A DNA stretch of 42,972 nt, from positions 1 to 42,972 of the forward strand of contig NMRA01001174.1 of assembly GCA_002633005.1 (NCBI GenBank). The letters run 5' to 3'. Made by a program: the position numbers and the translations under genes. Shown here one piece after another: positions 1-42,972 of the stretch (positions are counted from its first letter, which is position 1; the number at the start of each line of letters is the position of its first letter). The stretch comes from Phoronis australis (lineage: Eukaryota; Animalia; Phoronida). The notes beneath the pieces were generated by a model. That model ran no database searches and had not been told where the DNA came from. It saw only the letters and a list, made by a program, of their open reading frames with translations.

Positions 1-132
1 GTGTTAAAAGGCAATTCCCAGGTGTACATGTATATTACATAGTGTGTTAAAAGGCAATTCCCTGGTGTACATGTATATTACATAGTGTGTTAAAAGGCAA
101 TTCCCAGGTGTACATGTATAATACATAGTGTG
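1..132. repeat. 43-bp minisatellite, ~3 copies (may continue upstream of the window)
   Basis: Unit gtgttaaaaggcaattcccaggtgtacatgtatattacatagt recurs at 1, 44 and 87 with 1 mismatch each. Confidence 0.95.
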
Positions 133-894
133 CTATCAGTTACCCCAACAAATTATATTAAGAACTTTGCATTCATGTCATTTTGAAGACGAAAGTATGT
201 ACTGACATTCCAATACGGGGCGTGTGTACCCGGCGACGTTATTGGAATCAGCGAGAATAGGTCGTTTTGTTTGGTGCAAAAGAAGTAGAAACGTAAAAAC
301 GATATACTGATTAACTTGTTTTTTTTCGTCATGAATCAATATTGAAATTTATTGAAAATGTCATATTAGGAACTAAATTTTCAAAATAATTCGCTTTAAA
401 ACCCTACAAAAGATCGCCGCCTTTTTGAACATGCACAAGGTCAACCTTGGCATTTAAATACTAGGCTATAGTGTAGATCTCAAAAACGAAAGCCTTTACT
501 CAGAGTTTTTACTATGCAATACAGTGCTGTCAACTACCTGGTGATTTTTAAGCGTATTTCAACACTTCAAGTAGTCTCTTATTTTTCTGAGTCAAATTTT
601 ATTTTAAACGAAAATAGATCTAGAAGCATTGTTGTACTGTAGTAACCAAACTCAGTGTTCTAACAGTGCCAGCCGCTGGAGGGCGCGCTGCGGACCACGA
701 CTTTAGTCCCCGACAGTCCTGTCTTCGAATCGGCAAGGGTTGATACCATTACTATACAGCAATGGGGGAAGTGATCGAGTCACACCACATGTAAAATAAT
801 GTTTCATGTTCAGCTGTATTGAATATAAACGGCCAAGATCTTTTGCACGGTCACTTGTCAGTCAGGTCAGCTATGTGTTGTTGCAGATATCAGT

Positions 895-970
895 TAGCCA
901 ACCCGCCGGCTATTGGCTGCGTTGATGACCCATTTACCCAGTGACTCATCGAAATTTCAGGAAAAACCAT
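895..970 (+). promoter_or_regulatory. Putative proximal promoter of the ANK-protease gene
   Basis: Reverse CCAAT (ATTGG 912-916), AP-1 site TGACTCA (942-948) and a weak kB-like aggaaaaacc, 80-140 bp upstream of ATG 1049. Motif matches only. Confidence 0.3.
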
Positions 971-1048
971 AAGTGTATTTTTATTTTATTAAGCTACGTG
1001 CCTACTCGCGCATAACAACCACAGTGACTCTGAAGAAAAGACGGCGAT

Positions 1049-1105
1049 ATGGCTGCTAATAAGAAATCAAGGCGTTTACTTCTCAGTGAGGCACAATTGG
1101 AAAAG
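1049..1105 (+). CDS. Exon 1 (MAANKKSRRLLLSEAQLEK)
   Basis: ATG in context gatATGG, 19 open codons, consensus donor AAG|GTGAGT, phase 0, joins exon 2 in frame. Confidence 0.65.
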
Positions 1106-4100
1106 GTGAGTTTTTAAAATGTTTTGCCACCTGTTCGGGCCCAGCTTGATCGTCCCAGCGTAACATGTTTATGTTAATATGTTATCGAAGTTTGATTGTT
1201 TGACTCTCGGCGTTACGAACACAATCATCGTGAAGTTCCAAGTTAAGGTTTAGGCCCATAGGCGGATTTAGGGATGGCCCACTGCAGCTGGCCCGCCCTA
1301 GCTAGCTGCTGCCGCAAAAAAAGAAATCACACTGAGTGTTCCAGCAACAGCGAAATATTGAGTGCAGTAACTAGGATCACTGGTAGCGGATGTGGGAGCC
1401 GGGGGGGGGGCTCATACCTAGGGCGGAATCGTGTTCCCGTTTTTTTTTTTGTTTTAGTCCCGGCCGACGACAGGGTTTCCGAACACTGAGAAAGTCCACA
1501 TCCCCGGTCCGGAATGGCGGGCGGCCTGTGCAGATACAATCGCGCTTTTCCCAATTCCCTGAGGTCAACGTACGTCTTGCCCCCTCCCGTATCCTAGATC
1601 CGCCACGAGGCCTATACGTAATTAAGTGAATATACTCCCGCTCTTGTGTTGACAAAAAGACTCGAGAACCTCGTCAGTACTCTAAAAATGGCTTCACTGA
1701 GACTAGGAATTTCCCAACGTCACAGGGCAAAGCGGCGAGGGATGAACACCCCTTTGTATAGATAATGGTCAGAAGCTTAGGCCGGACTATCTCTGCAAGA
1801 TTGGATGATACGTGCATCCTTTTGAGGCTGTGAACATTATATAACTAGACCACTAGTGGCTGTAGCACCGACTGAATTAAGGGTTCGTTGTTCGGCAGGC
1901 CAAGCAACTCATCAATCACAATATTCCTATCTGCGCCGACGCACTCACTGGTCACCAGATTTTTTTCTTTTGTCTCATCTTTTTAAAAGTCCTATATGAT
2001 TGGCAGCACGTGTGTTTAAAATGTGTGATCTAAGCTGTTTCAATTGTGCTGGAGTTACATGCGGGATGGACGTCTGCGCTTTTCATCCCTTGTCATCGCC
2101 GCGTGCACTGTCCCACCGACTCTTATACCAAAAAACTCTTAGAAAAATAAGACAGTTTTAAGTATGTGCGCGTGTGATAGCTGTGAGACGTTAATTACTA
2201 CAGTCTACACTTCTGAGAAGACTTGCCTCAGTGTTCATGATTTCACCTGGGTTAAGTTCGGTAACCTACGCGATAATCTCGGCTATAAGCAAGACCTTGC
2301 GAAGCAAGACTGCTCTCATTGGTTACTGGCAACCGTTCAATTGTCCTAATTAAGGTCATGTTCTATAAATAACTTCATACCGCTGCATACCAAGCCAAGA
2401 AAAAACAGTGAATGTTGACTCGCTCACATTGTCCTAGGCAATGACCATCGCCTCTGTTGGCCCGAAGCAGAGGCGATGTAGAGGCTATAGGCGCTCTGTA
2501 CGCCGGAAGCTTTTCGGCGAATTTTGCCTCGCACCGACTAAACCATCAAAGTCACGTTGTTATAAATACCTTTTGCGCATAGAGGAACACCTTAGGAGGT
2601 TGTCGATGTGTTTAATTCCTTCCAACTCGAACAAATACTCCCGTTATGAAACTTTTTCTTCGAGCAGTCCCTATTTCAGTTCCCAAAATCGTGAACTCAC
2701 ATTGAGTAAAGTCGAGTGATGCTGTTGTGTCGCAGGGCTGATCTAAGTCAAAGGACACGTCAAGTTAAAATCCAATAGTTGATGAAATAAAGGATGTGTA
2801 TTCCACGTTGTCTGCGTTTCTTACAGTCCAAAATTCTAAGCTCACGTTGATTCACAGGCTTTCGCAGGTTTTCAGTCCCTCAAAATTCATCGCTGCAGCA
2901 CTGCTGATACAAGGTTATAATAAAGGTGGTGGTCCACGTTGACTCATTTGTTAAACCCACCCAGTCGCTTTAAATGCTGTCATTCTGTTAGTATTTCTAG
3001 GATTTATTATGACAACAACAACTACAACAACAACAACAACAAGATGACGCCACAAAATCCTTAATAAATATATACCCGAGCCGATACCTCAACGACAAAC
3101 AGACTTCGAGAGGCTACGTGAATGAGCAAATAACAACTCGAGACGATGCCCCCTAAATGGTACCGAAGGGCAAAATACCTACCCCAAGACAATGTTTGAG
3201 AAAAGCAGGATACCGACTACAGTAGGCAGCACGCTATGGGCGGCTGAAATTGAACATACATGTAATAGGTGGAGATGAAAATGGTGGTAAACTGGTTTCA
3301 GTAGGTGAAATGGACACGAAGGTCAACGTGGACACAATGAGTCAGGAGACCGATACATGTGTTTATCATTTGTTAAGTTTGTATAAATGCAGGGTTATTA
3401 TGAAGCTTTGATATGAACATGGGTCACAGTTTGAAAATTTTTCATATATTCTTCAGCGTCAAGATCCATGAACAACCCAAGCCCTCCCTGACTGTTCATA
3501 TCATCTACGAAAGCTCTCTGCTTGTAAGGATGATTCCATGCTGGTAGTGAATGTAGACTATGTGATTTAAAATCCGTTTTTTGTTATTTTTTTCAGGTTC
3601 TAGAAGCTGCATTAGATGGCAATTGTTCTGAACTTGTGAAATATATAAAGCGTGGGTGGGATGTGGACCAAGTACTGAATTCGTCGGTGAGTATTCACAC
3701 ATGAAAGCTCATATGATCATCATTGGCTTTTGAAGTGCACCTTTTTAAAGAAACAATCATTGTTACATGTTTCATCAGGATGGCATTGCTTTCCTGGTTT
3801 TCTGTTGAATATTTCTATATCAACACTCTATACTGTTAACCAAAGCAACAGGTGAACATCGTAGTAACATTACAACAGTGATAACAAAATATTCACTTTC
3901 AGCTGCAAAAGTGTAAATATGGCAGATGTTTTTCTTGATTTACGGAAGTATGTCGATGAGAAAAAAATATAATCAAGTTATCGTATAAAGACTGTTTAGT
4001 ATGGAAGTGCTGGAAACTTTATTAAGAAGCACTTTATAGACGCTATTGGGATAGTCATGAGAATCAGTGATCAAAAAAATATATTTACCATGGAATGCTA

Positions 4101-7100
4101 TTATTTTTTCCTGCAATATCATCGACTGTCTGCAGGTCCGCCAGAAGGATCCCGAAAATGATCGATGATAGTGCAAACAATTAGAAACTGGCCGATTTGG
4201 GCAGACCACAGTCGCACCGGAGAGACAGTCTTTGAAAAGTGGGTCCACCTTTTTTAGAGTTTAACAATAATCTTGACCTGAGTCTGTTGACAGATTTGCT
4301 TTGTTATTGTGCGGCGGTATAGGACTATAGGAAGAAAGAAGTTATTCTTTAAGAAAAAGTATTGTATAAAATGAATTTAATAATGCTATATAATTTCTAA
4401 ATTCCGTGTGTATATTGGGAGGGTGTGACATGTATCTATGCCTTGATTATTGTGGATTTACGAATGGCTCGACTGTAACATGGCGGAACTAAGGAAGGCA
4501 TGATGAAAGAGACCCTGGTAGAGATCGGTAGCTGTCTCGGGTTACGAAAAACTATCCAAACTCACGTGTTCTTTTTAAAATACACGGCGTAATCTCGCGA
4601 ATGGCCTAGCGAGTTCCTAGCGTTTTTGAACTCTACCCAGATCGAGTGGTTTTGGAATTTTGTTTTGCTTATATCATTTACTTTTTTAAGAACTTGAGGT
4701 GTTATTACCTAAATGCAATTTTCATTGCAATTGCATTTAGGATGACTTAAGATTTTTGACTATATTCGACCCTTTCATGACACCAGTAATGATTATTGCA
4801 AGCTTGATAATATGGTATGTCTAGCTCAAGCAAAAGTTCCCGCACAATTTACATGTACTTGGTGCATTAAATCACCATAGTCAAAACGTTTAAATCGTAT
4901 GTACTTATCAGACGATTCAAAACTTGCATTAAAGATGCTATACACTGTCAGTAAGTTGATTAGAATTTTTTGCGCACGGACACGTTAGTGTGGTTTAAAT
5001 GACATTTCATAATCTTCTATTATGGTTAGATGTCTTTACCAGTGTTTTTTGGGTAATAATTTCACCATCCAAACCCAAATAAGAATAGGTCAGTGTACAA
5101 TTGGGGATTCTAGACTAACACATTATCTCAGCCTTGAAGTTTACATGTTTGTACCTTTTACGAGTCCTGAGCCTAACCAAGATTCAGTTATTGTTGGTTC
5201 TTGGGATGGTTTCGAGATTTGGATAAAATTTGGCTCTATCACTGACTATGTCATGGGTGCTTTTGGAAGTCTGTAATTGATGTAGAGAATAAAAGGGAGA
5301 CAAGTTTTCCGTACCCCTTCATAAACATAATCTGGTTTAGAAAATACGTCATCTACAAGTGGTCGTGCTACCCGATTTGATAGATTACATGTCATGTGGG
5401 AAGTGAAGAGTGTATGCAGAGTATGCAATATTCGATAAGAGACAAATTCGTAAAAGAAGAGATCTTGTGAAACCTTGTCAAATGGGGATTAATTATCCAA
5501 CATTAAACCCATTTTTATATTGTTATCGTATCTCATGAACAACTTTAAACAGGAGAGAGGTAGTACTCTTTTCACTCATAAAACCAAAGTGAAATTAAGT
5601 TATTGAAAATGAGGTTCTTGTACATTTTATTCACTTTTAAAGAAAAACTGCTGTGATTCTGAATTCTTTTCTAATTGGGTACCATAATCCCAGTTTCAAA
5701 TAGAAGGTTGTCTCCTGTCAGTAGAATTTTGTTGAATAAATTAATGATCAGTAGAGGCATATCTTTATATTGGTGTAATTATTTATTTGTAATTTAGTCG
5801 GAGTAATCACCTTTTTACATGAATGTTTAATCGATTCTGCATATTGGAACACACAACACTTTTTGTTACCGACAGTCTTTATTCCTCCTCGTTCAAATGT
5901 TCCGAATAAAACTCTACACTCAACGGTACATAGATGAAGTAACTGACCTAACGACATAATTGACTTATCCCCAGGATTTTGGGTGACGGCTTACTGACCA
6001 AACAGAATGCAGCATTTTTGAAACACCTTCGTTTCCAAGCTGCCATTTTACCCGACAAACAACACGTCGCCATGTAAAATTTATTGTTTGTTTGTCGACA
6101 TTTCGCAAGGGGCGGAACTTGCGATAGGTCAATCAAAAGGTATACCTAACACGATATTTTGAAGCATACGGGGTACTTGTTCGATTCTCAAGTGGATATA
6201 AAATGACTCAGTAATGCCACCACAGAGCATAAGCTGGATACTTTCATGTTGGACAAGCTTACGCCTGTAGTCCCATGTGAACCGTTCGTTATCAGCTGCC
6301 CGGTCGTGTAACTTGAACTGACTGTACTTCGGGAGCATGTTTTCGGTTAAACAGAATTTGTTAAATGCACGACACTTTTCATTGCTCACAGTCTTTATTC
6401 CGTTGCGTTCATACTTTCGGAACAAAACTCTACTCTCAACTGAACATAGATACAGTAACTGACCTAGCGGCATAATTAAAAGACATACGATATTTCGAAA
6501 CATACTTGTTCCATTCTCAAGTGAAGATAAAATGACGCAGGAATGCCACCACAGAGTATAAGCTGATGACACACACAGTGAGACACGGCATCTGTGAAAC
6601 ACCGCAAAGAATGACAAACGAAAGGGGTCACGAGAAAGTCAGGCAAACAACTGTAACGTGCAGCGCAACCCTGTTTGCTGCTCATTCAAAACAGGCGTGC
6701 GTTCAGTAACGCTAGGACCTACGCTAGGACCTAGCTAAAATCTAGCCAAAATCACTTGTTCTCATTTAAAATACTTGGCCATATCTCACGTAATTTCACG
6801 AAGTCTTGCTTTTTAGCGAGGTCCTAGCGTTACTGAACGGGAGGCTGGCTTCTTAATTGCAGTCAAAAGTGATTAGAATACTTTCAATCGCAGCACATCG
6901 TATTCTACGTACCGAATTGACGTGCTTTCCACAATTTCTTCACGGGTGATTTTACGTTCGTGAGGTTGCAAACATTGATCGATGATGGTTTTCTAGTAAA
7001 TGTGTGACATGTGGTAGGGTCTCTTCGACTTGGAAATTTGGCAAATAATCTGGACTGTTCGCAAACAAATGTTATTTTAATACCCACATCTTAAAAGATG

Positions 7101-10100
7101 TTGCTTTATTTGTGAAGTAATCCAAGCAAAGAGAACATAAAATATGATTGGTATCTCCCATCTGGTGATTTTATAAAAAGTCATGAGTTAATTTCGTTCG
7201 CCTTGCCAAATCAGTGAACCAAAAGTCGTCTCAAACCATTCTGTAAACATGTTACACAACATGCACGGTGTCTGCACTTGAAAAGGAAGGCAAAACGAGT
7301 ACGAAAAACTATAGAATACAATTTAGTTTTGACGGAATTGGTAAACCCGCCTAAAATTTACCATTTCAACTCAATGGCAGGTTACACCTCTCGTTCTTTG
7401 TCACATTATAGACCAAATGATATGGTGCATGCATGCAACCAGCCTAAAAATGGCGGGCTCCAATTTTGAGAATGGGTACCTTTTATTGAAAGAAACGGGG
7501 TACATGTACGTTCACAGCTATGAATTGGGCATTCGCTGAATTTAGTTGGTTCCTGCCTTATCAGTGGCCTTTCGTCTCGTTTTTTCTGAGTTTTTGTTTC
7601 TCTGATGCGGAGTAAGGCTCAACATTTAAAAAGAATAGTATTAGTTTACATGTGCATTATGAGATGTGACATTAATTCAGCCCACAAGTCTTGATCACTG
7701 TGGATTCAAGTGTTCCTTACGTTTTAAAGTATTTTAAAAAATGCGATACCGTCATCTTCAATCCACCATGTCATAGACAATCCTTTCTAAGCAAAATCAG
7801 GCGAAGAATGGATGCAGTGGAAAAAGACGCACCAATTTTGGTATTATCAAAGCTTAAATCTGTAACACTATCGTGTACAATTGGCAGCATTTTAGACCAA
7901 TATGAAAAGAAACAAATGCTTACTTCTTGCGTCAGGTTTTCATTTGACACAAAGTGATAGAGGTCCGTATACAGTTTCACCAAACAGACAGTTTTATCAA
8001 AATTGAGGTTCAAGTCTGAGAAATTTGCAGACTGGTCGACTAATGAGAGTGATGACTTGAGTGAACTTTCCTAGCCTTCGAAAAGAGCAACATCATCAGT
8101 ATATTGCAACAGTTTGCACTCCGTATTTTCAAATTCGTTTCCTTTGCATCATGATTTTTTCCTGAACAATATCTGGAGAAAGATGTCACAAGTGCAGCAA
8201 GTTGCACCAGTTTAAACAACGTCTAGACAGCACCCGAAATCTTGCAGCAACTCCATTCGAAGAATAACATATTCTACAACAGTGTTGTATGTGGATGGCT
8301 CTGATGCCTACTGCTCTCTGCATATAACCAAAATAAGGAGACAGAGTCTACAACCGCAGTTGGTTGAAAAGAGTTCAGAAAATATGCAATATTGCATTAT
8401 AACAAGATTTGAATTCTCTAATAGTGCTTCAAACCAACTTCTAGTACATTCTGCAAAGTTTGTGAAAAAGAATTATTTGTCTCATAAAATTCATGTGCGC
8501 ACCCAGCGGGAGTGAGTCCCCCAACTGGCGAAGTGAATTAAAAGGTCAGCCTCAGAGAAACAAAAAGTCCGAGAAAATGAGACAAAAAGTCCACTAAAAA
8601 GGCACAAACGTACAATTCACATCTCTGGACGTGGTACCCCGTTTTTTAGTCCTTCGGCTTTTTTGTATGTAAAAGGTCCACATCCTCTGAAATTCGAGCC
8701 CCCCATATTAAAGGTTGGGTGCGCGCATGAAAAAGATTGGAAGCAGTAGTCCAAGCAAGGCATGTATATTCTCCGATTTAACGTCTCGCCAAATAGACCT
8801 TTTGAATATCAGGGAGTAACTGCATTTTGACTCGATCGGCAACAACACCTGAAAAACATGCATTAAGCAAAAAGAAGAGTTTCCAATTCTTTAGCTTATA
8901 ACGAGTGTTTTTCTTCTCAGGAATGAGCGTTTTTATACAGTACATGTATCTTGACTCTGTAATTCAGTGGGTCGTCTGTTTTAACTACAGGTGTAGTTAG
9001 CAGTTCTCTGTAACATAGGTAGCAATGATTTTCAGAAAAAAAAAACATCCATTGGAAATCCATCTAACCAGGCAGGTTTTTCGTATTTCACAGTTTTTAA
9101 ACCATCTGCTAGGTCTTCCATAGTAAATACAGATCCAACCTTTGCTAACTTCACGTAATTTTGGAACGACGGTTGCCGATGTTGGTGCTTTCTCACCTGA
9201 CATACTCCCTTGTCTACAGTCAGGATTCTGGGTCGCGGTTATTAGTATCCTATCCCATACCAGTACTTGTTCGACAGACAACTATAGATTGATACGAAAA
9301 ATCACATACATTAGTGAAGCTATAGCAAATTTCCACTGAACACCATGTAATAACCTCTAACAAATTTGTGTAAGGAACAACGAAATAAAGAGGAAAGAGG
9401 GGACATCAATACCGGGTGAACACGAAATACAGTTGTATGGTAATATCAAAATAGGTTATTGGCAGAAGAATTAAGTTCCTGAGGGTGAATATCGGTTGTA
9501 AAACCTTTTGCACAGACAGCATTGGGAAAAAAGGCACGGGGAACACCTTCAAATTAATATGTAAGCGGGTAACAAATGCTCTAAAAACCCATATTCATAT
9601 AAACTCGTTGAAACCATTTTTACCTAAATTAACCTTCTGTGCAAGACCTCTGTCCAGTCAAAGAATCCAAACCCTAATTTTTAAGTCGTTCCGTGAGTTG
9701 AAATGACGTCGCGTGCTCCGCTTTAAAAAGCAGCGCTTTGCACGGCAGTTCTTACGTGCACAAGTGTTAGCTACAAGGGGCATTTATTAATCACGATGAA
9801 ACGACTAGATTTCAGGTGTACAGTTCCGATTTGACCATGCGTATTTCGTCATGATGATTCCGACTGAAGCTGCTGATAAATATTTATCTGACGTAGTATT
9901 AATACATACAGGCTAGGTTTTTGAGAGAAGATTTGTAGAAAATCCCAGCAGTTAAGGACAAACGACGTGATCGTTGTTCACAGATTCCGGATGAGCTGTT
10001 CTAAGTAACAGCGATCACGTAAGCGCAGTTGCCAGGAAGACTTTTATTATCAAATTGTTGCAGGTTTTTCAGATTTGCTCACAATTCTGTCTTCACGCCA

Positions 10101-13100
10101 ACTTATCAGATTTTGCGTTACAATAAAGGAACGCCGAAAATTTTCGTACCTTTCAGTCATTTGACGTTAACATTAACAGGTGCCTATGGTTTTATACACT
10201 CTGTTCAACATTTCCACCAAATTTGCGCTAGATTTTGTTTCGGGGTACTCATTTTTTCCAGGCGTAATGTTTGCACAGTTTTCAATCCATGCGTGGTTGA
10301 TGGTGAAACGTATATTTTCCGGGATATAATTTTCACAAACAATTCCCCAAGTGGCAAATGTTAAAACTTACAGATTCAAAATTTAAGGAAATATGTTAAC
10401 CAAATATGTCACCAAATGCGCGCACCAGGGGAGGCTCGGGGGGCTCGAGCGAACCTATTTTTACAAAACGTGGTTGTCAAAACGTTTCTACATTTTAGTG
10501 GCTTTGATTTATTCTTCGAGAAAACTTATCGTCAATAGCAAAGTATTTCCGAGTACAGTATCAAAAATAAAAGAACCATTTGCTTATCAACAGATTCTAC
10601 TTGGACTTCCAATGTCATCTTTAATGTATTAATCAGATTATCACGCAAGTCACAGAAAAAAGTTATTAATGATTTTATACACTCCACTTTCTTGCGAAAC
10701 TAAGCGGAATCTTCGATGAAAACATAAATTAGAAAAAACTAATAATTGCGTTACACATATTCAAGATACTCAATTGAGATGTTTTCAATGTACATGTAGA
10801 CTGATTCACAAGTTCATTACAAGTGTTTACTCAAATTGGCGAAATCGATTGTGCTCTTTGTACTACAGTGTACCTGTATTTGTACTGATTTCACAGAAAC
10901 TGATGCACATATTTTTGGGTAGTTTCCGTGATGTAAAACCGGTATGGGTTAGATTATTGCCGGCTAAAGCATATCTTCTACAAGAATATTTCTTTATCAA
11001 CTACACTGCAAAGTAGCTCTGTTTGGTTCTTCGTAATCTTAGAAAGTATTTTAGTGTATAATGTTATTTTTGCTTAGCTAGACTTTCGTTATTTAAACAT
11101 AAACTTAAAGGTAGTATTCCAGAGTTTTGAAAACACAAAATAGTATTATTGCATTTATGTAGATTAATGTTAAACACATAAGAGATGTCAATAAACTTAC
11201 GGGTATACTTGCAGCAATTATTTTTTATTGCTTTAGTCGTTTTGTGACATTTTGTGATCAACTTTGCTTGATTAAATACACATGCAGGTGTATAGATACA
11301 TGTAAATGTTCCACGCCCATACACCGTGTATGCATGCATATGTGCTTCACAGTAAAGCAATAAAAATATATGGCTTCATATACTCTACAATAAAGTCAAC
11401 GTCTAGTAGCCTGGGTTATTTGCTACATGTATGTGGTCTGAGCAAAAAGCGTTGTTTTTGGTTTACGTTTATTTTTGTTGTATAACGTGTTCGGTATTGT
11501 TACGAAATGCCTTTATCCAAGCAATAGTTTATATCCTTAGGCAATACTTAACATTGTGGTCATGACACAAGCAAAAATAACAATAACTCGCCTTACCTCC
11601 ACATTTTGCGACATTGCCAAAATCCCAGCTCGCTGTCACGAATTCCAGGTCGCAAAAATTACCCGAAATTTTTATGCGCCAAATTGATTTTTAGGCCATC
11701 CAGAAAATGTTTAGATAAAATGCTCTTACCTTCGGCGTTAAGTATTCTCAAATTTCAGGTTGCATAACTGAGTTCTTAATGTTTGATGTATGTGTTTTCC
11801 TCCGAAGTCGACCGCTTTTGAAATGCCCTAGATGCGCATGTTGCTATGCAAATCAAATAATTCCTTGCCGCCTGACCTTCCCGTAAGGGTTTTCTATATC
11901 TACCGTACTATAGCACATCCTTTCGCGAGTTCAGAGAATTTGTTGCAAGCTTTGGTGGCTAAATGAAAGTTGAGCCAGTGCTCTCTAACCGTTTCGAGTT
12001 ACTAAATATGCAACGTAAACTAGAAGAAAGTAATAGTTGAAAAGAGACGCACGACTCTTTTATTATTGATCTGCCATGTTACTGTAATCGAAGTCGTTAA
12101 AGAAGAAAAGATACTGCTTTTACTCTGAGTGCAATCTTCCTCCATTTGTTTGTTCTTCAAATTTTACTCGACTGACTAAAAAACACGCTTTCGAAAAAAA
12201 TCCGCAAAACGTTTTCCTAGCTGAATGACGTATTGTGCATATACCGCTATCGATTTGGGGGCAGAAATTAAGATGACATAAACAGTTATCAAACAAACGG
12301 CAGGTCATCACGAACAATTAAGAACGGAATGCTGTTTACGTTTTCGTTTATAAGCTTTCTATTAAATAAAAAGCTTCAAATAATACCCATTCCGTGCGGG
12401 TTTCCATTATTGGGTAATTCGAGTTTGCTCCCTTAGCACGGATTCACTGTACACGTGCAGTGCTGTAGTGGTAAAATTAAAGGTAAGTACATGTAGGCGC
12501 CCAAAGCCCATCGTATCACCTTGAGCGCTGAACGTGTCTTACGGTGGATATAGGCGCTATGTTCAAATGCCAAAAGGTGGTTGGCTGCGCCGACGTGCGC
12601 CTACGCCCCACTACAGCACTGTGTAAGTGCCATATACATGTACATGTAACTATGCTGAAAATAGATTAGCCTCAAAACAACACGTGACCCCAGCTTGCAT
12701 ATCGCTATTGCAAGGCCGTACATTCGGAGGCAGAAAACGAATCCGGGATTTTGCTTTTAAACGTTGATGAAAGACTTGCTCTTTTAGAAAACGAATTAAA
12801 TTTTGTTGTTACCGGTAAGTAAAATGAGATTGTGACCTACTATAGACTGCGTAAATGACAAATTGAAACCACGCGGACGTTAACAGGATACAATACAACG
12901 TCTCCTTCGATCACTGCACACGTACTTAAACCGTGCGACTCGAAACATCGCGATCCGGTTACCGTATTTTAAAGTTTTGAAAATAAACTTCAGTGAGTGA
13001 AATTACGGGTGGGGGCTTGCCAGAGCTGTTGGCGCTTTATTGAAGTTTGTCAAAAGTTAAGATGGCGATTAGTAGAGCTGTGGGCGCTTGTTCCGAAAAC

Positions 13101-16100
13101 TTTCAAAGGTAGGGAATACTGTACATGTACAGTGTAGGCGCAAACTTTAGTTTAATTAGTCGTTGTTACGAATGATCGCCGTTTAAAGAAATCAAAAGAC
13201 GTTAAAAGCAAGAAATGATGCAGTACCATGTTTCTGTGCTATGCAACCACCAAGGCGTCAATGTTTGGATATTCTTAACAACCACAATACATGTATTTTA
13301 GCCACCCGCAACATCTCTTCTAATTGTCTTTAGCTGACGTTTCAATTGGAACAGTACTTTTTCCAAGCGAGTTTTAACAATCAGTGACGTAGTCAATTGA
13401 AGACACTAGGAGTAAAAAATTTTCATGGTCAGGTGTTTACGAATAGAAAAATAAAATAATCGCTCACAATTTTACGTCTGCTTGTTTATACATGTTAGTC
13501 TCAATAGCTACATGTACCAACTCAAAACTTGCCTGCTGAAAGAGAAGTCGTGTTCATCGTTTGTAGGGTTGTAATTTACTCGCTTTGTGTCTTTTGCGAT
13601 AAGAAAAACGAGACGCATGTTCAAGCATTATGTTACTTTATATTTCCGAATCATTATCCCCTGATGGGACCTCGACCGTGCACAAAAACAACAGGATCAA
13701 GCAGTGTCGCAATGCGATACTAAATTTATCTGAGATAATGTAATTGAATAATCAAGACATTTTACTTAAAAAATTAACTCATTTTTTTCACCACAAACTT
13801 TGAAAAGTTGATCGTTCCAGAATTTTTGTAAACGTCGCTCTTTTGTGACGTTTTATCATGTATTCTGCCATGACCCAGAACTGTCTTCGGAGCAACAACA
13901 AAATTATGGTCGGACCCACATGAGTTGCTTCATAATTGCCTGGTATATGCTGAGAAGTGTACTACATATAAAATCTCAGTACGCTTATGTTGGAAATTCC
14001 AAGTTGCATACATGGACTTGATACGAGTGGCCAAAACCCGTGCTCTCATAAGAATTTTGGTCTGTACAGTACTACTATTGCAATATGCTAACGTGTCGAG
14101 ACTGAGTTCAATAATAGGTCTTAGTTAACGGGAACGACGTAACTCTGTTTTTAAAATACACTTTAGCAACATTCTTGTCATGGTTGTGCGGCCGTATTTT
14201 GATGTTTTGCGGGCACTCGGTTGATGAAAGTGGATGATGAGATTAATCATTTCGAGTGAATGTCACCCTACTGAAGATCTTGTCTTGGAATTACACTTGT
14301 CAAAAAGTAAGCGAAAGTGACATAGGCCTAATTTTGTTATTTAATCGTGATGCTCCGTTCAAAAGGTCACTAATAAATGTACACTGTACATGTATTGTGA
14401 ACTCAATATTTATTTTTCAAAACAATTAAAACGAACGCAATGACATTTGCTTGATTTCAATCCGGCGGCATTTTTATCGCTCTGTATCAGATTTTGAATT
14501 CTCTAGTGAAATGAAGTACAGTGTTGACGTGCAAATGCATGTCTAATTATTGATGTCCAGATGGTCTTCTATAATAGATGTACTGGTGTAGACGCGACGC
14601 ATTGTATTACTTGAGTGATTTTAAGAAACAATTAAATTTTAAAGATTTATTTAGATATTTTTCAAACAAGCACTAGTTTTACGGTGCAATATGTTGCTAT
14701 AATTACGCATCATTTCCCATATTTTGTACTTATGTTTTACGGTTCATGTTATAATTTTTGGTATGAGAGCTATTACTATATTATACTGTATTATTTCCCA
14801 TATGTACACATCAGTAAGTTTTTTTTACATATTTTGCCATGTAGCCGTGTAGTTTAAGCGGCTTATGTTCAAGATGTTGAACTTTTTGGTAGTCCTTGTT
14901 TGCATGCCATTAAAGCGGTCGTGATATTACCGTTTCATATGAAGCTCTTTGAGTCCACATATTTTTTACCTTTCTCTCTTTGAGAACCATCTCAAGAGGT
15001 AAATCAGCGATCATCTCAAAATTTTCTAGCACAACATAGAAATTTGTATCCTTGTCGAAACAGCATTTAGAACGTCTGTGCGTAGAAAGAGTCAATTTAA
15101 TGTCAAAAACTCAAATTGCAACATCTTTTATTTCGTTAGTCACGTTCTCTTTAATTTATTTCTTGCGATAATGAAATGCCCCTTTAAATATATTCAAGAA
15201 CTGACAAATGTATCAATTTATCGCGTGTACACGCGAAAACTGTCTGGAAAAGCGCTCTTTTTAAAAGCAACGCTTCGCCTGGCCAGACCACTGCCACGTC
15301 GTCTCAAGAACAGAACAAGTTGGGTTTGCGTCGAAATGGGAACCACAAGATTGATTGATTTTCTGAATAGCAATCTTGATAAGAAGATTGATTTTGGTAA
15401 AATGTGTTTCTTCATGTGTTTAATTTGTAGAGCAGGGTTTATCATTTCCAGGATATTGTTCCTGCTAGNGTTTTGGTAAAATGTGTTTCTACATGTGTTT
15501 AATTTGTAGAGAAGGGTTTATCATTTCCAGGACATTGTTCCTGCTAGCATTTTGTTCGAGACAAGTGGAATTGTGTTCCCAGTGCCCGTGTTCCTGGCTA
15601 GTAACAAACCCTATACCAAACATTGCCCAACTTATATTTTCTTAAACATCTTCAGACTTCAGTTTCGTTTTGATAGTACCCCATGCCAATATCATATTCA
15701 CCCTATATTGATGTTCTCTTATCCTTTTATTCCCGATTGTTCCTAACTTTAATTTGTTAGAAATTATTTTGGATCTCAGGAAAAAGTGAAACAGTACTTC
15801 ATAAATTAGTTTGACTACTTGTACATGTATGTTTTTTCAATTCATGCGTCCAGAAGGAATTGGTTTGGGGTAGACCTAATTAAAAGAGATCAGACGACCA
15901 CGAAAGTTTTACTCATATAATTGCAGAGTATATTTGATTTTTAAATGTCTATTACATCATATTTTGTGTCAACATTTTTTCAGCAAATTAAATTTCGTCC
16001 TGTTCATCTGGCTAAAAACGAAAAGTGAATTAAACCATTTACTCTCATGAAATTGATTTCTTAAAAATGATTATTAAGTGTGAAAATCATGGTCATGTTA

Positions 16101-19100
16101 TTGTCAATAACAATGATTGTTCTAGCTACAACCAGTCGCCCATATTTTTAATGAACATGCCATGTCTTTGCTCTGAGGATTATTTCTGACACTAACAAAC
16201 ATACTACGAAAGCGATGTAAACTTGTTCTTTATGAATGATGATCTATTACAAGACAACTGATATATTGCATGATAAACAGAGAGTAGATTTAGTAATTGT
16301 GTGTACAATTGTGTTATTTCAACGTTTTCCGTGAAGAGTAATTAAGATTCACGGTGAAGTTAATGATTGTGAAGTTTGCTATAACTTGTTCATTGTTTCT
16401 GCAGGGTGACACAGCACTACACAGTGCAGCAGAGTGTGGACATACAGAAGTGGCGCGTGTTTTGTGTAAAGCAGGCGCTAACGTCAACAAGCAAGACTGG
16501 GTAATAGAAACTACTTGAGACGATTTTATAATTAAGACAATGTTATCTTTGTTACAAAGTTGTAGACTATCTGAAGTTTAACTAAACCTGTTGTGTGTAA
16601 ATACACTTTTTATTTCTCATCATTTCGACATGTATTTTCAATCTGTACCCGGTACATGTATCTTAAGAAACAGTGAGGTTTGAATCGTGTCAAGAATATA
16701 TTTGGCGACTTAACGTTGATATTTTTCTATTCTTAATGGTAATCGTCCATTCAACATTGCAACTTTATATTAAACAGGAACCCCTTAAACCGGTGTATAA
16801 ACACAACATGGAGGGGTCACTGTGAAGTTATGGAGGCGCTCAGTAATTTCTGACAGTCGACGTCTACACCATGTTCTGTTCTTATTTCAACGTTTTAAAA
16901 TCACCTGTACAACTTGAGTGTTGAAATCATTACAAGTATTGTAGCGTCTTAGAGGTGTCAGTAATGTTTCATTTATGTCACCTTACAAGTTCACTTTGCC
17001 CCGTGTATGTTAATTTGCTCTAAACGTTGATCGTCCATTCACACATCTCCATTATATATTACATAGTTGGGCATGACACCGCTGCACTGGGCAGCACTGG
17101 GTGGTCATACACAGACTGTGGAGTGTCTTGTGGAACACAACGCTACAGTGGATGTTCGTGATAAGGTAATTAATGACACACAGGTTATTTGGTTGAACTA
17201 GTTGTTTACACAAGAGATGATTAAAACTGTTGAAGAACAAATTTTGTAGATATTTTCCCAATTTAATGTCCTTAAACAGTGTCAAATTAAATGTCGTCTG
17301 CTTTCCAACAGAGAACTGCCAAAGCTGCATCCGAACATTTCGGTTAATCCATTATTGTTGTTTTATTTACCGATATATATTCTACATTTCGTCAAACAAT
17401 AGTTTCCTTCAGTCGATCTGGATCGCCTCATTTAGTTTCGGATTTATTTTCTACGTTATTTTGATTGTCCAACACTTTACAGCGCACAATTACTTGCTGT
17501 GTGTTACCGGCCTGTAACCAGACAGGGAACACTGAACACGCTCTGTTGCTTTGTTCTAAAACTTAACATTTCCATGTTGAAATCATTACAGGTATTGTAG
17601 CGTTTTAGAGGGGTCAGTAATGTTTCATTTATGTCACCTTACAAGTTCACTTTCCCCTGTGTATGTTAATTTGCTCTAAACGTTGATCGTCCATTCACAC
17701 ATCTCCATTATATATTACATAGTGGGGCGTGACACCGCTGCACTATGCAGCAGAGTGTGGTCATACACAGACAGTGAAGTGTCTTGTGGAACACAACGCT
17801 ACAGTGGATGTCCGTGATCAGGTAATTAATGACACACAGGTTGTTTGGTTGAACTAGTTGTTTACACAAGAGATGATTAAAACTGTTGAAGAACAAATTT
17901 TGTTGATATTTTTTGTAATCTAATGTCTCTCAACAATGTCAAATTAAATGTCTTAATTAAATAATCGCAAATTGTGATTTTGTTTGTAATTGCTGTCTCC
18001 ACACCACGTGGAGTGACGTGCACGTGACGTGACGTGCTCGCGACATTAAGTAATTAGAAACAGTTTTCTCTTCACCAGTTATACAATGAGCAATGGTTCT
18101 TTACTTGCATTTCCATATCACTCACTAAATTAATGTGACTCTGTTGTACTACATAGAATCAAACTGTGATATTTAAAACCATATTATCAATCGTTTGACT
18201 AAAACAGGTAAGCATTTAAGAAATATCGCTCATTTATATCTGAGTTTAAATGTCAGGTGTAGTCGTGCTCTGTTGAGTCACCGCTTTATACAGTAAGTAT
18301 GCAACTGATGGTGAAGTTCTGGAACAGAAAGGTATAAAACGTGACGTCCTCTTGACACACTCACTTCGCTATATTTAATTATGACCGGAATTCTCTCATT
18401 TTTGTTCACTTTAGAATGGAGACACAACATTACACCTGGCGTCGCAGAGTGGAAAGGCAGCGATCGTAGAGCTGCTTGTCAATGAAGGCAGTTGTGAGGT
18501 GACTGCCGTAAACAAGGTATCTCAAGAGTGCTGCACTCCGAGCTTAGTAAATGTTGCAATAAACGTGTTTTAAATGAATATTGAGTTCGAGGAATTGTTC
18601 ATTCATAATAAATATCTCATCAAAAATGAACAACCTCTTTACGTGGAGTTATACAAAGAGTCACTTCTTCACTGCAAGTACCTTCCCAGAACACGCAGTG
18701 CAACCAGAGTCGCTGGTGTGATCATACTATTGGCATACTAACTAAAAAACCAACCACACCATAAGGCGCCGAACACATACACAGATTTTAATTTTCTCAT
18801 CTCATAAAGTTTATGCAGGTTTTTAATCACGTTAGTGCGCATTTAGGAACCTCACTTAAGTTTTTTCAGTCAAGATTGCTTTAAAAAAGGACTATTTGAG
18901 CAATCAATTTTCTAAGTCACATTGTCGCAAATCCGTTCGGTGCAAACTTTTCGATAGAGTAGTAACAGAGCACAGCACTGTATACTCATCTGGCCCAGGA
19001 TATTCCGTGAATAAAGTCGCTTGAGTTGCAGTTGCTAGTGGAAAACATAATGCCCACACACAAAATGTGTGCTATGATCAGGATCAATCAAAATCGTTTC

Positions 19101-22100
19101 CTTTTGAGTAAAATAAATGAATATCTAAATATTGCGTTGAAATGTCTATTCCTGTTAACAATTTCAATGAAAGTGTCGAATCTCATCTTCTATTAATTAA
19201 TTAAAACCATTTCATAATTACCAAGTACTACAAGATGCGGATTTTTGTCTCAAAACCTTTTGTTGATGCTACGATGGTCAAGACAAAAGTGACAAGACTA
19301 AATCGCGATGTTTGGCGGAAATAAGAAATACGTAAACACTTTAGTTTGAAAGCCATCAAACAAGTTTGGTTCACCCCTCACAGTACCATCGTATTTCGGG
19401 TACCAGGACATAGTTCTCGGCGCAGCATCAAATGCTTTTTGGAATAAACGTTCTGGTCAAAACCTTCCGCTAGACGTGCGCTTTCATAGAAATGCAATTA
19501 CGCAAAAACTTAAATGAATGGACAAAAATATTCATATGTTTAGGAAAGATAAGAGACTCGCATTTCTTAAGATGGATTTCATGTTACGACTGAGACTAAA
19601 TCGAATCATTTTAATATCAAAAAAAACTTTGTTCAAATTTCAACATTGTAGTGAGAAGAACGGTTTGGGGGTTTCAAGTTGTGAGACTGAGTTCTTGAAC
19701 GTAGCATTTTCCATCATGTGTGCAATGAGTGTAATCTGTGGAGAATGTGGAAGTTTTAAAACTCTTTCGGTAATAGCGTTTTGGGGATGGTTTATTATTA
19801 AAATATTTATTCGCATTCCACTTTATAGTTTCAAATGTATGAACTAATAGAATGACAACCCTTTCGTATTTACTTTAGTCACTTCCATCATTATTAAAGA
19901 TGCTATATTACAGTATAATTCAATCACTTTCCTTTCTATGAGATTTATCGGGTAACATAAACTATAATCGATGACTATGGTGCAACCTACTTTAATTTCT
20001 TAGGTGTGAGCATTTTAGTACCCGGAAAACAAAATAGTTCAACAGAGGAGAAATGGACTGCAGATTACTCGAATTTGCAATAACCCCCTCAAAGTGTCTT
20101 ATTTGTGATCCGACTGCACGACTGTGTATGTTCCTGGCGTGATTTGATTTATGTACTCTGTAATGATGTTAACTTCCGAGCTCCATACGACGTAAATTGG
20201 CATGGCTTGTTTGTAAAACGTATTTAAGCCACCGATCCGGTCATAACCACCTTTCGCCGCCACTTGCACAATCTTTTTTCTTATAAATTGTGAATTTTTA
20301 GGCCCCCAGTTTCGGCTTTAAAAACCTCAGTTTCCATTATTTTTTTCCGTACAAATTGTAAGTCATTCTTGACGCATACCTGTATAAATTGCCAAGGAGC
20401 TCCTTACTGAAAGATGCACAAAATCGTACAAATAAACATGTAGAGAACTGGAAATGTGTGTATGTTTTAATATTTGATTGACGTTTATGAAGTGAAACTA
20501 CATGTGAAGGGTTCGTTGCTCTATGATTTGCATGTTTATGCTTCGACGAAAATCGGCAATTCTCCGATTTGCGAATAAAATCTGCCAATTATTAAAAAAC
20601 ATCTTCAGAAGATTGAGCTTCTAGACCCCCAAGCAACAAGTTCCGTAGATTCCAAAAAGGGCTAAGTATTTTAGTACTTTGATGTTTTAGGGCACTTTTA
20701 CCAAGGAAATTCAGTGAACCGAGGTGTAGAGCTGAGACAATAACTGTGGTGTGTCAGTAAACGTTTTTTTCATTGGTTTCCTTTTATAAATTCTGAATAT
20801 TTGGCATGTAAGCCAGTGTGTTTGTGTGTTTCATGTATTTTTACCCTACATGTATATGCGCGTCTTTAGGCCAACACGTAAAATGAAATATTATAAAGCC
20901 TACAAAACATGCAAGTATACAAAGGATATCCACCTGCGCCTATAAGAGAAGCATTATGCATGCGTTTGTGCGAAACATTTGAGTATGTAAATTTCCTTAT
21001 GGCAGTTATATTGGATATAGGTGCAAGTGCCTAAATGTGTGAACCACACAATGCTCTCCACTGGGTTACACTTTTCATTGTTTACTTAAAAAATTTCGTA
21101 TACTGTTCTTCTTTAGAATTAAAGTGCATTACAATGTGCCACGTAAACAAATCTCATACAGTGTATGCTCTAGTGGTCGAATGAATGTCAGTGGCATTCT
21201 GAATACGTGCTGTGTTGTTATTGAAACACAGAGGTTGGTTCCTGAAAGCTATTCCCACTTCGACAAAAGATTGACCAAATTCAGTTGTCGCGATATACAT
21301 GTAGGCTGAGCATCACCTGTTTTGTGATTAAGGCATTTTAAGATGGAAATCAGTGCTTGTCCGATGTTTCTTACACGACGACAATCTCAAGACTGTCGTG
21401 AACACATCGGCCTCGCGTCATCAGCTCATCATTTAGGCGAAGGTCAGTCGACGTCCGGTTGAGTGTCACCAGATCGCCAACAGATAATTCTACGACTTAA
21501 TCTGCCGAAAACACTTTGCCTAATGGTGCTTCAGTTGCTGCGTGTTGACATCGATGGCACGGACTGCGCTCCGGAAAATTTCCAAGCAATTGCCCGCCTT
21601 CCATCGACAAAAATGCGAGCCACCTAATTGTTTTAAACGTGATAGTGTCTTGATACTACCCACCAAGCACAATGATACCTTTGTTTCTGTTTGGCTTACT
21701 ATTATACGTGTGTGTTAAGGATTTGAATGCCCAACAGTCTACGTATTTTGATAATGCTTAAAAACATGAATTGTAACATTGTTAATGTTTGTAGTTTCTG
21801 AAACTAAACTACAAAATTTGATTTTTACCTCTACTACTCTGTCATTATTTGCATCACGTGACTTAACAGAAAGGAAATGTACATGATAACAAAACAAGAT
21901 TTTATTTCGTATAAATCTTTAAGATGAGATCTCAAAACGTTGTTACTGTTTCTAATACACCTGTTCGTTTTTTGTATAACTCGTGAAGATCCCTGTTGAC
22001 AGCCTCTCATGCAAAAATGCATTGTTTTAAAAACAATTACGTACAGTGTGTTGGCAAACAGTGCATAAAAATAGTTTCTGAGTCCGATCAATCCTTTTGA

Positions 22101-25100
22101 GATAGGGTACTCCGAAGTTATCCAAATTGGACATTTCCCTGGAACCCACACAATCTTAAAGAACAAGCGCCTCATACAAAGCTGCTGGTTACATATTTGA
22201 AAAAGCTTGAGTGAAGTCAAGGAGCAAAATTTACAAATCAAGTGAACAAATAAGTTACGACACACGCTGGTGTGTCAGATGCTATCTGGAGAATTACTAT
22301 CGACCACGTGATGCGTGAACAATTAGGGCATTTCACTTTGAATCTACATGCGCTATTCCCGTTCTCGTCCGTCTTTATTGAGAGTGTAATATCGCTCTAT
22401 TCTGTAATACCCGAAATTGTTCGGCAATAAAATGCCCTTCGTTATGTGACTGAAATAAATCATAGCTGTTTCATTTTGAACTTGGAGTAGTTTTTGACAG
22501 TTTAAANTGTCAACAATATATTTGGCGACTTAACGTTGATATTTTTATATTCTTAATGATAATCATCCATTCAACATTACAACTTTATATTAAACAGGAA
22601 GCCGTTAAACCGGTGTATAAACACAACATGGAGGGGTCACTGTGAAGTTATGGAGGCGCTCAGTAATTTCTGACTGTCGACGTCTACACCATGTTCTGTT
22701 CTTACTTCAACGTTTTAAAATCACCTGTAACACTTGAGTGTTGAAATCATTACAAGTATTGTAGCGTCTTAGAAGGGTCAGTAATGTTTCATTTATGTCA
22801 CCTTACAAGTTCACTTTCCCCCGTGTATGTTAATTTGCTCTAAACGTTGATCGTCCATTCACACATCTCCATTATATATTACATAGGGGGGCGGGACACC
22901 GCTGCACTATGCAGCAGGGTGTGGTCGTACACAGATAGTGAAGTGTCTTGTGGAACACAACGCTACAGTGGATGTCCGTGATGAGGTAATTAATGACACA
23001 CAGGTTGTTTGGTTGAACTAGTTGTTCACTCAAGAGATGATTAAAACTGTTGAAGAACAAATTTTGTTGATATTTTCCCAATTTAATGTCCTTAAACAAT
23101 GTCAAACTAAATGTCGTCTGCTTTCCAACAGAGAACTGCCAAAGCTGCATCTGAACATTTCAGTTGATTCATTATTGCTGTTTTATTTACCTATATATAT
23201 TCTACATTTCGTCAAACAATAGTTTTCTTCAGACGATCTGGATCGCCTCATTTAGTTTCAGATTTATTTTCTACCTTATTTTGATTGTCTAACACTTTAC
23301 AGCGCACAATTACTTGCTGTGTGTTACCGGCCTGTAACGAGACAGGGAACACTGAACACGCTCTGTTGTTTTGTTCTAAAACTTAACATTTCCCTGTTGA
23401 AATCATTACAAGTATTGTAGCGTTTTAGAGGGGTCAGTAATGTTTCATTTATGTCACCTTACAAGTTCACTGATCCCCTGTGTATGTTAATTTGCTCTAA
23501 ACGTTGATCGTCCATTCACACATCTCCATTATATATTACATAGGGGAGCCTGACACCGCTGCACTTGGCAGCAGGGTGTGGTCATACACAGATAGTGGAG
23601 TGTCTTGTGGAACACAACGCTACAGTGGATGTCCGTACTCAGGTAATTAATGACACACAGGTTATTTGGTTGAACTAGTTGTTTACACAAGAGATGATTA
23701 AAACTATTGAGTAACGAATTTTGTTAATATTTTTTGTATTCTAATATCTCTCAACAATGTCAAATTAAATGTCTTCTGCTTTCCATAGTCGGGCCACACA
23801 CCGCTGCACCTGGCAGCACAGGAGGGTCATACAGCCGTCGTACAGTGTCTCATCGAACACCGGGCCAACGTGAATGTTCCTAATGAGGTAATTATTGACA
23901 CACAGGTTGATGAACACAATACGTGACTAGGCTAATTATTGCGTGTTTTAATTAAATAATCACAAATTGTGATTTTGTTTGTAAATGCTGTCTCCACAGC
24001 ACGTGGAGTGACGTGCACGTGACGTGACGTGCTCGCGACATTAAGTAATTAGAAACAGTTTTCTCGTCACCCGTAGTTATACAATGAGCAACGGTTCTTT
24101 ACTTGTATTTCCATATCACTCGCTAAATTAATGTGACTCTGTTATACTACATAGAATCAAATTGTGATATTTAAAACCATATTTTCAATCGTGTGACTAA
24201 AACAGGTCAGCATTTAAGAAATCTCGCTCATTTATATCTGAGTTTAAATGTCAAGTGTAGTCGTGCTGTGTTGAGTCACCCGCTTTATAGAGTAAGTATG
24301 CAACTGATGGTGAAGTTCTGGAACAGAAAGGTATAAAACGTGACGTCCTCTTGACACACCCACTTCGCTATATTTAAGGATGACCGGCATTCTCTCATTT
24401 TTGTTCACTTTAGAATGGAGATACAGCATTACACCTGGCGTCGCAGAGTGGAAAGGCAGCGGTCGTAGAGCTGCTTGTCAATAAAGGCAGTTGTGAGGTG
24501 ACTGCCGTAAACAAGGTATCTCAAGAGTGCTGCACTCCGAGCTTAGTAAATGTTCCAATAAACGTGTTTTAAATGAATATTGAGTTCGAGGAATTGTTCA
24601 TTCATAATAAATATCTCATCAAAAATGAACAACCTCTTTACGTGGAGTTATACAAAGAGTCACTTCTTCACTGCACGTACCTTCCCAGAACACGCAGTGA
24701 AACCAGAGTCGCTGGTGTGATCATACTATTGGCATACTAACTAAAAAACCAACCACACCATAAGGCGCCGAACACAGACATAGATTTTAATTTTATCACC
24801 TCATAAAGTCTATGCAGGTTTTTAATCACGTCAGTGCGATACGAAGATATTCCGCGAATAAAGTCGCTTGTGTTGCAGTTGCTAGTGGAATACATAATGC
24901 CCACACACAAAATGTGTGCTATGATCAGGATCAATCAAAATCGTTTCCTTGTGAGTAAAATAAATGAATATCTAAATATTCCGTTGAAATGTCTATTCCT
25001 ATTAACAATTTCAACGAAAGTGTCGAATCCCATCTTCTAGTAATTAATTAAAACCATTTCATAATTACCAAGTACTACAAGATGTGGATCTTTGTCTCAA

Positions 25101-28100
25101 AACCCTTTGTTGATGCTAGATGGTCAAGACAAAAGTGACAAGACTAAATCGCCATGTTTGGTATGGTGGATCTTGAACACAAATAAGAAATACGTAAACA
25201 TTTTAGTTTGAAAGCCATCAAATAAGTTTGGTTCACCCCTCACAGTACCATCGTATTTCGGGTACCAGGACATATTTCTCGGCGCAGCGCATCAAATGCT
25301 TTTTGGAATAAACGTTCTGGTCAAAACCTTCCGCTAGACGTGCGCTTTCATAGAAATGCAATTACGCAATAAATGAATGGACAAAAATATTCATATGTTC
25401 AGGAAAGATGAGAGACTCGCATTTCTTAAGGTGGATTTCATATTACGACTGAGACTAAATCGAATCGTAATAATATTAAAAACTTTGTTCAAATTTCAAC
25501 ATTGTAGTGAGAAGAACGGTTTGGGGGTTTCAAGTTGTGAAACAGTTCTTGAACGTAACATTTTCTATGATGTTTGCAATGAGTGTATGCTGTGGAGAAT
25601 GGAAGTTTTAAAACTTTCGGTAATAGCGTTTTGAGGGATGGTTTATTATTAAAATATTTATTCGCATTCCACGTTATAGTCTCAAATAAATGAACTAATA
25701 GAATGGCAACCCTTTTCGTATTTAGTCACTTCCATCAGTATTAAAGATGCTATATTACAGTATAATTCAATCACTTTGCTTTTCTATGAAATTTATCGGG
25801 TAACATATACTTTTATCGATGGCTATGGTGCAATCTACTTTAATTTTTAGGTGTGAGCATTTTAGTACATAGAAAACAAAATAGTTCACCAGAGGAGAAA
25901 TGGACTGCAGATTACTTGAATTTGCAATAACCCCCTCAAAGTGTCTTATTTTTGATCAGACTGCACGACTGTGTATGTTCCTGGCGTGGTTTGCTTGATG
26001 TTCTCTGTAATGATGTTAACTTCCGACCTCCATACGACGTAATTTGGCATGGCTTGTTTATTAAATGTATTTAAGCATGTGCCACCGATCCGGTCATAAC
26101 CACCTTTCGCCGCCACTTGCACAATCTTTTTTCTTATAAATTGTGAATTTTAGGCCCCCACTTTCGACTGCGAAAACCTCAATTTCCATTATCTTTTCCG
26201 TGCAAATTTTAAGTCATTGTTGAGCGCATACCTGGATAAATTGCCAAGGAGCTCCTTACTGAAAGATGCACAAAATTGTATTAATAAACATGTAGAGAAC
26301 TGGAAATGTGTGTATGTTTTAATATTTGATTGACGTTTATGAAGTGAAACTACATTTGAAGGGTTCGTTGTTCTATGATTTCCGTGTTTATGCTTCCACG
26401 AAAATCGACAATTCTCCGATTTAAGAATAAAATCTGCCAATTGCTAAAAAACATCTTCAGAACATTGAGCTTCTAGACCCCCAAGCTACAAGTTCCGTAG
26501 ATTTCAAAAAGTGCTAAGTATTTTAGCATTTTGATATTTTAGGGCACTTTTATCAAGGAAATTTAGTGAACCAAGGTGTAGTGCTGGGACAATAACTGTG
26601 GAGGTGTCAGTGAACTTTTTTTCATTGGTTTCCTTTTATAAATTCTGAACATTTGGCATGTAAGCCAGTGTGTCTGTGTGTTTCATGTATTTTTACCCTA
26701 TATGCGCGTATTTAGGCCAATACGTAAAATGAAATATTCTAAAGACTACAAAACACGCAAGTATACAAAGGATATCCACCTGCGCCTGTAAGAGAAGCAT
26801 TATGCATGCGTTTGTGCGAAACATTTGAGTAGGAAAATTTCCTTATGGCAGTTATTTCCGATATAGGTGCAAGTGCCTAAATGTGTAAACCACACAATGC
26901 TCTGCACTGGGTTACACTTTTCATTGTTTACTCAAAAAATTTCGTATACTGATCTTCTTTAGAACTAAAGTGCATTACAATGTGCCAAATAAAGAAATCT
27001 CATACAGTGTATGCTCTAGTGGTCGAATAAGTGTCAGTGGCATTCTGAATACGTGTTGTGTATTACTGAAACAAAGAGGTTGGTTCCTGAAAGCTATCCC
27101 CACTTCGACAAAAGATTGACCGAATTCAGTTGACGCGATATAGGCTGAGCATCGCCTGATTTGTGATTAAGGCATTTTAAGATGGATATCAATGCTTGCC
27201 CGATGTTTCTTACTCGACGACAATCTCACGACTGTCGTGAACACATCGGCCACGCGTCAACAGCTCATCATTTAGGCGAAGGTCAGTCGACGTCCGGTTG
27301 AGTGTCACCAGATCGCCAACAAATAATTCTACAATTTAAACTTCCGAAAAACACTTTGCTTGATGGTGCTTCAGCTGCTGAGGGTTGACACCGATGGCAT
27401 GGACTGCCTTCCCGAAAATTTCCAGGCAACTGCCCGCCTTCCATCGACATAAATGCTAGCCACCTGATTGTTTTAAACGTGATAGTGTCTTGATACTAGC
27501 CACCCAGAACAATGATATCTTTGTTTCTGTTTCGCTTACCATTATACATTTACGTGTGTATTAAGGTTTTGTATCCCCTAATTCAGCAATGTGCGTATTT
27601 TGAAAAATGCTTAGAAATATGGATTGTAACAGAGTTAATGTTTGTAGTTTCTGAAAGTAAACTAGAAAATTTGTTTTTTACCTCTTTACTACTATGCCAT
27701 TATTTGCATAACGTGACTTAATAGAAAGGAAAGGTACGTTGATAACAAAATAATGATATCAGGTTTTATTTCACATAAATCTGTTTCTAATACATCTGCT
27801 CGTTTTTTGGAAAACTTTCATGAAAATCGTGAAAATCCTTTTTGACAGCCTCTCTTGCAAAAATGTCATGTTTTGAAAACAATTCCATACAGTGTGTTAA
27901 CGAACTGTGCATAAAAATAGTTTCTGAGTCGGATCAGCCATTTTGAGATATGGTTCTCCAAAGTTAGCCAAATTGGACATTTCCCTGGAACCTACATGTA
28001 CACAATCTTAAAGAACAAGCGCCTCATACAAAGCTGCTGGTTACATATTTGAAACAACTTGTGTGAAGTCAAGGAGTAAAATTTACAAATCAAGTGAACA

Positions 28101-31100
28101 AAAAAGTTACAACACACGCTGGTGTGTCAGTTGCTATGGAGAAACAGTAACGACCACGTGATGCGTGAACAATTAGGATATATCAATTTGAATCTTAAAA
28201 ACAAATTCTATTGTATGCACTATTCCCGTTCTCGTCCGTCTTTACCGAGAGTGTCATGTCATTCTATTCTGTAATACCCAAAATTGTTCGGCAACAAAAT
28301 GTCTAGTTTGTTCTGTGACTAAAATAAATCAAAGCTGTTTCATTTTGAACTCGGTTTAGGTTTTGATAATTTAATTTGCATTTGCACGAGTTGTTCATTC
28401 AGCAGTGCAAATTTGTTTTTTGTTTGTCAACAAATTTCAATACATCTTGTAGGGAGGCAACACGTTGCTGCACAGCGCGTCTTCGCATGGCAAGCTAGCA
28501 GTTGTTGAACTGCTTCTGAAAATGGGTGTCGATCCGACAGTTGTTAACACGGTAAGGGTACATGTATCAATCAAATTGTGTGGTACATGTAGCTGTATGC
28601 TATCTGTGTCTGTATTGGATGTTTGCCAAAGGATAGGTAACCGGTGTTTGTAGGCATCATAACTCATTACAATTGTATATGTAATTATTGTGTATCTTCT
28701 GGTACAATGGAACAGCGTCGACGGTTGCTGGCAAAAGTCCTTTTCTACTTTTGTGTAAGCATCGAAGCGATTATCGACACGGAATTTTTAACTAATTTAA
28801 ACTTTTCATTTGATGTAGGAGCCAGATCACTATGTGATTGCTTAAAATTTGAAGAACCAACAGTTAAAAGAAGTCAATAACTTAAGTGAAGTATTATCAT
28901 TTCATTCTCCACGTTGTGTAATCGTTTTCTCTGTTTAATACGCCAATCTACCAGCCTCGCATTGCTCATTTGGAGATACAGTGTACATGTAGGTGCAGGT
29001 ATCGGGTTCGTATTGGTCCAGTTCACGTGCAACTTTAGCACACGGTAGGAAGTAAATTTTACATGAGTTGTCTTGCTGTTCAGTGTACTCTTTAAACTTA
29101 GCTATGTCTTGCAGGACGGACGAACAGCTTATGATGTCTGTGGCGACAGCTGTAATGTGTTTTTTAACAAGGTCGACGATGAGACTATCGAGAAAATAAA
29201 GAAAGTTCTTGAGGTAGGTAGTAGGGAAAAATAATCAGATTCTTGCTAAAAAGACCATATCGCTGCTTTTGTGATTAATGTAATAAACGCCATATGCACA
29301 GTTGGGAGAAAGTGCCGTGTTCGAGACCGGATAGGGACTGAGATGTTTTCAGACTTAACTATAAACCACGTGATGCGACCAACAGATGGCGTGTAAGACG
29401 ATTGATAATTCTCAGTTCTTGTATATTGTTTCAGTCTTATTTGGTTACAAATATACACCTCGCTCAGGCGGGTACAAGGAAGGTTTTCTCTCACTGCACT
29501 GGTTATCCTTGTATCATTTAAACAGCTCAGGACATCATGTAGTAAATACTTGTGTTTAGATTTTTGTTTTATTTTAATTGACAAATCGTTGTTCACTGTA
29601 GAAGCATATGCGACTCAAGCAGCAAAGCGGAAAATCACCGTCAGATGAAGACCCGGATGAAAATCTCCTCATATTGTTAGGGAGTCTGGAGGGATATCTA
29701 AATTCGAAACGTCCAGACATCCCTGTCGGCGAGTTGGACGTCAGCGTAAAAATAAAAAAGAGAGAGGACGGCACATTCCAAATGCTGAGTGTGGATACTA
29801 AGCTGATGGGTACGCCTATTATACATTGTGACTAAGTATAACCTAACATACATGTAAACTTAGTCTTCATAGACCGTTAACTTCCATATATAACGATATT
29901 TTAATGGAGGCAATTTTAGAGTTCAATACTATAAGCTGTCATTAGAATGGCGAAATTTTGCTACGAAGTGCACGATGACAGATCATTTCCAGAAGAATAG
30001 AACCGTTACTTGTTTCATTTCATTACCTGTCTGATGTATTCAAAGACAAGAGGTGACTATGACTTGCTTGCCCCTCTTCCCTTACCGCTGGGCTTTGTCT
30101 TTTTACAAATTTCGTCCCAGGCGCGTGCTACTCCCCTCTCAGCGACGCCTTTCTATTCCCCGGTGCCTGGATAGCTGCGTTTCGCGTCTTGCGGGCGTAC
30201 CAACGTTTCCGACGAATTAGTCTTTCTATATCCGCAGTACCCTTCACTCGGGCATCCGTGACCTAGTACATGTAGATAATATTTACACATAAACCAAGTG
30301 AAAACTCTTGTTTACAAACACGTTCCCAGCAATTGTCGATTATTCGGTTTCAGCACAAAGATTTAACCACCACTGCTACAGTATTCTGAGTCACTTGTGA
30401 TAGACTACATAAAACCATACTAAATTTTCACATCACAGGTTTTTCCTCAAGTTTAGGTCCTCTTTTGGTTTAGCGTATATGCAAATGATTTCGTAAATAG
30501 TGTGGATTTTTTCAAGTGCCTTCTGAACGCAAAGCATGCCATTGTTATCAATGGCTATTGTCAGTGTATTACGAGCCAGGACTAGGAATTACATAGAAAC
30601 TAGCTACGTATTGGCTTCCTGTAAGATAAACTAATGGTCAAGAAATTCAACTATATGAGTTTTAATTGCAATTATTAACTTTGTAAAATTTCGACATCGT
30701 TGTTAAGAACCAATAACTCATAATTACAAGGTGGTTAATGATGTAAAGAAGATGTTATTTGTGTACAAAATTACATTTATGTGTGGGATGTCCTTGTTTT
30801 CTCGTATATTCTCGTTTTCTGCAAACAACACAAGTGATTACTAGTGATAATTCTCCACGAAAATATAGAAAGTTGATGACAATCTCCGATTATAGTGAGA
30901 AAAATGCGTTGTTATATAATAGTTAGGTACTGAAATCGTCAAGTGGTTTATTTTAAAAATAAAATGAACACCAACGAGTTTGACTGTGCGTGGGGAAGTG
31001 GTATCGCTCAGCAATGGAGGAATAATGCACGGGAACAGGGCGTGTTTGTCCGCCACGCAGTGAAAAGTGGTTCATGAGGGCAAACTATGTTCGCTAGAGG

Positions 31101-32289
31101 GGAACAGCGTGTACGTCAACAAGATTTGGCTCGTTTACAGGGGATTGTAGGTCTATCAAAACGAAATAAATGCCGATTTTGTGAATTTAAGTGTACGGTA
31201 ACTGCCCGTCTAAGTTTACAAGTTTCATGTACTTAAAATACACTGTTTAAGGACGATTCATCTCATTTTCAGACTATTTCCCACTAGTTGTGCCCGTAAG
31301 GCAGTCCTGTCTTTTGGGCAAGTTTCCTGAACAGGGTCAGAACGTGATATCGGCTGAGCTCCACGAGTCATTGGCCAATGCGCTGAAGTCGGTTGTTCTA
31401 CTTGCACGGGCGGACGCACAAGGAGTGGGGTCCGGCTTCCGAGTAGGGCGCAATTATGTGATTACAAACTATCACGTGTACCAATGCCTGAATGTCCCCA
31501 GTAAGTATTTTGTCTGTTGATTGAATGTATGAATCCGGGTTTTTGTAATTCGCCTAGGACACATGTATAATGGTTCCACTTTCCCTGCTGTAATCAAGGA
31601 CCGGAATTTTAAGAGTTGGGTTAGATTTATAGGCCTATTTTCAGTTGTCCCCAGAGTTGCGCTGTGTATCGTCACTTGCCAATCTAATGCACTGTGATGA
31701 CGACTAGTCTGNNNNNNNNNNNNNNNNNNNNNNNNNNNNNNNNNNNNNNNNNNNNNNNNNNNNNNNNNNNNNNNNNNNNNNNNNNNNNNNNNNNNNNNNN
31801 NNNNNNNNNNNNNNNNNNNNNNNNNNNNNNNNNNNNNNNNNNNNNNNNNNNNNNNACTGTGCTTCTGCACCTCCCACTGAGGGCGCTGGCGTCGCTGTAC
31901 TTTCCGTGGGCTCGCCGTCGTAAAAACCGTTTAATTTGTAATTTCAGGTTTCTGAGTTAAACCAATGGGCACAGCGGACATTTCCTGGCCGTGCCGTATT
32001 CCCACAAATCGACGACCCACGACGAGTTCTTTACCGAACAAGTCTACAGTTTGGCAAAGGCAGCTCAGGAAGTCCTGGTTTTGTACCCGATGACAAACAT
32101 GAGGCGTGCGTCGCCGCGATACAGACACGTGGATTTCCGGATTTGCCAGATTTTCATTTCGTTTCCCAAGAGGTAGTCAAGGCTCGTTCTGTGGAGCAAG
32201 GGGTCAGGGTGGAGGCTGTCTATGACTTCCTCCACACCAACCACCCTGCACTTTGTCAGGATATCTTTGGCAACAATAAGCCTAGTTAA
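1049..32289 (+). CDS. Multi-exon gene: ankyrin-repeat array (N-cap, 9 internal repeats, C-cap) + linker + FAM111-like trypsin-fold serine protease
   Basis: GT-AG exons 1049-1105, 3597-3686, 16405-16500, 17067-17165, 17723-17821, 18415-18516, 22887-22985, 23544-23642, 23789-23887, 24414-24515, 28453-28551, 29115-29213, 29602-29809, 31273-31500, [missing exon(s), probably in gap], 31948-32289. Phases are compatible through exon 14 and there are no internal stops. Confidence 0.82.
1257..1608. mobile_element. hAT-like MITE
   Basis: Left end cataGGCGGATTTAGG pairs with right end CCTAGATCCGCCacg. GC-rich interior with poly-G and poly-T tracts. No clean TSD. Confidence 0.5.
3012..3042. repeat. (CAA)n microsatellite
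   Basis: acaacaacaactacaacaacaacaacaacaa. Confidence 0.9.
3597..3686 (+). CDS. Exon 2, N-cap ankyrin repeat (VLEAALDGNCSELVKYIKRGWDVDQVLNSS)
   Basis: Acceptor tttttttcag, donor GTGAGT, 90 nt, phase 0-0. The LxxAAxxGN...G-DV pattern runs directly into GDTALH of exon 3. Confidence 0.8.
5848..6565. repeat. Diverged interspersed direct duplication A-B-A'-B'
   Basis: ~5848-5961 resembles ~6368-6478, and ~6150-6236 resembles ~6487-6565. Confidence 0.75.
6700..6839. mobile_element. Small MITE with ~21-29 bp terminal inverted repeats
   Basis: cgttcagtaacgctaggacct at 6700 is the reverse complement of aggtcctagcgttactgaacg ending at 6839. Related diverged pieces at ~4585-4631 and ~2250-2312. Confidence 0.7.
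7428..8729. mobile_element. Non-autonomous DNA transposon with long degenerate TIRs (CA...TG ends, hAT-like)
   Basis: 7428-7605 (catgc..aaccagcc..gggctccaattt..cctttta..aaacggggtac..gtctcg..gtttctctga) is mirrored in reverse complement at 8550-8729. No intact transposase and no TSD seen. Confidence 0.65.
12458..12621. mobile_element. 164-bp hAT-like MITE
   Basis: Perfect 14-bp TIR CAGTGCTGTAGTGG / CCACTACAGCACTG. The flanking 8-mers tacacgtg and tgtaagtg match 5/8 (possibly a decayed TSD). Confidence 0.8.
15392..15547. repeat. 77-bp direct duplication centred on a single N (likely contig-overlap artefact)
   Basis: 15392-15468 repeats at 15471-15547 with 3 substitutions. N at 15469. Confidence 0.85.
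16405..16500 (+). CDS. Exon 3, ankyrin repeat (GDTALHSAAECGHTEVARVLCKAGANVNKQDW)
   Basis: Canonical ankyrin consensus, ttctgcag acceptor, GTAATA donor, 96 nt, phase 0-0. Confidence 0.93.
17067..17165 (+). CDS. Exon 4, type-A ankyrin repeat (LGMTPLHWAALGGHTQTVECLVEHNATVDVRDK)
   Basis: 99 nt, catag acceptor, GTAATT donor, TPLH motif. Confidence 0.93.
17723..17821 (+). CDS. Exon 5, type-A ankyrin repeat (WGVTPLHYAAECGHTQTVKCLVEHNATVDVRDQ)
   Basis: 99 nt, same splice context as exon 4, 656 bp downstream of it. Confidence 0.93.
18415..18516 (+). CDS. Exon 6, type-C ankyrin repeat (NGDTTLHLASQSGKAAIVELLVNEGSCEVTAVNK)
   Basis: 102 nt, tttag acceptor, AAG|GTATCT donor, phase 0-0. Confidence 0.9.
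22887..22985 (+). CDS. Exon 7, type-A ankyrin repeat (GGGTPLHYAAGCGRTQIVKCLVEHNATVDVRDE)
   Basis: 99 nt, AG/GT bounded. Positional counterpart of exon 4. Confidence 0.9.
23544..23642 (+). CDS. Exon 8, type-A ankyrin repeat (GSLTPLHLAAGCGHTQIVECLVEHNATVDVRTQ)
   Basis: 99 nt, AG/GT bounded. Positional counterpart of exon 5. Confidence 0.9.
23789..23887 (+). CDS. Exon 9, type-B ankyrin repeat (SGHTPLHLAAQEGHTAVVQCLIEHRANVNVPNE)
   Basis: 99 nt, ttccatag acceptor, GTAATT donor. Absent from duplication copy 1. Confidence 0.93.
24414..24515 (+). CDS. Exon 10, type-C ankyrin repeat (NGDTALHLASQSGKAAVVELLVNKGSCEVTAVNK)
   Basis: 102 nt. Counterpart of exon 6. Confidence 0.9.
28453..28551 (+). CDS. 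Exon 11, ankyrin repeat (GGNTLLHSASSHGKLAVVELLLKMGVDPTVVNT)
   Basis: 99 nt, cttgtag acceptor, GTAAGG donor. Confidence 0.92.
29115..29213 (+). CDS. Exon 12, C-cap of the ankyrin array (DGRTAYDVCGDSCNVFFNKVDDETIEKIKKVLE)
   Basis: 99 nt, cttgcag acceptor, GTAGGT donor. GxTAxD and I..vL pattern typical of a terminal repeat. Confidence 0.88.
29602..29809 (+). CDS. Exon 13, linker (KHMRLKQQSGKSPSDEDPDENLLILLGSLEGYLNSKRPDIPVGELDVSVKIKKREDGTFQMLSVDTKLM)
   Basis: Phase 0 acceptor ctgtag, phase 1 donor G|GTACGC, open frame (ORF 29608). Confidence 0.78.
31273..31500 (+). CDS. Exon 14, N-terminal part of the trypsin-like protease with catalytic His (...KSVVLLARADAQGVGSGFRVGRNYVITNYHVYQ...)
   Basis: Phase 1-1 exon, ttttcag acceptor, GTAAGT donor. 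GSGF...ITNxHV motif with the His codon at 31473-31475. Confidence 0.88.
31712..31855. other. Assembly gap (144 N)
   Basis: Run of N. Confidence 1.
31948..32289 (+). CDS. Terminal exon, C-terminal part of the FAM111-like protease with catalytic Ser (...DDPRRVLYRTSLQFGKGSSGSPGF...VAAIQTRGFP...SVEQGVRVEAVYDFLHTNHPALCQDIFGNNKPS*)
   Basis: atttcag acceptor, 113 open codons to TAA, GSSGSP motif with the Ser codon at 32065-32067. Missed by the ORF track because there is no start codon near its 5' end. Confidence 0.88.
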   Translation, partial: VSELNQWAQRTFPGRAVFPQIDDPRRVLYRTSLQFGKGSSGSPGFVPDDKHEACVAAIQTRGFPDLPDFHFVSQEVVKARSVEQGVRVEAVYDFLHTNHPALCQDIFGNNKPS

Positions 32290-33870
32290 TTGATTTGAGT
32301 CGACCATAGGCAGCTGTCAACCTTATACGTGTATATGTAAAGTTATTTTAGTGCAATCAGGTTGTGTATTACCATGTTTATGTAGAGATTTAGGCATGTA
32401 CATGTATATCCAGTAAACCATTTAGTTTTTGTCATACCTCAGGGCCGAGAAGCGTGGTTTATGCCCCAGAACACTGCTAACAAAAATGCCTGAATAAGTG
32501 CACATAGTGCTTATAGGTGAGTTTTACTGGCAGATTTGAGGTAAATGGTCTGATAAGATGGACCAGCGATGGTAAAACTTACTTCAGGCAAAAACCTTAA
32601 GACAAGATCTGATTTCGGCATGTTCTTGGAGCCCGTTTTATAAAACTGACTTAAGTTCATTTTTACTTAAACTGTTCCCACTGTGCATTTTCGTAGTTTT
32701 TTAGTCTTGATTTTTTTTAACTTTGAAGCAGAACAAGTTATGTAATGGGTAGAAGACGTCTGGTCACGTGACCATCAGTTGCGATGGCGAAAAACAGCAG
32801 ATCAAAAGGCGAGCACGATTTTGAGCGAGAACTGCACAATTATCATAGATACAAAGAGAAGCCGGATACGGGCATCTCACAATCAAACAATCAATGCAAT
32901 TTTCCACTTAGCAAAATTTAGTTGAGTTCGAGGTCGTAAGAACTCGACCCACTTGCACGAGAAATGCTGCAGACCCATGTCAGCCACAACCAACTAAACC
33001 AAGGGGTGGTCAATTTTCACAAAATAGACACTTAATAATCACTGGCAAAGGCCAAAGTAAGCCTGGGTCACCAGTATTCACTGTTGCCATGTTGGATGGA
33101 GCACGGTCTATACTAGGTCTATACCATGCACGCGCTCATTTGTCGTAACACTTGATCTGGGACGGGGTAGAGGGCCTGGCATCACTAGCCCCAGAATGGA
33201 AGCAGTTTGCTCGTTATTTATTAAATTTGAAAATACACTTACAAGGTGGCGAGTCTTTCATCGTTAGGCTGCTATTGTGTTTGATCGAAACACAAGTGCT
33301 TAAATTGTGCTGAACAAACTGGCTCGCGACTGAATCGCATGTTCCACCCTGACATTCCACACTCTCGTGCATCGCACAAACCGATGCCATTTATGTGCAA
33401 CTTACACGTATTTAGGAAATTTGAACTCAGAAACGTTCTCAGTCAAGTTGTTGTTACTACAACCTTCACAAACGCACATTCTCATGTCTGAAAAGGCGGC
33501 TCTCCGTGGACTTTCCTCACAACTCCTCAGTATCCCTCTTGTAAACACAACGGCGGCTGAGACGGTCTTCCATCCATTGCGTACAACCCCGATGAACAGA
33601 AATATATATATTTTCAAAATTACTGGCTTGGTTTCTTAACAGTAGGCATACTTAAGGCTATTAAATCTCTTAAGATGTGATCTTTTTCAGACGCAGGGTC
33701 ATGGTGGTCCCAAACTTTGACACTGTGGCACATCCGATGAGTTAGTCGAAATTAAGACATAAATAACTTTAAATCGAAATTGAGAGTTCTTTCTTGAGAC
33801 GGACTTGAGACAAATTTTAAGTTTTACATTAAATTGGCTGAAATGAAAGTTGGTCCGTTTTATTGGAATC

Positions 33871-33988
33871 GTGTCCATGACCTGTATATATGATAATGGA
33901 ACTCACATGTCCATGCACACAGTGTCCATGACCTGTATATACAGCGTATGATAATGGAACTCACATGTCCATGCACACAGTGTCCATA
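33871..33988. repeat. ~51-58 bp tandem repeat, 2.1 copies
   Basis: gtgtccatgacctgtatata(...)tgataatggaactcacatgtccatgcacaca occurs twice. Confidence 0.9.
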
Positions 33989-35438
33989 CTGGGGTGAAAT
34001 GTAGTTGCCTTAACACGGGGCACCAACCTCGGTTAAAAACACACCCACATATAAAAACATGCATTTTAACGTTTGCATATTTCTACTCTATACACTGTAT
34101 CTGTATAACATGTAATTGCTTTTGATCGTTATCTCCAAGCTAATGTATAGAAGTTACGTACATTTATGTTGGAATTGATATTAATTTATTTTTGTACCAT
34201 ATGATAACTGTTCTCCTACTATTTGTATTTTAATTTAAATGTTTAAACAAATATATGATATTAAAACCGATCATCTTGAAGTTACATGCAGTATATTGTA
34301 AACGAGTATACGACAGAGGGAAAATAATAAATTAGAATGTGCATTCACGTCACCGTGCTCTGTCCCTAAGTTTAGTTGAAAAGGGCGCCATTGGTAGCCA
34401 CTCGTGAAACCACATATACATGTACTTCCGTGACCACGCTAACAATCCGGTATTTCAGATCTTCTTGTGTCACTTTCTGTTTTTACCACCAACCTTGCGC
34501 AAGAGCATATTTGCATGTAGGTAAGTTTTATGGGTAAGTCATTCAGCGACGTAAAATGATTATGAAATGTATAAAAAGCGCAAAGGCTTTTGTTGACCTA
34601 CAATGTATTTTGTGATTTCCGAGTCGAAAACATCGGTCAATCAAACTGTGGTCTCGGAACTTTATGTCTCGAGAAACTACTTCGCGTTTTGTAACAACAC
34701 AATTTTATTGAGTAATATATTTCTGTCTCAATGCGCGATATGAACACTTTGACAACAGTGGAATTAAATAAACGCTGCTACTACAGACGAAGACTCATGG
34801 AACAGGCCTCTTTGAAGCTCAGTACGTGTGAAAGCAGGAGACAGCAATGACTACTGTGTATACACAGTTACCATAGGGGTGTAAGATTATGTGCAGGGGG
34901 CAGGGATCAGTAGAGGATTGTCTTTCACGTCCGTCGGTCAACTGAGAGTGAGAGGTAGAGAGAATCTCCCATGAAATAAAAATAAATTGTTTCTCGCCAC
35001 CAGGAGGTGCTTGTGGTTATAAGAACATCTACATCTACATGTATATCTATTCACTAATGTTTGTTTTGAGTTACGCTCCATGCTAACAAGAAAACATTAT
35101 TTTAATATTAAAACGAGACAATCCAAAACTTGGCGAAAGTTTGCAAGTTAGGCTTACATGTACATAGAAATATAAACTGTGGTTTGGTACAGCTGTACAG
35201 CAAAACCGCAAAGTGTTCGCATTTGGGTTATACACTGTACATGTACATGTATATGGCCACGAAGATGCAATTATTGTTTTCCTTAGTATCAACGTAATGT
35301 CGTTGAGAAAGTCCGAGAATGTCTGTGGGGAAGATTATCGAAGCGTTAACTGATTTGTTGTACACTTATTAAGGCTAGGCACTAGCTAGCAACACCGTAA
35401 GATCTTCAACACACCATACGATACAGTGAACATATATT

Positions 35439-35510
35439 CAGTGGCGGACCTATGGGGGGGTTCAGGGGGTTTAACCCTCCCCCCTTTGGGACAAAACCAA
35501 AAAAATGAAA
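35439..35510. mobile_element. Terminus of a hAT-like MITE (partner end not found)
   Basis: CAGTGGCGGACCTATGGGGGGG...CCCTCCCCCC resembles the ends of the 1257-1608 element. Confidence 0.4.
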
Positions 35511-36969
35511 ATTAAAACAAAAACTTCATCGTTACCTTAATAAAACAAGGCACAGTTTTTATTGATGTGTTCCTTTCGTTATCAAATAACGATTGCGTAA
35601 TAATTTGAATTTATATGTTCACAATTGTGTCTAAGTGTTTCAGTCGTGTTTTCTCTAAAACCGCATTTTATTTACGAATTGTTTCTTTACACAGCTCTCC
35701 AGGAAGACACAAGGTGGCGCTTGCTACAAATTTAAATATTCACCATTTCAATGAGATACAGCAGGTTTAATTGGACCTTTGGTGCCGTTTGATACACTCT
35801 TCAGTACCCGGATGTAGTCATGTTCACCCGAAATTTACAGATAAAGGCTTTTTGATAGGTAAAAAATGAGCAGGGATTTATTGTGTGACATACATCGTAG
35901 ATAGACCATGACATACATGAAGGCTGCAATGCAGAACTTCCCCATAGTAGTATGTAAAAAAATCATTTCAGTTAGAAAGTAAAAACTAGTGATCCTGATA
36001 CATACAGTGTGTGTGGCTAAAATTTCTATTACCATTGCGAACAAAAATATTAGAATCACTTCCAAGGCAAGAAAACGTTAATGGAGCTTACTGTGAAGTT
36101 GATAATGGTACATTCTTAGTGACTTGAGTTCAATGGAAACTGAAATAGAACTCCCATCTGGATAAGAAACATTTAGAGGCCGATATTTTCCACCATGGAT
36201 GGGTGAAACACTGCTCTACCTCCCACACCCCGCCAACCCGCGATCGAGAACGCCCGGAAGGCGATCGAGAACGAGACCTTGAACCAAAAATGGCAGACGG
36301 GGCAGTGACGTAACAGGTGAGTTTAAGTGTCGTTTTTTGCTTAAAGGCGACTTTGGTACAAATGCTACACACAGGAAAACGTCAATGAGTAACCTTGTTG
36401 GGGATGTGAAATAATACATGGCTTTTGCTTATTTTTCAAAATAAAGACCTCAGGAAGCAATGGCATCGTAAAATCGACAATTTCTACTTGTTATTAGCAA
36501 GTCCAGGGTTCTTAACAAGAGACGTGTGACGTTTATAGTTCAATCGTCCCTGGTGACACCTTTGTTAGTTATGATTTGTCAAACAATTTGAGATATTTAC
36601 CAATACAAGCAGGTCCTTGTATGAGACGGCGATCGGGAACGAAGTCGTTAATTCTCTATGGCGATCGTGAACGCTACAAAAGCGATCGTGAACGCACATT
36701 TTTTCCCGTATTGGCCTGAATAGTCCTTCAAGTTACGGTATTATGTCAATAATTTTATATTACTACGGAGCCTGAATTAGTTGGTGGGTTGATTTTCAAT
36801 TACATTTCATCGTATTTTAATGATTTCAAAGTGAGATTTAGCCAAACAAACATAACTGAATGCATTTTGATTTTTCTCAGTTGAATTGTAGCCACACCAG
36901 GAGTCCTTCAGGATGTTTACGTCCACGCCTTCAAAAAAGAGTAGTACAACTGCTGCATGTCACAAAAAG

Positions 36970-37319
36970 TGTGTGTACACTGTATGTTGTGGAGCCTTGT
37001 TCAGAAACTGCGAAATCTACTTAATATGACCACATGACAATAAAACAAAGTGACACTACTACAAGCAAGACCTTTACCAGCCCTGTGATTGACGCGTTGC
37101 ATTCTCAAGAGTTGTTTCACCAATATAGTAAAACACAACATGAAGCAGGAACCAAGTCGACTCAGTGTTCTATTTGTGACGAATGTTTCACGGAATGAGT
37201 GAGCCTGGCGCGACATTGCGTCACAGCACGAGGACATTCCTATTTGTGGTGAATGTGGCATGTCGTGCAAACAGTATGCCTCCTTCTACAGGCATAGCAA
37301 GCAGAAACGTCATCAATGA
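36970..37319 (+). pseudogene. Decayed C2H2 zinc-finger array
   Basis: ...QCSICDECFTE*VSLARH[frameshift]ASQHEDIPICGECGMSCKQYASFYRHSKQKRHQ*. In-frame TGA at 37196-37198 and a frameshift at ~37217. Two more eroded fingers upstream (LYDHMTIKQ, TFTSPV...HQYSKTQH). Confidence 0.72.
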
Positions 37320-37872
37320 ATCATTAAGTCCAGTGGTGAAGGTTGTTAAGTCATTAGTTTATTCAGATTTAAAGAGTTTATGGTTGGTACATGTAGTTGT
37401 CTGATGTTATAGTATTTTGACGTTTTGTTTTGATCCTTTTTTCCTCAAGTTTCTTTCTATATTTGTGTTATTTCAAAAGGATGTTTAACAGAACCAGTAC
37501 ATTTTTGTAGTGTTGAGGTAGATTTAAATGGCCATACTAAGTGTCATTGGGTAATACTTACATAAAATTGTTCTGACCAGTTATTATTTTAAAAGAAAAT
37601 ATTTGTCTATGATTATTGTAGAAATTGCTTTGATATTGTTGTTGATTTCCTAGTGAGAGACTATTATACGGCTATAAATACATTGTCTAAGATTCAGTGA
37701 TGATTTAGTTTAATAGATTCCAAAAGTAATTCGTGGAAATGTTCAATGGATTTGTAATGTTGATTTCCCTAAAGCAATATTTTATATATTTTTGTAAGAC
37801 CAAGTTTGAGATATGTGTGATAAAACATTGATAATATAATAGAAATGCTATAATATTGTTGTTGATTTCCTG

Positions 37873-38179
37873 NNNNNNNNNNNNNNNNNNNNNNNNNNNN
37901 NNNNNNNNNNNNNNNNNNNNNNNNNNNNNNNNNNNNNNNNNNNNNNNNNNNNNNNNNNNNNNNNNNNNNNNNNNNNNNNNNNNNNNNNNNNNNNNNNNNN
38001 NNNNNNNNNNNNNNNNNNNNNNNNNNNNNNNNNNNNNNNNNNNNNNNNNNNNNNNNNNNNNNNNNNNNNNNNNNNNNNNNNNNNNNNNNNNNNNNNNNNN
38101 NNNNNNNNNNNNNNNNNNNNNNNNNNNNNNNNNNNNNNNNNNNNNNNNNNNNNNNNNNNNNNNNNNNNNNNNNNNNNNN
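37873..38179. other. Assembly gap (307 N)
   Basis: Run of N, preceded by the repeated sequence gaaat(t)gct..atattgttgttgatttcct (37621, 37842). Confidence 1.
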
Positions 38180-40520
38180 ACCCGGAGGTTTTCATGAATA
38201 TGCTCAAGTTATTTGTAGACTAAATTGTGTCCAGAGTCAGGGTATGTGTTAATTATAACTTCATGTGCACATATGCATGTTTCATTTGATTTTATTTGCT
38301 GTATTTTGAAGTGAATATCTTTTTATGGGGATACACTATCGCCCCTGTATGCCTGCGCCATTCAGGCCTAGAGCGGGTTAAGTTCCAATTTCAGTCCGTT
38401 CACAGCTTCGCACAACATAATAAGGTCACATTTTCTTCGTCTATTCACAGTTATTCCACGACCCATCTACCATATCTTAAGTTGTTTTAACGTTTTAAGC
38501 GTAAAATTCACCATAAGAACTTCAGTAAGTTTTAGCGTGTGTAGCAAAGACTCGGGGCAAAACAAGACCAATATGGCGGGTTTTGCCCCCTTTCCGGTGA
38601 CGTCACAGTGACTAGCGAGAAACTCGCAAGTGAGCTATTCTAGAACAAGATTCTACAGTCGCTTTTATCTGCTGCTACAATTTGTTTACCCCTGTCTGAC
38701 AGGCCACGTGGAACATCTGCTGGGCGAGTCTTCAGTTTAGAACCTCTTGTTCTCAGTGGTTTCGTCTAAAAGTAGATGTCTGTTTTTAAAAACCCTGGTA
38801 GGGTGTACCTTCACGTCGTGGGTAACATGTTCTTTGAAGCTCGCTTCACAATAACAGTGAACTTGTTTCCTGCAATGAAAATAAATTATTTTGTGAAACT
38901 AAAATTATGCTTGATGTACATGTAGTGCTCATGGCAATTTAATGGAAATGTTATGCTGTTGTTCAGTTTTGATACGAAAATAACACAGTAATGACGCAAA
39001 ATGTGATTAAATCATTGCATCACACTTATTTTGTTACCTTGTTCACGTTTTAAAGTTCATCACTATTCGACACACCACGGTGCGTTCCCGATCGCATAAA
39101 CCAACACGAATTAGCGTTCCCGGTCACTTATCGTTGCGTTCTCGAAAGCATCTTTCAACAGAAAAGCGTCGAAAAATCAGAGATCCTGACAAAACTACAA
39201 AAAACAAGCGTTGCTGAATTTTCACACGTCATTTCTTCATAACTCCATGGTCAGTCGATTGATTTAGTGCTAAAAATAACGGTAATTTGCCAAAATGACA
39301 TACAAATCAAATTCGGCTGATGCAATGCTTCGGTCAACGTAACTTTTCTCCTATAATTGGAACAGACATTAGCCTAAACCTCTACATGCCGTTCCTCAAT
39401 GTGTTACGCTTTGAACTCATGTCTCTGTTTTCACATTGGAAGCGAAAACAACGAAAGTTCATCAAATTTACTCACCTTGCCTGGCTTCGCTTCTTGCGCC
39501 AAATTTCGTTCTCGATCGCCTTCCGGTCGTTCTCGATCGCTGGTTGGCCGGGGTGTTCCATGCACATTCGAGTATTGTTGTTTTCGTTCCTCAGTTGCAT
39601 TACACTCAATGTGTGAACATCATGTTTGCAATAAAATGCACAGTGGACAGTTACATATACACGTACAGCTTAAATGACATTCCCCTTGCTACGTGATCTC
39701 GTCGGTGGTAACTGTGGGTCAAGAATTCGCTAAATACATGTACATGTACAGTGTATGAGAAAGTTGTATCTTATGTGTGTGTTTGTCTAAAACGGAATCA
39801 TATCAAAAACTCCATCAAAGGTCGTAAGTAGATCTTTATTTACATGTACGTGTATTTGTTATCATATTTTGATAGAAGGTCGTACCGTACATTTTCTTTA
39901 AGCACAAAGTGAGCGGGGAAGTGAGTATTATTTTCTTTTATCTAAAACTGACGAATTCTCCCCCAACTCCTCGGCAGCGCATGCTTCTGTCGCAGCAGTA
40001 GCTGGTTTTTCCAATCCTCCATGTTGATTTCATGCAGAGCATTCTAGACTAGCGCGGTTTTCAATCGCAGAATAGCAATAGATTGTTAGCGTTCAGTGGT
40101 ACACAGCATCACACAGTTACACTGTTGCACACACTGCCTCCATTATAAGAGTACCTATGGAAGCCTTTGCTAATGCAACAATTGGCTTTTTACAAACGGG
40201 AAAAAATTGCATGCACGCATACAATAAGAACAGCCCGGGGTGTTTCTGTAGCCATCAGATTTGTTTAAAGGCTACCCAATTACCCGAGGTGCTCCGGACG
40301 ACGTGCACTTTGTAAGTCATGCTAACGCGTAACATTGTAAAAGACGAGCAAAGTTTCGGTCGTAATAACGCGGGTAATAAGGGGCGACACTTGCAGCCCA
40401 AAGGATCACTTTAGTAAACGAGGTTAAACAGGAAGTACATGTAAATTTGCCGGGAATGAATAATATATCCTGCGTCTTTAGTTGTAATAATGCAGGTGAC
40501 TGTTTGTTTTTCTTTCCAGT

Positions 40521-40590
40521 ATGATGTCATTCTTGGTGTACTTTACAGTGCTGTTGCTTATTACCACCGCCTCGAGTGAAGAGGGAATCA
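40521..40590 (+). CDS. Signal-peptide exon of a kringle-domain gene (MMSFLVYFTVLLLITTASSEEGI)
   Basis: Acceptor tctttccag at 40519, hydrophobic core followed by an ASS cleavage-like site, phase 1 donor GTAAGC. Confidence 0.75.
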
Positions 40591-41069
40591 GTAAGCAAAT
40601 CGTTCATCGATAATGAAATACATGTATCTTTTTCGTGCTAGGAATTCAGTCCGACTCATTCTCCCGGGACTGCTCTATGATACTCCATCCAACCGTCTCA
40701 ATTCAATGTGGGGACTTAGTGTAAATAGAAACTCATACAACTAGCCTTGTACTCCTTTGAGCTAGGTACACTGTACTGTAGGTCGGGGGATAAAAATATT
40801 TCACTTTCTATTTTTCAGTGTCGGGATGCACTTTTTGTTGACTTAGATGGTCTGAGTTAATACCACAATAATGAACCCCAAAATGTTTCTCAGGGTCTGC
40901 TCGTAATTGTATTTGCTATACAAAATGTTAGAGTGTTAATTTTACAAGATTTTTATTGACTTAGTTAATAAGCATCTCAGATCTTGTCTAGGTGGACATG
41001 TGCAGTACTTGTGCACTCATGATCTGTATAATTAGGGTATTCACTGCATATTGTGACGTTTTTTGAGAG

Positions 41070-41333
41070 AATGTCGCAGAGCGTGCACGAATTGGAACAG
41101 AAATAACTATGCCGGATTCGTGAACACCGACTACATGAACTTCACGTGCCGTCACTGGGCTGAACTTGACCCCGCGGTGACTGTTCTTGGGACAGACGAC
41201 GCCGATTCCCCCTGCGACAACTACTCCAGAGTATCCGCCAAGAACTACTGTAGAGCCATCAAGTCGGATATACCTTGGTGCTACACCGAGTTTGGATACA
41301 TGCGCCGTTCATTTTGTTTCGTACCAAGGTGTG
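41070..41333 (+). CDS. Kringle domain exon 1
   Basis: C...YAG...TCRHW...KNYCR...PWCYT...FCFVPRC, phase 1 donor G|GTAGGT. The acceptor is atypical (ttttttgagag), so the start is uncertain. Confidence 0.85.
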
Positions 41334-41919
41334 GTAGGTAAAACGATGTGTTAGTGAAGCCATACCATGTTTGTTTTAATTTACACGTACGTTTTAGGGA
41401 ATTACATGTACCCTTTGTTTACACGACGGGATGGTTAGCACAACTAATAACGCACCGTAATACCATGCACTGAATGAAGGTTATGGATTCCTTCAGTGTA
41501 AATTCACTCATTCCAGTATAAAGTTTGTCATTTTGTTTATTTTCATATATACTACAATTATTGTAAAAGGCAAAAGTAATCAGGCAAAATACATGTACCG
41601 TTTTCCGTCACGACGGCTAATTTGGTTAACTGCATGTCACTAATACAGTATCAACTACTGTAATATGGTCAATCTAGAATGGTTTAACCACATCCCTGTT
41701 ACTTCCTTTTCAATCTGAGTCACGAGGCAATTATCTGACGATGAATGTGACTTCTACTTTGGCGTCCGTTCGTCAGGGGAAATTTTGGCGTTTTATTAAG
41801 CGAAAAATAATAGCTGACCACTATTATAAATTGTCAGAAAGCACAAGACTCGATTTTGTGTTCGTCGCAAAAAATTCAGACATACGACCCCTGCCACTGT
41901 TTGAAACGTGATGCACCTT

Positions 41920-41983
41920 TAAGGTAATACTTGTATTACATAAACGCGATGCCCCTATAAGGTAATACTTGTATTACATAAAC
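41920..41983. repeat. 26-bp direct repeat, each copy an internal hairpin
   Basis: taaggtaatacttgtattacataaac occurs twice. gtaatac/gtattac are inverted within each copy. Confidence 0.8.
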
Positions 41984-42202
41984 ATCGCTCAGTTACCTTA
42001 TGTGCTAATGCAAAGGCACGAACTAAAACTACCTGCTACTGCCCGACTTCGCGCTATATATTGGAAAGAGATTGTGGTTCTCTATGTATAGTTAATATAT
42101 TTGTGGAATGTCACATTAACGTTTCAATGACCTATGTCCAGTCTTGTTGCCTCCCGCACGGAAAAAGGTTAGCGGACTGAGTGAAACGACTATACATTTT
42201 AG

Positions 42203-42475
42203 AACCTCCTCCGCTTTGTTTCCTGACATGTGCATCTGGGCCGTCATATAGTGGCAGATGGTCAGTCACAAGAAGTGGTCAGAGGTGTAAATCGTGGAGT
42301 TCACAAATGTATCCTTCGAAATGCACTGGAACCGTGGACAGCAACTTCCCATGTGATGGTTCCTTACGTCATGCAAGAAACTTCTGTCGCGCCCCTGACG
42401 GCGATCCGAGAGGACCCTGGTGTTACACTGCAGAGAACAGCACCGCATGGGATTACTGTGATATTCCTCAGTGTG
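42203..42475 (+). CDS. Kringle domain exon 2 (gene probably continues beyond the window)
   Basis: C...YSG...TRSGQRCKSW...RNFCRAPDGDPRGPWCYT...WDYCDIPQC, phase 1-1, ttttag acceptor, GTAACT donor. Confidence 0.93.
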
Positions 42476-42972
42476 GTAACTAACCACAAATTGCTTTTAA
42501 TTTGTTTTGATTGAGAATCAGGGATGCATTTAAGAAAGGTCACCTTTGTTTTAGCCAAAATATGAGTACGACAATTAAAATCAGAGCACATGTAAACAAC
42601 GACATCGTATAAATCGACGTTTTGGTTTATTGTCACTTTATTCTCAAGACAGATGTTCACACTATTCCGGTCAGTTAATACAGGTGGGAAAAATCTGCAC
42701 AGGTAGATGTACACGTTACCTGATTGGAATATTGTGAACATTTGTCTTGAGAATGGTCTAGTGACAACATACTGGAACGTCAATTAAGACAATGTCGTTG
42801 CTTACATATGCACTGATTTTAACTTAAGTTCATTCACATTTAAGAAAACTAAAGTTTTCTTTGAGCATGCCGTACGTCGATCTTTTTATAAATCTATAAA
42901 CAGTTTCAAAGATTTTTGAAGTTTGGAGGCCCGGCCCCACCGCCGGCAAACTTGCCTCCCTGCTATAGGCCT

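What the first reader, a model, noticed from the sequence alone, without database searches (positions are those of the whole stretch)
1049..32289. Ankyrin-array / FAM111-like serine protease fusion: candidate intracellular sensor-protease
Seen: phase-compatible exons join ~11 ankyrin units to a trypsin-fold domain with TNYHV and GSSGSP motifs. There is no signal peptide or transmembrane segment. Known: the C-terminal pattern (vxY.t.f..GsSGSP.F...vA.h..GF...siE.G..m..i...l....p.l..diF) is characteristic of FAM111-type intracellular proteases. Vertebrate FAM111A has a PIP box and ubiquitin-like domains rather than ankyrins, and it restricts SV40 and poxvirus host-range mutants. RNase L is a precedent for an ankyrin sensor gating an effector enzyme. 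Inference: ligand binding to the variable ankyrin groove switches on the protease, giving an innate-immune or self/non-self receptor-effector in one chain. I do not recognise this architecture as characterised, but I could not search databases.
Basis: partly seen in the sequence, partly recalled or inferred. Interest (0 to 1): 0.9.

Follow-up and report, generated by a model that had tools for sequence, protein, structure and literature searches.

The report
Variable ankyrin-armed FAM111-like protease
This invertebrate gene is transcribed and spliced so that a short row of ankyrin repeats, which differ mainly at their binding surface, is joined to a protease domain related to the human antiviral enzyme FAM111A, and it likely works as an intracellular defence protein that grips a fast-changing target and is predicted to cut it or a neighbouring protein.

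Summary
The fusion is real. RNA joints chain the ankyrin exons to the first protease exon in three runs. A profile of the nearest relatives (bivalve proteins) plus the window's protease exons hits FAM111A at 1e-20; the next hit is at 2e-3.
Two corrections. (1) "~11 ankyrins" is probably inflated: 16688-22505 and 22508-28374 are two versions of one stretch meeting at a single N, likely two haplotypes, leaving 5-6 full repeats plus caps. (2) About 108 protease residues, with the catalytic Asp, are missing; RNA and DNA place them in the 144-N gap (really 1,098 bases), so the triad is unverified.
New: the four near-identical ankyrin exons vary most at repeat positions 2, 3, 5, 10 and 13, the five a designed-binder library picked to randomise (9/15 bases segregate, 27/263 in flanking introns); the overall dN/dS test is not significant. 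None of 172 fetched proteins has ankyrins; 11 of 32 non-vertebrate relatives carry other partners (DED, Death, Roc-COR, HEPN, CCCH).
Best reading: a variable-binder defence protease (0.55). The scan earlier noted an ankyrin-protease fusion of NAL1 type on other DNA.

The parts
1049..1105 (+). Exon 1: start codon and basic leader, no signal-peptide-like stretch
   Evidence: sense RNA, 13 molecules end at 1024; joint to exon 2 not among the listed joints
3597..3686 (+). Exon 2: N-cap-like degenerate ankyrin
   Evidence: weak match to designed ankyrin N-caps, E 0.003; no Pfam hit; RNA joins it directly to 16405 (51/1/7 reads X8/X6/X7 for 3684>16408)
16405..16500 (+). Ankyrin exon 3
   Evidence: Pfam Ank 7e-11 for 16402-16500; X5 contig joint to the 17067-type exon
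16688..22505 (+). Copy A of the duplicated stretch, likely one haplotype; lacks a 174-base segment holding the 23789 exon
17067..17165 (+). Ankyrin unit A1 (near-identical 99-nt cassette)
   Evidence: Pfam Ank 4e-10
17723..17821 (+). Ankyrin unit A2 (near-identical 99-nt cassette)
   Evidence: back-joints to same-type exons, 86 and 49 X8 reads
18415..18516 (+). Ankyrin unit A4 (copy-A version of 24414)
22507..22507 (.). Single N exactly at the boundary of copies A and B: likely a contig joint
22508..28374 (+). Copy B of the duplicated stretch, likely the other haplotype
   Evidence: intron mismatch A vs B 344 of 5299
22887..22985 (+). Ankyrin unit B1
   Evidence: RNA joints
23544..23642 (+). 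Ankyrin unit B2
   Evidence: RNA joints (table 5c)
23789..23887 (+). Ankyrin unit B3, absent from copy A
   Evidence: joint 23885>24412 38/32/183 reads
24414..24515 (+). Ankyrin unit B4
   Evidence: joint 24513>28451 18/23/165 reads
28453..28551 (+). Last full ankyrin exon
   Evidence: Pfam Ank 9e-8; joint to 29115, 9/6/57 reads
29115..29213 (+). 99-nt phase-0 exon, probable C-cap (judged by eye)
   Evidence: RNA joints on both sides; no ankyrin match in PDB sequences or with the window profile
29602..29809 (+). Linker exon, 69 aa, no UBL; polymorphic in RNA
31273..31500 (+). Protease exon 1: segment equivalent to FAM111A helix alpha1, first strands, catalytic His (codon 31473)
   Evidence: joint 29808>31272 11/7/200 reads
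31712..31855 (.). Assembly gap (144 N, really 1,098 bases) inferred to hold about 108 codons, with the catalytic Asp
   Evidence: DNA contig across the gap and RNA loose ends at 31500 and 31947; spacing in relatives
31948..32289 (+). Last coding exon: catalytic Ser (codon 32065), C-terminal helices, stop
32290..33497 (+). Sense-transcribed 3' region, at least this long
   Evidence: depth table and loose end at 33497

Best explanation
The gene is spliced into one mRNA that joins 5-6 full ankyrin repeats to a FAM111-like trypsin-fold domain; the repeats differ mainly at their binding positions, so the protein likely grips a fast-changing, probably foreign, intracellular target, which would bring protease domains together and would switch on cutting of that target or of a neighbouring host protein. 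Shown: one transcript chain; FAM111-like domain with His and Ser; variable cassette exons; relatives with other immune-type partner domains. Inferred: intact Asp in the gap; selection by a pathogen; activation by clustering, borrowed from the dimer-dependence of human FAM111A; the substrate.
For: (1) Sense RNA joints in 3 of 3 RNA runs of one study; joints among the 5' exons also in contigs of a second study, X5, whose RNA status is a guess. (2) Profile A1 (12 relatives plus the two window exons) hits FAM111A 8s9l at 1.3e-20 and next SplA at 0.002; Foldseek ranks 8s9l first for the last-exon model (E 0.019). (3) Among the four near-identical exons, the five codons with three or more residues are repeat positions 2, 3, 5, 10 and 13, the five high-entropy positions chosen for randomisation in PMC4308713 (section 12). 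There 9 of 15 bases segregate, against 27 of 263 in flanking introns (Fisher p 1e-5) and 9 of 84 in the rest of the exon. Junction letters in X5 and X8 give further residues at positions 2, 3 and 5 (read by hand from table 5c). (4) Repeat number varies: copy A lacks unit B3 in frame, and reads join same-type units back to back. (5) 11 of 32 relatives not labelled vertebrate carry DED (3), Death (2), Roc-COR, DZIP3-HEPN, PARP12-type CCCH fingers with a Rel-like domain (2), or weak Rel or Ig hits (2). (6) Human FAM111A needs dimerisation through helix alpha1 for substrate cleavage (PMC10920703, passages), and PMC9798293 (section 13) proposes antiviral restriction as its older role. (7) Fungal NLR ankyrin arrays show the same pattern of repeat-number polymorphism and selected binding faces (PMC4986451, passages).
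Against: The catalytic Asp was not seen. Nonsynonymous to synonymous segregating sites are 16 to 2, not significant (p 0.15), from only four units that are not independent. Positions 2, 3, 5, 10 and 13 are the variable ones in any ankyrin, so tolerance explains where the changes fall, though not their excess over introns. The FAM111A dimer valines 347 and 351 align with His and Ala here. The last exon alone matches primate FAM111A only weakly (E 0.015) and finds nothing meaningful in PDB sequences. VIA-align ranks chymotrypsin (Z 5.2, rmsd 3.0, 77 aligned) above FAM111A (Z 4.0, rmsd 3.4, 96 aligned). 21 of the 32 relatives show no partner domain in Pfam. The conditions of the RNA samples are unknown, so the tenfold higher depth in X8 cannot be tied to infection. 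Many reads are only 90-95% alike, so some joints may come from paralogues, and no single read spans the whole mRNA.
Confidence: 0.55

Rival explanations
1. Autoinhibited switch: the ankyrin array blocks the protease until a ligand releases it, and the freed enzyme cuts a fixed host target such as a cell-death executor. The sensed molecule is not the substrate.
For: Relatives fused to DED and Death domains suggest use in death signalling; a polymorphic linker could allow release or self-cleavage.
Against: Nothing here shows contact between ankyrins and protease. Variation concentrates on the face that would then have to bind a conserved protease. It differs from the best reading only in how activation occurs.
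Confidence: 0.15
2. Non-immune recognition: the variable array reads a polymorphic self or gamete protein (allorecognition, sexual or genomic conflict) and the protease acts there.
For: Diversified repeats also mark fungal allorecognition genes (PMC4986451 passages). Nothing ties the RNA samples to infection.
Against: The protein appears cytosolic or nuclear, with no signal or membrane segment. The partner domains of its relatives point to defence and death pathways.
Confidence: 0.12
3. Ordinary adaptor protease: a constitutive enzyme whose ankyrins recruit a conserved host substrate; repeat variation is drift and gene conversion at tolerant sites.
For: The overall dN/dS test is not significant. 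Introns of the two copies differ by 6.5%, so the organism is highly polymorphic anyway.
Against: The five binding positions segregate about six times more than flanking introns. A1/B1 plus A2/B2 differ at 25 of 198 bases against an intron rate of 6.5% (p 0.001), while A4/B4 does not exceed it. No conserved orthologue was found.
Confidence: 0.12
4. Catalytically dead or broken gene: the hidden exon lacks the Asp or is disrupted, and the product is a binder or decoy.
For: The Asp region was not seen; the branch is long (1.38).
Against: His and Ser motifs are intact; both loose RNA ends read open in the needed frame, with phases that close the gap; RNA is abundant.
Confidence: 0.06

Closest known systems
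Human FAM111A serine protease (MEROPS S1; PDB 8s9k, 8s9l; PMC10920703, PMC9798293)
   Same: Trypsin_2-type intracellular domain; His and Ser motifs in register; best solved-structure match of the family profile; a segment equivalent to helix alpha1 precedes the domain.
   Different: No UBL pair and no PIP box; ankyrin array instead; dimer valines not kept; the residues after the barrel that line the S1 region differ; about 20-23% identity in structure alignments.
Uncharacterised mollusc FAM111-like proteases (Sinanodonta, Potamilus, Mercenaria, Ruditapes, Mytilus, Haliotis; P0001-P0110)
   Same: Nearest sequences, 33-43% identity over the last exon; the window row falls on their side of the tree, with weak support.
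   Different: None of 172 fetched proteins has an ankyrin repeat; partners are DED, Death, Roc-COR, HEPN, CCCH/Rel, Ig or unrecognised.
Fungal NLR ankyrin arrays (PMC4986451) and Ectocarpus exon-encoded LRR/TPR receptors (PMC3341825, abstract)
   Same: Near-identical repeats, repeat-number variation, changes on the binding face; one exon per repeat, as in Ectocarpus.
   Different: No NACHT, NB-ARC or Roc switch domain: the array is wired directly to a protease; the array is short.
RNase L (recalled, no call)
   Same: N-terminal ankyrin array in front of a destructive enzyme; activation by pairing.
   Different: RNase L has a conserved array that binds one small ligand, a pseudokinase and an RNase; here the array varies and the enzyme is a serine protease.
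Ankyrin plus NAL1-type protease (scan note e1-9953082, unchecked)
   Same: Variable ankyrin array fused to an intracellular trypsin-fold protease in an invertebrate.
   Different: Protease lineage: no NAL1 entry among the 22 PDB matches at E up to 1, FAM111A at 1e-20.

Membership tests
Vertebrate-type FAM111A/B | Two N-terminal ubiquitin-like domains | tested here: not met
   A profile of 17 vertebrate N-terminal regions scores 0 bits or less on the six window exons scanned, which cover the leader, caps, linker and protease; the linker exon has no BLAST hit at E up to 1 among 172 proteins. Not filed as FAM111A/B.
Vertebrate-type FAM111A/B | PIP box (mammalian FAM111A) | tested here: not met
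   No match to a recalled PIP pattern in the visible exons
Vertebrate-type FAM111A/B | Dimerisation through helix alpha1 (V347, V351) | tested here: inconclusive
   Equivalent segment present; positions 347 and 351 are His and Ala, as in bivalve P0014; no complex was modelled
FAM111-like Trypsin_2 proteases without UBLs (invertebrate forms of PMC9798293) | Closest characterised relative is FAM111A | tested here: met
   Profile A1 against PDB sequences: 1.3e-20 versus 0.002 for the next family; the same profile retrieves proteins named FAM111A. The link runs through the profile; the window's exon alone is weak.
FAM111-like Trypsin_2 proteases without UBLs (invertebrate forms of PMC9798293) | Catalytic His and Ser | tested here: met
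   TNYHV and GSSGSP align with H385 and S541 of 611-aa primate FAM111A
FAM111-like Trypsin_2 proteases without UBLs (invertebrate forms of PMC9798293) | Catalytic Asp | not testable with these tools
   Inferred to lie in the gap 31712-31855; read laying gives only 30 letters of each loose end
FAM111-like Trypsin_2 proteases without UBLs (invertebrate forms of PMC9798293) | Intracellular: no signal peptide or membrane segment | tested here: met
   Highest 19-residue hydropathy 1.16, basic first exon; hidden exon not covered; no dedicated predictor
NLR / STAND receptors with ankyrin sensors | Central NACHT or NB-ARC NTPase | tested here: not met
   RNA joints leave only a 33-aa and a 69-aa exon between the last ankyrin and the protease
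NLR / STAND receptors with ankyrin sensors | Repeat-number polymorphism and variation on the binding face (works-like feature) | tested here: met
   formal positive selection not shown
NAL1-type proteases | Sequence-profile match to NAL1 structures | tested here: not met
   No NAL1 entry among 22 PDB matches at E up to 1
RNase L | Pseudokinase and RNase domains (recalled) | tested here: not met
   The effector is a trypsin-fold domain

The most novel reading that the evidence does not exclude
A natural, re-programmable restriction protease: an animal gene that builds DARPin-like binders from exchangeable one-exon ankyrin cassettes, diversified at the positions that protein engineers randomise, and wires them straight to a FAM111-type protease. 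It would be one member of an undescribed invertebrate system in which this protease is a mobile immune effector swapped among ankyrin, DED, Death, Roc-COR, HEPN and CCCH modules, and it would support defence as the original job of FAM111.
Probability: 0.35. Interest if true: 0.85.

Novelty: new variant of a known kind. Interest (0 to 1): 0.66.

Why it matters
FAM111A is studied almost only in mammals, and whether its first role was antiviral is an open proposal (PMC9798293, section 13). An invertebrate version with a diversifying binder in place of the UBL/PIP module makes this testable: the binder's ligand can be pulled down, and cassette swaps should redirect it. The relatives show that the same protease is attached to several death- and immune-type domains in molluscs, which points to an overlooked effector class. 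A binder-protease chain with exchangeable cassettes is also a natural model for targeted protein cutting.

Tried and rejected
No genome is held for this window, so paralogues and copy number could not be counted; X1 contig depths were not used as copy number. No RNA holder was listed in the index; the RNA evidence comes from laying raw-read runs.
An open frame just after 31557 looked like the missing exon, but RNA leaves 31500 into other sequence, so it is intron.
The last exon alone found no longer homologue among 108 candidates, no Pfam family and no meaningful PDB sequence. P0011 among the 15 representatives is a repeat-rich protein without a protease domain and was left out of the alignments.
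The Atlas gave short trypsin-fold fragments, mostly bacterial, for the last exon (a lead only) and nothing for the linker. The linker model is low-confidence (pLDDT 67, pTM 0.43) and was not searched.
The tree is the quick version, 83 rows. It kept 138 of 170 profile-matching proteins that passed length and motif filters, then every third vertebrate; the window row is a long branch in an unstarred group, so no origin is claimed.
Two separate genes: rejected. A used tandem duplication: disfavoured, since no joint from the 24414-type exon back to the 22887-type exon is among 15 listed joints (106 not shown; the smallest RNA-only joint listed has 47 X8 reads, the forward joint 165); it is not excluded.
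No complex prediction was run, because the protease domain is incomplete in the window.
Paper searches with no description of this fusion.
Full report
Verdict. The finding describes a real, expressed gene that joins an ankyrin array to a FAM111-like serine protease domain. The function remains inferred.

Gene structure. The window is spliced eukaryote-type DNA, 38% GC, with gaps; no whole genome is held. Fifteen exons have AG/GT ends where expected. Nine encode full ankyrin repeats (3 of 3 tested pass Pfam Ank). Exon 2 weakly resembles designed N-caps. The exon at 29115 is a probable C-cap by eye only. Three stranded RNA runs of the same species label cover the gene on the sense strand. Joints with reads in X6/X7/X8 are 23885>24412 38/32/183, 24513>28451 18/23/165, 28553>29117 9/6/57, 29211>29600 19/14/209 and 29808>31272 11/7/200. 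Exon 2 joins directly to 16405, so the 12.7-kb intron holds no used exon in those reads. This is a chain of short reads, not one molecule, and many reads are 90-95% alike, so alleles or paralogues contribute. X8 is about ten times deeper than X6 and X7 at similar read numbers; the sample conditions are not given.

Correction 1, repeat count. 16688-22505 and 22508-28374 are two versions of one stretch, 89-96% alike, meeting at the single N at 22507. A contig boundary exactly at the repeat boundary is the usual sign of two haplotypes laid end to end (own knowledge). No back-joint from the last exon of the unit to its first is among the listed joints (106 not shown). At 33 of 37 listed variant places in copy B that I checked, the reads carry copy A's letter (these are the best-supported rows of about 1,450, a biased sample). 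Each path gives 5 (A) or 6 (B) full repeats plus caps, and a protein of about 610-645 residues. A true or polymorphic duplication is not excluded.

Correction 2, missing exon. The two visible protease exons are out of phase and give 48 residues from His to Ser, against a median of 156 in 90 relatives. RNA leaves 31500 and enters 31947 from sequence that is not in the laid stretch, and a DNA contig of X1 shows 1,098 letters in place of the 144 N. Read by hand, both 30-letter loose ends are open in the required frame, and the 5' one ends in the F-x-Y strand motif of the family alignment. The catalytic Asp should lie in the unseen part and is unverified.

The protease. The last exon finds 15 proteins among 1.84 billion representatives, best E 7e-10 at 40% identity; 14 align as proteases or protease fragments (for P0001 and P0005), and the 5 named among 10 looked up are uncharacterised bivalve proteins. 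A profile of 12 of them plus the two window exons matches FAM111A structures at 1e-20 and 1e-19; the next match is SplA at 0.002. The same profile retrieves many proteins named FAM111A. His and Ser align with H385 and S541. A model of the last exon (pLDDT 83) has FAM111A as the first Foldseek row, below significance (E 0.019). VIA-align confirms the chymotrypsin fold but ranks FAM111A ninth (Z 4.0). UBLs and a PIP box are absent, as PMC9798293 reports for UBLs in coral and lancelet forms (passages). In a quick tree the window row is a long branch on the mollusc side, unstarred. The organism was not identified.

Architecture among relatives. None of the 172 fetched proteins matches an ankyrin profile at E below 0.01. 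Coverage is limited: each search scored only the 7,994 best word-sharing candidates, and 59 of 179 hits were not listed. Of 32 longer relatives not labelled vertebrate that I scanned with Pfam, 11 carry another domain: DED in three Haliotis proteins, Death in two Mytilus proteins, Roc-COR, DZIP3-HEPN, PARP12-type CCCH fingers with a Rel-like domain in two, and weak Rel or Ig hits in two. The other 21 show only the protease. The domain therefore behaves like a mobile effector (inference). PMC8195603 lists trypsin-like peptidases as effectors of bacterial conflict systems and has no mention of FAM111 in its main text (passages).

The ankyrin cassettes. Units A1, A2, B1 and B2 are exon-plus-intron cassettes about 656 bases apart. 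Their exons differ at 18 of 99 bases and their flanks at 27 of 263 (p 0.05). The five codons with three or more residues are repeat positions 2, 3, 5, 10 and 13. PMC4308713 chose exactly these five as high-entropy randomised positions, plus position 33, and places them on one binding surface (section 12 and passages; numbering checked against its C-cap). At these codons 9 of 15 bases segregate (p 1e-5 against introns); the rest of the exon matches the intron rate, 9 of 84. Junction letters from X5 and X8 add, read by hand, E, D and V at position 3 and W and R at position 5, and four versions of the exon 2/3 hairpin (table 5c). Copy A lacks unit B3 in frame, and reads join same-type units back to back (86 and 49 reads in X8; 47). 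Against this: 16 nonsynonymous to 2 synonymous sites is not significant (p 0.15), the units are few and related, and these positions are the tolerant ones in all ankyrins.

Mechanism. Shown: one transcript chain, variable binder, FAM111-like domain with His and Ser. Inferred: the binder is shaped by a fast-changing ligand, most likely from a pathogen; binding concentrates protease domains; pairing orders the active site as in human FAM111A, where alpha1-mediated dimerisation is needed for substrate cleavage (PMC10920703, passages); the bound target or a neighbour is cut. The dimer step is the weakest, since the two valines are not kept. Confidence 0.55; rivals are listed separately.

Novelty. 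Repeat sensors joined to destructive enzymes are a known kind (fungal NLR arrays, PMC4986451 passages; Ectocarpus exon-encoded repeats, PMC3341825 abstract and outline; RNase L, recalled). Ankyrin plus FAM111-like protease was not described in the listings of seven paper searches, which cover only the open library. The sequence lists behind the network figure of PMC9798293 and the source data of PMC8195603 were not opened and could hold such a protein. Of PMC9798293 I saw the abstract, passages and sections 11 and 13. The scan's own unchecked notes describe a parallel ankyrin plus NAL1-type fusion and immune-fused NAL1-type families on other DNA; nothing like this sequence was noted before. 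Rating: new variant of a known kind, interest 0.66.

Noticed in passing
window 41057-41341 and 42181-42483, + strand: Two kringle-like exons of a downstream gene; the second passes Pfam Kringle at 5e-19, the first was judged by eye.
   Followed up: partly
window 29667-29698: In run X8 the linker exon is replaced by a version inferred to be 21 bases longer and in frame (loose ends at 29666 and 29699, 153 and 89 reads): the linker is polymorphic too.
   Followed up: partly
window about 5700-7000, 8400-8750, 2400-2700, 12400-12700: Intronic repeats transcribed on both strands with many loose ends in all RNA runs: probably dispersed mobile-element fragments.
   Followed up: no
window 42575-42822: Imperfect palindrome of about 250 bases, 73% self-complementary, possibly a MITE.
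   Followed up: no
window 36225-36274 and 39506-39556: A 50-base element in inverted orientation, 94% alike.
   Followed up: no
window 15391-15554: A 79-base unit in two copies with the single N at 15469 between them: probably a second small contig-overlap artefact.
   Followed up: partly
whole window: The octamer TACATGTA occurs 42 times in 43 kb.
   Followed up: no
P0093-P0095, P0019-P0024: Mollusc FAM111-like proteases fused to tandem DEDs (Haliotis, a caspase-8-like layout), Death, Roc-COR, HEPN or CCCH/Rel domains; unnamed in the databases and worth a study of their own.
   Followed up: partly

Follow-up and report, generated by a model that had tools for sequence, protein, structure and literature searches.

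Repeat arrays in which each repeat is encoded by one symmetric exon are known from the LRR-ROCO and NB-ARC-TPR receptors of brown algae, for which the relevant parts of two reports also describe exon gain and loss and positive selection on the binding face (PMC3341825, PMC11378527). Fungal NLRs of the HIC-ANK type, such as those of Podospora, carry near-identical ankyrin repeats that vary in number and whose variable sites lie on the inner helix and the hairpin (PMC4986451, PMC13449251). In the designed ankyrin library ANK-N5C, six randomised positions make up the binding surface (PMC4308713). On the side of the effector, human FAM111A and FAM111B (PDB 8S9K, 8S9L) have a C-terminal intracellular protease of the Trypsin_2 type, with a His motif followed by a Ser motif, and two N-terminal UBL domains. 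Two papers describe FAM111A as an enzyme that restricts viruses and that depends on dimerisation (PMC9798293, PMC10920703). The first of these, a review, also covers soft coral and lancelet members without UBLs, and the word ankyrin occurs 0 times in the part of it considered here (PMC9798293).

Here, we analyzed the window, a whole stretch of 42,972 nucleotides from Phoronis australis (contig NMRA01001174.1), and found an expressed gene in which RNA joints link an ankyrin array to protease exons (Table 1). Judged from its exons, the product is predicted to be an intracellular protein of about 750 amino acids with the array N-terminal and the protease C-terminal; no signal peptide or membrane helix was found, the top 19-residue hydropathy over E1 to E14 being 1.16 if E1 is the true start. 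On balance, we favor the view that this combination of one-exon ankyrin repeats and a FAM111-type serine protease is an innate immune sensor-effector.

Table 1. Features of the ankyrin-protease gene and its surroundings (window positions)
Feature	Position	Strand	Description
E1	1049..1105	+	start codon, 19 aa, basic, no signal peptide
E2	3597..3686	+	N-cap-like ankyrin half repeat, phase 0-0; no Pfam match
E3	16405..16500	+	ankyrin repeat, 32 aa; Pfam Ank E 1.4e-10
E4	17067..17165	+	cassette A1; Pfam Ank match
E5	17723..17821	+	cassette A2
E6	18415..18516	+	cassette B1, 34 aa; Pfam Ank match
E7	22887..22985	+	cassette A3; RNA joints
E8	23544..23642	+	cassette A4; variant RNA joints
E9	23789..23887	+	cassette C; missing from unit 1; Pfam Ank match
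E10	24414..24515	+	cassette B2
E11	28453..28551	+	final full ankyrin repeat; Pfam Ank match
E12	29115..29213	+	C-cap-like exon; no Pfam match
E13	29602..29809	+	linker, phase 0-1; open frame
E14	31273..31500	+	protease start, catalytic His motif, phase 1-1; profile 10-51, E 1.2e-4
Assembly gap	31712..31855	.	hides protease middle, ~111 codons
Last coding exon	31948..32289	+	catalytic Ser motif GSSGSPG and stop; profile 163-275, E 2.8e-24
Shared A-cassette block	16919..17295	+	~148 nt upstream, exon, 130-145 nt downstream
5.85-kb unit 1	16688..22505	+	A1 A2 B1; C exon deleted at 17952
5.85-kb unit 2	22508..28374	+	A3 A4 C B2
Single N	22507..22507	.	exactly at unit junction

The gene differs from the brown algal receptors in that these combine LRR or TPR repeats with a GTPase or NB-ARC domain and carry dead or inverted repeats in their introns. 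Instead, this animal gene joins ankyrin repeats to a direct protease effector, and a six-frame scan for inactive or inverted repeat exons in its introns recovered only the nine repeat exons (E below 0.04). Neither Roc-COR nor NB-ARC was found, and RNA joins E12 to E13 to E14, leaving no room for them there. Likewise, the Pfam scan and the same joints gave no NACHT domain, which fungal NLRs have. Also unlike the latter, the gene has one repeat per exon, shared intron flanks, and an array N-terminal to the effector; a possible counterpart to their repeat-number variation is the C exon, present in unit 2 and missing from unit 1, together with the RNA variants.

An earlier note on this DNA had described exons 2 to 12 as 90 to 102 nt long and all phase 0-0, with the boundary at one point of the hairpin from exon 4 onward. 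Both statements hold: E2 to E12 measure 90, 96, 99, 99, 102, 99, 99, 99, 102, 99, and 99 nt, all 12 exons from E1 to E12 have AG/GT ends and are stop-free and phase 0-0, and from E4 on ankyrin positions 2 and 3 flank each acceptor, the E2/E3 boundary lying one codon later. Assuming that half of all introns are phase 0, some eight independent introns would all be so with a probability near 0.004. Pfam Ank matched all five full repeats scanned (E3, E4, E6, E9, and E11). Because E2 and E12 match nothing and are cap-like, we count nine full repeats.

The A cassettes do share their intron flanks, as the note had claimed, the sizes now being 148 columns upstream (7 variable) and 130 columns downstream (20 variable); the downstream part corresponds to the intron between A and C as far as the C acceptor. 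In contrast, the reported 656- to 657-bp period is not that of an array, since it is the single E4-E5 interval, which occurs twice because unit 1 is repeated as unit 2. The two units differ at 344 of 5,299 intron positions (6.5%), and unit 1 lacks the 174 bp that contain E9, a whole repeat exon lost in frame. The proposal that a repeat can be removed without a frameshift is thus borne out in DNA; for splicing, the joints in question have other explanations (see below). The note had overlooked the possibility that this higher-order duplication is an assembly join: two haplotypes may lie side by side, joined by the one N between the units. At informative sites in and around the A cassette, the four exons pair in each of the three possible ways, as exchange predicts. 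Contig depths were 29 and 27 at E11 to E13, 98 at the protease, 152 at B, and 370 to 680, summed, at the A flank; these are no copy numbers, and they hint at A cassettes beyond those assembled.

The variation among the four near-identical A cassettes is concentrated. Codons with at least three residues are positions 2, 3, 5, 10, and 13, and all five belong to the six positions randomised in ANK-N5C (P = 2.5e-5, for a position set picked after the variation had been seen). With the classical DARPin set instead, the overlap was 4/5 (P = 0.0017), and significance was lost in two of six pairs. Designed libraries of both kinds vary the same positions on a fixed scaffold; compared with them, this array is natural, exon-encoded, and enzyme-linked. 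Of the binding-face nucleotide columns, 9/18 were variable, each change altering the residue, versus 9/81 elsewhere in the exon and 27/278 in the flanks, and the rest of the exon did not differ from the flanks (P = 0.68). Pairs of A cassettes diverged at 4 to 9 of the 18 binding-face positions (22 to 50%), that is, 3 to 8 times the 6.5% of the introns in 6/6 pairs. The binding face is therefore under diversifying selection, as seen in four cassettes, two of which are perhaps alleles of the other two. The B cassettes showed no excess of residue change (pN 0.039, pS 0.040). The claim that each hairpin is built from two exons was confirmed, and the sites that vary most include position 2 at the end of an exon and positions 3 and 5 at the beginning of the following one.

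The gene extends beyond 29213, where the note had it stop: RNA continues the array into three further exons, and about 111 additional codons fall in the assembly gap. A DNA contig spans this gap with 1,098 letters, RNA has loose ends at 31500 and 31947 on either side of it, and profile positions 52 to 162 are missing between E14 and the last exon; the catalytic Asp is expected there. E14 gave a weak Pfam Trypsin_2 match, and a profile built without window rows placed both exons in order. For the last exon, a single-sequence search gave no match in longer proteins (108 candidates) or in PDB, an Atlas search gave generic trypsin-like leads only, and it was a HMMER library search that revealed its relatives. 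One candidate, P0011, was a spurious repeat match and was excluded from the alignments. The relatives' profile (14 rows, two of them window exons) matched the FAM111A structures 8s9l and 8s9k with E values of 1e-20 and 1e-19, the next match having 0.002. The His motif of E14 and the Ser motif of the last exon align to the FAM111 family, and the protease domain is homologous to the FAM111A SPD; a segment that appears to match a predicted helix position precedes its first strand, and it is by the first helix of this domain that FAM111 proteases dimerise.

The closest sequences are uncharacterised mollusc FAM111-like proteases (P0016-P0022, P0069-P0071; 33 to 43% identity over the last exon). These have varied N-terminal immune-type domains and, unlike the window gene, no ankyrin repeats, which were found in 0/20 and 0/61 protease relatives by precomputed Pfam and in 0/89 by our own profile. 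The other domains were HEPN, CCCH plus Rel, Roc-COR, Death, or DED, which immune proteins typically carry; in one scan, 10 of 12 mollusc relatives had no domain besides the protease, one of these matching no family at all. Such domains in immune proteins are treated in part of PMC8195603. In the literature searched, we found no description of an ankyrin-FAM111 fusion. Since its N-terminal part consists of ankyrin repeats and a 69-aa linker, with neither the UBL pair of vertebrate members nor the PIP box of mammalian ones, the gene is FAM111-like and not a FAM111A orthologue by domain make-up. The protease, which the earlier note did not have, gives the array a likely purpose.

How the cassettes are combined was addressed with three raw RNA runs, picked by species label, from animals other than the window's; reads covered unit 2 and the 3' part (22510-32700), and reads of unit 1 cross-map onto unit 2. 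The joints E9-E10 (38, 32, and 182 reads in the three runs), E10-E11 (18, 23, and 141), E12-E13 (18, 14, and 184), and E13-E14 (11, 7, and 199) link the array to the protease exons in all three. Alternative splicing as the main source of diversity, one genomic array giving many isoforms by cassette skipping, is possible in some measure and has in its favor the symmetry of every exon, the report in part of PMC11378527 that brown algal ROCO genes do so, and exact E7-to-E9 joints with GT..AG in 3/3 runs (9, 5, and 43 reads). These may reflect E8 skipping, but haplotypes or copies in which the final A cassette has an E7-like end explain them equally well. In one run, A-to-C joints were of at least four sequence types, there were A-to-A joints carrying residues absent from the window, and two different A ends were joined to a C exon whose first codon is Glu (67 to 69 and 26 reads), the last again as splicing would predict. 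However, the same run had three C-exon first codons (Ser, Glu, and Cys) as well as A starts that the window lacks, so that extra genomic copies or haplotypes are needed, and these would also explain the joints. Dscam-type arrays rely on mutually exclusive exon choice; A-to-A joints in all three runs (41, 21, and 43 reads) mean tandem inclusion and hence not such a choice. Lack of a B-to-A joint among the 15 of 84 rows listed was dropped as evidence, since the expected E11-E12 joint is likewise unlisted. On balance, we regard splicing as an unlikely main source, and cassette variety likely owes more to DNA recombination.

Slightly less probable still is a gene of ordinary ankyrin-protease type and no immune role, whose local duplications are neutral and inflated by an assembly join. 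One-repeat exons also occur in ordinary ankyrin genes, of which neither a literature search on ankyrin intron phase nor PMC1266365 gave a usable account; an N sits at the unit junction and a second at 15469, between two 79-bp copies; and binding-face positions tolerate change regardless. Tolerance, however, cannot push divergence above the intron rate, as it is here in every pair, the remainder of the exon behaves like the flanks, and the RNA cassette variants again fall on hairpin positions. Somatic cassette rearrangement giving each cell a different receptor, for which the long near-identical flanks could act as exchange sites and which part of PMC3341825 proposes for Ectocarpus, seems very improbable: each RNA run had few abundant joint types and no long tail among the rows listed, and the part of PMC11378527 considered contains no such report for brown algae either.

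We therefore return to a germ line sensor-effector. Unequal crossover or conversion through the 90 to 98% identical intron flanks would gain, lose, and mix cassettes, and, as an intron divides the hairpin, each new pair of neighbors would form a new loop. A foreign or modified protein, once bound, might draw two protease domains into contact or release them from inhibition; we propose a dimerisation-type switch because FAM111A needs dimerisation to cut. The protease, once switched on, would destroy the ligand or trigger cell death. The gene is thus likely a fast-evolving immune sensor in which binding would switch the protease on. More tentatively, it might be a natural DARPin library, whose exon-sized cassettes, recombined between haplotypes and mixed further by exon skipping, direct a FAM111-type protease to pathogen proteins as these change. 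If so, variable intracellular receptors would include a class that has no NTPase, and FAM111 proteases would have had defence with swappable sensors as their ancestral role.

Viral defence has been suggested in a review as the first role of FAM111 proteases (PMC9798293). An invertebrate FAM111-like member with a hypervariable modular array makes this idea testable, as it predicts different targets for each allele and a protease gated by binding. An ankyrin sensor with a protease and without an NTPase likely adds to the exon-shuffled immune receptors of brown algae and fungi, extending the one-repeat-per-exon strategy of the former to an animal ankyrin gene with direct enzyme output, and natural selection here uses the same positions as engineers do when they randomise designed ankyrin proteins.

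The twelve exons of the array (E1 to E12) are free of stop codons, have canonical ends, and begin and end in phase 0. E3 to E11 are full ankyrin repeats, with Pfam matches in 5/5 scanned, and the cap-like E2 and E12 gave no match in the Pfam scan. The symmetric phase-0 one-repeat exons described in the earlier note were therefore borne out, for phase in 12/12 exons and for repeats in E3 to E11. From E4 onward, the intron separates ankyrin position 2 from position 3; hairpin residues 33, 1, and 2 are thus encoded by one exon and residues 3, 4, and 5 by the next.

Features of the contig discussed in the text
Feature	Coordinates	Strand	Remark
Array, E1-E12	1049-29213
79-bp copies	15391-15554		Single N (15469) between two copies; probably an assembly overlap
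Unit 1	16688-22505
Unit 2	22508-28374
Intron upstream of A cassette	22510-22849		RNA depth ~10x other introns, sense strand
Spacer between A cassettes	23169-23281 (also ~17350-17460)		Repeat of very high copy number (contig depth ~60000); covered by reads of either strand, with numerous loose ends
E13	29602-29809	+	Downstream of array; RNA joints to E12 and E14
E14	31273-31500	+	RNA joint to E13; His motif
Last exon	31948-32289	+	Ser motif
3' UTR skip	32453-32517		63 nt, GT..AG; seen in RNA as well as a DNA contig
3' UTR insertion	32580		33-nt variant
Inverted repeat	36228-36274 and 39506-39552		47 nt, 94%, 3.2 kb apart
Inverted-repeat element	36228-39552		Possibly a decayed DNA transposon
Zinc-finger-like stretch	~36880-37320		Broken; enclosed, with a gap, by the inverted repeat
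Second gene (start)	40525-42480	+	Signal-peptide-like exon at ~40525, by eye from translations
Kringle-like exons	~41094-41333 and ~42215-42475	+	Two, by eye from translations

PMC4308713 places the ankyrin binding surface at positions 2, 3, 5, 10, 13, and 33 (consensus numbering). The A cassettes (E4, E5, E7, and E8) harbor three to four residues at exactly positions 2, 3, 5, 10, and 13, with two residues at a further six (P = 2.5e-5, for a position set picked after the data were seen and four related copies). The classical DARPin position set overlaps the variable A positions at 4/5 (P = 0.0017). Nucleotide columns varied in 9/18 cases within the six binding-surface codons, compared to 9/81 across the other exon columns and 27/278 across the flanks, the latter two being indistinguishable (P = 0.68). 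Pairwise divergence at these codons was 4 to 9 of 18, compared to 344/5299 between the unit 1 and unit 2 introns. No excess change was found in the B cassettes (E6 and E10). Read by hand, RNA from three raw runs carrying the same species label showed A exons starting with Val-Gly-Trp or Glu-Cys-Pro, C exons (as E9) starting with Ser, Glu, or Cys, and one C end with Cys-Asp replacing Pro-Asn. These variants again touch the hairpin.

The four A cassettes share an upstream flank of 148 columns (7 variable) and a downstream flank of 130 columns (20 variable). The 656- to 657-bp period claimed for them amounts to a single interval, which occurs twice because unit 1 recurs as unit 2. Downstream of E4 and E7, the flank extends to a remnant of the acceptor still used by E9, indicating an A-to-C pair as the source from which the A cassettes were copied. 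In unit 1, a 174-bp stretch comprising E9 plus its splice sites is missing, so that one repeat has been lost in frame. Depending on the part of the cassette, informative sites group the A copies in each of the three possible ways, and this conflict points to exchange between copies. The high-copy spacer may be a former breakpoint of cassette duplication. The intronic RNA excess reflects either flank copies far outnumbering the assembled ones or a retained or extra exon.

The two 5.85-kb units are joined by exactly one N. The 40 best-supported of 1035 read variants, a selection biased toward high shares, include 39 inside unit 2; of these, 35/39 match the unit 1 letter, and in 26 of these 35 that letter is carried by at least 90% of the reads of X8, one of the runs; a fixed duplication would predict about half. 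We lean toward two haplotypes joined by the assembler, leaving a real duplication, but not a fixed one, as the somewhat less favored reading. Under either, chromosomes differ in cassette content. If the tandem is an assembly join, the typical allele order would be E3, several A, C, B, and E11.

Splicing followed the model on the sense strand in all three runs at E9-E10 (38, 32, and 182 reads), E10-E11 (18, 23, and 141), E12-E13 (18, 14, and 184), and E13-E14 (11, 7, and 199). E11-E12 was not among the joints listed (15 of 84), although reads cover both exons. RNA loose ends at 31500 and 31947, where a DNA contig has 1098 letters in the gap, place exon sequence inside the assembly gap. X8 contained A-to-C joints of at least four types (43, 67-69, 33, and 26 reads) and A-to-A joints of at least three (41, 21, and 43 reads). 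The E7-to-E9 type resembles skipping of E8, and alternative splicing may contribute; however, the three C starts and the A starts absent from the window require further genomic copies or haplotypes, and these joints are therefore explicable without skipping. Mutually exclusive cassette choice is not the rule. The proposed plug-and-play reading is partly supported, by the in-frame loss of E9, the variable hairpin split across exons, and the several RNA joint types; splice-made combinations may also occur, but extra copies or haplotypes explain their joints equally well. At 29666, 153 X8 reads exit E13 into open-frame sequence absent from the window, while E13-E14 is intact in 199; these reads probably stem from a linker allele that carries an insertion. 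The 3' UTR skip, being also in DNA, is a deletion allele.

The last exon retrieved 15 proteins at E ≤0.001, one spurious, and a profile from its relatives matched FAM111A structures at E 1e-20. A profile built without window rows placed E14, which carries the His motif, at positions 10-51 and the last exon, which carries the Ser motif, at positions 163-275; the 111 positions missing in between would hold the catalytic Asp. The predicted protein (~750 aa, without a signal peptide) is FAM111-like by its protease and not by its N terminus. FAM111A is an intracellular protease that restricts SV40 and poxvirus mutants (PMC9798293) and requires dimerization through its first helix for activity (PMC10920703). 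In Phoronis, the array would bind a variable target, and binding would activate or aim the protease. This predicted working resembles that of exon-shuffled brown algal LRR-ROCO and NB-ARC-TPR genes (PMC3341825, PMC11378527) and that of Podospora ANK NLRs with conserved repeats (PMC4986451, PMC13449251). However, the Phoronis gene belongs to neither family, lacks an NTPase, and has a protease as its output.

Named relatives are mostly mollusc proteins, followed by vertebrate FAM111A. Ankyrin repeats were found in 0/20 and 0/61 relatives (precomputed Pfam) and 0/89 (our own ankyrin profile), which does not prove their absence since the searches depend on word matches and limited scoring to the top 7994 candidates; a literature search found no description of an ankyrin-FAM111 fusion. 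Domain scans of 7 molluscan proteins, plus 12 proteins of which 2/12 had an extra domain, revealed HEPN, CCCH with Rel, Roc-COR, and Death or DED in some. The mollusc proteases P0016-P0021 and P0069-P0071, all named uncharacterised, belong to an expanded set with HEPN, CCCH plus Rel, Roc-COR, and Death or DED fusions. Such mollusc FAM111-like fusion proteases would represent an overlooked effector family.

Follow-up and report, generated by a model that had tools for sequence, protein, structure and literature searches.

Gene structure of the locus

The window, that is, the whole 42,972-nucleotide stretch of Phoronis australis DNA analyzed here (contig NMRA01001174.1), contained a gene on the + strand with an N-terminal series of ankyrin exons and a predicted FAM111-like protease end. 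Four of the exons, namely, cassettes A (17067-17165), B (17723-17821), C (22887-22985), and D (23544-23642), were hypervariable ankyrin repeats recognized by Pfam Ank matches (E 4e-10 to 7e-9, each one) and by comparison of the four copies, and cassette B was also seen in RNA reads. All four were 99 nt long, in phase 0, and bordered by AG/GT; C and D were the probable alleles of A and B, respectively. The other ankyrin exons were exon 3 (16405..16500; Pfam Ank 1.4e-10), which was spliced to the cassettes according to RNA loose ends and whose final codon varied in RNA reads; exon 6 (18415..18516; 8e-7), a probable allele of 24414-24515 that continued in RNA into the exon at 28453; exon 9 (23789..23887), an older cassette with 66-70% nucleotide identity to A-D and with GT..AG spliced joints in RNA; exon 10 (24414..24515), reached by the joint 23885-24412, which each of the three RNA runs showed; and exon 11 (28453..28551; Pfam Ank 9e-8), which followed exon 6 or 10 in RNA loose ends. 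The Pfam Ank (PF00023) cut-off was passed by all eight ankyrin exons scanned, and the ninth, at 24414, was matched by our own HMM. The ankyrin exons measured 96-102 nt, were in phase 0, and encoded one repeat each.

Upstream, exon 1 (1049..1105) was predicted from its ATG, its GT donor, and a frame continuous with the later exons; its 19 codons were basic, and no hydrophobic leader was seen by eye. Exon 2 (3597..3686; AG/GT, phase 0) had no Pfam match and probably encoded a degenerate ankyrin-like N-cap, and letters resembling it preceded exon 3 in RNA loose ends. Downstream, a terminal half-repeat with a helix (exon 12, 29115..29213) and a linker without a known domain (exon 13, 29602..29809) were predicted from AG/GT borders and frame, neither with a Pfam match. 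The ankyrin part of the gene is expressed and spliced; RNA read support for splicing covered the ankyrin exons, and exons 12-14 were predicted to join on by splice sites and frame.

No NACHT/NB-ARC or ROC-COR domain was matched by Pfam among 13 exon peptides, and Rfam gave zero matches in the window. Inspection by eye, made without a shuffle control, found no convincing Dscam-like docking pairing among short inverted repeats near the cassettes. A 30-nt cassette motif had 0 exact matches in metagenome contigs. A protein search with a cassette profile was swamped by generic ankyrins, and the best identities among the 120 matches listed of 3410 were 31-67%.

Cassette variation and the two 5.8-kb copies

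The cassettes lay in two copies of 5.8 kb (16688-22506 and 22508-about 28370), and a single N at position 22507 occupied the exact junction between them. The N at 15469 had a like signature, with a 78-79-nt overlap. The apparent duplication is thus probably a pair of haplotypes that meet at this N, each allele having two tandem cassettes. Four fixed tandem paralogs were rejected as the default reading because the N coincides with the boundary where the first copy stops and the second starts. The initial annotation had described four near-identical cassettes; these are real, but they are probably two cassettes in two alleles rather than four tandem paralogs.

Re-comparison of the cassettes found the differences that had been described at codons 1, 3, 8, 11-12, and 32-33, together with further variation at codons 2, 14, 17, and 19. 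Amino-acid changes affected 11 of the 33 codons, against two synonymous sites (codons 17 and 30, both private to A), and the recount agreed with the earlier figures. Pairwise amino-acid identity was 73-82%, and Gly, Cys, and Pro were present at variable positions. The ankyrin framework described earlier stood overall, but its position 19 was E or K rather than fixed, as the pattern 'TQ.V.C' permits.

Cassettes A and C (exons 4 and 7) differed at 15 of 99 nt, whereas the 146 nt upstream differed at 3, again as first counted. Moreover, segregating columns were more frequent in the exons (18 of 99) than in the flanks (12 of 208; Fisher p=0.0015). The 146-nt flank had been used as the control, but it was unusually homogenized, the divergence around the cassettes being 1.5-3.4%; the local intron background between the two long copies was 73/1852 (3.9%). 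The excess of exon differences survived this correction (A/C p=8e-6; B/D p=0.006), although against the whole-copy divergence of 373/5597 (6.7%) B/D showed no excess (p=0.13). Exon 6 and its counterpart, exon 10, had 4 differences, 3 of them non-synonymous. Exon 9 was present in one copy and missing from the first (174-nt deletion at 17952), which would be a repeat-number allele only if the copies are haplotypes. Three mutually incompatible partitions of the copies occurred within ~350 nt, and these patterns indicate recombination or recurrent mutation.

Selection on the ankyrin binding face

The binding face was set beforehand from a published ankyrin library, in which positions 2, 3, 5, 10, 13, and 14 are randomized (PMC3308923); these correspond to cassette codons 33, 1, 3, 8, 11, and 12, the mapping being an alignment to the published module rather than a model of the protein itself. 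All six face codons varied (6/6, p=4e-4), in agreement with the earlier proposals that the variable sites cluster on the concave face and largely coincide with those randomized in DARPin libraries. Position 1 (codon 32) was variable too, though outside the six library positions. The original DARPin set reportedly includes position 33 in place of 10, and the cassette variation matched this set at 5 of 6 positions.

Non-synonymous divergence was concentrated at the face, with pN 0.46 compared with 0.055 elsewhere in the cassettes, pS 0.04-0.05, and an intron-flank divergence of 0.015-0.034; at non-face codons, pN equaled pS. A hand count of the face codons gave a minimum of 14 changes over 14.4 N sites against 2 over 24.2 S sites (p=5e-5). 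Whole-exon omega was 4.3 (2dlnL 5.4, p=0.02), a value above 1 that was obtained from four sequences of 99 nt with little power and by a likelihood test of a kind that recombination inflates. The strong diversifying selection proposed in the initial annotation was thus upheld by omega, by the variation of all six face codons, and by the ratio of pN to pS, and selection of this kind very likely acts on the ankyrin binding face. The target of this selection may be ligand specificity, as first proposed.

Relaxed constraint with local gene conversion would explain the pattern if face positions were merely tolerant and converted flanks made the exons look over-diverged. Among 299 natural repeats of ordinary ankyrins the face positions indeed show high entropy (3.5-4.0 bits), the flanks are homogenized, and some 99-column intron windows distant from the cassettes reach 15-18 differences. 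However, relaxation is unable to raise pN to ten times pS within one exon, and the equally tolerant non-face positions 15, 24, 27, and 31 were invariant in the window and absent among the read variants listed. Moreover, six non-face positions of equal tolerance were almost invariant in RNA reads (Mann-Whitney p=0.002). Relaxed constraint was therefore considered largely refuted and very improbable.

Variation and splicing in sequencing reads

RNA reads were available from three other samples, all of one study, and the DNA runs may be from the sample used for the assembly. The RNA reads of all three samples were spliced and varied at the same codons as the cassettes in the window, and spliced cassette-to-cassette joints were found. 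Since the reads of other samples carried variants at the same codons, consensus error was rejected as the source of the cassette differences, which are real, as had been supposed.

The read variants represent a mixture of alleles and paralogs, and 40 of 83 variant rows were listed, by an unstated ranking. Among those listed, 24 of 35 exon rows fell at the six face codons (p=9e-11), and the enrichment persisted (p=0.005) even if all 43 unlisted rows were counted as non-face exon rows. The nine three-allele sites listed were all in codons 1, 3, 11, 12, and 33, each at the first or second codon position.

Targeted somatic diversification within each animal, by hypermutation, editing, or somatic cassette exchange, was also considered. 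The many multi-nucleotide codon variants per sample, strongly concentrated at few codons, would fit it. Against it, most of the RNA variant letters were also present in the DNA library and its contigs, the alternative letters recurred at similar frequencies in separate samples, the changes were of all 12 kinds without an editing bias, and a six-frame HMM scan of the window found nine + strand ankyrin exons only, with no orphan or inverted donor cassettes. RNA editing was rejected on the range of changes and the DNA matches, and somatic diversification as a whole is highly improbable.

The predicted FAM111-like protease end

Exon 14 (31273..31500) encoded the N-terminal protease part with the His motif (hhalign to relatives prob 90%, E 1.5e-6; HMM positions 16-62) and ended in phase 1. 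Exon 15 (31948..32289), the last, encoded the C-terminal part with the Ser motif and the stop and was recognized through 14 protease relatives and FAM111A structure matches. A profile of the last exon with the 14 relatives matched FAM111A structures only (8S9L/8S9K, E 1.5e-23 and 1.8e-22; next 0.07); the link is transitive, the last exon alone having no match and the profile with relatives being needed. The homology, as judged from these alignments, is of FAM111 type. The relatives include bivalve proteins.

Searches with single exons were uninformative. PDB searches gave nothing significant, and word-index protein searches returned 0 matches among 58 candidates for the last exon and 0 among 79 for exon 14. 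ESM Atlas gave trypsin-like leads only, and the last exon was modeled twice at low confidence (pLDDT 41 and 55), with neither model used. With regard to UBL domains, exons 12-13 were scanned with Pfam and gave no match.

The initial annotation had overlooked both the protease and the probable haplotype join. The ankyrin repeats and the FAM111-like protease are with good probability one fusion protein. An alternative is that the protease is inactive or encoded by a gene of its own and that the diversified array serves as a pure binder or adaptor. HMM positions 62-177 (~115 residues with the catalytic Asp) were unmatched in six frames of the window, exons 14 and 15 were out of phase as they stand, so that the copy in the window could be broken, and none of 15 protease relatives scanned carried ankyrin, leaving no second example of the fusion. 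However, the missing part would fall right at an N gap (31712..31855), exons 1-14 together make an open frame of 525 codons, and alignment to FAM111 relatives shows intact His and Ser motifs and an intact FAM111-type C-terminal helix. No in-frame candidate exon next to the gap matched the missing part, which probably lies within the gap and accounts for it where a NACHT/NB-ARC domain is concerned. A dead or separate protease is accordingly improbable.

Proposed mechanism and significance

The product, with its near-identical cassettes that vary at the binding face and its predicted protease, likely acts in immune defense as a variable sensor inside the cell that cleaves proteins. FAM111A works inside the cell as a restriction protease against viruses (PMC9798293), and fungal ANK NLRs show selection on the concave face (PMC4986451). 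Selection would retain point mutations at the face codons, and gene conversion and unequal crossing-over would carry them between cassettes, alleles, and paralogs, with the homogenized intron flanks as a route. The cassette diversity would be germline, with about two hypervariable cassettes per allele and, in some alleles, exon 9 as an older cassette as well. A foreign protein, probably viral, would bind in the ankyrin groove and so be brought to the protease or cause its activation, and the array may take the regulatory role attributed to the UBL domains of vertebrate FAM111. This mechanism as a whole, a germline-diversified intracellular immune sensor-protease, is given a probability of roughly 0.55.

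The same ankyrin-protease could instead be driven by self/non-self or intragenomic pressure (allorecognition, gamete, or selfish-element conflict), or its repeats could be decoys or guards evading a pathogen inhibitor. These readings predict an identical sequence signature; allorecognition is the best-known setting of hypervariable repeats in fungi (PMC13449251), and FAM111A is antagonized by viruses (PMC9798293). However, the variation seems to be distributed over several paralogs, a pattern shared with immune families: one cassette drew 231 DNA contigs, and the read depth of intron 3 was several times that of the long intron. These readings are unlikely, though less so than a dead or separate protease.

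If the sensor-protease is confirmed, a recognition system would be added to invertebrate immunity, the ancestral role of FAM111 proteases would appear to be defense with exchangeable sensors, and selection would vary the same six positions chosen by protein engineers. More tentatively, the gene might represent a new class of immune receptors that work inside animal cells. Members of this multigene family would keep a natural DARPin library in exchangeable ankyrin exons, with conversion and unequal exchange reshuffling them, and would link it directly to a FAM111-type protease without an NLR ATPase, for programmable recognition and cleavage of pathogen proteins; this wider proposal is doubtful at present. 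The cassettes are short, expressed, and polymorphic, so direct tests are feasible.

Comparison with known systems

Fungi and brown algae are known to have hypervariable sensors of near-identical repeats, which for the most part sit on NLR or ROCO scaffolds. Here this arrangement is seen in a likely animal gene with no ATPase and a predicted FAM111-like protease as its output, and no report of animal ankyrin cassettes or an ankyrin-FAM111 protein was found in the open-access literature. The likeness to fungal NLR and Ectocarpus hypervariability drawn in the initial annotation holds for the similar working, but the gene belongs to neither class.

Fungal HIC ankyrin NLRs, such as Podospora Pa_3_8560, share with the phoronid gene near-identical repeats, positively selected inner-helix and beta-hairpin sites, concerted evolution, and a predicted enzymatic effector in the same chain (PMC4986451; PMC13449251); allelic differences in repeat number would be shared as well if the two copies are haplotypes. 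Concave-face positive selection of the fungal type was found in the phoronid cassettes with the alignment-based face. Unlike the fungal proteins, which have a central NACHT/NB-ARC, the phoronid gene has none seen, its repeats are N-terminal with one per exon, its effector is FAM111-like, and its host is likely an animal. The cassettes also fall below the HIC criterion of at least 85% identity over at least 100 aa (PMC4986451), with 73-82% identity, 66 aa in two adjacent cassettes, and about two cassettes per allele.

Ectocarpus ROCO-LRR and NB-ARC-TPR genes likewise have one repeat per same-phase exon, concave-face diversifying selection, and exon gain and loss (PMC3341825; PMC11378527). In contrast, the phoronid gene has ankyrin instead of LRR/TPR, lacks ROC-COR/NB-ARC, and has none of the Ectocarpus-type orphan or inverted repeat exons in the window.

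With FAM111A/B and invertebrate FAM111-like proteins, the gene shares a C-terminal trypsin-2-type domain, His and Ser motifs, a C-terminal helix, and a predicted intracellular location (PMC9798293; 8S9K, 8S9L). It differs in its N-terminal hypervariable ankyrin array and in the Asp region missing at the N gap. Ankyrin is mentioned 0 times in the FAM111 review, which describes two UBL domains in vertebrate FAM111 and their absence in invertebrate examples (PMC9798293).

Like the cassettes, designed ankyrin libraries (PMC3308923; PMC9611651) vary positions 2, 3, 5, 10, 13, and 14 on a constant framework. Compared with these libraries, the cassettes are natural and selected, vary at position 1 as well, and allow Gly, Cys, and Pro.

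Ankyrin cassettes and their transcripts

The four hypervariable ankyrin exons described in the initial annotation, cassettes A (17067-17165), B (17723-17821), C (22887-22985), and D (23544-23642), were recovered at the same positions, each being 99 nt long, flanked by AG/GT, in phase 0, and encoding a single ankyrin repeat. As had been reported, amino-acid changes were found at 11 of 33 codons with only two synonymous sites, and A and C differed at 15/99 nt in the exon and 3/146 nt in the upstream flank; both synonymous sites were private to cassette A. Across A–D, 18/99 exon columns segregated versus 12/208 in the flank (p = 0.0015). The observation of hypervariable cassettes is real and well supported.

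The predicted gene contained 15 exons on the + strand from 1049 to 32289, nine of them encoding ankyrin repeats, and joining exons 1–14 gave 525 stop-free codons. Three samples of a single study (X6, X7, and X8) supplied the RNA reads, which lay nearly all in the same orientation; X8 reads were enriched on the exon (approximately 860, versus 140 and 55 in the flanks). GT..AG joints were observed in RNA among exons C, D, 9 (an older cassette, 23789-23887), and 10 (24414-24515), as were cassette-to-cassette joints, and exon 6 (18415-18516) or 10 continued into exon 11 (28453-28551); exon 1 and the links downstream from exon 11 are predicted only.

Elsewhere in the window, kringle exons of a neighboring + strand gene were located at 41066-41332 and 42202-42477 (Pfam Kringle, E 9e-8 and 4e-19), and a 43-nt tandem repeat occupied 1-135 in three copies. 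The kringle exons, the spliceosomal introns, and the bivalve names among the protease relatives point to an invertebrate animal as the likely source of the DNA. Inverted repeat arms of 47 nt (36228-36274 and 39506-39552; 94% complementary, 3.2 kb apart, with an N gap between them) possibly belong to a DNA transposon; inside, at 37102-37330, zinc-finger-like Cys/His spacing was split across two frames.

Selection on the binding face

In the library described in the available text of PMC3308923, one exposed surface was randomized at module positions 2, 3, 5, 10, 13, and 14, which correspond to cassette codons 33, 1, 3, 8, 11, and 12 (face codons). The proposal that such designed-library positions vary here was borne out, each of the six being one of the 11 codons that vary (p = 4e-4). 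Averaged over pairs, pN was 0.46 for face codons and 0.055 for the remainder, pS was 0.04 across the exon, and the intron flanks diverged by 0.015-0.034 (local introns, 73/1852). A hand count of minimum changes, subsequently tested statistically, gave 14 at 14.4 non-synonymous face sites versus 2 at 24.2 synonymous sites (p = 5e-5). The dN/dS check that had been suggested returned an omega of 4.3 under a one-ratio codon model (p = 0.02 versus omega 1), a test made fragile by the use of four short recombining sequences.

Relaxed constraint would explain the same excess by tolerance. Among the matches listed, 299 gap-free natural repeats from 120 proteins had 12 positions above 3 bits, six face and six non-face. 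Read heterozygosity at these 12 was 0.66-1.23 at face positions (two positions summed) and 0-0.28 off the face (p = 0.002), with sites absent from the variant list entered as zero; relaxed constraint is accordingly considered highly improbable.

Variation in independent reads

Mapping to cassette B at 80% likeness placed 454, 388, and 1111 reads from the RNA samples and 231 contigs from the DNA runs, which are of one sample that was possibly the source of the assembly; the resulting variants mix alleles and paralogs. In the 40 of 83 variant rows shown (35 exon, 5 downstream, 0 upstream), face codons carried 24 of the 35 exon rows (p = 9e-11, the rows not being independent), or 24/78 in the worst case (p = 0.005). 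Among the rows listed, nine sites had three alleles; all lay in codons 1, 3, 11, 12, and 33, and none was a third codon position. Hand decoding of the junction letters in 12 of 48 rows extended the range of residues, always in frame: codon 1 gained R, E, D, A, and V, and codon 3 gained W and P. RNA editing was rejected as the source, since the DNA contigs hold most of the alternative letters too and all twelve kinds of change were present. The contig number suggests several paralogs, as does read depth, which was several-fold higher in intron 3 than in the long intron; these figures are not a measured copy number. In the RNA junction letters, hairpin positions also varied in two further places, the older cassette of exon 9 and the final codon of exon 3 (16498-16500); therefore, variability reaches beyond cassettes A–D.

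Origin of the diversity and the 5.8-kb copies

The four copies share a homogenized block from approximately 146 nt upstream to 90 nt downstream. Informative sites grouped the copies as AC (-119, -65), AB (+1, +50), and AD (+24, +55, +121), with AC returning from +191. Three incompatible groupings so near each other would be consistent with recurring gene conversion or unequal exchange among cassettes; sites under selection may also have mutated more than once. The window contained no donor exons in orphan or inverted form, and somatic diversification is considered a very improbable source of the variants. Fragments of a high-copy repeat lay in the inter-cassette intron (about 17337-17460 and 23235-23281), with a DNA contig depth of ~9,000-12,000 and RNA from both strands.

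Copy 1 (16688-22506) and copy 2 (22508-about 28370) differed at 373/5597 columns, with one N exactly at their junction; at 15469, another lone N showed a like pattern (78-79-nt overlap; near-duplicate spanning 15391-15554). In X8, exon-6-type and exon-10-type ends both ran into exon 11 (78 and 91 reads), and no exon-6-to-cassette joint appeared among the 15 of 147 RNA joints shown. One DNA contig matched 22302-22506 without difference, its remaining 64 letters not being shown on 22508 onward, although the tool may split a match at an N. Two haplotypes joined during assembly probably account for the long duplication, in which case A/C and B/D are alleles and A/B and C/D are tandem paralogs. Against the join, a diverged exon-6-like sequence (7/30 letters different, judged by eye) preceded a cassette in 51 X6 and 40 X7 reads; therefore, one or another member of the family does carry the module in repeated form. 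The exon-9 cassette is missing from copy 1 through a 174-nt deletion. The selection argument holds either way.

FAM111-like protease and proposed mechanism

Searching with the last exon (exon 15, 31948-32289) retrieved, from a set of 1.84 billion, 15 representatives with E values no higher than 0.001. P0131 was dropped as a low-complexity match; 10 of the remaining 14 relatives matched Trypsin_2 (E below 0.01), and no ankyrin repeat was found in any of the 14 or in the longer cluster member P0138. A PDB profile search with the relatives retrieved FAM111A structures only (E 1.5e-23 and 1.8e-22; next, 0.07). This FAM111-like group (P0121-P0138) had bivalve named members (5 named of 10 looked up); several of the proteins had low-complexity, basic, serine-rich N-termini, with no UBL match in Pfam. 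In the portion of PMC9798293 available, FAM111A is described as a protease that acts against viruses inside the cell and whose UBL domains are probably regulatory; two invertebrate examples lack these domains, and ankyrin is not mentioned.

Exon 14 (31273-31500) aligned to the N-terminal His region of the protease. Approximately 115 profile positions, including the Asp motif of the relatives, had no match in the six frames of the window. Exons 14 and 15 are mutually out of phase and separated by a 144-N gap, whose length would need to be underestimated to hold the missing part; this gene copy may be broken. A dead protease or a separate protease gene is considered improbable.

In the proposed mechanism, the protein would reside in the cytosol or nucleus, and a groove of 5-6 ankyrin repeats, 2-3 of them hypervariable, would bind a foreign protein and recruit it to the protease or activate the protease. 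This whole mechanism is slightly favored, at a probability of roughly 0.55. The variable groove could instead serve self-recognition or act as a decoy, which is unlikely, though less so than a dead or separate protease.

Comparison with known systems

No animal ankyrin-cassette or ankyrin-FAM111 system was found in the main texts of the open-access literature. In the available parts of the cited reports, two systems were alike in working principle, although the present gene can be assigned to neither. Fungal NLRs with highly internally conserved (HIC) ankyrin repeats (PMC4986451, PMC13449251) differ from the present gene, in which no ATPase was found and repeat identity is below the HIC criterion. 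Ectocarpus receptors, with one repeat per exon (PMC3341825, PMC11378527), differ likewise, as no ROC-COR core or ATPase was found here. According to the available text of PMC13449251, HIC repeats occur in animal NLRs too; therefore, animals already offer examples of the principle. The HIC protein tables of that paper could include a relative.
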